From: Heptranchias perlo
Lineage: Eukaryota
Direction of reading: 5' to 3'
Length of the DNA: 64,000 nt
Assembly: GCF_035084215.1 (NCBI RefSeq)
Contig: NC_090340.1
Coordinates: 14,756,001-14,820,000 of the forward strand
Shown here: piece by piece, positions 1 to 64,000 of the stretch
How positions within the stretch are numbered: the stretch's first letter is position 1
Layout of the letters: each line of letters begins with the position of its first letter
Notes under the pieces: generated by a model
The model's database searches: none
What the model saw: only the letters and a program-made list of their open reading frames with translations
Told to the model about the DNA's origin: nothing
Translations under genes and position numbers: made by a program

Positions 1-689
1 AACGCACAAAATCACGTGATCACTGATCTTTCAGCTTGTATATTTCTCATTTCGGATTGGTGTCAAGTCTTCTGAGGTATAAGACATTACAAAGCACAGC
101 ATCAGTCTAAAATCACCTGACATGTTCAAGGAATTGTGAACTTTTAGTTAACAGTCTGCATACAGGAAACTGCCGTATTAATCAGTCCTTTTCTAACCAA
201 CGTTTTTCAGTAAATATTGCTGCTTATTATTCACAGGCTGATTATGAACGACCTATGATAGTCCCTATTTTGTATTGATTTGGCATGTCAAGTATATTTT
301 AGGTCACGTTAAAGTAGTGGGCAGAAAATGGCCAGTGTCCGCATCAACGTCTTGCGAAATTCACCTGAGAAGATCGCACTCGCACCTCCATTCCTGCATC
401 TTAATCATCAGGAAACAACACTGACTGCACGAATTTTAGTAAATTCTGCACTTGGAAAGCAAATATTTAACCTTACTCTTTGCTGCCCGTGAGACATGTG
501 AGTCCAATAGCCGAATAAGTGCAGAAATTTGCATATCGCACTGAACAAACGAATCATCTGTTCTAAAGCCGCAGTTTCAGGAGGTCAAACGACAATGCGA
601 TGCATCTCATGAAAAACAAAGCACAAACCATTCTAAACAATGGCAAGCTCGTAATTAGTGCAGTGCGTCAGTTTAATCTGTTGCTCAGA

Positions 690-744
690 ATGTCGGCCAG
701 TATGGTGTTTCTGTCCTTGACGCTCCGGGGGATTATTTGCACAG
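690..744 (+). pseudogene. Copy 1 leader exon MSASMVFLSLTLRGIICT
   Basis: ATG 690, 55 nt, phase-1 GT donor at 745. Same length and phase as the leaders at 27932 and 47007. Confidence 0.85.
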
Positions 745-914
745 GTACCTCTTTATTCACAAGAACAGCTACTTCAATTTATAAAAAGATTCCGAAGTCG
801 TTTCCACATAAATGCAATGATCGTAATTCCTCTATCTAGATTCATTTTCTCTCTCTTCCAACTCCATGTCGTATCTAATGCAATTAACACGGACTTGACT
901 ATATTTTCTGACAG

Positions 915-1109
915 CTGCGGAACACAATTCGTTCAGAGTGACTCAAGCGCCCAAACGGGCAATTGTATCCAAAGGGGGAGACATCACCTTCTACTGCACA
1001 TTCTCCATCTCTCAAGCCCAGTCCCAAGACTCTGGAGTCTATCACTGCGCAGTGATCCGAGAGGGAACAGTTGGAGCAAATGGAACCGGATCATATCTAA
1101 TTGTGCATG
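915..1109 (+). pseudogene. Copy 1 V(J) exon with in-frame internal deletion of about 42 codons
   Basis: Reads FRVTQAP..GDITFYC-16aa-DSGVYHC..NGTGSYLIVH. Only 16 aa lie between the Cys residues versus 58 in copy 2, and the C-strand Trp is missing. Confidence 0.9.
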
Positions 1110-1917
1110 GTAAGTGTGAAACACCGGAGAGCGGGACTGTCGCAAACCTATCAAACATAACAAACGGGAATGTTTTGTGATTGCTTTATTGTACGGTTTG
1201 TGGCAGTATAAACATTTCTGCGAACACATTTCGCGAGAAATTTAAGTTGCAGGTTCGTGTTCTCTATATACAACTGCCAATTAGAGAGTAAAATATTACC
1301 CTTCACATGCAGAGTACAGCAAAATGTATCAATATTAAGCAGTTGGAAAAAAACTCCAAATAAATTTATACACCAGATATCTGATAGCGGAGGTTCAGAA
1401 CAAATTCCAAGCTTATAACTGAGTGAAAATTGTTTCTATTAACACGCTTGCCCCACCATATACACGGCTCTTAGCCCATTTTGGATGCTCTGACTGCCCC
1501 CAGCGCTGTCTCTGGGGGGTTTAACATTCAATAAATTTTTTCTCACATCATGTTTGGCTCGTTAGCGTCACGGATTTGAAAGCCAGCGTGCAACTAACTA
1601 TTGATTAACGGATTCACTCAACAAACTGGAGCTTGGAATTCACAACGTTGTCACCTCACTAACCCCCAATAAATACAATACGCCGGAACTGTATTGCTGC
1701 AACCTCCTGAGGTTCAACCGTATAGTTTATTTCACCAATTGTTATGCTTCAGCTGTGAGATCAGTCCAATACCGAGTAATGCCCTCCTTTTTTCATCGGC
1801 AATGTGGAGATTACTCGAATACTCGTCACTGTCTAACTGAGTAAAGAAAATGGAGGGAATGGGCGCGCCAACTTTCTCCCAGGGTTCATTTGTTTAATTC
1901 TTTGGACTCTGAAAATC

Positions 1918-1990
1918 GCAAACAGATATATTGTAGAATTTGCAAACAGATATATTGTAGAACTTGCAAACAGATATATTGTAGAATTTG
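1918..1990. repeat. Tandem repeat, 3 x 24 bp (GCAAACAGATATATTGTAGAAYTT)
   Basis: Seen directly; lies at the junction where the C1 exon is missing. Confidence 0.9.
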
Positions 1991-2334
1991 TATTGATAGT
2001 CATGAAGATAGTTCACCGGAAACGCATGGGAAATATCAACGAAAACATAAAATTCTTGTTTTAATGTATAATATTATTGAATCCGATATGTTGTAAAATG
2101 GGGTTATATCGTCCGTAGCACAAATATTCTCAGTCAAACCTTATTTGCCTTCAACTTCCTCTATTTGACATATAACAAATATAAACAGGAGTTTATCTTT
2201 TGTATCCCATTATATTTGCTCTCCTGCTTAGTATTAATACTTCTTCGGAATATTTTCCAATTTAAAATGGTATTATTCTTTACCACTGCCGGCTTTCCCT
2301 GCATCAGGACCATTACCTGGCACTGCAGTGAACT

Positions 2335-4003
2335 TTTTTTTAATTCGATCATGGGATGTGGGCGTTGCTGATAAGGACAGCCTTTATTGCCCATCCCTAA
2401 TTACCCTTAAGAAGGCGATGATGAGCCGCCGACTTGAACCGTTGCATTCCATGTGGTGAAGGTTCTCCCACAGTGCTGTTAGGTAGGGAGTTCCAGGATT
2501 TTGACCCAGCGGCGATGAAGGAATGGCGAGATATTTCCCAGTTGGGATGGTGTGTGACTTGGAGGGGAATGTGCAGGTGTTGTGTCCATGTGTCTGCTGC
2601 CCTTGTCCTTCTAGCTGGTAGAGGTCGCGGGTTTTGGAGGTGCTGACCAAGGTGACTTGGCGAGTTGCTGCAGTGCATCCTGTGGATAGTACACACTGCA
2701 GCCACGGTGCGCCGATGGTGAACGGAGCGAATTTTTAGGGTGGTGGATGGGGTGCCAATCAAGCGGGCTGCTTTGTCCAGGATGGTGTCGAGCTTCTTGA
2801 GTGTTGTTGGAGCTGCACTCATCCAGGCAAGTGGAGAGTATTCCATCACACTCCTGACTTGTGCCTTGTAGATGGTGGAAAGACTTTGGGGAGTCAGGAG
2901 GTGAGTCACTCGCCGCAGAATACTCAGCCTCTGACCTGCTCTTGTAGCCACAGTATTTATATGGCTGGTCCAGTTAAATTTCTAGTCAATGGTGACCCCC
3001 AGTATGTTGATGGTGGGGGATTCGGCGATGGAAATGCCATTGAATGTCAAGGGGAGGTGGTGATGGTCATTGCCTGGCACTTGTCTGGCACGAATGTTAT
3101 GTGCCATTATCAGTCCAAGCCTGGATGTTGTCCAGTTCTTGCTGCATGCGGACACGGACTGCTTCATTATCTGAGCGGTTGTGAATGGAACTGAACACGG
3201 TGCAATCATCAGCGAACATCCCCATTTCTGACCTTATGATGGAGGGAAGGTCATTGATGAAGCAGCTGAAGATGGTTGGGGCTAGGACACTGCCCTGAGG
3301 ATCTCCTGTCGCAATGTCCTGGGACTGAGATGATTGTCCTCCAACAACCACTACGATATTCCTTTGTGCTAGGTATGACTCGAGGCACTGGAGAGTTTTC
3401 CCCCTGATTCACATTGACTTCAATTTTACTAGGGCTCCTTGGTGGCACACTCGAGCAAATGCTGCCTTGATGTCAACAGCCGTCACTCTCATTTCACCTC
3501 TGGAATTCAGCTCTTTTTTCCATGTTTGGACCAAGGCCATAATGAGTGTGGAGCCGAGTGATCCTGGCAGATCCCAAAACAAGCATCGGTGAGCAGGTTA
3601 TTGCTGAATAAGTGCCACTTGATAGCACTCTCCATGGCACTTTCCAGCACTTTGCTGGTGATTGAGAGTAGACTGATGGGGCGGTAATTGGCCGGATGTG
3701 ATTTATTCTGCTTTTTGTGGACAGGACACACCTGGGCAATTTTCCACGTTGTCGGGTTCATTCCCCCGTTGTAGCTGTGCTGGAACAGCTTGGCTGGAGG
3801 CGCGGCTGGTTCTGGAGCACAAGACTTCAGCACTACAACCGGGATGTTGTGGGGCCCATAGCCTTTTATGTATCCAGTGTACTCAGCGATTTCTTGATAT
3901 CACGTGCAGTGAATCGAATTGGCAGAAGACTGGCTTCTGTGATGGATATGTCGGGAGGAGGCTGAGATGGTTCATCCTCTCGGCACTTCTGGTTGAAGAT
4001 GAT
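2335..4003 (-). mobile_element. 5'-truncated, degenerate non-LTR retrotransposon, family A (CR1/Jockey group)
   Basis: Frameshifted RT fragments (PQGSVL, MFADD, NYRPISLL) and a poly(A) tail. Close paralog of 48353-52351. Confidence 0.9.
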
Positions 4004-4378
4004 TAGTTGCTTAATTGCTCTCGGACTTCTCTCCTGTTGACAATTCTCAATCCGGACAGCACCCTCCACCTTGCAATAAAAAGTTATAATTTGCAGCAAG
4101 TGATAAATCAACTGTGCTCTGACACACAGTCACTTTCCAACCCGTTACGTTGTGGATGCGTTATGACTTGGAATGAAAACGTGTGTGGCCCCGGCCCGGC
4201 AATGTTTTACACCGTTGTTAATCGCTGCAGGGGCAGGGATTCAAACACTGTCAGCATAATCTGAAATTGAATATTATGTTCGGCTTTGTACTGACTCTGG
4301 AAATTTCTTTGAAATCACTGAATGGAAACTGAGTAACTGTGTCAATCTTTCAATATCATTAAATTTCATTCGTTCCAG

Positions 4379-4422
4379 GTAAACAGGAACGTGTAATGGG
4401 ACCGACCCGCCATGAAGAGCTG
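4379..4422 (+). pseudogene. Copy 1 cytoplasmic exon 1 (GKQERVMGPTRHEEL)
   Basis: 44 nt with AG/GT boundaries, homologous to 32963-33006. Confidence 0.75.
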
Positions 4423-4967
4423 GTACGTTCATTCATTCATCTTCTACAGAGGGTTCAAATGCGAAGAAAGATTGCTATAATGGAGAGATATTATCACAAT
4501 ACTGCCAGAACATTTTAAGTCTATTTACTAAAAGCATTTGCCCGGCCTTGGTGAATCATTCAAATCGTGGTTAGAAGCGTATTTAGCAACCGGTGCGTTG
4601 CTGGCAAAAAAGTTAGATAGCGGACAAGAAAACTGCTAGTTTCGTTTAAAATGTACTGAGTTAATAACCGTTTATCGAGTCATCTATTGTCTGTATTGGA
4701 AAAAAATCCTTTATATTCAAAACTGCCGCTTATTTAAACATTTCTGTAACATATTGTTGTGGAGTGAATATTGACAGGTTTACATATTAGTTATCGTGAC
4801 CACAGCACTCATCAGGTTTAATATTAGTACTTATGCCAATATATTATGCTTTGTGCACTTGATCTCTAGCCCAGCTCGTTTTGTTCAATGTTTTGTCAGC
4901 TGTACGTAAATTGGTGAAGGCAATGAACTAGCGACGTAACCAAATATTTGCTTTCTGGCCCATGCAG

Positions 4968-5069
4968 GGAGCAGAGGCTGATATCGTGCATTGTGCTGCA
5001 TTAGATTTCAGCAAAGACATGAACATTCCAAGACGTAAAGATGAAGAGGAGCGGACCGTGTACGCTCAG
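4968..5069 (+). pseudogene. Copy 1 cytoplasmic exon 2 (IVHCAAL = degenerate ITIM; TVYAQ = ITSM start)
   Basis: 102 nt with AG/GT boundaries, homologous to 33529-33629. Confidence 0.75.
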
Positions 5070-5277
5070 GTAAGGCTGAGTAACAGATCAGAGAAACATG
5101 GATCATTACTGTAACACAAACATTCATGCGATAGTGGAATATTTAAGGTTGTGCTGACTTTGACCTTGTATTGTATCAAAAGCTATTTGTGTATTATTCT
5201 GATGACTGCTTTGAGCAGCAGTCCACAAAACTTGCAATACGTCCAATCAACAATATTTCCAAACATTGGCTTTACAG

Positions 5278-5449
5278 AAATAAAGGGACAACTCGAGACA
5301 AGTTGGCGTAGGCAGCTCTAGCAGTGACTGGCTCAGTGAAAAGGGCGCAATGCAAAAATGACGAAAGAAGCACCGACTATGCCCAGCTACCATCGCAAAA
5401 CCAAAGAAGAATAACAAAGGTTGTTTACTCCGAAGCAAGAACCAAATAG
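5278..5449 (+). pseudogene. Copy 1 terminal cytoplasmic exon (LA*AAL, TDYAQL, VVYSEA)
   Basis: Homologous to 33836-34006. Starts 2 nt shorter than in copy 2 and has TAG at 5309-5311 replacing a motif Tyr. Confidence 0.75.
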
Positions 5450-7378
5450 CGATAGAATTTTAGATGTCGAAGTCTATGTTTGATGTCTACTGATCGCTTT
5501 CCGCTGCGGTATCAACTAAGCGCGTTTGTATACCGTGAAATACCGTACCTCCGAGAGGTAACGCATTCGAGTGCAATATCAGAGAATGCAGTCTCTCGTC
5601 TTTACTTACTGTTCAATTGCTTCCTGAATTTTAAATTAGCTGCTTTTAAGAGAAAACTAACTTTCCTGACATACTTTCATGTTAAATCTGTATTATCTAA
5701 CTAAACACAGATCTCTATTTCAATTACAATGACACGCTAATAGTCTTGGTGTACCTAATTATCATCATAGAAAAATTCAATAAAACCAGATTATACACGA
5801 TCTCTTATAAATCAACGATTCGTGCGGCTTTTTTGGGAGTAAAACTGCAAAACTTGTGCGTTAATTTATGTGTCATGTTACCGCGTTCTGACTTCCTGTC
5901 CAGGTGACGCTCCTGATATGGAAAGCAGGAATTTCCAGTGTATGGACTCGTCCATAAACCCACTGAACGTAGTTTCCAGTTGTTTTATGTCCTCCAAACA
6001 TCTGTTTACCCATGTGGCCACGTAGAATCATATAATCTTACAGAACAGAAGGAGTCCATGCGCCTGTTGTGGTCGTGCCTGCTCTTTGAAAGAGCTATCC
6101 AATTAGTCTCAAACCCTGCACTTCCCCAAAGCCCTGCAATGTTTTCCTTTTCAAGCATTTATCCAATTCCGTTTTGAAAGTTCCCATTGGACCTGCTTCC
6201 CCCACTGTTGCCCTTACTTCTAAGATTCATTATCCTATGGTGTTACTTTGTCATTTTTGTCAATATCCATGCAAACGACATTTGCTGTATTTCCTATATT
6301 TAATCTCTCTGCTGTTTCTCCAAAGCATCCTAAACTGAAAGTCAAGCATGATCTGCGTTTTCGAAATCCGTGCTGACTTGCCTTGATGAGCTCAGGTTTC
6401 TACAGGAACACAACAGTTTTATCCCGAATGACACAAGGCCTGGAAAATTCAAGGAAATATGCAACTGTTTACCTGCCATCATGTTTCAGTTTACTTCACA
6501 TTCGATGTTCTTATCTAATAACAATTCATTACTTCAAAATTGAGTCGAAGTGCTGCAGATTATTTTGATAATTAGTTAACCGAACAAGTGTCACATCTGT
6601 ATAAAGGAATCAAAAGGTCAATTTGTGGGCGTTCTATCAGTACTGATAAAGTTCTGATAAAGTTTAAGCGATTAGCTGGGGGGTGGGGGGGGGGCGGCGG
6701 GGTATTAGACGGAAATGACATGGTTCAGTCACTCAGCTCGAAGCACCAACACTGATACTTCTAAATTTAACTCTGTTAATTGCAATATACTGAAAATGTA
6801 TCTAGTGTCGAATAGCGGCAGTTATTGCTCATCGCATGTTTCAGTATAATTATAACAACACTTGATGTTCACATTCAATTAAGATTTTATTTAACATTCG
6901 ATTTTTCATTGCAGCTTCCATAAGAACATGAGAAATAGGAGCAGGAGTGGGCCACCCGGCCCCTCGAGACTTCTCCACCATTCAATTAAATCATGACACA
7001 TATTCCACCTCAACTCCAATTTCCCGCCCGATCCCCACACCTCTTGATTCCCTTAGAATCCAAACATCTATCGATCTCAATCTTGAATATACTAAACGAC
7101 TGAGTGTCCACCGTCCCATGGGGAAGGGAATTCCAAATATTTACCACCCTCTGAGTGAAGAAACTCCTCCTCAACTCAGTCCTAAATATCCAACACCTTA
7201 TCCTGATACTATGCACCCTAGTTCTGGACTCTCCAGCCAGGAGAAACATCTTTTCAGCCTCTACCCTGGCAATTCCTCTTAGAACCTTATATGCTTCAAT
7301 GAGATTCCCTCTTATTCTCCTAAACTCCTGAGTATACAGGCCCATTCTACTCAATCTTTCCACATAGGACAACCCTGT

Positions 7379-8420
7379 TGTTGACCGGAGGTCACCGGTT
7401 ACGGTTACTGGCTTAGTACAAAGAGGAGAAGTGTCAATTCTCTCTTAACTCTCAATTCGCTTTATTCACGCGGTTAGATCATATACATACAGCTTATACA
7501 TCTGGTTAGATATAGACATGCAGTTTGCACCAGGTTATAAAGTTTAATACCCAAACTAGGATCTAAACGCACACCCATTCGGTTTTCCTGACACACCCTG
7601 AGTGGTCACAGAATATAAAGGATAATACCCGAAAAGGAGAGCTGACGCTGGCCAGGCGTTCCGTTCTATCTCTCTCTCAATGTCGTCTCTACGTCCCTGA
7701 CGTAGGTTCTTCCACTTCCACGATGGTTGGTCTCCGGAGCCTTCGCTCTCTCGCTTTCGAGGTTTCTCTGACACTCCCTGAGTGGTCACAGAATATACGT
7801 CATCTCTACATCCCTGACGTAGGTTCTTTCGCTTCCTCGATGGTTGGTCTCTGGAGTCTTCGCTCTCTCTCTTTCGAGGTTTCTATGACACTCCCTAAGT
7901 GGTCACATAATATACGTTGTCTCTATGTCCCTGACGTAGGTTCTTGCACTTCCGTGATGGTTGGTCTCCGGAGTCTTCGCTCTCTCTCTTTTGAGGTTGC
8001 TCTGACACTCCCTGAGTGGACACAGAATATATGTCGTCTCTATGTCCCTGACGTAGGTACTTCCACTTCCGCGATGGTTGGTCTCCGGAGTCTTCGCTCT
8101 GGCTCCATGCCCCAGATTCTTCATTATTATTCCGAATCTTATCTCTTCAAGCTGTGCTGTCTCTCTCTTTTGTTGGTTTAGGCTTGCTCTCCTCATTGGC
8201 TCTGTCCCAAGGACTTAGGTAGCAATACCTCATTACCCCTTTTCTAAATAAGGACTTGTGTCTTATCACATCTCCTTTGTCTTTCACACAACTTAGTTAA
8301 TTCAAACCGGTTCCAGCCAACACAGGCCAGCGACTGAACTCAGGTTACTTCAGTTCCAAATTTGCTCTTGCCTGTATGTCAGCAGCTGATGTCTCAGGTT
8401 ACTGCAGCCCCTGGCCAACA
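7379..8420 (-). mobile_element. Probable solo LTR (about 1.04 kb)
   Basis: Termini TGTTGACCGG...CTGGCCAACA (TG..CA, 8/10 inverted) and a 4-bp TSD CTGT/CTGC. The CR1 sequence resumes on both sides. AATAAA on the minus strand at about 7461. Confidence 0.75.
7681..8100. repeat. Tandem array, about 3.6 x 117 bp, inside the LTR
   Basis: The TGACGTAGG core recurs at 7698, 7815, 7932 and 8049. Confidence 0.9.
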
Positions 8421-8925
8421 CTGCCATCCCAGGAATCAATCTAGTGAACCTTCGTTGTACTGCCTCTAAGCCAAGTATATCCCTCCTCAGGGAAGGAGGC
8501 CAAAGCTACAAACTGTATTCCAGGTGTGGTCTCGCCAAAGCCATGTACAATTGCAACATGACTTCCTTACTCTTGTATTCCAATCCCCTTACAATTAAGG
8601 CCAACATACCACTTGCCTTCCTAATTGTTGACTAACTGCATGTTAACCTTCTGTGTTTCGTATACAAGGACACCCAAATCCCACTGAACACCAACATTAA
8701 ATAGTTTCTCACCATTTAAAAATATTCAGTTTTTCTATTCTTTCTACCAAAGTGAATAACCTCACATTTCCCCACATCGTGCTCCTTCTGCCACCTGCTT
8801 GCCCACTCACTTAACCTGTCCATATCACATTGCCGACTCTTCACGTCCTCCTGACAGTTTACTTTACCACCTAGCTTTGCATCATCAGCAAACTTGGATA
8901 CATTACACTCGGTTCCTTCATCTAC

Positions 8926-11110
8926 TACTTTCTTCCACTTTAGCCTTCACAGCTAAACAAAATTGCTTTTGGCAAAACGTTTCCAAACCTTTTTATCTAC
9001 TAACGTTGTAGATCAAATTTCAATTGTTGTTAAAGCATTTGGCATTTATTTAAGATAATACTCATTCAAGTTGTCATTTGACCAAGCTCTCTACCCTCTG
9101 ATGTCTGCTGGATGTATGCGTCCATCGGACAATCACTTTTCTGACTTCTGTGGGGATGATATTGGGTTCTGATAATGAACAAATTGATCTATCAAGTGTG
9201 TGTTTACGTTTGCAATAACTACCAAATGTGTTCGATTTCAGGACAGCTCCAAAGATTTTTGTAAGAGTTCAGCGGTGGGCAATGGCTTTGGATCTGCTGA
9301 GGTGAACTGTCGTTTCTCCCAGATAGGTATATAATCAGTCAGTACCAAATGAGCAAACTGGCTGCTAGAGAAAATGGTCAGTGCTCCCCGACATCCATCC
9401 GGATGGCATAGGCCACTTTGACTAATTCAGCTTACTGTGCTGAATGGCCTCCAGTTAAATCTTTTAACGCATCTGACAGTAATAACTTCATGGGGGTTTG
9501 GGCGGTCATAAGTACGAATTTATCTAATCCAGTGACATAGGCAAATTTGTTAGTGGCCCAGTAGACAGTTAAAAGGTGTTTCTCACAAGCGATCAACACC
9601 AGTGTTTGAGAGGCATATACCACAGGCACCTGAACACCATGTCGTTCTTGGCCAAAGCTGACAACACCAAAATGTTGCTGATCGCTACTTATTGCGGGTA
9701 TGGTTCGCCAGCCTTTGGTGTTTAATTTTAATTCACTCGCTGTAATCACTGCTAACAGTTCTTTCAACAAATTGTATTGAAAAATGGAGGGGAAATTGTG
9801 AAATTCCTGTCGTAAACATGTCCAGGTATACTCTTGCTCCTGTTGGATCAAAGGAAATGTATACTAGCACTGACTGGTCAATCTGTACTGCTCGGTCTAT
9901 CCTCCCACGCTCATTCTTGTGTTCTGCCCAACAGAGGGCGATCTTTAGCAATAGATCAAATTCTCTCAGTTTGAGTTGGGGCCGCACTGCCAGGCCATTG
10001 ACCTTTTATCCCTATCAGCAGCCCTCCTTGCGGAGAGCCTGCACCCACTTGCCACCAACACAAATTTCCATGTCCACTACCATATTGTTCCTTCCCTTCC
10101 AATCTGCTCATAAGATACCAACCTTCGCTTCCTGTCAAATTTGAGTTCACATTACTATGTGGCGAGTGTTTACATCCCCGACGTGATTTCCTTCTCTACC
10201 ATCATTCCCGTATCTCCTCCTCCTCCAAAGCCGCCTAGCTCTATTGTGTCTTGAAGTTCAAACTGATCGTCAAGTGCACCCATATCATGGTATGCGACAC
10301 GCCTGTATCAACAAGCAATATCTGTCCCTGACTTTCATGGGTGGTGCTGCGCTATTTATTCTTCCACACTGGGGTAGCGGTGGGGGGAGGTGTGGGGGAG
10401 AGAGAAAAAGTGCTGGGGAAGGGTAGGATCCAAATGATCTAAGCGTTTCTTCAAGAATTCTACCTCCAGTCTCAGAGTGTTTATCTCAGATTTCAATCTT
10501 TCCTCCAGCTCCTATATTTTCATTTGACAGTGGGTGTGATCGCCCACTCCTGATACACTGCACTGGTGGTCCAGGTTTTGATTTGGAATTCCTCGTGGGG
10601 AACTACTTAACTCATCTACCTTTTTTTTATCACATTTTATCCTGATTTTCCTGTAATTGTAGTTCGACATTCAATGCTACTAATTTTCTGGATCTACTTG
10701 CAATTTCGGTTTGAAGGTAATCTACCGATGCAGTCAATATCGTGTTGCAAGCAGTTGTATGAGCTAATTGATTTTTGAGCTCTAAATTTCGATCCATCAA
10801 ATTTTTGTTGGGGTCTCCTTCGGTTTCTACTTGTTTCTTAAGTTTTATAATTTGCTGTCGCTGACATAGGGATCAAGGGACATGGGGAAAAAGTGTGAAC
10901 AGGTTACTGAGTTAGGCGATCAGCCATGATCATTTTGAATGATCATGGCTGAAGGGCTGAATGGACTACTTTTGCTCCTATTTTCTATGTTTCTATAACA
11001 CAACTCTAGCTTTCCAACTTCGCTTTTCACATGCTGTTCGTGGGTATGATCTTAACCAAATCTCTTACCTGTTCTAGGTTTCCTGCTTTTTCTATCACGA
11101 AAATCATTGA
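8926..11110 (-). mobile_element. Decayed retrovirus-like LTR-element internal region (gag-like coiled coil, protease, RT remnant, two RNase H-like domains)
   Basis: Minus-strand motifs in order: LLVDTG (about 10300); YTWTCLRQEFHNFPSIF (about 9830); PVVYASQTL..CEKHLLTVYWA (about 9600); HSAQ*AEL..IPIWEKRQFTSADPKP (about 9440-9280). Confidence 0.75.
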
Positions 11111-13110
11111 CAGAGCGTCAGCAGCAGCAGAGCTTATCAGGAGACCCAGAGCGGCAGATTCAAACAGAGTGCGAGGGCAGCAGCAGCAGAGCCTATCAGG
11201 TGACCCAAAGCGGCAGAGGGGGAAAAACAGAGGGGAAGATTCAAAAAGTGATTTTATGGTGAGCATAGAGTGAGGCATGGTGGAGCCAAGGAATTAGAGC
11301 TAATTGTTTAAGTTATAATTTATCTTAAGTATTACGAGCATAATATCCTATAGCGCAGAGTGTAAGTCAGTGTAAGTATTTATTTTATTGATAAATGTTT
11401 TTTGTGGATATTGTGTTTAGCGGTTAGTGGTTTTTTGCTGATTGCTTGGTGCCTACTAGTGGTTAGTGTTTTAGTGTCAGATAAACGGTAAATTGCCTTA
11501 AAGCTAAACAAACAGTTCAAATAACTGTTAGCTAACATGGTAGGACAGCTGGGGCCAGTCGCATACACATCCTGTGCCATGTGGGAACTCCAGGACACTG
11601 TGTGTGTCCTGGAAAGCCACATGTGTAGGAAGGGCCACCAACTGCTCAGGCTCGAGCTCAGAGTGTTTGCGCTTGAGGGGCGCTGGCATCACTACAGTGT
11701 ATACGGGAATCTGAGAGTTTCATGCATAGCACGTTTCAGGAGGTGGTCACTCCCACAGCTACAGAGAGATCAGGCAGAGACGGAGTGGGTGACGAGCAGA
11801 CAGACTAGGAGGAACAGGCAATCAGTGCAGGAGTTCCCTGGGAGTGTCGTATTCAGTGTTGAATAACAGTGAGGCTGTTGACATCTCGGGGGAGTGCAGT
11901 CAGTAGTAAATCCACGCGCCATGAGAGACTCAGCTGCACAGTGGGGGCAAAGAAATGCAGTCTTACCTCGGTGGTGGGCAAACTATTAGAATCAATACTG
12001 AGAGATAGGATAAACTGTCATTTGGAAAGGCATGGTTTAATCAGGGATAGTCAGCATGGATTTGTTCAGGGAAGGTCATGCCTTACAAATCTGATTGAAT
12101 TCTTTGAGGAAGTGACAAGGAGGATTGATGAGGGTTTTAGTAAGGCCTTTGACAAGGTCCCACATGGCAGACTGGCCAGAAAGGTAAAACCCCATGGGAT
12201 AAAGGGAAATGTGGCGAATTGGATCCAAAATTGGCTCAGTAACAGGAAAAAAAAGTTAAAAGTCGATGGATGTCTTTGTGAATGGAAATCCGTTTCCAGT
12301 GGTGTGCCACAGGGCTCACTGTTGGGTCCCTTGCTGTTCGTGGTATCGATTAATGATTTCGACTTGAACGAAGGGGGCACGATTGGCAAATTTGCAGACG
12401 ACACAAAAATTGGCCGTGTGGTTGAAAGTGAAGAGGATAGCTGTAGACTGCAAGAAGATATCAATAGTATGGTGGAGTGGGCGGAAAAGTGGCAAATGGA
12501 GTTGAACCCAGAGAAGTGTGAGGTCATGCACTTCGGGAGGGCAAACAGTAAAAGGAAATACGCAGTAAACGGGAATATATTGAGAGGGGTGGAGGAAGTG
12601 AGAGGCCTCGAGTGCATGTGCACAGGTCCCCGAAGGTGGCAGTACAGGTAGATAAGGTTGTGAAGAAGGCATACGGAATGCTCTCCATTATTAGCTGAGG
12701 AATAGAATATAAAAGCAAGGATGTAATGATGGAACTGTATAAAACAGTGGTAAGGCCACAACTGGAGTACTGTGCGCAGTTCTGTTCATCACATTCCAGG
12801 AAGGACGTAATTGCTCTGGAGAGAGTGCAGAGAAGATTTACAAGAATGTTGGCAGGGCTTGAAAATTGCAGCTACGAGGAGAGATTGGATTGGCTGGGGT
12901 AGTTTTCCTTGGAGCAGAGGAGGCTGAGGGGTGACTTGATTGAGGTGTACAAAATTATGAGGGGCCCAGCCCAGATAGAATAGACAGGAAGTACCTGTTT
13001 CCCCTAGTGGAGAGTTCAAGAACTAGAGGACGTAGATATAAGGTGGTTGGCGGAAGGATTAGTGGGGATATGAGAAAAACTTTTTTACCCAGAGGGTGGT
13101 CGGTGTATGG
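11110..13110 (+). mobile_element. Internally deleted CR1 LINE (ORF1 zinc-finger start joined to ORF2 RT)
   Basis: SCAMWELQD..MCRK ORF1 motif, followed by QHGF..SCLTNL, SGVPQGS and KFADD. Confidence 0.85.
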
Positions 13111-14300
13111 AAACATAGAAACATAGAAGCATAGTAACTAGGAGCAAGTATAGGCCATTCGGCCCTTTGGTCCTTCTCCACCATTCAAAATGATCATGGC
13201 TGATCGTCTAACTCAGTACCCTGTTCCCGCTTTTTCCCCATATCCCTTGATCCCATTAGCATTAAGAAATATATCTATCTCCTTTCTGAATACATCTAAT
13301 AACTTGGCCTCCACTGCCTTCTGTGGTAGAGAATTCCACAGGTTCACCACCCTCTGAGTGAAGAAATTTCTCCTCATCTCGGTTCTAAATGGCATACCCC
13401 GTATCTTGAGACAGTGACCCCTGATTCTGGACTCCCCAGCCATCGGGAACATCCTCCCTGCATCTAGTCTATTTAGTCCTGTTTGAATTTTATATGTTTC
13501 GATAAGATCACCTCTCATACCCAATCTCTTCTCATACGTCAGTCCTGCCATCCCAGGAATCAGTCTGGTAAACCTTCGTTGCATTCCCTCCATGGCAAGG
13601 ACATCCTTCCTCAGATAAGGAGGCCAAAACTGCACACAATACTCCAGATGTGGTCTCACCAAGGCCCTGTATAACTGCAGTAAGGCATCTCTGCTCCTGT
13701 ACTCAAACCCTCTTGCAATAAAGGCCAACATACCAATCCCATTTCCTAAATGCTTGCTGAACCTGAATGCTCGCTTTCAGCGACTAGTGCACAATAACAC
13801 CCAGGTCTCGTTACACCACCCCTTTTCCCAATCTATCACCATTCAGATAACAATCTGCCTTTCTGTTTTTGCAACCAAAGTGGATAACCTCACATTTATC
13901 CACGTTAGGCAGCATCTGCCATGTTCTTGCCCACTCACCCAACTTGTGTAAATCATATTGGAGCCTCTTTGCATCCTCCTCACAGCTCACATTCCGCCCC
14001 AGCTTTGTGTCGTCTGCAAACTTGGGAATGTTACATTTAGTTCCCTCATCCAAATCATTGAAATATTTTGTGAATAGCAGGGGCCCAGGCACTGATCCCT
14101 GCGGTACCCAACTGGTCACTGCCTGCCAGCCGGAAGAAGACCCGTTTATTCCTATTCTCTGTTTCCTGTCTGTCAACCAATTCTCAATCCGTGCCAGTAT
14201 ATTCCCCCCAATCCCATTTGCTTTCATTTTGCACACTAAACTCTTGTTTGTGACATTATCAAAAGCCTTCTGAAAATCCAATACATCACATCCTCTGCCC
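13111..14300 (-). mobile_element. CR1 LINE 3' portion
   Basis: RT motifs (DFQKAFD, KFADD), ORF2 C-terminus and an (AAACATAG)n tail. Confidence 0.85.
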
Positions 14301-17300
14301 GAATTGGTGGTAGAGGCAGGGACCCTCAACGCTTTTAAAAAGTACCTGGACCTGCATCTAAAGTGCTGTAAACTGCAGGGCTATGGACCGGATGCTGGAA
14401 TGTTGGATTAGAATGGGCACCTGGTTGTTCTTCGAGCCGGCGCGGACAGGTTGGGCCGAATGGCCCGCTTCTCTGCTGTATGGTTCTATTCGTTGGTTCT
14501 ATTAAACGGGATTCGATAATCGGGGGATAGACAGGCATTTCTGCAACCGCCGACGTGAGTCCTGCATGGTGTGTTGCGTCCCTGGTGCCAGGGTAAAGGA
14601 CGCCACTGAGAGGGTGCAGAACATTTTGAGGGGGAAAGGGAACAGTCAGAAGTTGTGGTCCATGTGGGAACCAATGATATAGGAAGGAAAAGGGTTGAGG
14701 TCCTGCAGTCACAGTTTCTGAGTTAAGGGGCGGGTGGCATCATTACAGTGCATACGGAAAGCTGAGAGTTTCATGGATAGCACGTTTCAGGAGGTGGTCA
14801 CTCAGCAGCGACAGACACTTCAGGCTGATAGGGAGTGCGCGACTCATGTCGGCACGTGCAAGGGAGCAAGTTGAAAAGTAGGACCTCAAACGTACTAATC
14901 TCTGGATTACTCCCAGTGCCACTCGCTAGTGATTATAGCAATAGTAGGATAAGACAGGTTAATCTGTGGCTGGAGCATTGGTGCAGGGGGGACGACTTCA
15001 GATTCCTGTGACATTGGGGCCATTTATGGGGCAGGAGGGATCTGTTCAAGACGGACGGGTTGCACCTCAATAGAGTTGTGACCAATGTCCTCGCGGGGAG
15101 GTTAACCAGTGATACGGGAAGGGTTTACACTAATTTGGATGGGTATGGGCAGCAGAAGGAAATATTAGAGGTGATAAACAAGGTACACAGAGGACTGGGA
15201 GCGACTAATAGCACTAGAGTAAAGAGTAGTTCAGAAATTGGAGAGACCAGACAGGGGGCAAATGCAAGGCAGTCCAAGATGAGATTGGAGTGCTTGTGCG
15301 TGAATGCACTTACTGTGGTAAATAAGTTTGGTGAGCTACATCAAGTTGGAACATTCAAATGGAACTATGATACAGTGGCATAACAGTCCTGGCTCAAAGA
15401 AGGGGACGATTGGGTATTTAATATTCCTGGCAACAAGGTATTCGGGAAATATAGGGAAGGAAAGAAAGGAGGAGGCGTCAGTATTAATCAATGTAAGTAT
15501 TATAGCACTGGAAAAGGATGATGCAGCTTTGGTGTCAAAGACAGAATCTGTTTGGTTATTAGTAAGGAACAATAGATGAGCTATTTCCCTATTGGGTGCA
15601 TGCTATAGGCCACCAAATAGTTGGAAGGAGGTCGAGGAGGAAATATGCAGGCAAATCACTGCAAGATGCAAGAGCTATAGAGTAGTGATAATGGGGGTCT
15701 TCAATTGCCCTAATATAGACTGGGACAGTAAAAGCATAAAGGGCAAAGAGGGAAAGAATTTCCTGAAATGTATTCAGGAGAACTTTCTGGAACAGTGTGT
15801 TTCCAGCCCAGTCAAGAAGGAATCAGTGCTGAATCCAATTCTGGGGAAAGAAGTGGGGTAGTTGCATCATTTTTCGGTGGGGGGAGCATTTGGGGAACAG
15901 AGATCATAATATCATTAGGTTTAGAATAGTTATGGAAAAAGGCAAGGAACAATCAAATGTGAAAATGGATAACTGGAGGAGGGCAAATTTCAGTGAGTTA
16001 CAAGGGGTTCTTGCCCTGGTGGATTGGAATCAAAAATTGCTCGGCAAAGCAGTAATTGAACAATGGGAGGCTTCCACAGAGGAGTTGGTTCGGGTACGAA
16101 GTAGACACATCCCTACGAGGGGGAAAGGAAGGCCATCGAAAGCCAGAGCTCCCAGGATGACTAAAGATATAGAGATTAGAATGAAACAGAAAAAGGAGGC
16201 CTTATGAAAATATAAGGTTTATAATACAGTAGAGTCAGGCTGAATACAGAAATTATAGCGAGGACCTAAAAACAGGGACTAAGAGGGGCAAGGAGAAAGA
16301 GTGTGACAATAGATCAGCGGCTGACATAAAACATAAAAGAGACCCCAAAAGTAAAAGGGGAGTCAATGGAAACGTGGGACCGATTAGGGACAAAAAGGAG
16401 CTGTATTTGTGGAGGCAGAGGGCATGGCTTAGGCACTAAATGAATAATTCGCATCTGCCTTCACGAGAGAATAGGATGCTTCCATTGTAGCAGAAAAGGA
16501 GGAGGTAGTAGCAATATTGGATCAGATAAAAATAGATAAAGAGGAGGCACTTAAAAGATTGACTGTGGAAAAGTAGAAAAGTCACCCGGTCCAGATGGGA
16601 TACATTCTTGATTACTGAGGGAAGCAAGGGTGGAAATTGCGGAGGCTCTGGCCACAATCTTTTAATCCTCCTTAGATATGGGGATGGTGCTGAAGGGCTG
16701 GAGGATTGCAAATGTTACAACCCTGGTCCAAGAAAGGAAGAGGGATAAACCCGACATTTACAGGTCAGTCAGCCTAACGTCGTCGGTGCAAAAGCTTTTA
16801 GAGACAATAATCCGGGACAAAATTAATTGGCACTTGGTAAAGTATGGACTAATAAATAAAAGTCAGCACAGATTTGTTAAAGGAAAATCGTGCTCAACTA
16901 ACTTGATTGAGTTATTTGATGAAGTAACGGAGAGGGCTGATGAGCGTAGTGCAGTTGATGTTGTGCATGTGGACTTTCAAAAAGCACTTGATAAAGTACC
17001 AAATAAAAGACTTGTTAGCAAAATTAAAGCCCATGGGATTAAAGAGACAGTGGCAGCGAGGATACGAAATTGGCTAAGGGACAAGAAGCAGAAAGCAGCG
17101 TCGAACTGTTGCTTTTCAGACTGGACGGAAGTATACAGTGGTGTTCCCAAGGGATCAGCATTAGGACCACTGCTCTTTCTGATATATATTAATGATCTGG
17201 ACTTGGGTATAGAGGGCATAATTTCAAAGTTTGCAGATGATATTAAACTCAGAAATATAGTAAACAATGTGAAGGATAGCAAAAGACTTCAGGGGGAGAA

Positions 17301-17690
17301 GTGTGAAATAATGCATTTTGGCAGGAAGAATGAGGAGAGGCAACATAAACTAAATAGTATAATTTTAAACGAGGTGCAGGAACACAAAGACCAAGGGGTG
17401 CACATACTCAAATCTTTGAAGGTGGCAGGACAAGTTGAGAAGGCTGTTAAAAAAGCATATAGGATCCTGCGCTTTATCAAAGAGGCAAAGAGTATAAAAG
17501 GATAGAAATTATGCTAGAACTTATTGAAACACTGGTTAGGCCGCAGCTGGAATATTGTGTTCTATTCCGGGCAACATACTTTAGGAAGGATCTCAAGGCC
17601 TTAGAGAAGGTGCAGTAGAGATTTAGTATAATGGTGCCCGGGACGAGGGACTTCAGTAATGTGGAGAGACTGGAGAAGCATAACTCCTTA
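14300..17690 (+). mobile_element. Degenerate CR1 LINE(s): 3' tail, ORF1 esterase, endonuclease, RT
   Basis: GDSI/DGLHLN esterase motifs; YRPPN, MGxFN and DHN endonuclease motifs; KFADD RT motif. Confidence 0.85.
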
Positions 17691-17709
17691 CACACTAATT
17701 CACACTCAC

Positions 17710-18020
17710 CATTACTCAAAACAACTTCAATCAGATGAATTTTTATATGTGATAGACTCATGTCCGAAATTTGAGAGGCTCACATTTTTTATAAGAATTT
17801 TACAGTGGCCACACTAAAGGTCTGGCTTCCATAACTTGATAGGCTCAACAACCTCAATTTTAATTCAGCAATATCAAAATTAAACAAGACAGAATAGATT
17901 AAATTATCAATATAGCACACGCTTATTAAAACCCAACAAATTACTTCATCTTTCGTTTTGTCCTTCTTTAGCTGAGAAAATACAGGAGATAACTGCTTTA
18001 GCAGCTATACAATATCTGTC
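17710..18020 (-). pseudogene. Possible decayed Ig V-domain exon, antisense to the cluster
   Basis: Frame-hopping segments KAVISCIFS / EVICW / GHCKILIKNVSLSNFG / IEVVLSN, followed by G|GTGAGT. Contains several stops and frameshifts. Confidence 0.3.
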
Positions 18021-18459
18021 TTACATTACACAGAAGAGGAAAATACATAACATGCATTAAAAAGGGTCCATTGCCGACAACAGCGAAAAGAAAGCACTCA
18101 CAATGAGGACACGCTTTTTAAAGAGACAGCATACTGAAAAGAAAAGAACACATTCCGTAGCTTGTGATCCTCTCTTCCTTTCTCCTTCTTGATTGCATCA
18201 TAGAATCTTATTCTGTACTGACTCAAAGCGGGTTGAATTCGATAACTCCAGGAATTCAAGGCACACATGAATGTTACGATTCATACTGCTTGTTCATTTA
18301 CCTGATTTTGTCCAGCAGCCAGGCCGAACTGCACTGTTGAATGGCTTCTCACCAGCAAGAAGGCGGGGGGGGGGGGGGTATGCTCAGGTATTGCGTGAGT
18401 GGCTCGCACCTCTTAAAGGCAGCCTGCAACTCTGAAAGGCAGCCCACACCTCTTACGTG

Positions 18460-19800
18460 CTAAATATAACATACGGGTTCACACAGAGTCTGAATAGAGT
18501 TCTGATCCCACCTAATACTGCACTATTTGTTACTCTAGTTCTATCTGCCTCTCCCAAGCCCTTGTGCACCTTGTTTCTCCTTTCTAATGCTAATCCCTGG
18601 TGCCCACCAACCTACCAAATTAGTTTAACCGCCCACTCTCCCCCGCAGCACTATTGAACCTCCGCGCGAGTACATTGGTCCCAGCTCTGTTGACGTGCAA
18701 AAGTCTGTCTTGAACTGATCCCTCCTGCCCCAGAACTGGGCCCAACGCACCAAGAATCTGAAGCCCTCCCTTTTGCATCATATCTCCAGCCACACATTAA
18801 CCTGCCTTATCTTCCTATTTCTGTACTGACTGGCGCATGGGACTGGGAGTAATCCAAAGATTACTACCTTTGAGGTCCTGTTTTTTAGCTTCCTCTCTAG
18901 CTCCTGAAACTCTAGCCACAGGACCTCATCCCTTTTCTTTCCTATGTCTTTGGTAGCCAGATGGACCACGACTTCTGGCTGTTCGCCTTCCCCCCGCAGA
19001 ATGTTCTGTACCCTCTCTATGATGTCCTTTACACTAGCACCAGGGAGGCAACACAACATGCAGGACTCAAGTCGACGATCACAGAAACGCCTATCTCTCC
19101 CCCTGACTATCGAATCCCCGAAAACTACTACATTTCTACACTTCACTGTGACCCTCTGCAGTCCTTTGCCCATGGTCCCATACTCAGGATTTGACTCCTC
19201 CGAGGTGTCGTCACCCTCACTGGTATTCAATGCTGAAAACCGGTTTGAAAGTGCCACACACCTGGAAGATTCCTACACTGCCTGCCTCTTCCTATCCTTT
19301 CGGATGGCCACCCACTTGCTATCCTGAACTCTCTGTGGCTGCGGGGTAACCACCTCCTGGAACGTACGATCCAGGAAACCTTCAACCTCCCTTATGCTCT
19401 GCAGTGACTTCAGCTGCCCTTCCAGCTCACAAACCCTCAGCTTGAGCTCGAGCAACTGAAGGCATTTCCTGTACATGTGGCCTTCCAGGACACATAAACC
19501 ATCCTGTAGTTCCCACATGGCGGAAGAATTGCAGGCAATGGGTCTCAGCTGCCCGTCCATTATGTTTAGAAACCTTTTATTTTTCTAAACTCCCTTAAGA
19601 TGCTCTTATTATTGATTTACTTATTGTTACTTAACCCGATTAACCTACCCTTTTAGTCCGGTTCTATCAGAGCACTTCCTTTCTGTGCACTGTCCTTCTC
19701 CAACTACATCTGATTCTCCCCTCACCAAATTCTCAACCACCCACTGTGCAATCCACTCCGTTCACTCTGTGCTTCAGCAGATACCGTCTACTTTATACAC
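18460..19800 (-). mobile_element. CR1 ORF1 (zinc finger + SGNH/GDSL esterase) fragment
   Basis: CNSSAMWE..KCL, VVFGDSIVRG, CLPGA, VVVHL, VVIFGLLPVP. Confidence 0.85.
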
Positions 19801-20474
19801 CTTTTAAGGACAGCAGTTACAACTGCTCGATCAACCTCCAGCACACAGTAATTACTCTCTATTCAGACAAACACTTACAGCTGATTAACTATTTACTGCC
19901 ACTGACTTGCAGATTCTGTTAACTGCTATCTAATTTGCACATTTTCCATAACAGTAGAACTTTGCATAATATCCTATTCTTTACAACCTTTGACTCATTG
20001 TGAACAATGCCACAAGAGATTCACTAGTTATGTATAAAACAAATCTAACAGCTTTGCATAGGTCACGTCTCCTTCATCCATTATAAATATATCACTGTAC
20101 ATGATTAATAGAAACAGCCAAAATAAACTTGTCACACTGCAGGTACACCATGTCACCAGTGAAGTCTCTACTGCGCCAGGACAAGCAAGAAAGTGTAATT
20201 AGAGATTGACAAGTTTAACTTGGCAGTTTACATTATAAATCTGGGTACAAGAATTACTATGGAAAATGCAGAAAAAATAAGACGTGATATATGACTTTAA
20301 AACGTGATTGAATATCTATGTGCACATTCTGGTCCAATTATAAGCTGCCGATTAAATCGTTTTAATTGAAGACAACACATGGCCTTGAATCTCTGTCTGC
20401 AAAGCCACGGGCAGTTAATTAGTAATATATGAACAATCTTACATCTACACATATTTCAAATATAAATTCCGCTC

Positions 20475-23400
20475 ATAAGAACATAGGAATATAAGAAATA
20501 GGAGCTGGAGTCGGCCATACAGCCGCTCGAGACTGCTCCACCATTCAATAAGATCAAGGCTGATCTTCGACATCAATTCCACTTTCCCACCCGATCCCCA
20601 AATCCCTTGATTCCCCGAGAGTCCAAAAATCTATCGATCTCAGTCTTGAATATAGTCAACGACTGAGCATCTGCAGCTCTCTGGGGTGGAGAATGCCAAA
20701 GATTCACAACCCTCTGAGTAAAGAAATTCCTCCTCATCTCAGTCCTAAATGGCTAACCTCTTATCCTAAGACTATGGCCCCTAGTTCCAGACTTTCCACT
20801 CAGAGGAAACAGCCTCTCACCATCGACCATGTCAAGCCCTCTCAGAATCGTATATGTTTCAATGAAAATAGCTCTCATTCTTCCAAATTCCATAGAGTAT
20901 CGGCCCATTTCACTCTATTTCTCCTCATAGGACAACACTCCCATTCCAGGAATTAATCTAGTGAACCTTTGTTGCACCTCCTTTAAGGCAAGTAAATCCT
21001 TCCGTAAGTAAGAGGACCAAAACTTTACAAAGTACACCAGGTGTGGTCTCACCAAAGCCCTGTACAATTGTGACAAGACTTCCTTATTCTTGTACTCCAA
21101 CCCCCTTGCAATAAAGGCCAATGTACCATGTTCCTCCCTGATTGCTTGCTATACTTTCATGTTAACTTTCTGTGTTTCGTGAACAAGAATATCCGAATCA
21201 TAGAATCATAGATCATAGAATGTTATGGCACAGAAGGAGGCCATTCGGCCCATCGTGTCCGTGCCAGCCGGAAAAGAGCAGTCCAGTTTAATCCCACTTT
21301 CCAGGGCTTGGTCCGTAGCCCTATAGATTACTGCATTTTATGTGCACATCCAGGTATTTTTGAATGAGTTGAGGGTTTCTGCCTCTACCACCCCTTCAGC
21401 CAGTGAGTTTCAGACCCCCACCACCCTCTGGGTGAAGAAAAGTCTCCTCAGCTCCCATCTAATCCTTCGACCAAATACTTTGAATCTATGCCCCAGGTCG
21501 CTGATCCCTCTGCTAAGGGAAATAGGTCCTTCCTATCCACTCTATCATAGAATCATCGAAAGGTTACAGCACGGAAGGAGGCCCATCAGCCCATCAAGTC
21601 CGCCCCGGCTCTATGCTGGAGCAATCCAGCTAGTCCCACTCCCCTGCACTTTCCCTGTAGCCCTGCAATATTTTTCTTTTCAACTTCTTATCCAGTTCCC
21701 ATTTGACGGCCATGATTGAATCTGCTTCCACCACCCCCTAGGTTAGTGCATTCCAGATCCTAACCACTCGCTGTGTAATAAAGTTTTTCTTCATTTCACC
21801 TTTGTTGTTTTTCTGTGCCAGTAACCTTAAATCTATGTTCTCTGGTCCTTGACCCTTCCGGCAATGGGAACAGTTTCTCTCTGTCTACTCTGTCTAGACA
21901 CTTCATGATTTTGAATGCCTCTATCAAATCTCCTCGCAACCGTCTCTGTTCCAAGGAGAACAACCCCAGCTTCTCCAGTCTATCCACCTAACTAAAGTCC
22001 CTCATCCCTGGAATCATTCTAGTAAATCTCTTCTGCACTACTTCTAAGGCCTTCATATCTTTCCTAAGGTGCCCAGAACTGGACACAATACTTCAGTTGT
22101 GGCAGAACCAATGCTTTATAAAGGTGCATCGTGACTTCCATACTTTTGTGCTCTATGCCTCTATTTATAAAGCTCAGGATCCCGTATACTTTTTCAACCT
22201 GCCCTGCCATCTTCAACGATATGTGCACATATACCCACAGATCTCTCTGTTTCTGTACCCCTTTTACAGTCGTGCACTGTAGTTTATATTGTCTCTCCTC
22301 ATTCTTCCTACCGGAGTATATCAATTTGCATTTTCCTACATTAAATTTCAGCTGTCATGTGTCCACCCATGCCACCAGCCTGTCTATATCCTTTTGAAGT
22401 CTATCATTATTAAAATCCTCCTCACTGTTTACTACCCTTCCAAATTTTGTGTCATCTGCACATTTTGAAGTTGTGCCCAGTACACCCAAGTCCAAGTCAT
22501 TAACATATATCAAGAAAAGCAGTGGTCCCAGCACTGACATCAGGGATCACCATTCTACACCACAACTCTCTGTTTCCCGAGCCATCTCCTCCTTAAAGGC
22601 TGCCCACTGTTCAATTACAGTTTTGCCTGCCAATCTTTGATTCCAAATTACCCGAGCACTATCTGTTCTCATGCCATTGAGATTGGCCCTTCTCCAATTG
22701 AGTATTTTTTACTTTAGACTGGTCTGTGAGCTTTTGCATAGCTATTCCAAACCTTATCATACTCGGATCGCTGCTCCCTGAATGCTCTCCCACTGACACT
22801 TGCTCCACTTGGCCCACCTCATTCCCCAGAACCAAGTCCAGCAATGCCTCCTTCCTAATTGGGCCAGAAACGTATGGGTTAAGAATGTTATCCTGAACAC
22901 ATTTCAAAAATTCCTCCCCCTCTGTGCCCTTATATTATTATTGTTATCCCAGTCTATGTTAGGATAGTTGAAGTCCCCAGTTAGCACTACTCCAGAGCTA
23001 TTGCACCTCTCTGTAATTTCCCTGCAAATTTGCTCCTCTATATCCTTCCCACTAATTGGTGGCCTTTAGAATACACCCAGTAGTGCAATGGCCCCTCTTT
23101 TATTTTTTTAACTCTAACCAAATAGATTCTGTCCTTGACCCCTAAAAGACATCCTCTTTCTTCGGTACTGCAATATTCTCCTTAACCAATACTGCCACCT
23201 ACCCGCCCCCCACCTCCTTTTTTCCTTCCTGATCTTTCCCGAACACTTTGTATCAATGAATATTTAGCACACAATCCTGTCCTTTTTTGAGCCAGGTCTC
23301 CATTATCGCCACGACATCGTATTCCCATGTGGCTATTTGCGTCTGGACCTCACCAAACTTGTTTACCACTCTTCGTGCGTTTACACACTTGCACTGCAAA

Positions 23401-25900
23401 CCAATCATACCCTTTCCTTTACTCTCTCTTAGTCTGATCCCACCTAATTCTGTATTATTACTTGCTTTAATGCTATTCATCTCCCCCGATCCTTTGTGCC
23501 CATTGTTTCTCATTTCCATTGTACACACTGGTGCCCATCCCCCTGCAATACTAGTTTAAACACCCCCTCCCAAAGCACTTTCGAAACCTCCCCGCAAGGA
23601 CATTGGTCCCAGCTCTATTGACGTGCAACCCATCCGTCCTGTACAGGTCCCACCTTCCCCAGAACAGGTCCCAATGCTCCAGCAATCTAAAGTCCTCCTT
23701 CCTGCACCATCTCTCCAGCCACGCATTCACCTGCTCTATCCTCCTATTTCTATGCTCAGTAACGTGTGGCACCGGGAGCAATCCGGAGTTTACTACTTTT
23801 GAGGTCTTGTTTCTTAATCTCTTTGCCATCAAAATTTTAGGAGCCTCAATTAAATCTCCCCTCAGCTTGCTTTGTTCCAAAGAAAACAACCCCAGGCTAT
23901 CCAATCTTTTCTCATGAATAAATTCTCCAGCCCTGGCAACATCCTCGTAAATCTCCTCTGTACCCTTTCTGGTGCAATCACATATTTCCTGTAATGTGGT
24001 GCCCAGAACTGTATGCAGTACTCAAGCTGTGTGTAACCAATGTTTTATATGGCTCTAGCATAACCTCCTTGTGCTATACTCTATGCCTCGGATAATAAAG
24101 GAAAGTATCCCGTATGCCTTTTTAAACACCTTATCCACCCGTCCTGCTACCTTCAGGGATATGTGAACATGCACTCCAAGGTCCCTTTGTTCCTCGACAC
24201 CTCTCAACATCCTTCCATTTATCCCTTGCCTTGTTTGCCCTCCCAAATGCATCACCTCACACTTCTTTGGATTGACTTCCACCAAATCTCTCTGAACACC
24301 TACTCTTACTAATTTCTCACCATTTAATAAATAATCTGTTTGTCTACTCTTCCTACCAAAGTGAATAACCTCACATTTCACATTATACTCCGTCTGCCAC
24401 CTTCTTGCCGACTCACTTAAACTGTCTATATCCCTTTGCAGACTCTTTGTGTCACACAGCTTACTTTCCCACCTCGCTTTTTATGGTCAGCAAACGTAGA
24501 TACATTACACTCGGTCCCTTCATCTCAGTCATTAATATAGATTGTAACTAGCTGAGGCTCAAGCACTGATCAGTGTGGCACCACCCTAATTACAGCCTGC
24601 CAACCAGAAAATGACTCGTTTATTCCTACTCTTTATTTTCTGTCCGTTAACCAATCATCTATCCATGCTAGTATATTACCACCAACTCCATAAGCCCATA
24701 TCTTATGTCACAACCTTTTGTGTGGCAACTTATCGAATGCATTTGAAAATCCAAATATACTACATCCACTGGCTCCCCGTTATCTACCCTGCTAGTTACA
24801 TCCTCAAAAAATTCCAATAGATTTGTCAAATACGATTTCCATTTCATAAAATCATGTTGACTCTGCCGAATCATATTATGATTTTCTAAGTGCCCCGTTA
24901 CTTTGTCCTTAATAGTGGATTCCAGCATTTTCCCGACAACTGATGTCAAGCCAAATGGCCTGTAGTTGCTTGTTTTCGCTCCCTCTTTTCTTGAATAGCG
25001 GTGTTACATTTGATACACACCAAGCTATTGGGACCCTTCTCGAAAATAGGCAATTTTGAAAGATCACAACCAATGCATCCATTATTTCTGCAGCCACCTC
25101 TTTTAGAACTCTAGAACTTTAGGATTTCGGCCATCAGGTCCAGGGGATTCATTGGCTTTTAGTCCCATTAATTTCTCCAGTACCTTTTCTTTGCTAATAT
25201 TAATTACGTTAAGTTCCTCATTCTTGTTAGACCCTTGGTTTCCCACTATTTCGAGCATTTTTTTGTGTTCTCTACTGTGAAGACAAATATAAAATACTTG
25301 TTTAACGTCTCTGCCATTTCCTTATTCCCCATTATAATTTTTCCTGTCTGTGCCTCTAAGGGACCAAGGTTTAACGTCGTTACTCCCTTCCTTTTTATAT
25401 ACTTGTAGAAATCTTACAATCTGGTCTTATAATTCTTTTTAGTTTACTCTCATTTTCTATTTTCTCCCACTTCATCAATTTTTTATCATCCTTTGCAGGT
25501 TTCTAAAACTTTCCTAATCCTTAGGCTTACTTCCCTTGTTCGCAACATTATAAGCCTCTTCTTTTAATCTAATACTATCCATAACTTCTTTAGTTAACCA
25601 CGGATGGATCACTTTTCCAGTGGAGTTTGTATTCCTCAATGGAATATATATTTGTTGAGAATTATGATTTTTTTTTTAAATGTTCACCACTGCTTGTCCA
25701 CCGGCATATCTTTTAACCTAATTTCCCAATCAACTTAGCTAACTCTCCTCTTATACCTATGTTACTGGCTTTGTTTATGCTCAAGACTCTAGTTTTGGAC
25801 TTAAGTATGTAACGTCGAACTCAATGTGAAATTCTATCACATTATGATCACTCTTCCCCAGAGGATGCCTTACCATAAGATTATTTCTTCACTTTTATCA
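20475..25900 (-). mobile_element. Stack of nested, fragmented CR1 LINEs
   Basis: Several RT, endonuclease and esterase fragments, and CATAGAAT-type tails at about 20475, 21200 and 21546. Confidence 0.85.
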
Positions 25901-26659
25901 CAGGAACTACCTAAGTAAAGTTATTATTCTGTAATGATATGCGCCCACGAGTACTGCACTGCCTCAGTTTTGCACCTCGCTGCTCCGCAGCCTGCACTTC
26001 AGCATAACTCCAATGCCCCGACTGCTCTGGTTTCTAATTTGTCATAAGTTTTGCTATTTAACTGTGAATAATTAGACAAAATAAAAGTTTATGTAAATAA
26101 GGACAGAATTTATGATTTCAATATGGAGATTGAATTAATTCTGCGTGACCTGGGTCATTTATTTCTCCACCATCAACCGCTCCTACACGGAAACACCACC
26201 TTGGTCTTGGCTCCCTGCCACGATCTGAAATGCTGAGAATTGCTCCTGACTCCATTCTCAGCGCGCCCGGACCACAACCGATCTGCGAGCTCTCCAGTGT
26301 TTCTTCACTCGTCCAGTTCATTTCCTCTGTTGCTATTTTTGATTCTTCTTCTGCGCTGGCCGAATCTGGCTCTGTTGGTGTAAAGAATTGGGCGCTGCAA
26401 AGTTTGAATTCTTCATTTGGGATCGACTACGAAGGAGCGGACTTTCGGCGTTGGGAACAGGCTGAAAATGTTTCGGCGTGGAATGCCCAGGGTGCAGAAG
26501 TGACCTCCCCACTTATTCCAGCGGTCCACTCACTCGGTCCAAGTATTTTCACGAAAATCGTTTCCGAGATGTTTGAAGTATTTATATTTTATCTTTTTTT
26601 TTGTTACACTAAAAGGACACTTATTTTCATTGTCTAATGATGGCCTCTCTGGGGGCTTT

Positions 26660-26970
26660 CATTCCCGGCGCGACACACCACTCTCGAACTCACAATTCCT
26701 CTAATTCCCACCTCTTATGCGACCCCTCCCTTTGTCCTACCATTGCTGACCATTCTTTCGGCCGTCAAGGCCCGATCTTCCACACTTTCCTCCCTAACAT
26801 CGTCTCCTTTAAGAGACTCCTTAAATCCCATCTCTTTGACCAAGCTTTCGGCCGCACCTGGTATTGTTTCTTTCTTTAGTTCGACCTCTGTTTTTTCCTT
26901 CCGCTTTTGCGAAGCCCCATGAGACGTTTTCTTCAATCATAAAGGAGCTACAAAAATACAGATTCTTGTG
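26660..26970 (+). mobile_element. L2 LINE 3' end
   Basis: FKRLLKSHLFDQAF C-terminus with an L2-type tail. Confidence 0.65.
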
Positions 26971-27842
26971 GGTTTCTGGTTTTGATTGGCATCATTCGGT
27001 ACTCTGCATACTTGAGCAAATCCATCAGGTAAGCTAAAGGGAGAGTGATTATTTGAATCAATCAGAAAAGTATTAGGTAATAATTTTGGGAGTAATGCAC
27101 TTACCTACATTTTTAAAATGCATTGTTCATGGACATGTGAAATATGTGAGCCCTTTAGGATGGGGAAGCCTCCCTTGCACTTGACGCTCGAATGAGGAGA
27201 ATATTACCGTTCCTTATTAACATATTTTGGCCATTGAGCTCTTGACCTGGACGCTTAATTGGCGCACGGCTCTTGTTTAACTATCTGACATATCCGCTAT
27301 CAAATCAACTTGCACAGTTTAATCATTGCCGCCATTAATTTGCTCCAAACATTTTTGGCAGGACGCGCTGTTAACTGGAAATTGCATTTGCAAACACGCC
27401 CTGATCTCGGCAGCTGTCTAATAGGATCATCAAATCTCCATTTACTCACTGCTAAATAAGGTGATTACAATGTAAAAATGGACCTTCGGCCTTTCTCTAC
27501 TGTAATTTAAAGAACAGATTAGAAACGATCTCTAAAATTTCCCAGTCTGTACAGATTTGATATTTTTACTTTATTGTGTGACGCGTGCAACCTAAGGGAG
27601 GTGTATTTGTCTCACGATATTCACTACAAGGAGCTTGGTCATTCCACATCTTAATCTCGGACAATCCAATACGATGCTACGATTGTTGGTAAATTCTCCA
27701 TTTGAAATTCGGATATTATTTTTTCCTAATCCTGTGTTAACCGTGATATAGGCGATTGCAGTGGCTGCTTCGGAACAAAACGGTCAGCAAATCTCACTTC
27801 ACAAATGAAACCTATTCTGAATCTGCAGACACAGGATGTCAA

Positions 27843-27851
27843 ACGTCATTG
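27843..27851. promoter_or_regulatory. CRE/ATF half-site-containing motif ACGTCATTG, about 89 nt upstream of the copy 2 ATG
   Basis: Identical 9-mer at 46902 upstream of copy 3; mutated at 589 in pseudogene copy 1. Confidence 0.45.
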
Positions 27852-27931
27852 CAACGCATTTCGGCTTAAATAATCAGCAGGCCCTTCTTACTGTGGCAAC
27901 AGTCAGTGATCAGTTTAATCTTTTGCTCGGA

Positions 27932-27986
27932 ATGTTGTCGAGTCTGATGTTTCTGTGCCTGTCTCTCCGGGGAATTAGTTACACAG
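27932..27986 (+). CDS. Copy 2 leader exon MLSSLMFLCLSLRGISYT
   Basis: 55 nt, hydrophobic, phase-1 donor. Confidence 0.85.
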
Positions 27987-30900
27987 GTACCTGTTATTCT
28001 CTATCCCATCTGTCTCAATAAATAAAACATCTGAAGGAGTTATCATATGAATTGAATTAGATTGATATCGTCCATCTATATTCTTCTTTCTCTAATTTAT
28101 TTCCATGTACAAATATTTTCTAAAGTGTCTGGTTCCACATAGAATATAAATAACCAAATGTTTAAAATATTTTATAACAGCTGCTGCACGTATTTCTCAA
28201 ACTCCCGAAAAGATGATTGCATTAAGGGGGACAGACATCACCTTCTACTGTGTAATCCCCCTCTCTCAGGACAACTCAGGGGTAGAAGTGCGTTGGTGGA
28301 AAGGGGGTGAGAACGAATATCTGCAAACAGGCGCCGATAACAGAAAACGATTTGGTGTCAAAAATAAAGGAGCCGGTTTCTTTGAGCTGCGGAACGTGAC
28401 TTTCCAGGACTCTGGAATCTATCACTGCGCAGTGATCCGTCAGGGAAGAGTTAGTGAAAATGGAACGGGCTCAAATCTAATTGTGTGCGGTAAGTGACTG
28501 GGATGATCGGGAACTTCCAAATTTATCAGATGTAACAAGAGGTCATTTTGCGATTGTTTCATTGTAAATTTTTGACGTATAAAAAAGTTATTTTAATACA
28601 TTTACATTCAAACTCAATGTTACTCCGATGTCTCTGTACACAGCTGCTAATTACACGGCATAATATGGCGCTTCATTTGCTGAGTGGTGTGAAATTCCAT
28701 CAATATTAACCAGAGTAAGTAACATATTACTGGATTCATCTCAAAATGTAGTTTCTACATCAGACTTCTGAGGAGGGAAGGTGCGGAACAAATTCCAAAT
28801 ATATTGATGACTGACTGAAAATACTATATATTAATGCACCTCTCCCGCCATTTATACGGCTCTTACCTTGTTTTAGGTGCTCTGTTTGTCCCCGTCACTG
28901 TCGGAGAGGTTTAACGGTCTCTGCTGAAATTAATGCTCAGAAAATGACAGGCTGGTTCGATTGGTGGATTTCAAATCAGATGCAATTAACTCAACAATCG
29001 ATGGATTCAATCAACAAACGGGACCACGAACCAAAATTTCGCCGCCTCTTTCGCCTCCAATAAATAAAATATTCCGCAGAGACTGAGCGGCTGAAACTTT
29101 CTGAGATTGAATGGAATGTAATTTCCTTCAGCCATTCCCATGCTCGGGCAGTGTGCACTGCCCGATAATCATTTGGTCCCTCCTTTTATTCTCGATAATG
29201 TACAGACTTTCCGTTTCTCTCTTGGGGAGACAGTCAGACAAGGCCAGAGTTACGAACAAACGGGGAATGACTGAGAATGGCATCAATCGCTCATATCTTA
29301 CGTTTAATATCTCCCCAGTAACCTGATTTTCCCCATTGTCTGTTCGACAGCTGCCCCAACTCCACTGAAGATTGTCTCCAGGACACCCGAGTGCAAATCG
29401 TCTGCCTCTCTGACTCTTGTGTGTGAAACGGCTGAGTTTTACCCCGAGGACTTCACCCTCACTTGGTATAAAAATGGCGTCAAAACCACAACTGGGATAA
29501 ATATCACTAAACGGCAGAACACCGAGGGTTTGTATGAAGTTTCCAGTTCTTTGGAAGAGACGCAGCTTAAGCGGAATGGATCTGTTTACATCTGTTTGGT
29601 AACTCATGTCACCCTCCAGGAACCCGCCATTGTAACTTACACTGTAAGCAATTCCAACCCAGGTAAGAGGCCAACAGGCCAAGAACTGAGGTCAGCTACT
29701 GTTAAATACTGAAAGGGTATTTCATAGAGTTTGTTCATATTGATAATCATAAGATAATTTGAATTAAATTCCCGGGAAATCGGACAGAAAATACATGTTT
29801 CAATGTAATATATTATTTACCCGAACCTGTTGTAAAAACGGAAGTAATATTGTCGCTCTCCACCCAGAAACTGCCAGTGAAACCTCGACAGCTTCCAAAT
29901 TGTTAAAAAAAAAGTATAAGCAGGGATTTTATCTTTTGTATCCGATTATTTTATGTCTCTTGCGTATTACTAAACATTTAAATTTGTCCGCTTGTTAAAG
30001 TGTTTTTATTCTATCCCATTATATTCTTTCCTTACATGAGCTGCGGGACCAGGAGCTGCAGTTCGGTGTCTACCACCGAGCCTCTTCTGGTGCGGCTCCT
30101 GATTCCGAGCTCGGTTGGGCGATATTGTGAATGGGTTAGAAATCGACCTTGTGGATAGGCCGTAACCTGACCCCTCCATGATACAGAAGTTTGGAGCGGG
30201 ATACCATTTCATTCCTTTCATTCAGGCCCTGCCCCAGATCTGTCTGTACTACAACCGGGTGCAAAGCATCGTTTTATTAACAACCATTTTTCTGTAATTA
30301 ACAAATACTCGTGTACTTGTTTCCTTTCCTATTCAGTGACAGTCTTATTTCGGTAAATACACTGCAGGTAATTGAATTGGCATTTAAACTAATTGAAGCA
30401 ACCAGCCTTTTTTCTCAGGCAATGGCGAGTCACATGTCACTGACTGGCCCTGATTTCAGCAAACAGCTTAAGACCAGAAGAAAAGTCAATTCGAAGAACA
30501 AGTCATTCGGTCCATCGTAACTTATTCCTCTAGAATTCTAACTCTCCCAAATCAATCTTCAGAACACCCTAAACTGATTCCCTCCGTCGCAGAATATTCC
30601 GGGCATGTGTCGCCATTTGTGACAAGGAGCTCCTTTTGATATCAGTTCTAAAAAGATAAATTAAGATTATTTTCAAATTCCCACGTTCTCGTGCTATAAT
30701 GCGGAGTTACTGTAAATATGAACGGTAGTTCAACCAACAAATTATCCCAACGTCTCTATTTAGATAACGCCCGCCACAAATTAGAACTCTTTGTTCCTTT
30801 TAATCTTGCAGATCGTGACTGTAAATATCGTTACCTCTGGGGTGCTGGATGGGCGGTGGGTGGATTGGCGTTTCTCGTGCTCATGATCATCATTGGGACA

Positions 30901-33839
30901 AGATGCAATTTGAAGAATAAAGGTAAGTGTAACCTTAATCGTCTTATTTTCAGAAAAATCTTCAGAGGGATAGTAACAGCATCCTGGGCGGCACAGCAGG
31001 AGAAAAGTGCGAGTGTTATTTAAAGTGCAGGTGATATTATCTGATACCAAAGGAATAGAGACTACCGCTTGCTGCAAATGGCACTAAATTCAGCATCTTA
31101 CAATGCAAGAATTCTCACAGAATCATATTATAAAGGATCTGATTATCTGGATATTAATAATGGATATTAATATCCACTTTGTGGCAGATAAGTGAAATCG
31201 GATCGATTGTTTCATCAATTTGCGGGTCCCTGACTATTTTGGGTAAAGTGGTGTCAGTGTCCAGTCGGTGTCGATGTGCACGACTGCTGATGGCTTCAGG
31301 GACTCGGATTTACAATACAATACAATACGGAAAATGTGATATCACAAAATAACTGCGACGAGGAAGACCATTCGGTCGATCTTAATTGGTCCGCCCAGAT
31401 GAAAATGTTCCCCCAATGTAGAATCCAGCTGTTTGTTAAAGGATCCTGGGACTTTTGCCTCCTTTGCCGTACCTGAAAGTTTATTCCACATGTTGATCGT
31501 TGAGAAGGAGAAATTCCTGACATCATTCTTAAAATTATCTTTTACTACTTTTGTCCCCCAGGACAGCACCCACAGTTAAATATTTAGTACTATATGGGTA
31601 CGGTAGTGTAGTGCTTATGGTACTGAACTTTTAATCCTGAGGCCTGGATTTATAATCCAGAGAAGGTGATTCAAACAGCGCCATGGCATTTTGAGAACTT
31701 GAAACCAGTTTTTAAAATTTGGAAATAAAAAGCTGGTTTCCGTGAAAAAGCAAGTGACCGTGAAGCTGCCGGATTGTCATAAAAAGCCAAGTAATTCATT
31801 AATGTCCTTTGGGGATGGAAACCTGCCGTCCTTACTCGGTCTGGCCTATATGAGACTCCAGTCCCACACCAATGTGGTTAACTCTTAACTGTTCTCTGAA
31901 GTGGTCTAGTAAGCTAATCAGTTGTCTCTAACTCAAGACAACTAAAGATGGAGAATAAATGCTGCCCTTGTTGGCCACACCACATCCTGAGAATGAATAA
32001 AGCAAAAATGTGGGTTAACTTTATGCGCTCAACATTCTTATATATTTCCATAAGATCACTGCTCAGACGCCTAATTTCCAGGCTAAAAGATTAAGTTTAT
32101 TCGGGGTTTCTTCATAACTCAGTTCACTGACACTGGGAAACCAGCCTGGTGGCTCTTCTCTGCACCGCCGCTAGCGCTAACGCTTGTTCATCAGTGACCA
32201 AAACTATTCTCAGTATTCAATGGACCATGTGACCAGAGCACTGATGCCAGCTTTTTCTTTCCAAATTTCAAATACTGGTTTCAAGATCTCAAAATGCCAT
32301 GGCGGTGTTTGAATCACCTTCTCTGGATCATAAATCCAGGCCTCTCGCTTAAAAGTTCAGTAACATAAGCACGACACTACCGTACCCTTATATTGCTATA
32401 TATTTAACTGTGGGGACTGAACTAGGGGACACTGGTAAAAAGTAGCAAATGATAATGTTAAGAATGATGTCAGGAATTTCTTCTTCACAACGATCAACAT
32501 GTGGAATAGATTCCCAATAACAGCAAAGGAGACAAATGTCCTAGGAACCTTTAACAAACAACTGGATTCTACTTCGGGGAGCATTTTCATCAGGGTGGAT
32601 GAATTAAATTCTACTGTTTTGCCTATGTAGTTCAACGTCGTATTGGCTTTGTCCACTGCTGCTCTGCTTGGATGGACATGTGTTTAGCGTCCAGTCTACT
32701 AAGACTCCTAAATCTCTTTTAGTTCCATCCTTAGCTATTTCAATGCAATCCATGGAATACATGGATAGTTTAATTTTCCTTCCCATCAGTCGTAATCTAC
32801 TCTTCTCTGCATTGAATTTCATCTGCCATTGCTCTTCCCACCAATATATCTAAATTCATGTTAAGCTTAACATTGTTTCTAAAAATACTTTTGAAAGCAT
32901 AAACATGGAAACTGAATAAACATTTTAATCATTGAATGTAATCAAATATCATTCATTCCCAGGTAAACAGGAAAGTGTAACAACACCGCACCGCAATGAA
33001 GAGCTGGTAGGTTCATAACATTCATCCAGGAAGAGGGTTCGAATTTAAATAAATATTATTATGATGGAGATATTTCATCAAAAGTATTTGTCCCTCTTTG
33101 ATGCGTCATTCAAATCGTGTTTTGAGAATTATTTGGCACTTGTTGCGATGCTGGTGTAACTGGTTAAACAAAGGATAAAAACAAGGTATGATGGTAGCTT
33201 TATTCAACATATACATAGGTAATAATTACTGGTAAATCCATCTAATCGTTGCTTTTGGAATCTGATATTACACGTCTAAGATTCTAAAATTATCTCTTGT
33301 TTAATCATATCTGTAACACTGCATGGTAGTGAAAATTGACAGGTTGGAATGTGAGTTACAGTGGACACACGATTTACCGGCCTTAATATTCGTACATTTT
33401 AAAATATATTCACTGTGGTTTTATTTGAAGTCCCGATCATTCTGTGCAATATTCCATCAGCAGTCTGTAAACTGGCGAAGGCAATGAACTAGCCACATAA
33501 CAAGACAATTTCCTTCTGGCCCATGCAGGCAGCAGAGAATGAGATAGCGCCTTATGCTGCATCAGATATGAGCAAAGCCAAGAGAACCCCAGGACGTAAA
33601 CGTGAAGAGCGAGGGCAGTACACGCTGAGGTAGGGCCGAGAAGCAGATAAGGGAAAATAGATCACCACCGTGGCACTAACATTCATGTAATAGCGGAGTA
33701 TTTTGGATTGTGCTGACTTTAACCGTGTATTGTATCTAAAGCTATTTGTGAGTTATTCTGATGACTACTTTGAGCAGCAGTCCACAAACTGGTAAAAAGA
33801 CCAATCAGCAATACTTCCAAACATTGGCTTTTCAGGTAA
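27932..33839 (+). CDS. V(J)-C1-TM IgSF receptor copy 2 (SIRP-like / NKp30-like / VJC1-type), about 311 aa with a truncated tail
   Basis: join(27932-27986,28181-28489,29351-29662,30812-30922,32963-33006,33529-33629,33836-33839). All junctions are GT/AG and phase-consistent through exon 5. Exon 6 is 101 nt, a frameshift that ends the protein at QYTLR*. Confidence 0.85.
28181..28489 (+). CDS. Copy 2 V-set exon with germline J-like G strand
   Basis: ISQTP, TFYC, VRWWK, LRNVTFQDSGIYHC, NGTGSNLIV; 309 nt, phase 1-1. Confidence 0.93.
29351..29662 (+). CDS. Copy 2 C1-set exon
   Basis: TLVCETAEFYPEDFTLTWYKNG..NTEGLYEVSSSL..YICLVTHVTL; 312 nt, phase 1-1. Confidence 0.93.
30812..30922 (+). CDS. Copy 2 stalk and transmembrane exon (no charged TM residue)
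   Basis: DRDCKYRY-LWGAGWAVGGLAFLVLMIIIG-TRCNLKNK; 111 nt. Confidence 0.88.
31596..32008 (+). mobile_element. tRNA-derived SINE with a family A LINE-type 3' tail
   Basis: tRNA-like head, body homologous to 44405-44890, and tail AATAAATGC..CACATCC..GAATAAA. Confidence 0.75.
32245..32600 (-). repeat. Inverted duplicate of about 31392-31740
   Basis: Reverse-complement match spanning the LINE/SINE junction. Confidence 0.8.
32963..33006 (+). CDS. Copy 2 cytoplasmic exon 1 (GKQESVTTPHRNEEL)
   Basis: 44 nt, phase 1-0, homologous to 4379-4422. Confidence 0.75.
33529..33629 (+). CDS. Copy 2 cytoplasmic exon 2 (APYAAS), with a 1-nt deletion
   Basis: 101 nt versus 102 nt in copy 1. Confidence 0.72.
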
Positions 33840-34006
33840 AACAAGGAAGAGCCCGTGACAAGCTGACGAACGCGACTCCAGAATTTTCTGGCTCCGGGAA
33901 AGCGAGGAAATCTAAAAATAACCGGCAAAGCACAGAATATGCCGAGCTTCAGGGGAAAAAACAAAGAGTAACAGAGGTCGTCTTCACAGAAGCAAGAACC
34001 ACATAG
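33836..34006 (+). CDS. Copy 2 terminal exon, open in the ancestral frame (TEYAEL); translated only through alternative splicing
   Basis: TTTTCAG acceptor; VKQGR..STEYAEL..VVFTEARTT* with no internal stop. Confidence 0.6.
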   Translation, partial: VKQGRARDKLTNATPEFSGSGKARKSKNNRQSTEYAELQGKKQRVTEVVFTEARTT

Positions 34007-34699
34007 TGCTGCAATCCTAGGCACATAAATCAGTTTACTGGTGTATATTAATTTACCCCGCAGCTATATCAACTCCATTGATATCAATGAAAAAGAAAAT
34101 CTGTCGGTTTCTATATAAGGCCGGAGATCCGATGCAGCAGTTTACCGCCTAAGCAGTGTCAGTGTGAATTGTCCCCATGTGAATGTTTATCCATGTTATC
34201 CAATCACCATGTATCCGAGATGTAACACATTCCAGTATCGTGGTATATAATACACCTGTATATTTGGTTCCATTATTTGGGGATTATTAGTCAGCAATAT
34301 AGTTACTTGTAATAAAAACATTTTCAAGTTAAATCTGTATTATTTAATGTATGACGTATCTATACTATTTCAATTATAATGATAGGCTAACTCTCATGCT
34401 GTAGATACTTACATCGCGTCTATGTATTCAATACAAATGGATGTTTTACGTTCTCCTTGTTAAAAAATCAACCATGATACATAAGTAATACATATGTCTG
34501 GGAACAAAACGGCACGCAACTGAGTTTTGACTTTACGCTTTGTGTCACTGTATTCCGGCTTCTAGCCCAGCCGATCCTCCTGGAGCGGAGAGCAGGATGT
34601 TTCAATCCATGGACTGGTCCATAAACTCTCTGAACTCAGATTCTGCATGACGGTACAAGAGACACAGTTGCCCGAACTCTGGGATGGGTATCGATTCTT

Positions 34700-36560
34700 T
34701 TCAGAAACGTTATACCAAGACAATCCACAGTCACCTTAGAGGGAACAGCCCTGATTATCCTCATTAAGTTCAATTTTCAGAAGGAGATTGATGTTTGGGA
34801 GAGAGTTCTGAAACGAGCAATATAAATTATTCCGGGATTTACAATTTAACTTATGAGAAAACATATACTAATCTAAATGAATTTTCGTTGAATAAACCAT
34901 GATCTAGGCATTTAAAATATTGCGAGGCCTGGGCAATGGAAATACAAACTGGAGAGTTGATTTAGATATTTAACATGCAATAGAGGTTCAACTTTAAGAA
35001 GCCTCAATGAAGAAGGGAATAGAACGACATACACTCATTCCTTATAGAGTGGTTCCCTTGTCAGGAAAGAGATAACTCGTGGTTTAAAATGTTAAATTAA
35101 GACCTATTTGGGAAGTAGCTGAACTAAATTACAGGGTTCGAACATTGTGCAACTGTTACTGGAAGTACGGTAGCCCGGCTGTTCCAGTGACAAAGTCTTT
35201 GACTCCAAATTTAAAGACAATACAAGAGGAAGTGAATGAGTTGCCTCTTGCTTCGTGCAACTATCATGGTTGGGTGACTGTGTGCGTTATCAAGCAGGAG
35301 GATAGGACCAATAGCAAGGGGTTTGGAATCCTCGAATGTAATAACATAGCAACCGGACATTCGGCTCATAGAGTCTGCAACCTTGTTTTTCTCCACATAT
35401 ACCACTTAGTTAATTCTCTTCTTCGATCTCCACAATGTTCAATATTCCTCTTTTTCATTCAGCTGCTTCCCATTGAAAAGGGTTTTTGCTTCAATAACGG
35501 AATGCAGCAGTGAATTCCAAATTTTCATATTCTAACCATGGTATATGTAAGAAGGATTTTATATCGCTATTATTACTGTCCACGCGCCAGTGGTAATAAT
35601 TTATCAGTATAACCTTATTACAATCCTTCACAACCTTGAAAAACTTTGCATGCTCACCCCTTAATCTTCTCAGCTCCAATCATGAAAGCCCCAGCTTCTC
35701 CTCAAATTTCTCCTTAACTTTAACCCCACATCCTTGGTAACATAGTCGTTAATCTATGCTGGACGCCTTCAATTGTTTTTCTATCTTTCTTGTAATAGGG
35801 TATTCATTCCTGCACACAACACTCAATTACAGTCTCGCTAAAGTCAAGTACAACATTACCTCTCTGTTTTTCTATTTTATGCCTCTACGGCTTTTTGTGG
35901 CCGAAATTCCGTGAATGCCACCATTAATAACTTGCGTATTTGCACATCAAGATCACTACTCCTCTGCATCTTTTCAAATTCAACCATTTAAGGATTGTTT
36001 CGTTTTTCTGTTTTATATCCAAACATGAATTACTTCAAATTGTTCTGCCTTCTACATCTGCTACCTAACTGTCCATCCAGCGATGTCTATCAATATCCCC
36101 CTGCAGGATTTCAAAAGCTCCATCCTAATTCTCCATTCTCCCCTACACATTAGATGTCATTTTCAAATTTGGATGTTAATCCCTCAATTCCCATGAACCG
36201 ATAATTTATGTGTGCAGTAAATAAAAGCTGCATCAACTCAGGTGGCTGTGAAACACCAGTCATCAAATACTTCCATTCCAAGAAGCTGCATTTTATCCCT
36301 ATACTTTGTTTGCTAGCTTCCAACCATCGCTCTATCCTTGTGGCTAGATTCGTCTTACTCCATGTGGTGAGGGTTTCTTTTGTGATACCTTTTGTGATAC
36401 CTTATCAAATGCATTTCGAAAGTCCATGTAAATCACATCCACAACCTTTCCTTTGTCTTTTCCCTCTGTTATTTCTTCAAGGGAAGCCAAGCACGCTCTG
36501 CTATTTAGAAATCGGTGCTGGCTGGCCTTGATGAGCTCTTGTTTTTACAAGTGCCTGGCA
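34700..36560. mobile_element. Highly decayed CR1-like fragments on both strands
   Basis: ORF2 C-terminal and RT remnants such as ELRRLRG and DFRNAFD. Confidence 0.55.
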
Positions 36561-38099
36561 GTTTTCTCTAGATTGACACAGGGCACAGTAAATGTAAGTA
36601 AATGTTCAACAACTAGGATTACGTTTCAAATTAATTTCACATTCGATTTTCTCATCTAATAACTGCAAAATGTTTGAAGAATAATGTTTCAAAATTCTTT
36701 TGCCAACTAGTTAACCAATTGTGATACATTCGTGAAAAGTCAACGAGTGGGCGCTGAAAGGATGGAAACGATTAGTTGAAGATTTCGCCTTGTGTTTTTT
36801 GCTTTTCCAACAAGCGTTGCTAAATATCGACACCCGCGCGTGGGTTTCTAAAGCTAAGTAAAGCCATGGCTCATTTGCTCATCTCCGCTGTCGCAGTTCA
36901 AGTTTTAAATTTAGCTGTTAATTGCAAAACTCTGAAAACTTATCGAATGTTGCACAGCAGCAGTTATTACGCCTCGTGGTTCAGTGTAATTGCATCAACG
37001 GCCAAAGCTCACATTTATTCATCTACACGCGCGCTTCAGTACATTAAAACTGGCTAAACCACTGACACTTGGCTTAATTTAATGTACTGCAATACTGTAA
37101 TATTGATCACACTTGCTTCCAACTTGTAAGTTGTGGACAGCTGTCTAAAATGTCAAAAGTATTTGTTTAACGTGAAGCATATTTTATTCAATCGCCTTTT
37201 AATTGTAACAATTTTAAGAGGAGAGCCATTATTTAAAATTGTCTCTTGTCATGGTGTGTTACACATTAGGAATGCATGTGGTCGGCGACCAAGGAGTGTA
37301 TTGTGCATAGAACATCTTATGGGATATCGTGTCGTTCAACTTCATCCACGTCGAAAGCTTGACATAGGGTAGAAGGTAATTGTAATGTCACGGTAGGGGA
37401 AGTTTCATATATAATCCGTGCTCCCAGTATGCCTTCAAGCAGCACTGTAACAATATATAAATAGTGACCGAAGATAGCAGTCAGGTATAGGTATTTCCCT
37501 TAATAACACGAAAGGCTTAACCGACAGATTAGAAGAATGCGCTTCCCCTTTAAGAACACGCTGCGTTTGATTATGTTCAAAACGGTTGAAAAGTTACGGA
37601 ACACAAATAGAAACAAGTATACAGACCAACATGCAGGCACGTGTGATTACGTGCACGTACTCACACACACACACACCAAATTTATACTTTCTGTGCATAC
37701 CCAGTGGAAAAATTCCAACCTTGAGTATTAAAATGGATATATAATAAAAATCAAATATCAATAAGAACGGACAATCGTTTTGGCAGACTCAAAGGGGATA
37801 AAATCCAATTATTTCGCTATCTCTATCTTAACCCAGCACCAACACGTTGTAATTTCTCACCCAAGCTAATCAGAAGTGTATTTATTTCACCGATTCTGTA
37901 GTCACGGCGCTTGGTGCATTTTACAAGTCTGAGTCAGAACAAGCTGGGCTTTCAGTTATATGCTGTCCATGATTTCTAGACCTAAGAATCAGCACTCTGA
38001 TTCCACACAAATGGCCGGCTGCCCCGCTGCAGTTGATAACGTCGTCCCAGCTGATCGACCTGAACTGCTTGTAGCGACTCCATTGGATATATTATTGTA

Positions 38100-41000
38100 T
38101 ATCGATATCACGTCATTTTCTTTTAGCACAGAGCTTGCTGAGTACAAGAGTTGGGTGAATCTGCTGAACGGAGTGAATTGCAAACAGAGTGAGCACTTTA
38201 AAAGCGGAAATTTGGTGAGAGTAGAAATTAATAAGAGGGGGTAGGAGGACCTAAATAATTTGTACCAAGGGAGAAAAGTAAATAAGCAAATATATCAATA
38301 AATAATCAGAAATTAATTCGAATTAAGGGGATAAAATTAGAATTAACTAAATAGAGGATACCAACTTTAAAGGGATCTGAATTGCATTAATGAAAATCTG
38401 ATATACATGAAAATAATAAATAGGATTTAAGTGGCTATTAACTAAAACATATATGCAACATGTGGCATACATATAAAACATAAGTAGATCGACTTTTAAT
38501 TAAAATGGTTCGTCAGCAGAGACGCATTGCCTGCAATTCCTATGTTCTGCATAATTAAATGTGCAAGTGTCTCCAGCTGCTCGAACTCAAGCTCAGGGTT
38601 TCTGAGCATGAGGAGATCATGGAGTCACTGCAAGGCAAACGGGATGGTGAGAATTTCCTGGATCGCATGTTCCAGGAGGTGGTCACTCCGCAGCCACAGA
38701 GAGGATGATAGTAAGTCGGTGGTAATTCGGCGGGGTGGGAAGAGTTAGGCAGTGCAGGAATTCTCCAGGATTGTGGCACTCTCTAACCAGTTTTCAGTAC
38801 TGAATACTGGTGAGGGTGACAACACCTCGGGGGAGTGCAGTCCAGAGCACATCCACGTTACCGTCGGCATATGACTGCACGGGGTAGTTGCGGGGGGGGG
38901 GGGGGGCTGCACTGCATGTGTAGTAATGCAGTTGATACAGGGGATTCGATAGTCGGGGGGATAGACAGGCGTTTCAGCAACCGCCGACGTGAGTCTTGCA
39001 TGGTGTGTTGCCTCCAGGGTGCCAGGGCAAAGGACATCACCGAACAAGTGCAGAACATTTTGCGTGGAAAAGGGGGACAGCTCGAATCCGTGGTCAATTT
39101 TGAATCCATGACATTGATAGGAAAAGGGCTGAGGACCTGTGGACAGAGTTTCAGAAGCATGGATGAAAATAAAAGAGCAAGACTCAAAGGTAGTAATCTC
39201 TGGATTACTCCCAGTATCACGTGCCAGTGACTATGGGACCAGTAAGATAACACAGGATAACGCGTGGCTGGAGAAATGGTGTAGGAGGCAGGACTTCAGA
39301 TTCCTGGGGCACTCGGACCAGTTCTGGGGCAGGAGGGACCTGTACAACAGATTGGACCTCAACAGGGTTGGGCTCAATGTCCTTGTGGAGAGTTTAACTG
39401 GTGCTGTGGGGGATGGTGTAAACTAATTTGGCAGTTGGAAGGGCACCAGAATGAAGCATTAGAGAGGAGAAACAATGTGCACCGAGGACTGGGAGAGGCA
39501 AACTGCATTAGAATAAAGAATAGTTTCGAAATAGGAGGGATCAGACAGGGGTGAATGCGTGGTAGTCTAAGCTGGGCCTGGAATGCATGTGTGTAAATGC
39601 ACGGAGCGTAGCAAATAAGGTTGGTGAGTTTCAGGCACAAGTAGCTGCATGAGATCATGATATAGCAGCAATAACGGACACTTAGCTCAAACAAGGGGAG
39701 GAATTTGCACTTAATATTCCTGGCTACACGCTATTTAGGAAAGATAGGGAAAGATAAAAATGAGGGATGGCAGCATTGCTCAAAGATACTGCTCCAGCAC
39801 TAGAAGAGGATGATGTACATGAAGGTTCAAAGACGGAATATATTTGGACAGAATTAAGGAACAATAGAAGAATTATTATGCTGCTGGATGTATACTATAG
39901 GCCTCCAAAATAGTGGGAAGGAGATAGAGGAGCACATTGGCAGCAAACTTGCAGAAAGATGCAAGAAGTATAGAGTAGTGATAATGGGGGACTTCAATTA
40001 TCCGAATATAGACTGGGAAAATAGCATTGCAAAGGGCAAAGAAGGGAAGGAATTCTTGAAATGTGTGCAAGAGAACTTCCAATGAGGAAGGAATCAGTGC
40101 CGGATCTGCACTGGGGAATGAAGTGGGGCTAGTGGAGCATGTTTCAATGGGGCAGCCTTGGGAAACAATGATCAAAACATCATTAGATTTAGAATAGTTA
40201 TGGAAAAGGACAAAGAAAGATCAAAGATGAAAATACTCAACTGGAGGAGAGTTAATTTCAGTGAGTTGAAAAGGGATCTGGCCCAGGTGGATTGGAATCA
40301 AAGATTGGCAGGTAAAACATTAAATGAGCAATGGAAGGCATTCAAAGGGGATATGGTTCGGGTACAGACTAGAAACATTCCCACGAGCGGGAAGGAAGGG
40401 CAGGCAAAGCAAGAGCTCCCTGGAAAATGAAAGATATAGAGATTAAAATGAAACAGGAAAAGGAGGCTTATGATAAATGTTAGTTTCATAATTCAGTAAT
40501 GAATCAAGCTGAATACAAAAAGTACAGAGGAGAACTGAAAAGGAAATACGAGGGGTAAAGAGCGTTTATGAGAATAGAATAGCAGCTAGCATAAAAGGGA
40601 ACACAAAAGTCTTTTATAAATGTATAAATAGTAAAGTAATAATCAAAGGAAGAGTTCGGCCAATTAGGAACCAAAAAGGCGATATTCTTGTGGACGCAGA
40701 GGGCATGGCTGAGGTATGAACTGAGTACTTTGCATCTGTATTCACTAATGAAGAGGATGCTGCCATTGTCAGTAAAGGAGGAGGGAGGAGAGACAGTGGA
40801 TGAGATAAAAATGGACGAAAAGGAAGTACGTAATAGGTTGGCAGCGTTCAACGTAGAGAAGTCACCTGGTCCAGAGGGGATGCATCCTAGGTTGCTGAGG
40901 GAAGTAAGGGTGGAAATTGTAATGGCTCTGGCCAGAATCTTCCAATCATCCTTAGATATGGGAGTCGTGCCAGAGGATTGGAGGATTGGAAATGATACAC

Positions 41001-42530
41001 CCCTGTTCAAAACAGGGGAGAAGAATAAACCCGGCAACTCCAGGCCAATCACTCTAACGTCAGTGGTGGGGAAACTTCTAGAGACAAATATTCGGGACAA
41101 AATTAATTGGCACTTGGAAGAATATAGTCAATAAATGAAAGCCAGCATGGATTTGTTAAAGACACATCGTGTTTGACTAACTTGACTGAGTTCTTTGATG
41201 AAGTAATGGAGAAGGTTGATGTGGGTAGTGCAGCTGATGTTGTGTATATGGACTTTCAAAAGGTATTTGATAAAGTGCCACTTATTAGACTTGTTAGCAG
41301 GATTGAAGCACATGGGATTAGAGGGGCAGTAGCTGCGAGGATACGCAATTGGCTAAGGGACTGAAAGCAGAGTAGTGGTGAGCGGCTATTTTTCAGACTG
41401 GAGGGAAATGTGCAGTGATGTACCCCAAGGGTCGCTGTTGGGTCCACTGCTCTTTTTGAAATATGTTAATGACCTGGACTTAGGTAAACAGGGCATAATT
41501 TCAAAGTTTGCAGATGACAATAAACTTGGAACTGTAGTAAACAGTGAGGACGATAGTAAAGGACTCCAGAAGGACAAGGCAGACTGATGTAATGGGCAGA
41601 CACATGACAGATGATATTTAACGCAGTGAAATCGTTCATTTTGGGAGGAAGAAAGAGGAGAAGCATTATTACCGAAATGGTACAATTTTAAAGGGGGTGC
41701 AGCAACAGAGAGACCTGGGGTTGTACGCACACAAATCTTTGCAGGTGGCAGGAGGCTGTTAAAAAGGCATACGGGATCTTTGGCTTTCTAAATAGAGGCA
41801 TAGAATATAAAAGCAAGAAAGTTATGCTAAACCTTTACTAAACAATGGTTAGGCCCCAGCTGGAGCATTATGGCCAATTCTGGGCACCACAATTTAGAAA
41901 GGTTGTCAAGGCTCTCGAGAGGGTGCAGATGAGACTTACTAGAATGGTACCAGGGATTAAAGACTTCAGTTATTGGACAGATTAGAGAAATTGTTGTTAT
42001 TCTCCTTAGAACATGGAAGGTTACGGGGAGATTTGATAGAGGTGTTAAAAATCATGAAGGGTTTTCATAGAGTAAATAAGGAGAAATTGTTTCCAGTGGC
42101 AGAAGGGCCGATAACCAGAGGATACATATTAAAGATAATTCACAAAAGAACCAGAGGCGACATGAGGGGAAAATATTTATGGAGCGATATGTTATGATCT
42201 GGAATGCACTGCCTGAAAGGGTGGTGGAAGGAAATTCAAGAATAACTTTCCAAAGGAAATTCTGTACATACTTGAAGGGAGAAATTTGCTGGGCAATGAG
42301 GACAGAGCAGAGGAATGGGACTAATTGGATAGCTCTTTAAAAGAGCCGGCACAGGCACGATGGGCTGAATGGCCTCCATATGTGCTGCATCATTCTAGGA
42401 TTCTATGATTTACACAATGTGCACTTTTAAAGTGGAGTGGGACTTGCTGGATTGCTCTTGCATCGAGCCGGCGCGGACTCGATGAGCCGAATGGCCTCCT
42501 TTCGTGCTGTAACCTTTCTATGATTCTATG
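38100..42530 (+). mobile_element. Near-full-length degenerate CR1 LINE (ORF1 esterase, endonuclease, RT, double 3' tail)
   Basis: Motifs in the expected order: CNSYV..KCASV, GDSIV, MGDFNYP, KSPGPEG, KFADD, (TTCTATGA)n. Confidence 0.88.
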
Positions 42531-44404
42531 AAAACAGTGGGAGAACGGTGGTACTGAGACTGATTCCTTCCCGGTATTATGAAGATTGTAGATGCAGCCG
42601 AGATCCTTTTGCTTTCAGTGGGAAACACAAGTGTTGATATACAAATTGAGTCAGTAAAAAATATGGATATAATGAGCACCGCGAGGGATCCCTTGGGAAA
42701 TTTATTTTTTAACATACTTACACCTCACACTGGAGTCACACTCAGTGCGGTGTCGAACCGAAGCCGTGTGAGACTAACTCCTCCAGGTCGGGCAAAAACT
42801 TGGATTCAAGCTGAAACTTTAGCCTGGCAGCCGAGCCGAAAAGACTTCACGGGGATGCTAAAGTTAGTAACAATGGTTTGCAGCCCACAACTTATAATCT
42901 ATGTTGGAGCCGAATATCCAGTTAGAAAATCTCAGGAAAAACTAATACGTCTTTTCCAAGATTCACAGATTCCGGCTGATCTCTAACTTTTTATTGTAAA
43001 ATTTGCCAATATGGAATTCCATGATAAAACAGAGGAACCTCTCTTTGTTGGCGGACGGGGTTCTTTTTAGTTAATAAAGTATTTTTTAGGAATACATCTC
43101 CTTTCTGGTACATGGGTTACCCTGCCGATGGCCTGGTGTAATAATAAATCATTTGGGCCGCACTACTCTTTATAATTCAGGTTAGTAAGAAAGAATGTGC
43201 GTCATGGGACCAAAGCTTCCTGAATACAAATACATTATTGTACTATCTGAGTAACTAAATGTCAAAAGCTTGTTAATCAGCCTATCTCATTAATGGACAG
43301 GGCGATACAGATATGCTTATCGTAGCAGGAAATTCAGCCCCGCATGTCAGCTAAATGCAGTAAACTGAAGCTGTATGTATATTTAGCTTGCAACTGCAGA
43401 CCGTTAGATACGTGCAGATTTACATGTCCATTCATTAACAGTCAAACAAGCCTGCAGCGTCTCCACTTTTGCAAAGAGAAGTCAGATTAAACTTACTTTT
43501 CACAAATATCTAGGAACACGTACTCTTGGTACACATGCACCCTGATAATTATCTGAGCAAGTGCTTTATCTATGATCGTTAGACTATTTTACCGTTTGAA
43601 GTTTTTACCGTAAATTATGAAGAGCTGTACCTGTTGATATTGTGACCAGCTGCATCAGATTGTCTCTTTAGCCTTGGAGACACATGGTTCTTACAAATAA
43701 CTTGCTAATGGCTCAGTGGGAAAATGATCCCCGAGGTGCAGTACTGAGTCATGCAGAACAGGAAGGTCACTTTTTCCAATCCCTGTTGTCTGTTGAAATC
43801 GGCAGTGGGGTTCTACAGTCAACCTCCGCTGTCGTGACCTCCGGTTGATGTTCGTGCATCGAGAAGATAAAGCCGAGATGAGATAGTTCCTACCAACTGA
43901 TTATCCACTAATGGACTGGAGAAAGGAAAATGTCATCTGTGGAGCTAAAACTCCGACGCGCTAATGTCATCTCTAAGATGAAATATATCACTGGAGCATT
44001 CATCGGCCTGAACTGCACGCAATGGTGTCGATACAAAGCGATTGTTACATTTTGGTTCTTTTTGCCTTTTTACGCTCTTTCTCTTTGCCTTCCTATCTCT
44101 AGCTGCAGCCTACGATCTGCAGTTGGCTATCCAACCATACTGGGCTTCCATCTTTGCGTCTGCTGATGGAATCAGCCTGACGTTGCTATTGTTTATGAGC
44201 CATCTTTCGGGTTCTAGCAAATTAAAAAGTGCATATCTGTAATACTAAGGATGGGGTGTGAATGCACCCTGGCATTAATTGAATTTGACACGAAGTTGGA
44301 TGCAAATTTAGGGCAGTATCAATCCTAGTGTAAAGAATGCGCATGTTTAAAGGGGAGGGGCTTCTCTTTGACAAGCTTCTTCAGCATTCGAATTGTTTAA
44401 TTGT

Positions 44405-44890
44405 TGGTAGCATAATGGTTATGTTACTGGACTGATAATCCAGAGGCTTGGATTTATAATCCGGAGACATCAGTTCAAATGGGCCACAGCATCTGGGGAA
44501 TTTAAATTCAGTTAATTAAATAAAATGTGGAACAAAAAGCTAGTATCAGTAATGGTGACCACGAAGCTACCGGATTGTCGTAAAAACCCAATTGGTTCAA
44601 TAATGTGCTTTAGGGAAGGAAATGTGCCGCATTTACCCGGTCTCACCTATATGTGACTCCAGACCCACAGCAATGTGGTTGATTCGTAACTGCCCTCTGA
44701 AATGGCCGAGCAAGCCAATCAGTTGCACAATCTCGCTACAATAAGACATAATACCGAACAGCACTGTGGGAGTATCTTCACCCAGACTGCAGCGGTTCAA
44801 GAAGGCTGCTCACCACCACCTTCTCAAGGGCAATTAGGGCTGGGTAATAAATGCCAGCGACGCCCACATCCCATGAATGAATTAAAAAGA
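44405..44890 (+). mobile_element. tRNA-derived SINE ending in the family A LINE 3' end
   Basis: Tail GACTGCAGCGGTTCAAGAAGGC..CCCACATCCCATGAATGAAT matches the reverse complement of about 48362-48500. Confidence 0.82.
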
Positions 44891-45339
44891 AGGATGAGCG
44901 ATCTGCCCTGCACAGTATCCCCGCGACACAAATCGTTCCTCTGGACCTGACTTGGCTCGGGCCAAGAAAGATAAGTGCGGGTCGGCGTAGCCGACCTGAA
45001 CTAGAGATATTGACTTCACATCGGTAGCTGCAATGTAAATGCACTCTAACATTCAGTTCAATTAAATACAACAAACCTTATCTTCACTTGTTATTTATGG
45101 CTTTAGATAAGGGTGAAGTTACGGTGCAGATAAACCCAAACCTTTTGAACATTTAGCTTTATCTGAAAGACCAATTGATCCATCCTAGCTCAGCCATCTA
45201 AAAACCGACATTTCCCCTATTACAGAATTTAATTCCCCCTTAAATGATTTCAGAGTGATGCCTCAACTTCAGTACCCCATGTCCACTTCCATTTGAGATC
45301 AGACTTTGTGTAAAGAAGAGCTTTTCCTTATCTGTTCTC

Positions 45340-45590
45340 GTGATGTGGGTTACATCTGCAAGGCTGCATTAATTGTCCATTCTAATTGCCCGATACAAAG
45401 TGGCGCTGGGCCTTTTCTTACTGATGTTTTTTTCTGTGCTGATGGTTAGATAGGGAATTTCAGGATTTTCACCCAACAATGATGAAGGAACGGCGACGTG
45501 TGTCCAAGTCAGGATGGGGTTCCCATATCGTTGCTGCTCTCATCCTGGTCATGGTGGAAGTCGAGAGCCTGGGAGATGTTGTCCAATAAG
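45340..45590 (-). mobile_element. Old family A LINE 3' fragment
   Basis: Diverged match to 48370-48670. Confidence 0.6.
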
Positions 45591-46901
45591 AACTTCTTCA
45601 TATGAGTCCTAAATCAGCTTGCGGGTAGCCGGATAATAGATTCGGTTCACACAGCGTTTAGCACACGGCCGTCGATATCATGACGTTTAGCCAGTCAACC
45701 TGAAATTTTATGACCATTATATTTCCGTTTTTTTCAAATAAACATCCGAAGCTGTGGAATTTGTAAGATATGTGAGCCCTGCATTGGTAAAATTATTTTC
45801 ATAAATGTATAACGTGATGCAGTCTACAGCAGAACGCGTCTTGCAACGGGAATGTGCTCTCTCAAGACACAATGGTAATGATAGCCCAGGCCTTAAACCT
45901 TCTGAATTGTATGGACATGAATCGTATTAATCAGCATCCGATTATTCAGTGTGCATATTGCTACAATAGGAAGCTAACTTTTTATGGAATGATTTTCGGA
46001 AAGGATGTTCTTGGCAAGGCTTTTCGTAGGTGAAAAAAGGTCACTAAAATTAACAGTGTTCAAAATCTCCAAGTTCACTTTCGTGTCAAACACTTCTTTT
46101 CCCATCAGCAGCTCTGGATTGTCTGTAAAGGCCAAGGTCGTCAAGAGTTGAACATGCCTCCATATCTAGGGAGACGCTGACCTCTCCGACACCCCTGGAC
46201 AGGACAGTAGAAATGACTTCTCATCTAATAATCGTTCTCATTCTCACCTACAGCCTCTCCGTCCCTCGCAACATTGTTTTCCTATACTATCACATTACAA
46301 TCCGCGATGTTCCAAATGTTTCCCTCTTTTCCTCCTAAGCTGTAAATATGCCATCTAGCACGCTCTTCCACATTTATGCATCCTCAACCAGTTGAATTCA
46401 AGACTTGTTCCTTCTGAAGACGTCCAAACTTTCCTCAGTCTTTCCTTCCTCCAATAATCGTCAAGATTTTAAAACCTCTGTTTGCCATTAATAATTATTA
46501 ACTCCTGATTCATCTTGTTTTCTCTCTTACACTTTTCAACCTCAACGCTGATGATGCCCGTTCACCTTGTTTTCTGAATTTAAAAAAAAGTTAACATGTT
46601 GTGTGTATGTGACACTGTGTTTAGAACATTGGGAAATTAGACGGCCCTTTCTGTCACAATCTCAGACGCCCATAAAGTTGCATTGGCCAGCTTCATTGAT
46701 TTGATCAATGCTGTTATCAAATACAACTTATTATGAAAGTTAAAGATATCTTTCAACAGACATGCTGGATAAATGGGTCTCAGGTTGCCCTGAAATAACG
46801 TTGGGTGGTGTGATGAGGCTGTAATAGACATGAAGCAAATACCTATATTTCACTCTTTAAACTCGGCAATTGGCACCGCTGTTTCAGGCATGTAGCCTCT
46901 C

Positions 46902-46910
46902 ACGTCATTG
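46902..46910. promoter_or_regulatory. ACGTCATTG (TCACGTCA, CRE-like), about 105 nt upstream of the copy 3 ATG
   Basis: Shared with the copy 2 upstream region. Confidence 0.45.
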
Positions 46911-47006
46911 AATCACAGATCTCACCAGGTTATGTACCGCCTTATTTCTCCAAACGATTAGAGTTTCGTGTTTCTTGTCTTCAAACGGCCAGTACCCATC
47001 ACTGAA

Positions 47007-47061
47007 ATGTCTGTGAGGGCTCTGCTTCAGAGCATACAGCTCATGGGAATTATTTTCATAG
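47007..47061 (+). CDS. Copy 3 leader exon MSVRALLQSIQLMGIIFI
   Basis: 55 nt, phase-1 donor, followed by an 85-nt intron. Confidence 0.82.
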
Positions 47062-47146
47062 GTATTTTCCTTCCTTCACTCTTTGTCTCTCTCTCTGAAA
47101 CTCTCTCCGTGATTTTATAACTAAGTAATGTTCATTTTGTTAACAG

Positions 47147-47464
47147 TTGCTGCCGACACTCTGTTTAAAGTGACCCAGGCCCTTGAAAACACCAATTCCA
47201 TCGCTGATACAAATATTGCCTTCAATTGCACATTTCCCAGTGTTCCAGACGATTCAAGTGTAAATATATATTGGTGGAAACTCGCCGAAAAGGAATTGAT
47301 TCAATCAGGCTCAGACAGCAGGAAACAATTTAGTAATGAGAATGGAAGAGCCTCCTTCCATCTCCTGAATGTCAGTGTCCTGGACTCTGGAGTCTATTAC
47401 TGCTTCGTGACATTTCTAGGGGACAGGGCTGAAAATGGAAGTGGATCAAAGCTTGTCGTCAGTG
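47147..47464 (+). CDS. Copy 3 V-set exon with J-like end
   Basis: FKVTQ, AFNC, IYWWK, LLNVSVLDSGVYYC, NGSGSKLVVS; 318 nt, intact. Confidence 0.93.
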
Positions 47465-48065
47465 GTAAGCACATTGTAAAGAGCGTGTCGATTATATAGT
47501 CTCACAGTTATTCAAACTAAATAAAAAAATTATGGCAATCTCTCTCGCGTTGCTTTAACATTTACGTGATGTGGAGATGCCGGTGATGGACTGGGCTTGA
47601 CAAATGTAAAGAATCTTACAACACCAGGGTATAGTCCAACAATTTTATTTGAAAATCACAAGTTTTCTGAGGCTTTCTCCTTCGTCATTTAACATTTACA
47701 TGAGAAGTCAAATATTTAAATTATATAGATTCTAGTTATGAAATGCATCACGTGTAGTACTGTGTATTGGTTTTCAATCTATATTAATCGAATTATTAAT
47801 AATTATTTATGTTATTTCATCCATTTAAGTTTGCGCAGGAAGCGTGTTCATGCCATACCGGTGTGAACACATATTGTGAAAATTCTTGAAAGATTTTCAG
47901 TATGAATAACATTTCGATTGGAATTATTTGAATATAACCTGAACAATTTTTAAAAACTGCCATTTGATGATCCTCGAAAGGAGAAATTTCATCCTAAACG
48001 GACGATTATCGAGTATAAAGTCTAATTTCAATGATAAAATTAATACAGAAGTTTCTCCACGTGAT

Positions 48066-48352
48066 AAAGAACTTGCACTTATTTAGCGCCTTTGAAGACC
48101 TCCATAAAGCGCTTTACAACCAATGAAGTATTTTTGAAATGTAGTCACTGTTGTCATGTAGGAAAACGTGGCGGCCAATTTGCACACAGCAAACTTCTAC
48201 AAACAGCAATGAGATAATGACCAGGCAATTAATGATGGTACTTGAGGGATAAATATTGGCCAGGACAACAGAAGAACTTCTCTGCACGTCTTCGACTAGT
48301 GCTGTGTGATCCTTTATGTCCACCACAGAGAGTAGGGTTACATTTTAACATC
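48066..48352 (-). mobile_element. DeuSINE (SacSINE/AmnSINE-like), split by the family A LINE; a remnant resumes at about 52352
   Basis: Deu-domain-like sequence (TCCTGGCCAATATTTATCCCTCAA.., CTACATTTCAAAAATACTTCATTGG..AAAGCGCTT) on the minus strand. Recognised from memory of the family. Confidence 0.7.
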
Positions 48353-51300
48353 TTTTTTTTTATTCGTTCACGGGATGTGGGCGTCGCTGGCAAGGCCGGC
48401 ATTTATTGCCCATCCCTAATTGCCCTCGAGAAGGTGGTGGTGAGCCGCCTTCTTGAACCGCTGCAGTCCGTGTGGTGACGGTTCTCCCACAGTGCTGTTA
48501 GGAAGGGAGTTCCAGGATTTTGACCCAGCGACAATGAAGGAACGGCGATATATTTCCAAGTCGGGATGGTGTGTGACTTGGAGGGGAACGTGCAGGTGGT
48601 GTTGTTCCCATGCGCCTGCTGCCCTTGTCCTTCTAGGTGGTAGAGGTCGCGGGTTTGGGAGGTGCTGTCGAAGAAGCCTTGGCGAGTTGCTGCAGTGCAT
48701 CCTGTGGATGGTGCACACTGCAGCCAAAGTGCGCTGGTGGTGAAGGGAGTGAATGTTTAGGGTGGTGGATGGGGTGCCAATCAAACGGGCTGCTTTATCT
48801 TGGATGGTGTCGAGTTTCTTGAGTGTTGTTGGAGCTGCACTCATCCAGGCAAGTGGAGAGTATTCCATCACACTCCTGACTTGTGCCTTGTAGATGGTGG
48901 AAAGGCTTTGGGGAGTCAGGAGGTGAGTCACTCGCCACAGAATACCCAGCCTCTGACCTGCTCTCGTAGCCACAGTATTTATATGGCTGGTCCAGTTAAG
49001 TTTCTGGTCAATGGTGACCCCCAGGATGTTGATGGTGGGGGATTCGGCGATGGTAATGCTGTTGAATCTCAAGGGGAGGTGGTTAGACTCTCTCTTGTTG
49101 GAGATGGTCATTGCCTGGCACTTATCTGGCGCGAATGTTACTTGCCACTTATCAGCCCAAGCCTGGATGTTGTCCAGGTCTTGCTGCATGCAGGCTCGGA
49201 CTGCTTCATTATCTGAGGGGTTGCGAATGGAACTGAACACTGTGCAGTCATCAGCGAACATCCCCATTTCTGACCTTATGATGGAGGGAAGGTCATTGAT
49301 GAAGCAGCTGAAGATGGTTGGGCCTAGGACACTGCCCTGAGGAACTCCTGCAGCAATGCCCTGGGGCTGAGATGATTGGCCTCCAACAACCACTACCATC
49401 TTCCTTTGTGCTAGGTATGACTCCAGCCACTGGAGAGTTTTCCCCCTGATTCCCATTGACTTCAATTTTACTAGGGCTCCTTGGTGCCACACTCGGTCAA
49501 ATGCTGCCTTGATGTCAAGGGCAGTCACTCTCACCTCACCTCTGGAATTCAGCTCTTTTGTCCATGTTTGGACCAAGGCTGTAATGAGGTCTGGAGCCGA
49601 GTGGTCCTGGCGGAACCCAAACTGAGCATCGGTGAGTAGGTTATTGGTGAGTAAGTGCCGCTTGATAGCACTGTCGACGACACCTTCCATCACTTTGCTG
49701 ATGATTGAGAGTAGACTGATGGGGCGGTAATTGGCCGGATTGGATTTGTCCTGCTTTTTGTGGACAGGACATACCTGGGCAATTTTCCACATTGTCGGGT
49801 GGATGCCAGTGTTGTAGCTGTACTGGAACAGCTTGGCTAGAGGCGCAGCTAGTTCTGGAGCACAAGTCTTCAGCACTACAGCTGGGATGTTGTCAGGGCC
49901 CATAGCCTTTGCTGTATCCAGTGCACTCAGCCGTTTCTTGATATCACGGGGAGTGAATCGAATTGGCCGAAGACTGGCTTCCGTGATGGTGGGGATATCG
50001 GGAGGAGGCTGAGATGGATTATCCACTCGGCACTTCTGGCTGAAGATGGTTGCAAAGAGGATGAGACCGGGAAATTAATGGTGGGAAACATGGAGATGGC
50101 AAAAATGCTGAACAAATATTTTGTTTCAGTCTTTACAGTAGAGGACACTAAGAATATCCCAACACTGGACAAACAGGGGACTCTCGGGGGGGAGGAGCTA
50201 AATACGATTAAAATCACTCAGGAGATGGTACTCAGTAAAATAATGGGACTCAAGGCGGATAAATCCCCTGGACCTGATGGCTTCCATCCTAGGGTCTTGA
50301 GGGAAGTGGCAGTAGGGATTGTGGATGCTTTGGTGATCGTTTTCCAAAATTCCCTGGACTCAGGAGAGGTCCCGGCAGATTGGAAAACTGCTAATGTAAC
50401 ACCGTTATTTAAAAAGGGTAGTAGGCAGAAGGCTGGAAATTATAGGCCAGTTAGCTTAACATCTGTGGTGGGTAAAATTTTGGAGTCTATTATTAAGGAG
50501 ACAGTAACGGAACATTTAGATAAGCATAATTTAATAGGACAAATTCAGCATGGCTTTATGAAGGGGAAGTCATGTCTGACAAATTTGCTTGAGTTCTTCG
50601 AGGATATAACGTATAGGGTGGATAAAGGGGAACCAGTGGACATAGTGTATTTAGACTTCCAGAAGGCATTCGACAAGGTGCCACATAAAAGATTATTACT
50701 TAAGATAAAAAATCACGGGATTGGGGGTAATATTCTGGCATGGGTGGAGGATTGGTTATCGAACAGGAAGCAGAGAGTTGGGATAAATGGTTCATTTTCG
50801 GACTGGCAACCAGTAACCAGTGGTGTTCCACAGGGGTCGGTGCTGGGTCCCCAACTCTTTACAATCTATATTAACGATTTGGAGGAGGGGACCGAGTGCA
50901 ACATATCAAAATTTGCAGATGATACAAAGATGGGAGGGAAAGTAGAGAGTGAGGAGGACATAAAAAACCTGCAAGGGGATATAGACAGGCTGGGTGAGTG
51001 GGCGGAGATTTGGCAGATGCAATATAATATTGGAAAATGTGAGGTTATGCACTTTGGCAGGAAAAATCAGAGAGCAAGTTATTTTCTTAATGGCGAGAGA
51101 CTGGAAAGTACTGCAGTACAAAGGGATCTGGGGGTCCTAGTGCAAGAAAATCAAAAAGTTGGTATGCAGGTGCAGCAGGTGATCAAGAAAGCCAACGGAA
51201 TGTTGGCTTTTATTGCTAGGGGGATAGAATATAAAAACAAGGAGGTATTGCTGCAGTTATATAAGGTATTGGTGAGACCGCACCTGGAATACTGCATACA

Positions 51301-52351
51301 GTTTTGGTCTCCATACTTAAGAAAAGACATACTTGCTCTCGAGGCAGTACAAAGAAGGTTCACTCGGTTAATCCCGGGGATGAGGGGGCGGACATATGAG
51401 GAGAGGTTGAGTAGATTGGGACTCTACTCATTGGAGTTCAGAAGAATGAGAGGCGATCTTATTGAAACATATAAGATTGTGAAGGGTCTTGATCGGGTGG
51501 ATGCAGTAAGGATGTTCCCAAAGATGGGTGAAACTAGAACTAGGGGGCATAATCTTAGAATAAGGGGCTGCTCTTTCAAAACTGAGATGAGGAGAAACTT
51601 CTTCACTCAGAGGGTGGTAGGTCTGTGGAATTTGCTGCCCCAGGAAGCTGTGGAAGCTACATCATTAGATAAATTTAAAACAGAAATAGACAGTTTCCTA
51701 GAAGTAAAGGGAATTAGGGGTTATGGGGAGCGGGCAGGAAATTGGACATGAAGCTGAGTTCGGATCGGTCAATGCCCTGTGGGTGGCGGAGAGGGCCCAG
51801 GGGCTATGTGGCCGGGTCCTGCTCCGACTTCTTGTGTTCTTTAGATTTGTGGTTGGGATCAGATCAGCTATGATCTTATTGAATGGCGGAGCAGGCTCGA
51901 GGGGCCGATTGGCCTACTCCTGCTCCAATTTCTTATGTTCTTATGTTCTTAAACGCTTCAGCCTTGTCTTTTGCACTCACGTGCTGGACTCCGCCATCAT
52001 TGAGAATGGGGATGTTTGCAGAGCCTCCTCCTCCCGTTAGTTGTTTAGTTGTCCACCACCATTCACGACTGGATGTGGCAGGACTGCAGAGCTTTGATCT
52101 GATCCGTTGGTTGTGGAATCGCTTAGCTCTGTCTATAGCATGTTGCTTCCGCTGTTTAGCATGCATGTAGTCCTGAGTTGTAGCTTCACCAGGTTGGCAC
52201 CTCATTTTTAGGTACGCCTGGTGCTGCTCCTGGCATGCTCTTCTACACTCCTCATTGAACCAGGGTTGATCCCCTGGCTTGTTGGTAATGGTAGAGTGAG
52301 GAATATGCCGGGTCATGAGGTTACAGATTGTGCTGGAATACAATTCTGCTG
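48353..52351 (-). mobile_element. Young 5'-truncated family A LINE with an uninterrupted RT ORF, split by a CR1 insertion
   Basis: 536-aa RT ORF at 48416-50026 plus a fragment at 51951-52343 that rejoin in frame (KDKAEAF/ATIFSQKCRV); poly(A) tail. Confidence 0.93.
50057..51950 (+). mobile_element. Young 5'-truncated CR1 LINE with an intact 557-aa RT/C-terminal ORF
   Basis: ORF 50078-51751 has no stops; (TTCTTATG)n tail; AAA duplicated at both junctions. Confidence 0.95.
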
Positions 52352-53067
52352 ATCGGATGGCACTCTCCGCAGTTCTTATTTTCCAGTTATAAATGTCTCT
52401 CTCACGCCGAAGTAACCCGTGAAATGAAGGTTTCGCCTTTAATTAATAGCTCCGATTGTGATTTAATAAATTTCTTGTAAACCGTACGAGTAACACGAAT
52501 CAGAGAACTGAAGGCTGGAAATTGAATTGCTTTCGTGTTTGGGGATAATTGGGAGAAAGGATGTTTGTCGAAGGCGTTTCGCCGTCGCAGTTTATTTCTC
52601 GGGTTACACTCTGTAACAGGGCGGGTGGTGGGGGGCGCCCGGGCGGTTGTGGGCTTGCGATTCCTCTTTTCACTGTCGGTAGTGATACTGTGTGAGCACA
52701 TTCTAAACGTTTTGTTGGGTCGGGAATACTGGGCATAGAAAGTCTTCACAAACGCATTTACTATTCGCTACAGAGACCAGAGGAATGCTTCCCCATGCTT
52801 TCCAATTCTTGCAAATAGCGGAAATAGAAGGAAGTCAGGTTTCGAGATTTGATACAGGAAACAATGTAAATCATGAACACAATCTGTATTGATTAAACTG
52901 TAATTTGTTCGCTTCAACATAAACAAACAGATATTTAGCTCTCTGATACTGTTATAGCCGGTCTGAATTCATATTTGTCCATTTGGAAGGCTCCGTCACA
53001 AAAGGGAATAAAGTTCTAAATTGCAGAATATAGCAAGTATTAACTTTCTTCTTTGCTCCTTCACCAG

Positions 53068-53378
53068 CTCCCCCAACTCCCCTGAGGATTGTCTCCAAAG
53101 CATCTGAAAGTAATGTATCTGTTTCTTTCACTCTCGTGTGTGAAATGGCTGCATTTTACCCGGAGGGACTGACTACCACTTGGTATAAAAATGATAGAAG
53201 CATTGAGATTGGAATACGTACAACTAAACAGCTCACTAGAGCCGGGATGTATGAAGCTTCCAGCTATCTTGAAGAGACACAGCCTGTTCAGGGAGGGACT
53301 GTCTATGTCTGTCTGGTTTCTCACGTGACCCTCCCGATTCCACCATGGCGATTTACTTGGTTCCCAATTCTAATGCAG
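53068..53378 (+). CDS. Copy 3 C1-set exon, with a 1-nt deletion near 53340
   Basis: TLVCEMAAFYPEGLTTTWYKN..YVCLVSHVTL. The ancestral G strand MAIYLVPNSNA is in the shifted frame. Confidence 0.9.
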
Positions 53379-53599
53379 GTAAGATGTCACTTTTCTTACA
53401 AAAACAAACATCTGTCAGTAATCTGTGAGTGCTTTATTGCTCGATAATGGAAATTTGCCGTATACATCATTGAAAGGGAAACATGTTGGAAATGTCGTTC
53501 CAAATAGCGTACAGTGGAATTTATCCCCAGCGTTACTTTTTTTGTAAAATTACATCAGTATTAAGAATATTGAAATTGAATGGTTAAAACCTTTACAAT

Positions 53600-53725
53600 G
53601 GGCGGAACTTTCAACTTTGGTGGGGCGTAAAACTGGCGGTATGGGAACGTCTGAGCGTTACACAGACTGCTCGAATTTCCTTTCCATTTGTTTCCACGCG
53701 CCTGCCGAAGTTGAAACTTTCGCCC
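53600..53725. mobile_element. MITE, 126 bp, with about 30-bp imperfect TIRs and a 3-bp AAT TSD (PIF/Harbinger-like)
   Basis: GGGCGGAACTTTCAACTT...AAGTTGAAACTTTCGCCC, flanked by AAT on both sides. Confidence 0.7.
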
Positions 53726-54724
53726 AATGCACGTGCACCCGGTCAGTTCAGTAAATCTTTCAACCCGGAAAACATTTCTACAAAAGATAATTTTTCCCAT
53801 TAGGTCACGTTTATTGATCAAGATTCACACTTCATTCAAACCGCGTTAAGTTTCCCACCCCAGATCAAGCACCACTGATTTAGCGCCACATGATCGAAAC
53901 GCCAAGCAGCTTAATTTGGGTCAGAACAAGTCTGTGACCTGAGTGCTGAAGTTCTTTACTCTGAAGTTTCAACTGAGTAAGAATTTCACTGATCCCTTTA
54001 TGGCAAATGTATATATGATCATTTCCAGTGTTCGCTATCTCTAGTGAAATGGGAAACGGCTATTAACCAAAGTTTTGTTGGGGACCAAATACTGGCTATA
54101 TATTTCTTCTTGGAATAGTGGCGGTCATATAGTTTTGAACAAATGGGGCGTTGATGAAACAAAGGTACGGATGGGGAAATTTCAGAAAAATATTCAGCCG
54201 AGAAAAAAAATCATGGCTTGACATATCTAAGAGGAAATCTTCACGAAAGAAGTTACGATATAAACACACATATTGACGAGGACAATTATTATTTGAATTA
54301 ATTAACTACTAAAAACTAAAATTTAAGTTTTAGTCTCATCAATATAAACTGCTCTTGTCCCACAGAGTGATAAACAAATACGGAGACTAGAAACCGGTCA
54401 GCCTTCTGGAAACATAGAACAAAAAGGGGGTGAAGCGGTAGCTCAAAATGGGCCTTCGTGAATCTGCCGCCGTTTTACACTCCGCCCATTTTGTTTCCCA
54501 CTAGCCCGTTTTCTGACGGGTGATAAATATGATCCCCCCCCCTCCCCACTTTCGATAGTTTGAAAAGGCGATGAATCAGCCAGTTTGATTACCCATGCTA
54601 AACTGTGGGGATACTGTAGATGTAAACAATTGTTCAATTATTCGATTCTGTTTAAGGCTCTGACTGCCAATGGCATCCGTCACAATGCACAGCTCCATAT
54701 ATGAATTTTATATTAATCTTGCAG

Positions 54725-54844
54725 GCATTGACAGTACTTCGCCCTCGCCTTATTTACGGATCCTTGGATTGGCGGGGTTTGCATTGGCGTTTCTGGTGCT
54801 GGTGATCACCATTGGAATGTTGTTCAGATTAAGTATCTGTAAAG
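54725..54844 (+). CDS. Copy 3 transmembrane exon (ILGLAGFALAFLVLVITIGMLF)
   Basis: 120 nt, phase 1-1, homologous to 30812-30922, intact in the ancestral frame. Confidence 0.85.
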
Positions 54845-55493
54845 GTAAGATATCGCCCGATGGTTTAATTTAAACAGAAAATACAACGGACAGAGAGGGC
54901 TAGTCAGCAGGGAGAGAGGATTTATCTTCGCTATAACTTAAAGGTCAGAAGTTTTGTCGGCGCGGGAATAGAGCTCTGGTGCTTGTTGAATATTGAAATC
55001 GGTTTGTGGTCCTGAAATTGATCTTAGAATGGTATTAATTTAAAGATGGATTGTATTCCCGCTGCGCTGCCTCCCACCTCATCCAGATCCGGAAATTGGT
55101 TCTTTGTTATCCATAGGGTTAAATATACCAGGGGATGAACACATCTTAAATTCCTCTCTCCACAACTTTAGGCAGGGGTGTCAGCCCGTTTATGTTTTAA
55201 AAGAGAAAGCAATTTTGCATTAGTATTGGTTCACTGCGTAAATCCACGATGCGGAATTTTAATGATTTTTTTGGACTTTTCCCTCACTCTAAGTTGACCT
55301 TCGCTGTACTTGCTGAATCACATCGGGCATCATTCACAATGAAGTTTTAAATTTTGTGTTTTACTCGGCAGAGAGAAAAGATGAAGCAAACATTTGTGAA
55401 GAACCCATAAGTTTATAACATTAATCCGTTGAATTTTTTAAGTGTAACGTGAACATTTTGTGTTGAACTGAGAACTTTTCAAATATATTTCAG

Positions 55494-55527
55494 ACCAGGA
55501 TAACTCTTCTGTAGATTTACTCTTTAT
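55494..55527 (+). CDS. Tentative copy 3 short cytoplasmic exon
   Basis: TTTCAG acceptor and GTAAGT donor. Its phase does not match the terminal exon. Confidence 0.35.
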
Positions 55528-56694
55528 GTAAGTTTGCGTGCTTCTGCAGCTAACTTACATCAGACTGGGACATCGCGATACCTGTCAGCATGAAGTACTC
55601 CCAAATCAAGGTTCGCGCAGAATTCGTACCGAAATCCGTTGTCCAGGCACTAAGTGTACTCCGTCTGCCCAGTTCCTATTTTATTAGCCCTGCGTGTCAG
55701 GGCCAATAACATAGTCTGGGGACACCCCCAGTGTGGGCTCGTTCCGTCACAGGTCTAGTGCCGGCTGTAAAGAGAGGACATTTGAGCGTAATCCCTTGGC
55801 CGCAGACCTCTGAGAGCAGCAGCCAGCAGATTTCAATCCCGAAGAGTGGCTTGGAAACTTGGAAAAAGTATCCAACTTACCTTTTAGGGTTCTGATTTGG
55901 TTTGATTCAAGACCTTTTCAGGCTGCCTATTCTGAGGAGAGGAGGGGGTTCCGGCGCAAGCCGAACGTCATCTTCATGCGGCACCTTAGATACCGAGAAT
56001 TCTTCGTATAGGAAAAAAGGTGGAAGATCTGGCGCTTCCTCTACCCTGAAGGAGGCTGCGCCTACTGCAGCCCACAGATCCCAGCGCAACATAACGGGGA
56101 TGAGACCCTGAAAAATTGGTCTCTATCCCCATTTTCCTGACATTTGCGCCCAAGGACAAGTCATTTCCCAAAGACAAAGATCCGGAAAATCGACCTTAAA
56201 CGAAAATCATACCTTCGGGACGTGCTATAGATGTTTTACCTTTAAAACTCGATATAATTTCTCCTGAGATTGGCTGTTTAGATTCAATTCGGCACGGGCC
56301 AGCACCAGCAACAAATTTCTGCCCTCCTCCCACCCTCCACCGCCGCAATCCCCACCCCCGCCAAGGCGAGCTCCATACTGCAATTGGAAACCAAGCTTGG
56401 GGGTCTCCAAAGAAATTTCAAAAGGTTGCCAACGAAAATATTGCTGGGGTCAACGGTCCACTAGTGAGTGTCCACAAAGGCTGCTGCACCAAATTAACAG
56501 GTTTACGTGTTTCTTATCCATCATGTAAATCTTGCTTGAGGCATATAGAATGATTAGATTCATACTCCACGCTTGGGGCACCCAGAGTGGTGTGAGGCGA
56601 TGTCTTGGAGCAGGGTATGGAATTTCAGAATTTGTGCGTTAAATTGAAACGTTTGTGTTGCTATGCAAACAAAACCAGTTCATATCGACGAAAA

Positions 56695-56810
56695 TTGGCA
56701 ATATTTCCGAAATTACAACTGCAACTACACTTCAAAAGTACTTATTGTCTGTGAAGCGCTGTGGGCCGTCCTGGTGTCCTCAAAGGGGCTAAATAAATGT
56801 AAGTTCTTCC
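56695..56810 (+). mobile_element. DeuSINE 3' fragment
   Basis: ACTACACTTCAAAAGTACTT..GTGAAGCGCT..ATAAATGTAAG. Confidence 0.6.
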
Positions 56811-56869
56811 TTCTATGTTCAGCGTTCGGAAATAAATTTAAGTTCCCAGGGCCTCACTAATATTTATAT

Positions 56870-57310
56870 CACTCGAATGATAGCTGGGATGGGATGTTTT
56901 AGTTTTGAGGAGCGACTGGAGAAACTTTTTTCCCGCTAAAACTGAAGAATAACAGAAGAAGATCTGATAGAAGTGTTCAAATTATGAATGATCTCACGAA
57001 AGTAAATAAGGAATATCTATTTCCTGTGACCCATGAGTCGGCAACTCGAGGACATAAATTTAAGATCATCACCAAAAGGACACAGGTACGAGAATTGTTA
57101 TTTTGCCAGAGAGTTGGGACATGAAATCCCTACCAGAACCGCTGGTGGAATCAGAATCCATAAAAACATTTAAAAGAGGAGCGGATAAATGTTTCAAAAA
57201 GACAAAAAAACAAAAGCATATGGCGAAAGGGCATGGGACTAAGACTAAGTGGATACCTCTTTCGGACAGGCGGCACAGGCAAGAGTATGTAAAATTCTGT
57301 GATTCTAACA
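56870..57310 (+). mobile_element. Decayed CR1 3' end
   Basis: EERLEKL, TRGHKFK and FKRGADK remnants. Confidence 0.65.
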
Positions 57311-57640
57311 CGATAACACACACATGAATTGTGAAACAGTGGATGTAATGAACAATAAATACTGTATATTGTAGACACTGTCTTCTGGATAATTGAACTA
57401 TATTAACAATCATTATGGATTTGGGATGATCTATAGCTTTACTTCCAAAGTACTTATTATAGGAGAATGGATGTTTTGTAAATAAAACGGCTGTTGCCAG
57501 AGGTAACTGGCCAACTCAATAATATAAATATAATAATCTAAAGACTATTCAAATATCATGGAGACGGTACTCTATTTCATCAAGCATTACGTAGATTGAT
57601 GAAATTAACGAGATAACGTTACAATGCATTGCTTTTACAG

Positions 57641-57820
57641 AGCTTGCAAACAGCAGTTGATAACCCGATGACTTACGCTGCCGTCGTTCTGCCTGGTTCT
57701 CAGAAAAATGGAAAACCGAAAAGGAAGGAAAGGAGCACAGAGTGCTTAGAGATGAAGACGATACACTAGAGGAGAGAAGCACCGATCGTCCATACAGAAC
57801 CAAGATTCGAATTATACTAA
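57641..57820 (+). pseudogene. Copy 3 terminal cytoplasmic exon (MTYAAV, STECLEM, stop at 57767, IVHTEP)
   Basis: TTTTACAG acceptor. Motif spacing matches 33836-34006 and 5278-5449. Confidence 0.7.
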
Positions 57821-58759
57821 TTCTCGATGTAGTCGCCATTTTACTTCTCTACGTTGGCCGTATCTATCCACGTGAAATACAATGCCCTCTGCTTTCGTCA
57901 ACGTCAGTCCCTATTATCACCCAGAATAATTCCAGCCCAATATTACATCTACAGCTGTTCCAAAATAGTACTTGTTATAAGCGAATATTATTTTGTAAAT
58001 TGAATGAGTGCTGATTTCGTTAATTAGCTGTTGTTGTCGGTTAATATTATTATACTTTCATGACTGCCAATCCAACAGGCATAACTGTTCTCACCCTGTT
58101 TTAAAGTAACCACAAGAAAGCAACAGCTTCTTTATTTTAGAGATTTTTATTCAAAGTTAATGCTTATTTCTTCCCAGTGACACTTTATTTCAAGTCTGCT
58201 GTAAATGAATTACCTTGTTTTTATAAAATGTTCTGCAATCTGCCACAGATACAGTCAAGATAGAAGATAAAATATATCTCGGGGCTCCTCAAAGTGGAAA
58301 ACTTCTTTACGGAACATATGGGGCTTCCACTTCAGACATTCTTCACTCCCAGGTTGAGTGTAATATAGCCAAATGTAGCACACAGCTGGTTTTACCCTGT
58401 TCCTGCCCCTTAGCCCAAACGTCAGATGAGCACTACCAACAGATATAGATATTTCCATCCTACACCTCCCTTCGCCCACCTCCTGCGGGGCATCTTGTTT
58501 TTTTATGTTTTAGGCTCCTGGCCAATAGAAATTGTTCCACGGCTGTCCCATGCGCGTTTCATGTAGGAAGCTCCGGGAGGAAGAAAATAGGAACAGATCC
58601 TTCACCCTGGCATGCATTCACCCAGAGCTGAAAGTATTGAAAGTACAATATATCAACCCACCACAACAGCAATTTCTTCATTCTTGCTATCATTGTATGT
58701 TGTCCTGCGACTGGTCTCACTAAAGACAAAGGTAATGATGATCGCCTCCCACCACAATC

Positions 58760-59480
58760 TCCATGCTTTACCCGCTAATCCCATCAGCATCCAGGATTCC
58801 CGTTCAGATTCCACCTGACAGTGCATTACATAGCAAGCTCAGCCCTGAACTAAGCTTTGAGTCCGACATCCAGTCGGTGACCAAAACCACCTACTTCGAG
58901 TTTCATAATGTCACCTGTCTGAATCACCAGCTCACCCCACTACCTTTAAAATCCTCACTTTGCCACTTCCAGACTGGACTTTTCCGAGGCCTTTCCGAGC
59001 ACTCTTCTAAGTTTCACCCCACTCCCACACATTGGATCCAGAACTCCGTACCACATTCTTCCCTTGAAAATTGCCATTCACTAATATCCCCGTCATTCAT
59101 GACCCGCATTGCCTCCCTTTCCCTCTGTGGATGGATTCAAAATCCTCATCCTTATCTGCAAATACCTCCATCGTCTCACTGCACGCCATCCCTCCTCCGA
59201 CCTTGCTCTCAACTACTGCTTTCCAATTCTGCTCTACCACACATCCCATCCTCCCATCGGTAGCAGAGTCGTCAATCATCTGGACTTCAGCACAATGGAG
59301 TTACCTTCCTAAACATTCCACCATCCTACATCTCATCCACCTTCAAAGCAATCTCCGGGAAGGTGCCACCGATCACCTCCTCTAATGTTCTTCCTGCTTC
59401 AGATTAGATCTGACGCACAACTGTGAACCCCTTTGGAACATTTTTCTATAATAAATGCGCTATATAAATGTAATTTGTCG
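58760..59480 (+). mobile_element. L2 LINE 3' fragment
   Basis: PELSF..IQSVTKTTYF, IQNS and FKILIL; tail GCGCTATATAAATG. Confidence 0.75.
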
Positions 59481-59564
59481 TCTGTAAATAGGAATGAGAC
59501 ATAATTGTACAAGGTAGTGATTAATATCGTCGATATTAATATACTAAGAAGGCAGCTCTCCATG

Positions 59565-62500
59565 TTACATAGAATTACATAGAATATACAGCACAGCCAT
59601 TCGGACCAACAATTCCATGCTGGTGTTTATGCTCAACACGTGCCTTCTCCCTCCCTCTCTACTTCATCTAACCCTATCAGCATAGCCTTCTATTCCTTTC
59701 TCCCACACGCGTTCATCTAGTTTCCCCTTAAATGCATCTATGCCAGTCGCCTCAACTATTCCTTATGATAGCGAGTTCCACATTCTAACCACATTCTGGA
59801 TAAAGAGGTTTCTCTTGAATTCCCTTTGGATTTATTAGTGACTATCTTTTAATTAGTTCTGGTCTGCCGCACAAGCGGTAGCATCTTCTCTATGTCTACC
59901 CCATCAAATCATTTCATAATCTTAAAGAATCAGCTCACCACTCACTCTTCTCTTGTCTAGAGAAAAGACCCCCACCCTTTTCAATCTTTCCTGATAGTTA
60001 TAACCTCTCCATTATGGTATCTTCCCAGTAAATCTTTTTTGCACCTTCCCCAGTGCCTCTATATCCTTTTTATAATATGGAGACCAGAACTGTTCACAGT
60101 ACTCCAAGTTTGGCGTAATCAAGGTTGCATAGAAGTTCAACACAACTTCTCTGCTTTTCAATTCTATCCATCAGAAATGAACCCCAAAGCTTGGTTTACT
60201 TATTTCATGGCGTTATTAATCTGTGTTGCTATTTTTAGTGATTTGTGTATCTCTACCCGCAAATCCCTCTGCTGTTCTACCCAATTTAGACTAATTTTCC
60301 AAGGAGTATGCGGCCTCCTTATTCTTCGTACCAAAATGTAATACCTCACATTTATCTATGTTGAAATTGATTTGTCAATTACACGTACATTCTGCAAGTT
60401 TATTCAGTTGATGAGTTATCTGGTCTGCGTCAAGTTAAAACATTTACCAGTACAAGTGCTGATGGTGTTCACAATTCTGTTACTTTTATCGATGTGTCTT
60501 GGCATAATCAGTGAGCGTTTACAGTAGAATTGTGACAGGTATTATAGATTAATATTATAAATGAATTCAAATTTTGTCGTAGTCGTCCACAGTATTAAAT
60601 ATACTGCCTCCCTCCCACCCCGCACAATTTGGTGTCACCTGCAAATTTTGAAATTGCACTGAAGATTTTTGAGTCCAAGTCATTTATGTAAATGGTGAAC
60701 AACAGTAATGCACTGATCCTTATCGAACACCGCTTCCCACCTTTTGCCAGTCTGAGTAACTACCTTTAAACCCGACTCTCTTTTCTGTTTTGTAGCCAGC
60801 TTGCTATCCATGCGGCTTCTTGTCCCCTGACTTTTTTTTTTATTCGTTCACGGGATGTGGGCGTCGCTGGCGAGGCCAACATTTATTGCCCATCCCTAAT
60901 TGCCCTCGAGAAGGTGGTGGTGAGCCACCTTCTTAAACCGCTGCAGTCCGTGTGGTGACGGTTCTCCCACAGTGCTGTTAGGAAGGGAGTTCCAGGATTT
61001 TGACCCAGCCACAATGAAGGAACGGCGATATATTTCCAAGTCGGGATGGTGTGTAGCTTGGAGGGGAACGTGCAGGTGGTGTTGTTCCCATGTGCCTGCT
61101 GCTCTTGTCCTTCTAGATGGTAGAGGTCGCGGGTTTGGGAGGTGCTGTCGAAGAAGCCTTGGCGAGTTGCTGCAGTGCATCCTGTGGATGGTACACACTG
61201 CAGCCACAGTGCGCCGGTGGTGAAGGGAGTGAATGTTTTGTGTGGTGGATGGGGTGCCAATCAAGCGGGCTGCTTTATCTTGGATGTTGTCGAGCTTCTT
61301 GAGTGTTGTTGGAGCTGCACTCATCCAAGCAAGTGGAGAGTATTCCATCACACTCCTGACTTGTGCCTTGTAGATGGTGGAAAGGCTTTGGGGAGTCAGG
61401 AGATGAGTCACTCGCCGCAGAATACCCAGCCTCTGACCTGCTCTCGTAGCCACAGTATTTATATGGCTGTTCCAGTTAAGTTTCTGGTCAATGGTGACCC
61501 CCAGGATGTTGATGGTGGGGGATTCGGCGATGGTAATGCCGTTGAATGTCAAGGGGAGGTGGTTAGATTCTCTCTTGTTGGAGATGGTCATTGCCTGGCA
61601 CTTATCTAGCGCGAATGTTACTTGCCACTTATGAGCCCAAGCCTGGATGTTGTCCAGATCTTGCTGCATGCGGGCTCGGACTGCTTCATTATTTGAGGGG
61701 TTGCGAATGGAACTGAACACTGTGCAGTCATCACCGTTGCCGACTCTACATGCTCTGATCTTAATCATGAGTCTCCTATGCGGTACCGTATGGAAGACCT
61801 TTTGAAAACCAAATACATCTACATCTACTATATTACACTGGATAATTCTTTCTGTTACTTCTTCAAAGAATTCAGTAAGATTGCTCAAACAAGACCTTCC
61901 CTTTTGAAATCCGTGCTGACTATTCTTTATTATATTTTCAGTTTCTGGATGTTTTTCTATTACATCTTTGAGCAAGGATTCCATTATCTTTCCTACCATC
62001 AACGTTAAGCTAATTGGTCTATAGTTCTCTGAACTAATTCTGTCTCCTTTCTAAATACAGGAATCAGATTAGCTGTTTGCCAGTTCTCTGGCACTACCTC
62101 CTTTCCTAGTGAATTTTTATATATATGTAATGGTGCTTCTGTTATGTCTTCCCTAACTTATTTTAATATATACGGGTGCAATCCATCCCGACCACGGATT
62201 TTGTCCTCTCTAAGTTTGATTAGTTTATCAATTAACTCCCCCTTTCTTTCTTAAATCTCTTTATATATTTTGTCCCTTCTTCGAATTTCATGTCCATCAT
62301 ATCAGTATCACTTTTAAATTGCAAAACAATTATTTAATATTTCTGCAATTTTACTCTCATTACCTGTGAGTTTATCGTGTGCAAACATTACTGGGCCTTA
62401 CCCTATCCTGATTTTACTTTATTATTTATGTGTCTGTAGGATACTTTACTATTTCTTTTTATATTCCTTGATAATTGCATTTTGTCGCTGCTCGTAGCCT

Positions 62501-63470
62501 TCCTGATTGTTTTTATGACTTCTTTCCTGACATTTTCATCTTCAATTTTGTCATCCTCTCCTTTGTTGTCTACCTACTTAATGTATGCCTTTTTCTTTAG
62601 TTTCAAATTTGCCCTTATCTTTTTATTCATGCATGTTGTATGGTTAGTTTGTTCTTGGTTTTTAGTGAGATATATTTCTCCTGAACTCAATTGATCACCA
62701 TTTTAAATGTTTCCCACAGCTGTTCTAGTTCATTTTTTATCTGTAAATTTTCCAGTTTGTTTTCCCTCGTGCCATTCTGATCCCAGCAAAATCAGCTTTT
62801 TTCAAATATATTACTTTGGTCTTTGTCTTACTTCTGTCCTTCTCAATCGTTAGCTGATAACTAATGATGTTGTGATCGCTATTGCCTAGATATTCCCTGA
62901 CGCTTACTTCTCTTATCTGGTTCTGGTTCATTTCCCATTACGAAGGGTTCAGTGGCCTACTCCTGTCCCTGCGCTTGACTGAATGTATGAAACACAAGCT
63001 CTCTTTTTCGGCTTTTTACATACTGGGTAAGAATGGAGTCCTGCACACATTGTAAAATTCCATTCCTTGTACCCCTTTACCTAACCCCTTTTGCCAGTTT
63101 ATTTGCGGATAGTTTAAATCTCCCATGATTATTATTCTATGTCCTTTACTCATTTCATATATTTGCTTACATATTTCTTCTTCCACCTCCTTTCCAATAT
63201 TAAGTGGTCTGTACTATACCCTATTAGCATGACCGAGCGCTTCTTGTCTTTTGTTTCAATACATATGGATTCTGTTTCAATCCTTCTGTTAGTTATGTCC
63301 ATTTTTCCATTGCCATTATGTTATCTCTAATTAGTACAGCTGCTCCACCCCCTTCTTCCTTCCCTATCCTTTCTGATTATGTTATAACCTGCAATACTTA
63401 GTTTCCAGTCCTGCTCTTGATGTAGCCATATTTCAATTATTCCTAATGCAACTGGTTCTTCGCTACTGAT
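59565..63470 (-). mobile_element. Degenerate CR1 LINE (endonuclease to 3' tail)
   Basis: LGNSDHNII, SQHGF..SCLSNL and a CATAGAAT tail. Confidence 0.82.
60832..61733 (-). mobile_element. Young 5'-truncated family A LINE nested in the CR1
   Basis: Near-identical to 48353-49253, with a poly(A) tail and GACT on both flanks. Confidence 0.92.
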
Positions 63471-63599
63471 GTAACTTTTTGTACAAGAAATTCCCATGAG
63501 ATAATATTATTGACTAAAATGAAAGCCTAGGCAACTTTTGCATAGGCAAAGAAAGTAAATGCAGCCGTTCCCTATACTGGACCAGCGCACATGAAATAG

Positions 63600-63870
63600 T
63601 AAAATCAGAAACATTTAAAACGTAGTTGTGTCACATTAATGTTTTTTCACACAAAGACTAATGAATCTCTGGAACTCTCTCAAAAAGCTATGGATACTGG
63701 GTCAATTGAAATGTTATGATTTTAGATCGATAAATATTTGTTGGGTAAAGTCTTTCAAAGGATTTGGAGCAATAGCAGGTAAATGGTGGTAAGCTGCATC
63801 TCAGGCATAATCTCATTGAATGGCGGAACAGGGTCGAAGGACTGAATGGCCTACACCTGTTCTTATGCTT
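63600..63870 (+). mobile_element. CR1 3' end fragment
   Basis: CTCTGGAACTCTCT..TGAATGGCGGAACAGG..GGCCTACACCTGTTCTTATG. Confidence 0.65.
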
Positions 63871-64000
63871 GAGTGAATGTATAAAAGACATTTATTGTAT
63901 GCCATTTCCAAATAGTTCAGGAATGCACCTTGTGATGTGATACTATGTCATACATCAATAGTTTGCATTTATAAAGCGACTTTAAATTAGAAAGAGGCCG

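Follow-up and report, generated by a model that had tools for sequence, protein, structure and literature searches.

Analysis of a 64-kb window of the Heptranchias perlo genome (the window being the whole stretch of DNA analyzed) recovered three tandem paralogs, all on the plus strand and each with a leader exon and a V(J) exon, which probably represent a degenerating part of a large family of paired immune receptors clustered in cartilaginous-fish genomes: a relic first copy, a tail-truncated second copy and an inactivated third copy, all of them old paralogs. The window would typify the birth-and-death side of this family, with three adjacent old sublineages in differing stages of decay, and an intact receptor is better studied outside it.

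Germline-joined VJ-C1 genes and their family

A six-frame HMM scan of the whole window recovered V, C1 and TM exons belonging to these three copies only, and no flanking genes are present within it. Exon junction frames were derived by phase arithmetic, and single exons or database proteins served as search queries (Table 1). The first-pass annotation had proposed a shared 55-nt leader exon and a single V exon already containing a J-like strand, and the exon maps bear this out: all three leaders, as read from the sequence, run from an ATG to a G directly ahead of GT, the V(J) region of each copy is one phase 1-1 exon with a GT donor at its end, and the three J-like peptide motifs lie on the plus strand at 1079-1105, 28459-28485 and 47434-47460. 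The YxC..GxG run is unbroken inside one V exon rather than divided between separate RSS-flanked V and J segments as in Ig and TCR genes, and, as had been claimed, neither an RSS heptamer nor a nonamer is present in or near the V exons from 50 nt upstream to 150 nt downstream. C1 exons with the FYP motif were likewise recovered in copies 2 and 3; the Pfam V-set match of copy 2 (1.4e-9) and both C1-set matches are above the curated cut-offs. The earlier description of an uncharged TM holds for the TM cores of copies 2 and 3, although the outer edge of the copy 3 TM includes an Arg (YLRILG).

Table 1. Exons of the three paralogs in the window
Copy	Feature	Position	Strand	Length (nt)	Remarks
1	Leader exon	690..744	+	55	MSASMVFLSLTLRGIICT + 1 nt; read from sequence
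1	V(J) exon	915..1109	+	195	Only V HMM positions 1-32 and 71-102 matched
1	Small cytoplasmic exon	4379..4422	+	44	GKQERVMGPTRHEEL; aligned to the copy 2 exon with RNA-seen splicing
1	Cytoplasmic exon A	4968..5069	+	102	tblastn and HMM
1	Last exon	5278..5449	+		2-nt deletion at start; TAG for Tyr codon (KLA*AAL)
2	Leader exon	27932..27986	+	55	
2	V(J) exon	28181..28489	+	309	Phase 1-1; NGTGSNLIVC-G, then donor
2	C1-set exon	29351..29662	+	312	Phase 1-1; FYP motif; Pfam C1-set 2.5e-13
2	Stalk and TM exon	30812..30922	+	111	DRDCKYRYLWGAGWAVGGLAFLVLMIIIGTRCNLKNK
2	Small cytoplasmic exon	32963..33006	+	44	Phase 1 to phase 0
2	Cytoplasmic exon A	33529..33629	+	101	101 nt vs 102; base missing near 33609/10; ends in phase 2
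2	Last exon	33836..34006	+		After exon A reads AG, then G TAA; stop 33837-33839
3	Leader exon	47007..47061	+	55	
3	V(J) exon	47147..47464	+	318	Phase 1-1; NGSGSKLVVS-G
3	C1-set exon	53068..53378	+	311	Base missing near 53336; Pfam C1-set 8e-11
3	Stalk and TM exon	54725..54844	+	120	Out of frame after the C1 shift; TGA after 26 codons
3	Tail exon (single)	57641..57769	+		..MTYAAVVL..STECLEM..TIH*; one Tyr

Database searches recovered 83 representatives of the family below E 1e-10, mostly single-V proteins of 220-420 aa, from Callorhinchus, Heterodontus, Heptranchias, Scyliorhinus, Mustelus, Chiloscyllium, Stegostoma, Hemiscyllium, Carcharodon, Pristis, Mobula, Hypanus and Hemitrygon. Sharks, rays and chimaeras are thus all represented, and in each species one contig or chromosome holds all members. 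The relatives of the window copies possess one C1 domain each, and the family as a whole includes long-tailed forms with ITIM/ITSM-like motifs, short-tailed forms whose TM contains Arg or Lys, and forms that lack a TM. Together, the exon maps and the database relatives support the earlier proposal of an expanded cartilaginous-fish family of germline-joined VJ-C1-TM genes. As had also been suspected, it is known through auto-annotation only, under inconsistent RefSeq names (SIRP-alpha-like, SIRP-beta-like, SIRP-beta-1-like, tapasin-related-like, Ig-lambda-like, NCR3-like, NCR3LG1-like, BTNL10 and MHC class II beta-like), and no paper describing the family was found in the literature searched.

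The predicted gene plan consists of a 55-nt leader exon, a joined V(J) exon, a C1-set exon, a stalk/TM exon, a 44-nt exon and at least one exon of ~100 nt, with each ~100-nt tail exon likely to supply one xxYAxLxL-type and one TxYAQ/TEYAxL-type Tyr motif. Judging from these motifs, long-tailed intact members would act like SIRP-alpha: the V domain would bind a ligand, a Src-family kinase would phosphorylate the tail tyrosines, and SHP-1/SHP-2 would be recruited, resulting in inhibition. The short-tailed members with an Arg or Lys in the TM would instead signal through an ITAM adaptor.

Probable decay of the three copies to differing degrees

In copy 1 an in-frame 114-nt deletion has removed strands C to D and the invariant Trp from the V exon, and the six-frame HMM scan of the window recovered neither a C1 nor a TM exon for it. 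Given these losses, together with the frameshift and TAG of the last exon, copy 1 is a clear pseudogene and a dead relic. Its exon A has a Cys in place of the first Tyr (IVHCAAL) and retains TVYAQ, and its leader shares 68.5% nucleotide identity with the leader region of copy 2. The V-exon truncation is absent from the first-pass annotation.

Copy 2 presents a V(J) domain with 78% identity to Heterodontus XP_067904999, and the AlphaFold2 model of this copy 2 domain (pLDDT 91.7) recovered VNAR, CD79b and TCR V domains as best Foldseek matches; the C1 model (pLDDT 86.8) recovered MHC class II beta2, UrIg2 and CL. The joints 30922>32963 and 33007>33531 are contained in a spliced contig (run X3) of a paralog ~92% alike, which uses the donor at 30922 and proceeds from the TM exon through the 44-nt exon and exon A to the last exon. 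Exon A measures 102 nt both in copy 1 and in this expressed paralog, the latter reading ..EEERAAYAQ|VKQG.. in frame, as against 101 nt in copy 2. Because exon A of copy 2 is one base short, its default splice yields APYAAS and GQYTLR and then runs into the stop at the last exon. The phase-0 frame of that exon is itself open and has Asn and Phe for Tyr at two of the three motif positions; it retains STEYAEL, which would enter the product only upon skipping of exon A. The 1-nt deletion would therefore cut the tail ahead of the canonical motifs while leaving the leader, V, C1 and TM intact, and copy 2 is in consequence either a recent pseudogene, or a tail-less SIRP-gamma-like receptor, or an exon-A-skipping isoform keeping STEYAEL only. 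No RNA contig at least 99% identical on copy 2 exons was recovered from three small sequencing runs, presumed to be RNA and with hardly any matching words, a result that proves neither that copy 2 is silent nor that it is expressed. These runs also yielded very deep contigs at 31730-31929 that derive from repeats.

Loss of one nucleotide from the C1 G strand would have inactivated copy 3: the HMM match covers positions 1-92 only, and the G strand (..MAIYLVPNSNAG) is legible solely in the +2 frame. Since the C1 exon is one base short, at 311 nt, the TM exon falls out of frame. Exons linking the TM to the tail were sought by an HMM scan, by blastn using the exons of the other two copies, and by enumeration of splice sites and phases; nothing convincing came up, and the tail model of copy 3 is therefore incomplete.

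The first-pass annotation had further reconstructed a five-tyrosine inhibitory tail, but the exon frames and motif positions reveal it to be intact in none of the three copies. Such a tail is present in the closest relative, Heptranchias P0162, which has HYTAL, IVYAQI, LTYATL, TEYAQL and AAYSEA. At these five Tyr positions copy 1 has C, Y, a stop, Y and Y, and copy 2 has Y, Y (in shifted codons), N, Y and F, with its frameshift preceding the last exon. No translated tail in the window contains an ITIM of the form [S/I/V/L]xYxx[I/V/L] or TxYxx[V/I]. ITIM/ITSM-like tails of the proposed kind are borne by intact relatives; the window copies, all of them damaged, are not intact inhibitory receptors.

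It is quite unlikely that copies 2 and 3 are instead, as had been proposed, inhibitory receptors whose multi-tyrosine tail is intact, both single-base deletions, as read in the genome assembly, being assembly errors. While either lesion amounts to one base, the last exon of copy 2 keeps its own frame open, and the V, C1 and TM exons of both copies are clean apart from the lesions, repair of the frame would still leave two of the five Tyr positions of copy 2 occupied by Asn and Phe, and its APYAAS is no ITIM. Copy 3 would similarly retain Cys for Tyr in STECLEM, its exon A and 44-nt exon were not found, and a modern assembly is unlikely to contain, within 30 kb, two independent errors that both fall on critical sites. 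With regard to the favored reading of these copies as decaying, the tyrosines lost from untranslated portions (in copy 2, Y>N and Y>F; in copies 1 and 3, Y>C) are compatible with relaxed constraint. Counting against it, copies 2 and 3 preserve all canonical residues in their V and C1 exons, so that either their inactivation is recent or the ectodomains are still used.

In the V tree each copy falls in its own multi-order clade (SH-aLRT at least 96). The clades of copies 1 and 3 span sharks and rays, that of copy 2 holds four rows from sharks only, and the C1 tree is concordant with the V tree for copy 3. From these trees the three copies appear to be old sublineages kept in tandem and predating the shark/ray split, not recent duplicates, and the earlier description of the family as fast-diverging is not upheld.

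Affinities with SIRP, antigen receptors and NKp30

A possible, if doubtful, interpretation is that the family represents the SIRPs of cartilaginous fishes, i.e. orthologs or co-orthologs of tetrapod SIRPA/SIRPB already known under a RefSeq name. Many members are auto-named SIRP-alpha-like or SIRP-beta-1-like, and Callorhinchus P0021 is nearest to two SIRP-alpha clusters in an ESM Atlas feature search (0.97). In a PDB profile search SIRP-alpha (2wng) gave the top single V+C1 stretch at 68.5 bits, the highest score among non-rearranging receptors. As in the SIRP family (PDB 2wng, 4i2x), an N-terminal, germline-joined V-set domain, which has a J-like G strand and comes from one exon without RSS, is followed by a C1-set domain in a type I membrane protein. 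Putatively inhibitory forms with alternating Tyr motifs in long tails are also paired with forms combining a basic TM residue and a short tail; both tail types are seen in relatives from other species, and the window copies translate no intact motif set. The alternation of xTYAxLxL and TEYAxxQ in the family tails, which we take to be akin to that of the human SIRP-alpha tail, was counted in favor of this interpretation.

However, SIRPs have two C1 domains, whereas the genes of the present family have one C1 exon each, as do copies 2 and 3, with no other such exon in the window. Ig lambda, at 66.4 bits, and Ig kappa, at 65.0 bits, score nearly as high as SIRP-alpha, and by this profile measure sequence similarity to SIRP is no higher than to Ig light chains. 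The family also differs from SIRP in having dozens of genes and at least three old sublineages. As the auto-names spread over several receptor types (tapasin-related-like, Ig lambda-like, NCR3LG1-like, BTNL10, MHC class II beta-like), no single type emerges consistently as the best hit. When P0021 and a 25-sequence profile (A1) were used in word-indexed searches, chondrichthyan family members only were returned, and no tetrapod SIRP; the C1 exon alone retrieved two Callorhinchus fragments, and the tail alone gave no usable Atlas match.

The earlier comparison of the V-C1 module with an Ig light chain is sustained by the PDB profile search, in which the module's match to Ig light chains is on par with its match to SIRP-alpha. 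The family shares with Ig light and TCR chains the two-domain V-C1 plan and phase 1 exons, and in Foldseek searches the V model is matched to VNAR and TCR V and the C1 model to CL and MHC class II beta2. It differs from them in having neither RSS nor a separate J, and in possessing its own TM and signalling tail.

Relics of the pre-RAG antigen receptor are actively being looked for among genes in which a single-exon VJ is joined to C1 domains (PMC12227049, PMC10751288). UrIg, UrIg2, NCR3 and PRARP, the last being the non-rearranging VJ-C1 genes of chicken cited in PMC10751288, are discussed in this context, and neither paper discusses the present family. A VJ-C1 multigene family with paired inhibitory and activating forms, spread over the three cartilaginous-fish groups (sharks, rays, chimaeras), would contribute a further data set to the pre-RAG question, and it would also date SIRP-type paired receptors back to the root of the jawed vertebrates. 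UrIg and UrIg2 (PDB 9dmx), non-rearranging, antigen-receptor-like genes of sharks, resemble this family in that a VJ encoded by one exon precedes C1-type domains in a cartilaginous-fish gene (PMC12227049), and UrIg2 is among the top PDB matches for both the C1 exon and the family profile. Unlike UrIg and UrIg2, which are described as retained in elasmobranchs only (PMC12227049), the present family is multigene and also occurs in the chimaera Callorhinchus; it has one C1 exon in place of the at least three C1-type domains that accompany the VJ exon in UrIg/UrIg2. The V+C1 stretch of UrIg2 scored 53.9 bits in the PDB profile search, below SIRP-alpha and the Ig light chains, and no tyrosine-motif tail is reported for UrIg2 in PMC12227049.

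It appears unlikely that the family is an undescribed ancient lineage spread over all three cartilaginous-fish groups, the membrane-bound, non-rearranging relative nearest in shape to a single TCR or Ig light chain, from which lineage tetrapod SIRPs would descend via duplication of the C1 domain. Such a lineage would be a second candidate, beside UrIg/UrIg2, for the type of gene that the RAG transposon entered.

A placement with NKp30 (NCR3) or its B7-type ligands, instead of with SIRP or the antigen receptors, is very improbable. Some auto-names are NCR3-like (the V-only isoform P0025 of Pristis) or NCR3LG1-like, and the VJ exon of NKp30 is likewise non-rearranging, its G strand being of the NGTG type; the NGTGS J-like motif, presumably reminiscent of NKp30, was counted toward this placement. 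NKp30 has an Arg in its TM and is not known to carry an ITIM tail. It consists of a lone VJ domain without a C domain, whereas the shark genes have a bona fide C1 exon, which is present in copies 2 and 3; C1 is missing from copy 1, but so is the TM exon, and that copy is broken. Moreover, neither NKp30 nor B7 is among the best Foldseek or profile matches of the V domain, and CD276 was matched by the C1 domain only.

Exon organization of the three tandem genes

The three tandem receptor genes (copies 1-3) share a plan in which a 55-nt leader exon, running from the ATG to a G|GT donor, lies upstream of each V exon, and the latter already includes the J-like GxG strand. The J-like peptides each close an open frame bounded by a 5' AG and a 3' GT donor, and in all three copies the stretch that starts with YxC and passes through NGxGS reaches the donor uninterrupted, with no RSS heptamer or nonamer in or near their V exons. 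This bears out the first-pass annotation in its reading of a non-rearranging V(J). Searches with HMMs built from the family recovered no further V, C1 or stalk/transmembrane (TM) exons on either strand of the 64-kb window. Exons were used one by one as search queries. AlphaFold2 gave confident models for the V (pLDDT 91.7) and C1 (pLDDT 86.8) exons of copy 2. Among solved structures, the V model is closest in fold to VNAR, CD79b and TCR V, and the C1 model to MHC class II beta2, UrIg2 and Ig CL. The proposed VJ-C1 anatomy is thus real by exon coordinates, Pfam, models and fold matches.

Exons of copies 1-3, all on the + strand
Feature	Copy	Position	Length and phase	Pfam match
Leader exon	1	690-744	55 nt
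V exon	1	915-1109	195 nt, phase 1 to phase 1
J-like peptide	1	1079-1105
Exon A	1	4968-5069	102 nt
Leader exon	2	27932-27986	55 nt
V exon	2	28181-28489	309 nt, phase 1 to phase 1	V-set, E 1.4e-9, above cut-off
J-like peptide	2	28459-28485
C1 exon	2	29351-29662		C1-set, E 2.5e-13
TM exon, downstream of C1	2	30812-30922
44-nt exon (position from paralog contig)	2	32963-33006	44 nt
Exon A	2	33529-33629	101 nt
Leader exon	3	47007-47061	55 nt
V exon	3	47147-47464	318 nt, phase 1 to phase 1
J-like peptide	3	47434-47460
C1 exon	3	53068-53378	311 nt	C1-set, E 8e-11
TM exon, downstream of C1	3	54725-54844
Single tail exon	3	57641-57769

Copy 2 has an extra Cys ending the J-like strand (LIVC, 28486-28488) and a second in the stalk (DRDCKY, 30817-30819); the junctional Cys also occurs in one sublineage of the family database proteins (P0003, P0005, P0009, P0021, P0043). 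By analogy with the disulfide-linked UrIg2 dimer, both could form interchain disulfides. The TM exon of copy 3 encodes an Arg at the outer TM edge (YLRILGLAG.., 54749-54757), where Callorhinchus P0021 has Leu; Heterodontus P0023, the nearest V relative, is an Arg-TM, short-tail form.

Tail exons and decay of the copies

RNA from Heptranchias perlo shows splicing of the gene's 3' half. A 259-nt contig of sequencing run X3, about 92% like copy 2 and hence of paralog origin, has joints at 30922-32963 (GT..AG), 33007-33531 and 33609-33832 (with 17 inserted letters). Being spliced, it does not come from genomic DNA of the copy 2 locus, the runs themselves being taken as RNA by guess. Read against the DNA, the TM exon ends in phase 1 and is followed by the 44-nt exon, then by exon A, a roughly 100-nt cytoplasmic exon (102 nt in the expressed paralog as in copy 1), and by a last exon whose reading starts in phase 0 (..EEERAAYAQ|VKQG..).

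Copy 2 retains intact, in-phase leader, V, C1, TM and 44-nt exons. In the assembly sequence its exon A is one base short near 33609/10 and therefore ends in phase 2, so that the junction with the following exon gives AG|G TAA. The predicted tail ends ..APYAASDMSKAKRTPGRKREERGQYTLR, and ITIM and ITSM are absent from its translation. The last exon is open in its own frame, with Asn and Phe at two of the three Tyr positions and only STEYAEL kept. Judging from the phases, skipping of exon A (44-nt exon, phase 0, to last exon, phase 0) would give an in-frame, single-motif tail.

The family-matching frame of the copy 3 C1 exon ends, in the assembly sequence, at HMM position 92; its G strand ..MAIYLVPNSNAG (..PAIVTYTVSNSNPG in copy 2) is legible in the +2 frame only. 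The TM exon is consequently out of frame and meets a TGA after 26 codons. The tail exon contains MTYAAV, STECLEM (Cys for Tyr) and an early stop, and HMM scan, blastn and enumeration of splice sites and phases found no exons bridging phase 1 to phase 0.

Copy 1 is a pseudogene. Its V exon is without 114 nt: strands C to D are gone, together with the invariant Trp, and HMM matches are limited to positions 1-32 and 71-102. Neither a C1 nor a TM exon is present within 1109-4379, where the colinear alignment with copy 2 passes over both and an inserted repeat takes up 2333-4004. In exon A Cys replaces the first Tyr; the last exon is missing 2 nt from its 5' end and carries TAG at the Tyr position of its relatives. 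Heptranchias P0162 ('isoform X3') has a V shortened much like that of copy 1 (FYCIFPISQDHSW-LLSATFQDSG); the short V is fixed in the genome in copy 1, as against an isoform in P0162. Short-V forms may be recurrent in the family.

The first-pass annotation holds for the exons, for the family and for the non-rearranging VJ-C1 plan, and not for the intact five-tyrosine tail: the nearest relative, P0162, has such a tail, and none of the three copies in the window does.

A cartilaginous-fish family and its relation to SIRP

Queried with the V exon of copy 2, a full HMMER scan recovered 83 representative proteins below E 1e-10 (best 78% identical), most of them single-V and 220-420 aa long. Cluster look-ups place members of this VJ-C1 family in the chimaera Callorhinchus, in sharks (Heterodontus, Heptranchias, Scyliorhinus, Mustelus, Chiloscyllium, Stegostoma, Hemiscyllium, Carcharodon) and in batoids (Pristis, Mobula, Hypanus, Hemitrygon), in each species all on one large contig and often with consecutive accession numbers. 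The automatic names disagree (SIRP-alpha-like, SIRP-beta-1-like, tapasin-related-like, Ig lambda-1-like, NCR3LG1-like, NCR3-like, BTNL10, MHC class II beta-like), implying that no one tetrapod family stands out as the closest. V, C1 and TM are seen in an alignment of 25 members, many of which have a repeat-unit tail (VxYAxLDL..EERTVYAQTK, LTYAALDL..NTEYAELQ). By TM and tail the surveyed members fall into three types: those whose long tails carry four to seven tyrosines, those that combine a TM Arg or Lys with a tail of 8-35 residues, and TM-less forms. As judged from sequence, this mix is that of a paired inhibitory/activating receptor family.

The family profile was scored against all PDB sequences, with bits taken for a single V+C1 stretch. 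SIRP-alpha (2wng, 68.5 bits), Ig lambda (66.4) and Ig kappa (65.0) chains score nearly equally, placing the V-C1 module about equidistant from SIRP and Ig light chains; UrIg2 reaches 53.9. A UrIg-like identity is rejected by this lower score and the one C1 domain, an NKp30-like identity by the presence of a C1 domain, and a rearranging receptor by the lack of RSS. In an ESM Atlas feature search with Callorhinchus P0021, two SIRP-alpha clusters were nearest (0.97), followed by V-C1 and Ig kappa-like clusters; the tail alone gave no match. The alternating tail motifs presumably resemble the human SIRP-alpha tail. Two C1 domains are one of the defining features of SIRP and this family has one C1 domain, for which reason we do not file it as SIRP. 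We rate it as kin in kind to SIRP-type paired V-C1 receptors, and, judging from its motifs, it very likely works like a SIRP.

Two recent papers on non-rearranging shark VJ genes name UrIg, UrIg2, NCR3 and PRARP and state that intact VJ genes in a single exon are sought with great interest; a VJ-C1-TM family with tyrosine-motif tails is unmentioned in either (PMC12227049, PMC10751288). Searches of the openly accessible literature found no relevant description of a SIRP-like C1-set ITIM family in chondrichthyans; subscription journals may contain one.

Age of the copies and surrounding repeats

In a V-domain tree (47 rows, quick search, no outgroup, with copy 1 contributing only about 60 columns) copy 2 clusters with sequences from Heterodontus, Scyliorhinus and Chiloscyllium (SH-aLRT 96), copy 3 falls in a ten-row shark and ray clade (97), and another shark and ray clade, of seven rows, holds copy 1 (96). 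A similarly quick, outgroup-free C1 tree places copy 3 with the same relatives (81) and copy 2 next to a sequence from Heptranchias (83). Introns of copies 1 and 2 are still alignable (66-69% identity); copies 2 and 3 align in V and C1 only, and this survival of exon but not intron similarity speaks for a long period of purifying selection and then a recent inactivation. The trees and alignments indicate that copies 1-3 are old sublineages retained in tandem. Their separate clades do not bear out the proposed fast divergence; the proposed interpretation stands at the family level, and fails for the decayed copies themselves and for their rate.

Most intergenic space between the copies consists of LINE-type reverse-transcriptase fragments (11863-12648, Pfam RVT_1 E 6e-26; 40669-42277; 50060-51703; and many more). 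Three stretches with 88-96% identity (2333-4004, 48352-50051, 60833-61736; also 44752-44892, inverted) belong to one interspersed repeat, which reaches 1.7 kb, occupies the expected C1 site of copy 1 and also lies between the V and C1 exons of copy 3. It contains a long + strand open frame (e.g. 2739-3191) with no Pfam match, and tblastn suggests reverse-transcriptase-like coding on the minus strand. A short repeat in a copy 2 intron (31730-31929), inside an 85%-identical inverted pair (31382-31744 / 32239-32607), yields contigs with summed depth of 21,000-31,000 in all three runs. This element appears to be SINE-like, abundantly represented and unconnected with the receptor. Self-blastn also detects a tandem duplication at 7682-8100, with a period of about 117 nt and copies about 90% identical.

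What the first reader, a model, noticed from the sequence alone, without database searches (positions are those of the whole stretch)
4968..57820. Five ancestral Tyr motifs, knocked out in a different pattern in each copy
Seen, as copy 1 / copy 2 / copy 3. Motif 1: VHCAAL / APYAAS / exon not found. Motif 2: TVYAQ|(V) / VHAE|V with frameshift / not found. Motif 3: LA*AAL / LTNATP / MTYAAV. Motif 4: TDYAQL / TEYAEL / TECLEM. Motif 5: VVYSEA / VVFTEA / IVHTEP. Single-base changes hit the Tyr codon repeatedly (Y>C, H, N, F, stop). Known: SIRP-alpha has alternating ITYADL, TEYASI, LTYADL and SEYASV motifs. Inference: the ancestor was a SIRP-alpha-like SHP-1/2-recruiting receptor, and the duplicates may have been selected to lose inhibitory signalling (decoy or paired-receptor dynamics) rather than decaying at random.
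Basis: partly seen in the sequence, partly recalled or inferred. Interest (0 to 1): 0.8.

Follow-up and report, generated by a model that had tools for sequence, protein, structure and literature searches.

The report
Decayed tails of shark SIRP-like receptors
Three old, damaged members of a large shark and ray immune-receptor gene family sit in this window, and their missing signalling tyrosines look like ordinary loss of constraint rather than a targeted switch-off.

Summary
The letters are right: all 13 motif strings are at the stated places. The five-tyrosine ancestor is also right. Annotated relatives from sharks, rays and a chimaera keep all five motifs; in 50 distinct tails the Tyr is kept in 169 of 187 motif positions.

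The three copies are not recent duplicates. Each has its nearest relative in another species. All three are damaged in this assembly:
- Copy 1: 126-nt deletion in V, no C1 or TM exon, last exon out of frame, TAG at motif 3.
- Copy 2: complete, but a 1-nt deletion in the motif 1/2 exon stops the frame.
- Copy 3: 1-nt deletion in the C1 exon and TAG between motifs 4 and 5.

Some losses are inherited. Motif 3 of copy 2 is also lost in an intact Heterodontus protein, and copy 3's clade lacks the motif 1/2 exon.

Tyr positions changed no more often than other tail positions: 6 of 12 against 82 of 235.

Across the family, ITIM-tailed and short-tailed forms do alternate repeatedly. I had no RNA data and no relatives' DNA. 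Other first readers noted this family elsewhere in the genome; those notes are unchecked.

The parts
690..744 (+). Copy 1 leader exon (MSASMVFLSLTLRGIICT, phase-1 donor)
   Evidence: matches the leader of P0161/P0164
915..1109 (+). Copy 1 V(J) exon with an in-frame 126-nt deletion that removes strands C to E (ITFYC...SQ/QDSGVYHC)
   Evidence: alignment to copies 2 and 3; only the 3' part matches Pfam V-set; 85% identical over 60 columns to P0164
2333..4004 (+). LINE-like repeat fragment in the place where copy 1 should have its C1 and TM exons
   Evidence: 89% identical to 48352-50051 and 88% to 60833-61736; no C1 or TM match in copy 1
4379..4422 (+). Copy 1 cyt0 exon (44 nt, KQERVMGPTRHEEL)
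   Evidence: 13 of 14 identical to P0164
4968..5069 (+). Copy 1 cytA exon: motif 1 IVHCAAL (Tyr to Cys, TGT) and motif 2 TVYAQ (kept)
   Evidence: 27 of 34 identical to P0164
5278..5449 (+). Copy 1 last exon: 172 nt, K-stop in phase 0. In the old frame: LA*AAL (TAG), TDYAQL, VVYSEA
   Evidence: 40 of 55 identical to P0161
27932..27986 (+). Copy 2 leader exon
28181..28489 (+). Copy 2 V(J) exon, intact (FYC, WW, YHC, GTGSNLIV)
   Evidence: Pfam V-set 8.5e-10; 75-76% identical to Heterodontus P0015
29351..29662 (+). Copy 2 C1 exon, intact, 312 nt
   Evidence: Pfam C1-set 1.2e-13; 75% identical to H. perlo P0005
30812..30922 (+). Copy 2 TM exon, uncharged core GGLAFLVLMIIIG
   Evidence: 75% identical to P0173
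32963..33006 (+). Copy 2 cyt0 exon (44 nt)
33529..33629 (+). Copy 2 cytA exon, 101 nt: IAPYAAS (Tyr kept, flanks off consensus). A 1-nt deletion follows; the old frame reads AVHAE (Tyr to His), the actual frame reads GQYTL and then R-stop
33836..34006 (+). Copy 2 last exon, open in the old frame: LTNATP, TEYAEL, VVFTEA. In frame only if cytA is skipped
   Evidence: pairs with Heterodontus P0173 (KVTEATP) in the tail tree, SH-aLRT 91
47007..47061 (+). Copy 3 leader exon (MSVRALLQSIQLMGIIFI)
   Evidence: resembles the N-terminal residues of P0079 and P0178 printed (compared by eye)
47147..47464 (+). Copy 3 V(J) exon, intact
   Evidence: 60% identical to the second V of S. torazame P0169
48352..51748 (+). 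LINE-like element in the V-C1 intron of copy 3, with a 583-codon open frame (50000-51748)
   Evidence: Pfam RVT_1 3.7e-31
53068..53378 (+). Copy 3 C1 exon, 311 nt: a 1-nt deletion after ...TLPIP shifts the frame (expected MAIYLVPNSNAG is in the next frame), so the TM exon is out of frame
   Evidence: Pfam C1-set 4e-11
54725..54844 (+). Copy 3 TM exon, with Arg just before the hydrophobic core (YLRILGLAGFALAFLVLVITIGMLF)
   Evidence: nearest relatives P0080 and P0169 have Lys/Arg at that place and short tails
57641..57817 (+). Copy 3 relic of the last exon: MTYAAV, TECLEM, TAG at 57767-57769, IVHTEP
   Evidence: end branch 0.93 against a median of 0.25 in the tail tree
5119..5277 (+). Conserved 3' part of the intron before the last exon (counterpart in copy 2: about 33680-33835)
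   Evidence: 82-87% identical between copies 1 and 2, against 62-80% in the windows spanning the neighbouring exons (whole-exon values 70-72%) and 63-66% in the long introns

Best explanation
The window holds three old paralogues of a large multigene family found in all cartilaginous-fish groups sampled. The family's members are non-rearranging receptors built from a leader, a V domain with a germline J-like end, one C1 domain, a TM segment and a tail encoded by three small exons: cyt0 (44 nt), cytA (102 nt, motifs 1 and 2) and a last exon (motifs 3 to 5). In intact members the tail carries five conserved tyrosines: two ITIM-like, two TxYxx(L/I/V), and one near the C-terminus. These presumably dock SH2 phosphatases, as in SIRP-alpha; that step is inferred.

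In this window none of the three genes can make such a tail.
- Copy 1 is a gene wreck.
- Copy 2 is complete, but a 1-nt deletion in cytA ends the frame at the first codons of the last exon.
- Copy 3 belongs to a clade without cytA whose closest members are short-tailed. Its last exon is an orphan relic, and a 1-nt deletion breaks its C1 exon.

The missing tyrosines are best read as loss of constraint. Part of it is old and inherited: motif 3 in copy 2's lineage, and the absence of cytA and perhaps His at motif 5 in copy 3's lineage. The rest is decay of exons that are no longer translated. Nothing shows that the Tyr codons were hit more than their neighbours.
For: - Gene plan and lesions. Exon lengths are 312 against 311 nt for C1, 102 against 101 nt for cytA, and 172 nt for copy 1's last exon; phases are given.
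- Domains: Pfam V-set and C1-set.
- Family: 271 library proteins at E <= 1e-10 to the copy 2 C1 exon. All 77 named hits of the 79 in the profile search are chondrichthyan, from 14 species; the other two are unnamed Logan records.
- Intact five-motif tails: P0161, P0011, P0013.
- Tyr kept in relatives: m1 40 of 42, m2 31 of 39, m3 42 of 44, m4 40 of 42, m5 16 of 20. Tyr columns have a mean top-residue frequency of 0.88 against 0.45 for the 90 other columns.
- Window copies keep 6 of 13 Tyr; against relatives, Fisher p = 2e-4.
- Tyr against other tail positions, each copy compared with its nearest relative: 2 of 5 vs 21 of 98; 2 of 4 vs 36 of 91; 2 of 3 vs 25 of 46. The expected total is 4.3 and the observed 6, P = 0.22.
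- Nearest relatives are in other species: copy 1 with H. perlo P0164/P0161, copy 2 with Heterodontus P0015/P0173 and H. perlo P0005, copy 3 with S. torazame P0169 and Mobula P0080.
- Shared old losses: P0173 has KVTEATPELSGS against copy 2's KLTNATPEFSGS. P0178 has no cytA and reads PVHNDP at motif 5.
- Relic decay: end branches of the last exon are 0.32 for copy 1 (sisters 0 to 0.05) and 0.93 for copy 3 (median 0.25). The C1 branches of copies 2 and 3 are ordinary: 0.09 and 0.19, median 0.12.
Against: - Copy 2 is otherwise flawless, with all splice sites and every ectodomain landmark intact.
- Copy 2's last exon is still open over 56 codons, with the stop at the old place, and its end branch (0.25) is shorter than that of its intact sister P0173 (0.51). 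Skipping the symmetric cytA exon would restore the frame and keep TEYAEL. It may therefore be a working gene.
- The two 1-nt deletions rest on the assembly alone. No read covered them.
- Twelve or thirteen sites give little power: a twofold excess at Tyr could not have been detected.
- dN/dS between copies 1 and 2 is above 1 in cyt0 (4.8) and in the 5' part of cytA (2.0), though on only 9 and 17.5 synonymous sites.
- The relatives are gene models, some surely wrong, and 11 of the tails come from proteins whose species I did not look up.
Confidence: 0.62

Rival explanations
1. One reading: the copies were selected to lose inhibitory signalling. They would act as decoys or as the non-inhibitory partners of ITIM-tailed siblings with similar ectodomains, perhaps driven by pathogens that exploit the inhibitory forms.
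For: - The family has both kinds: 36 ITIM-tailed and 20 short-tailed proteins among 76 classified, with at least 13 switches on the C1 tree.
- Short-tailed relatives carry Arg or Lys in the TM, often with a C-terminal VDH (P0010, P0192, P0210, P0183).
- Copy 3's nearest relatives are short-tailed with Lys or Arg where copy 3 has Arg.
- Loss of motif 3 is kept in an intact Heterodontus protein.
- H. perlo P0164, the closest relative of copy 1, is an annotated full receptor whose tail stops after motif 2. Its last residues (HKGQPVTS) match copy 1's last exon read in its third frame.
- Single motif losses (Tyr to His, Phe, Cys) occur in 18 of 187 positions of annotated relatives.
Against: - There is no excess of change at Tyr over neighbouring residues.
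- Copy 1 lacks the C1 and TM exons and most of V, so it cannot be a decoy receptor.
- Copy 3 is frameshifted before the TM.
- The Tyr changes of copy 1 (motif 3) and copy 3 (motifs 4 and 5) lie in exons that are not translated, where selection on signalling cannot act.
- The switch count rests on a poorly resolved tree (22 of 71 forks open) and on gene models.
Confidence: 0.2
2. Copy 2, and perhaps copy 3, is a working gene. The 1-nt deletions would be assembly errors, or, for copy 2, bypassed by regulated skipping of the cytA cassette, giving a receptor with a single TEYAEL motif.
For: - cytA is a symmetric 0-0 exon, and cyt0 to last exon is in frame.
- Clades without cytA exist: P0014, P0170, P0178, P0126.
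- The intron before the last exon is 83.5% identical between copies 1 and 2, more than the exons beside it. Conserved flanking introns are typical of regulated cassette exons; that is general knowledge, not tested here.
- Copy 2's ectodomain branches are short.
Against: - Neither deletion lies in a long homopolymer: the contexts are GAGGGCAG and CCACCATGG.
- No RNA evidence either way: the three runs listed held next to none of the words and covered only repeats.
- No isoform pair differing by cytA was seen among the H. perlo isoforms I looked at.
Confidence: 0.15

Closest known systems
SIRP family of mammals (SIRP-alpha inhibitory, SIRP-beta with DAP12, SIRP-gamma short-tailed)
   Same: - N-terminal V-set domain with a germline J-like end, followed by C1-set domain(s), a TM and a tail with alternating ITIM-like and TxY motifs.
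- The family contains inhibitory, charged-TM and short-tailed forms.
- SIRP-alpha (2wng) and SIRP-gamma (4i2x) are among the best non-antibody matches in the PDB.
- The SIRP plan and the SHP-1/2 and DAP12 coupling are taken from passages of PMC12975943.
   Different: - One C1 domain here against two in SIRPs.
- An IgA1 heavy chain and UrIg2 score as well or better than SIRP-alpha.
- No tail-to-tail comparison could be made, because no tetrapod SIRP-alpha tail was obtained.
- The ligand is unknown.
UrIg / UrIg2, non-rearranging VJ-C1 genes of sharks (PMC12227049, passages read; PDB 9dmx)
   Same: Non-rearranging VJ exon followed by C1 domains, in cartilaginous fish. UrIg2 is the best or second-best PDB match.
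   Different: UrIg2 has nine C1-type domains, and the paper's text holds no occurrence of 'ITIM' or 'SIRP'. The family here has one C1 domain and an ITIM-type tail.
Paired Ig-like receptor clusters such as KIR, LILR/PIR and teleost NITR (recalled, not tested here)
   Same: Tandem multigene clusters with many pseudogenes. Inhibitory members have ITIMs. Activating members arise from them through a charged TM residue and a truncated tail, leaving ITIM relics downstream.
   Different: Those families use C2/I-set or V domains, not a V(J)-C1 antigen-receptor-like ectodomain.

Membership tests
Chondrichthyan V(J)-C1 receptors with a five-tyrosine tail (unnamed; NCBI labels such as 'PTPNS1-like', 'tapasin-related protein-like') | V-set exon ending in a J-like GxGxxLxV motif | tested here: met
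   Pfam V-set for copies 2 and 3, partial for copy 1. The exons end GTGSYLIV, GTGSNLIV and GSGSKLVV.
Chondrichthyan V(J)-C1 receptors with a five-tyrosine tail (unnamed; NCBI labels such as 'PTPNS1-like', 'tapasin-related protein-like') | One C1-set exon and a TM exon, all in phase 1 | tested here: met
   Met for copies 2 and 3. Not met for copy 1, which has neither exon.
Chondrichthyan V(J)-C1 receptors with a five-tyrosine tail (unnamed; NCBI labels such as 'PTPNS1-like', 'tapasin-related protein-like') | Tail exons homologous to those of intact members | tested here: met
   Five pieces match the tail profile at E from 7.6e-17 to 6.8e-6. They are placed next to P0161/P0011 and P0173 in the tail tree.
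Chondrichthyan V(J)-C1 receptors with a five-tyrosine tail (unnamed; NCBI labels such as 'PTPNS1-like', 'tapasin-related protein-like') | Five tyrosines in consensus context, translated | tested here: not met
   6 of 13 Tyr are kept, and no copy can translate a canonical ITIM or TxYxx(V/I/L) motif in the assembled frame.
SIRP family proper | One V-set plus two C1-set domains | tested here: not met
   One C1 exon each in copies 2 and 3. A single relative of unknown species, P0004, has two. The SIRP plan is taken from PMC12975943.
SIRP family proper | Closer in sequence to SIRPs than to other V-C1 proteins | tested here: inconclusive
   Profile against the PDB: IgA1 heavy chain 8.5e-34, UrIg2 4.3e-32, SIRP-alpha 1.3e-29, SIRP-gamma 9.6e-26.
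SIRP family proper | Tail homologous to the SIRP-alpha tail; recruits SHP-1/2; binds CD47 | not testable with these tools
   The tail-only searches returned only chondrichthyan proteins or nothing usable. Binding needs experiments.
Paired activating/inhibitory receptor family | Related ectodomains with ITIM tails in some members and short tails plus a charged TM residue in others | tested here: met
   Met at family level: 36 ITIM-tailed and 20 short-tailed, at least 13 switches, and R...VDH transmembrane segments. For copy 3 the Arg lies at the edge of the TM, so it is inconclusive there.
Pseudogene | Frame-breaking lesions in otherwise recognisable exons | tested here: met
   Copy 1: several. 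Copy 2: one, in the tail only. Copy 3: one in C1 plus an in-frame TAG in the relic. All rest on the assembly alone.
Pseudogene | No expression; neutral rate of change | tested here: inconclusive
   No RNA run held the stretch. dN/dS between window copies is 0.36-0.37 for the ectodomain and 0.37-0.71 for the last exon, and above 1 on very few sites for cyt0 and cytA. These are long-term averages of two lineages.

The most novel reading that the evidence does not exclude
Copy 2 is alive. The family would tune inhibitory strength by editing the tail exon by exon. The symmetric cytA cassette (motifs 1 and 2) would be included or skipped under control of the unusually conserved intron before the last exon. 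Lineages would then fix different subsets of the five tyrosines; for example, motif 3 has been lost in both the window's species and Heterodontus. On this reading the Tyr pattern is a graded, selected signalling code in the oldest jawed vertebrates, and the family is the cartilaginous-fish counterpart of SIRP-alpha/beta.
Probability: 0.12. Interest if true: 0.65.

Novelty: new member of a known kind. Interest (0 to 1): 0.33.

Why it matters
As a case of 'tyrosines knocked out by selection', the finding does not hold up: these are damaged or orphaned tail exons in a gene cluster that is turning over.

The background it exposes is more useful. Cartilaginous fishes carry a large family of receptors shaped like antigen receptors (V(J)-C1), with a conserved five-tyrosine inhibitory-type tail and short-tailed, charged-TM siblings. 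Public annotation labels the members inconsistently: tapasin-related, SIRP-beta-like, PTPNS1-like, CD276, NCR3LG1-like, Ig lambda-like, MHC class II-like.

I found no paper on this family in five full-text searches. A proper description would bear on two questions: the origin of SIRP-type paired receptors, and non-rearranging relatives of antigen receptors.

Tried and rejected
- **RNA evidence.** The look-up of sequencing runs listed only three runs of one sample, with next to none of the words. Laid on 28101-34100, they covered only repeat pieces at about 31.7-31.9 kb and 32.7-32.9 kb and no exon. Nothing can be said on expression or on the 1-nt deletions.
- **Tail-only protein searches.** P0011 residues 140-254 and P0050 residues 268-406 returned only two proteins each. 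The atlas search of the P0161 tail gave one unnamed lead at 0.82 and meaningless structure rows. No link to a tetrapod SIRP-alpha tail could be tested.
- **Rfam on 4900-5500.** One chance-level hit. The two-sequence consensus fold of the conserved intron showed one compensatory pair of 28, so an RNA gene was rejected for lack of evidence.
- **Missing copy 3 exons.** A search between 54846 and 57640 for a cyt0 or cytA exon, or for the short terminal exon of relatives, gave nothing convincing. The best was a 14-residue match at E = 0.007 near 55164-55205, in a frame that does not fit the phase of the TM exon.
- **Invalid dN/dS rows.** In one search the rows 'V c1-c2', 'V c1-c3' and 'TM c2-c3' were computed in a wrong frame through my own coordinate slip. 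They are invalid and I dropped them.
- **Rows dropped from counts.** In one search two near-duplicate tails (P0160, P0159) were dropped before counting. For motif 2, three rows without a cytA exon (P0170, P0178, P0194) were dropped afterwards, because the profile had aligned unrelated residues there (31 of 42 became 31 of 39).
- **Background for copy 2.** The 3' piece of cytA beyond the deletion was used only for the Tyr position, not for the background count.
- **Supplementary files.** I did not ask for any.

Papers as seen: PMC12975943, PMC12227049 and PMC10751288 as found passages only; all others as search listings only.

No spliced model was ever joined. Every search and every alignment of window genes was done exon by exon, and counts were summed afterwards.

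Full report
**What is there.**
The window has no N and 42.5% G+C. All 13 peptide strings of the finding are on the + strand at the places given.

Self-comparison shows that only short blocks are shared between the three loci, and the rest is interspersed repeats. The shared blocks are:
- 531-852 and 1024-1717 with 27787-29111;
- 4308-5449 with 32890-34006;
- 29348-29668 with 53065-53384.

Translated searches with copy 2's exons gave these results:
- a V exon in all three loci (884-1114, 28150-28494, 47137-47469);
- a C1 exon in copies 2 and 3 only;
- a TM exon in copies 2 and 3 only;

Pfam calls the exons V-set and C1-set.

**Gene plan.**
Reading the exon borders gives a phase-1 immunoglobulin-type gene:
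- leader (55 nt);
- V exon ending in a J-like GxGxxLxV;
- C1 exon (312 nt);
- TM exon;
- cyt0, a 44-nt exon that moves the phase from 1 to 0;
- cytA, a 102-nt symmetric exon with motifs 1 and 2;
- a last exon with motifs 3 to 5.

Without it the TM exon and cytA do not join in frame.

**State of the three copies .**

*Copy 1*
- It has a leader and a V exon with an in-frame 126-nt deletion that removes strands C to E.
- It has no C1 and no TM exon. A LINE-like fragment (2333-4004) lies in their place.
- cyt0 and cytA are intact, with Tyr to Cys at motif 1.
- The last exon is 172 nt. Spliced in phase 0 it reads K-stop. In the old frame it has TAG at motif 3.

*Copy 2*
- Every exon and every splice site is present.
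- cytA is 101 nt. After IAPYAAS the frame shifts, so the product would end ...RGQYTLR-stop.
- In the old frame motif 2 is His, motif 3 Asn, motif 4 intact and motif 5 Phe.

*Copy 3*
- The leader and V exon are intact, and a LINE with an open RVT_1 frame sits in the intron.
- The C1 exon is 311 nt, with a 1-nt deletion before the G strand. This puts the TM exon out of frame.
- No cyt0 or cytA was found.
- The last-exon relic reads MTYAAV, TECLEM, TAG, IVHTEP.

So none of the three can translate a canonical motif as assembled.

**The family.**
I searched exon by exon and never joined a spliced model. The copy 2 C1 exon found 944 proteins at E <= 0.001 and 271 at E <= 1e-10 in the representative library. 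A profile of 20 full-length relatives found 79 proteins at E <= 1e-10. The 77 that carry a name are all from cartilaginous fishes: Callorhinchus, Heptranchias, Heterodontus, Mustelus, two Scyliorhinus, Stegostoma, two Chiloscyllium, Pristis, two Mobula, Hemitrygon, Hypanus and Narcine. The other two are unnamed Logan records. The names given by the annotation pipeline are inconsistent.

No protein is more than 85% identical to any window exon. So either the window's species is not among the annotated ones, or these loci were not annotated.

**The five-tyrosine ancestor.**
H. perlo P0161, P0011 and P0013 carry IVHYAAL, TVYAQ, LTYATL, T(D/E)YA(E/Q)L and A(V/A)YSEA. The table gives the Tyr count at each motif in 50 distinct tails.

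| Motif | Tyr kept | Replacements |
|---|---|---|
| 1 | 40 of 42 | His, Asp |
| 2 | 31 of 39 (after dropping three rows without cytA) | His x3, Phe x4, Arg |
| 3 | 42 of 44 | Glu, Cys |
| 4 | 40 of 42 | His x2 |
| 5 | 16 of 20 | Cys x2, His x2 |

The total is 169 of 187. The three best conserved columns of the whole tail are the tyrosines of motifs 1, 3 and 4.

**Not recent duplicates.**
The next table gives each copy's nearest relatives.

| Copy | Region | Nearest relative |
|---|---|---|
| 1 | V | H. perlo P0164, 85% over 60 columns |
| 1 | Last exon | Groups with P0161/P0011, SH-aLRT 91 |
| 2 | V | Heterodontus P0015, 75% |
| 2 | C1 | Pairs with H. perlo P0005, SH-aLRT 91 |
| 2 | Last exon | Pairs with Heterodontus P0173, SH-aLRT 91 |
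| 3 | V and C1 | S. torazame P0169 (second unit) and Mobula P0080, SH-aLRT 91 |

Between the copies themselves, V is 43 of 101 identical and C1 is 50 of 90 identical for copies 2 and 3. These are old paralogues that happen to lie side by side.

**Which losses are inherited.**
- P0173, an annotated full receptor, reads KVTEATPELSGS where copy 2 reads KLTNATPEFSGS and others read KLTYATLALTGS. The loss of motif 3, with Pro at +3, predates the split of the two species' lineages.
- Copy 3's wider clade (P0178) has no cytA and has His at motif 5 (PVHNDP against IVHTEP). Its closest relatives, P0080 and P0169, have short tails without any motif, and Lys or Arg where copy 3 has Arg before the TM core.
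- P0164, the closest relative of copy 1, ends ...TVYAQKHKGQPVTS. These last residues match copy 1's last exon read in its third frame (IKGQLETSW). In that lineage too, motifs 3-5 are not read in the five-tyrosine frame. Whether this is the same event cannot be told without the DNA.

The private Tyr changes are therefore:
- copy 1: motifs 1 and 3;
- copy 2: motifs 2 and 5;
- copy 3: motif 4 and the TAG.

**Rate test.**
The window copies keep 6 of 13 tyrosines against 169 of 187 in relatives (Fisher p = 2e-4). So the constraint on Tyr is gone here.

Against each copy's nearest relative, Tyr changed as in the table.

| Copy | Tyr positions changed | Other tail positions changed |
|---|---|---|
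| 1 | 2 of 5 | 21 of 98 |
| 2 | 2 of 4 | 36 of 91 |
| 3 | 2 of 3 | 25 of 46 |

The expected total is 4.3 and the observed 6 (Poisson-binomial P = 0.22; pooled Fisher p = 0.36). Counting copy 2's motif 3 as well gives 7 against 4.7 (P = 0.14). Tyr codons were not hit more than their neighbours. With so few sites, a modest excess could not have been seen.

That all changes are single-base changes says little. By the genetic code, eight of the nine single-base changes of a Tyr codon alter the residue or make a stop.

**Other rate evidence.**
- End branches of the last exon are long for copy 1 (0.32, sisters 0 to 0.05) and copy 3 (0.93, median 0.25), but not for copy 2 (0.25, sister 0.51).
- The C1 branches of copies 2 and 3 (0.09 and 0.19, median 0.12) and the V branches (0.16, 0.18, 0.33; median 0.17) are ordinary.
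- This fits long disuse of the tail relics of copies 1 and 3, and a recent lesion, or none that matters, in copy 2.
- dN/dS between window copies is 0.36 (V, copies 2-3), 0.37 (C1, copies 2-3) and 0.37 to 0.71 for the last exon. It is 4.8 and 2.0 for cyt0 and the 5' part of cytA of copies 1-2, on 9 and 17.5 synonymous sites only. Three other rows of that call were in a wrong frame and are void.

**Family-level paired-receptor pattern.**
Of 76 classified relatives:
- 36 have the ITIM-type tail;
- 20 have a short tail;
- 4 have another long tail;
- 16 are partial or have no TM.

Several short-tailed ones share a TM with Arg in its first third and VDH at its end. On the C1 tree the two tail states change at least 13 times. 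That tree has 22 of 71 forks open, and gene models can be wrong. This supports the general idea of paired-receptor turnover in the family, which unchecked first-reader notes also report elsewhere in this genome. It does not show that the Tyr changes in this window were selected.

**Relation to known families.**
Against the PDB, P0161 alone gives UrIg2 3.6e-15, an antibody heavy chain 2.7e-14 and SIRP-alpha 3.4e-14. The family profile gives IgA1 heavy chain 8.5e-34, UrIg2 4.3e-32, SIRP-alpha 1.3e-29 and SIRP-gamma 9.6e-26.

The family therefore works like a SIRP-type paired receptor family and resembles it in plan. Differences and gaps remain:
- it has one C1 domain instead of two;
- it is not measurably closer to SIRPs than to antibodies or UrIg2;
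- the tail could not be compared with a tetrapod SIRP-alpha tail.

The UrIg paper's passages describe a different gene (VJ plus nine C1 domains), and its text has no ITIM or SIRP term. Five full-text searches found no description of this family. Subscription journals are largely outside that library.

**Limits.**
- There are no reads over the lesions and no RNA.
- There is no DNA of relatives.
- The relatives are predicted proteins.
- The trees are short (52 to 103 columns) and were built with the quick method.

**Verdict.**
The interpretation as selected knock-out is not supported. The simplest reading is three old family members whose tail exons are inherited variants, orphaned relics or freshly frameshifted.

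Noticed in passing
window 5119-5277 and 33680-33835: The 3' two thirds of the intron between cytA and the last exon is 82-87% identical between copies 1 and 2. That is more than the exons on either side (70-72%) and far more than the long introns (63-66%). There is no Rfam match and only a weak common fold. It could be a splicing control element for the cassette exon, or a gene-conversion patch.
   Followed up: partly
window 48352-51748, 2333-4004, 60833-61736: Three copies of one LINE-like element, 88-96% identical. One has a 583-codon open frame with a reverse-transcriptase domain (RVT_1, 3.7e-31), so the element may have been active recently. One copy sits where copy 1 lost its C1 and TM exons.
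   Followed up: partly
window 915-1109; protein P0165 (H. perlo): Copy 1's V exon lacks strands C to E through an in-frame deletion. An annotated H. perlo isoform (P0165) has a similar compact V (…SQDHSW/LLSATFQDSG…) on an otherwise complete five-tyrosine receptor. A first-reader note reports another compact V 16.5 kb beyond the window. Such a stub keeps only strands A, B, F and G.
   Followed up: partly
proteins P0010, P0192, P0210, P0183, P0005 (relatives, not in the window): Short-tailed relatives share a distinctive TM segment with Arg or Lys in its first third and Val-Asp-His at its cytoplasmic end. That is a basic and an acidic residue in one TM, which suggests assembly with a signalling adaptor.
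   Followed up: no
protein P0164 (H. perlo XP record, closest relative of copy 1): An annotated full receptor whose tail stops nine residues after motif 2. Those residues match the last exon read in a shifted frame, so a naturally truncated two-tyrosine tail may exist in another species.
   Followed up: partly
window 7682-8100: Self-comparison shows a tandem repeat with a unit of about 117 bases, about 90% identical between units.
   Followed up: no
protein P0169 (Scyliorhinus torazame): This annotated protein runs from one V domain straight into a second V-C1-TM unit. It is probably a gene model that fuses two neighbouring family members, which is a warning about counts based on predicted proteins.
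   Followed up: no
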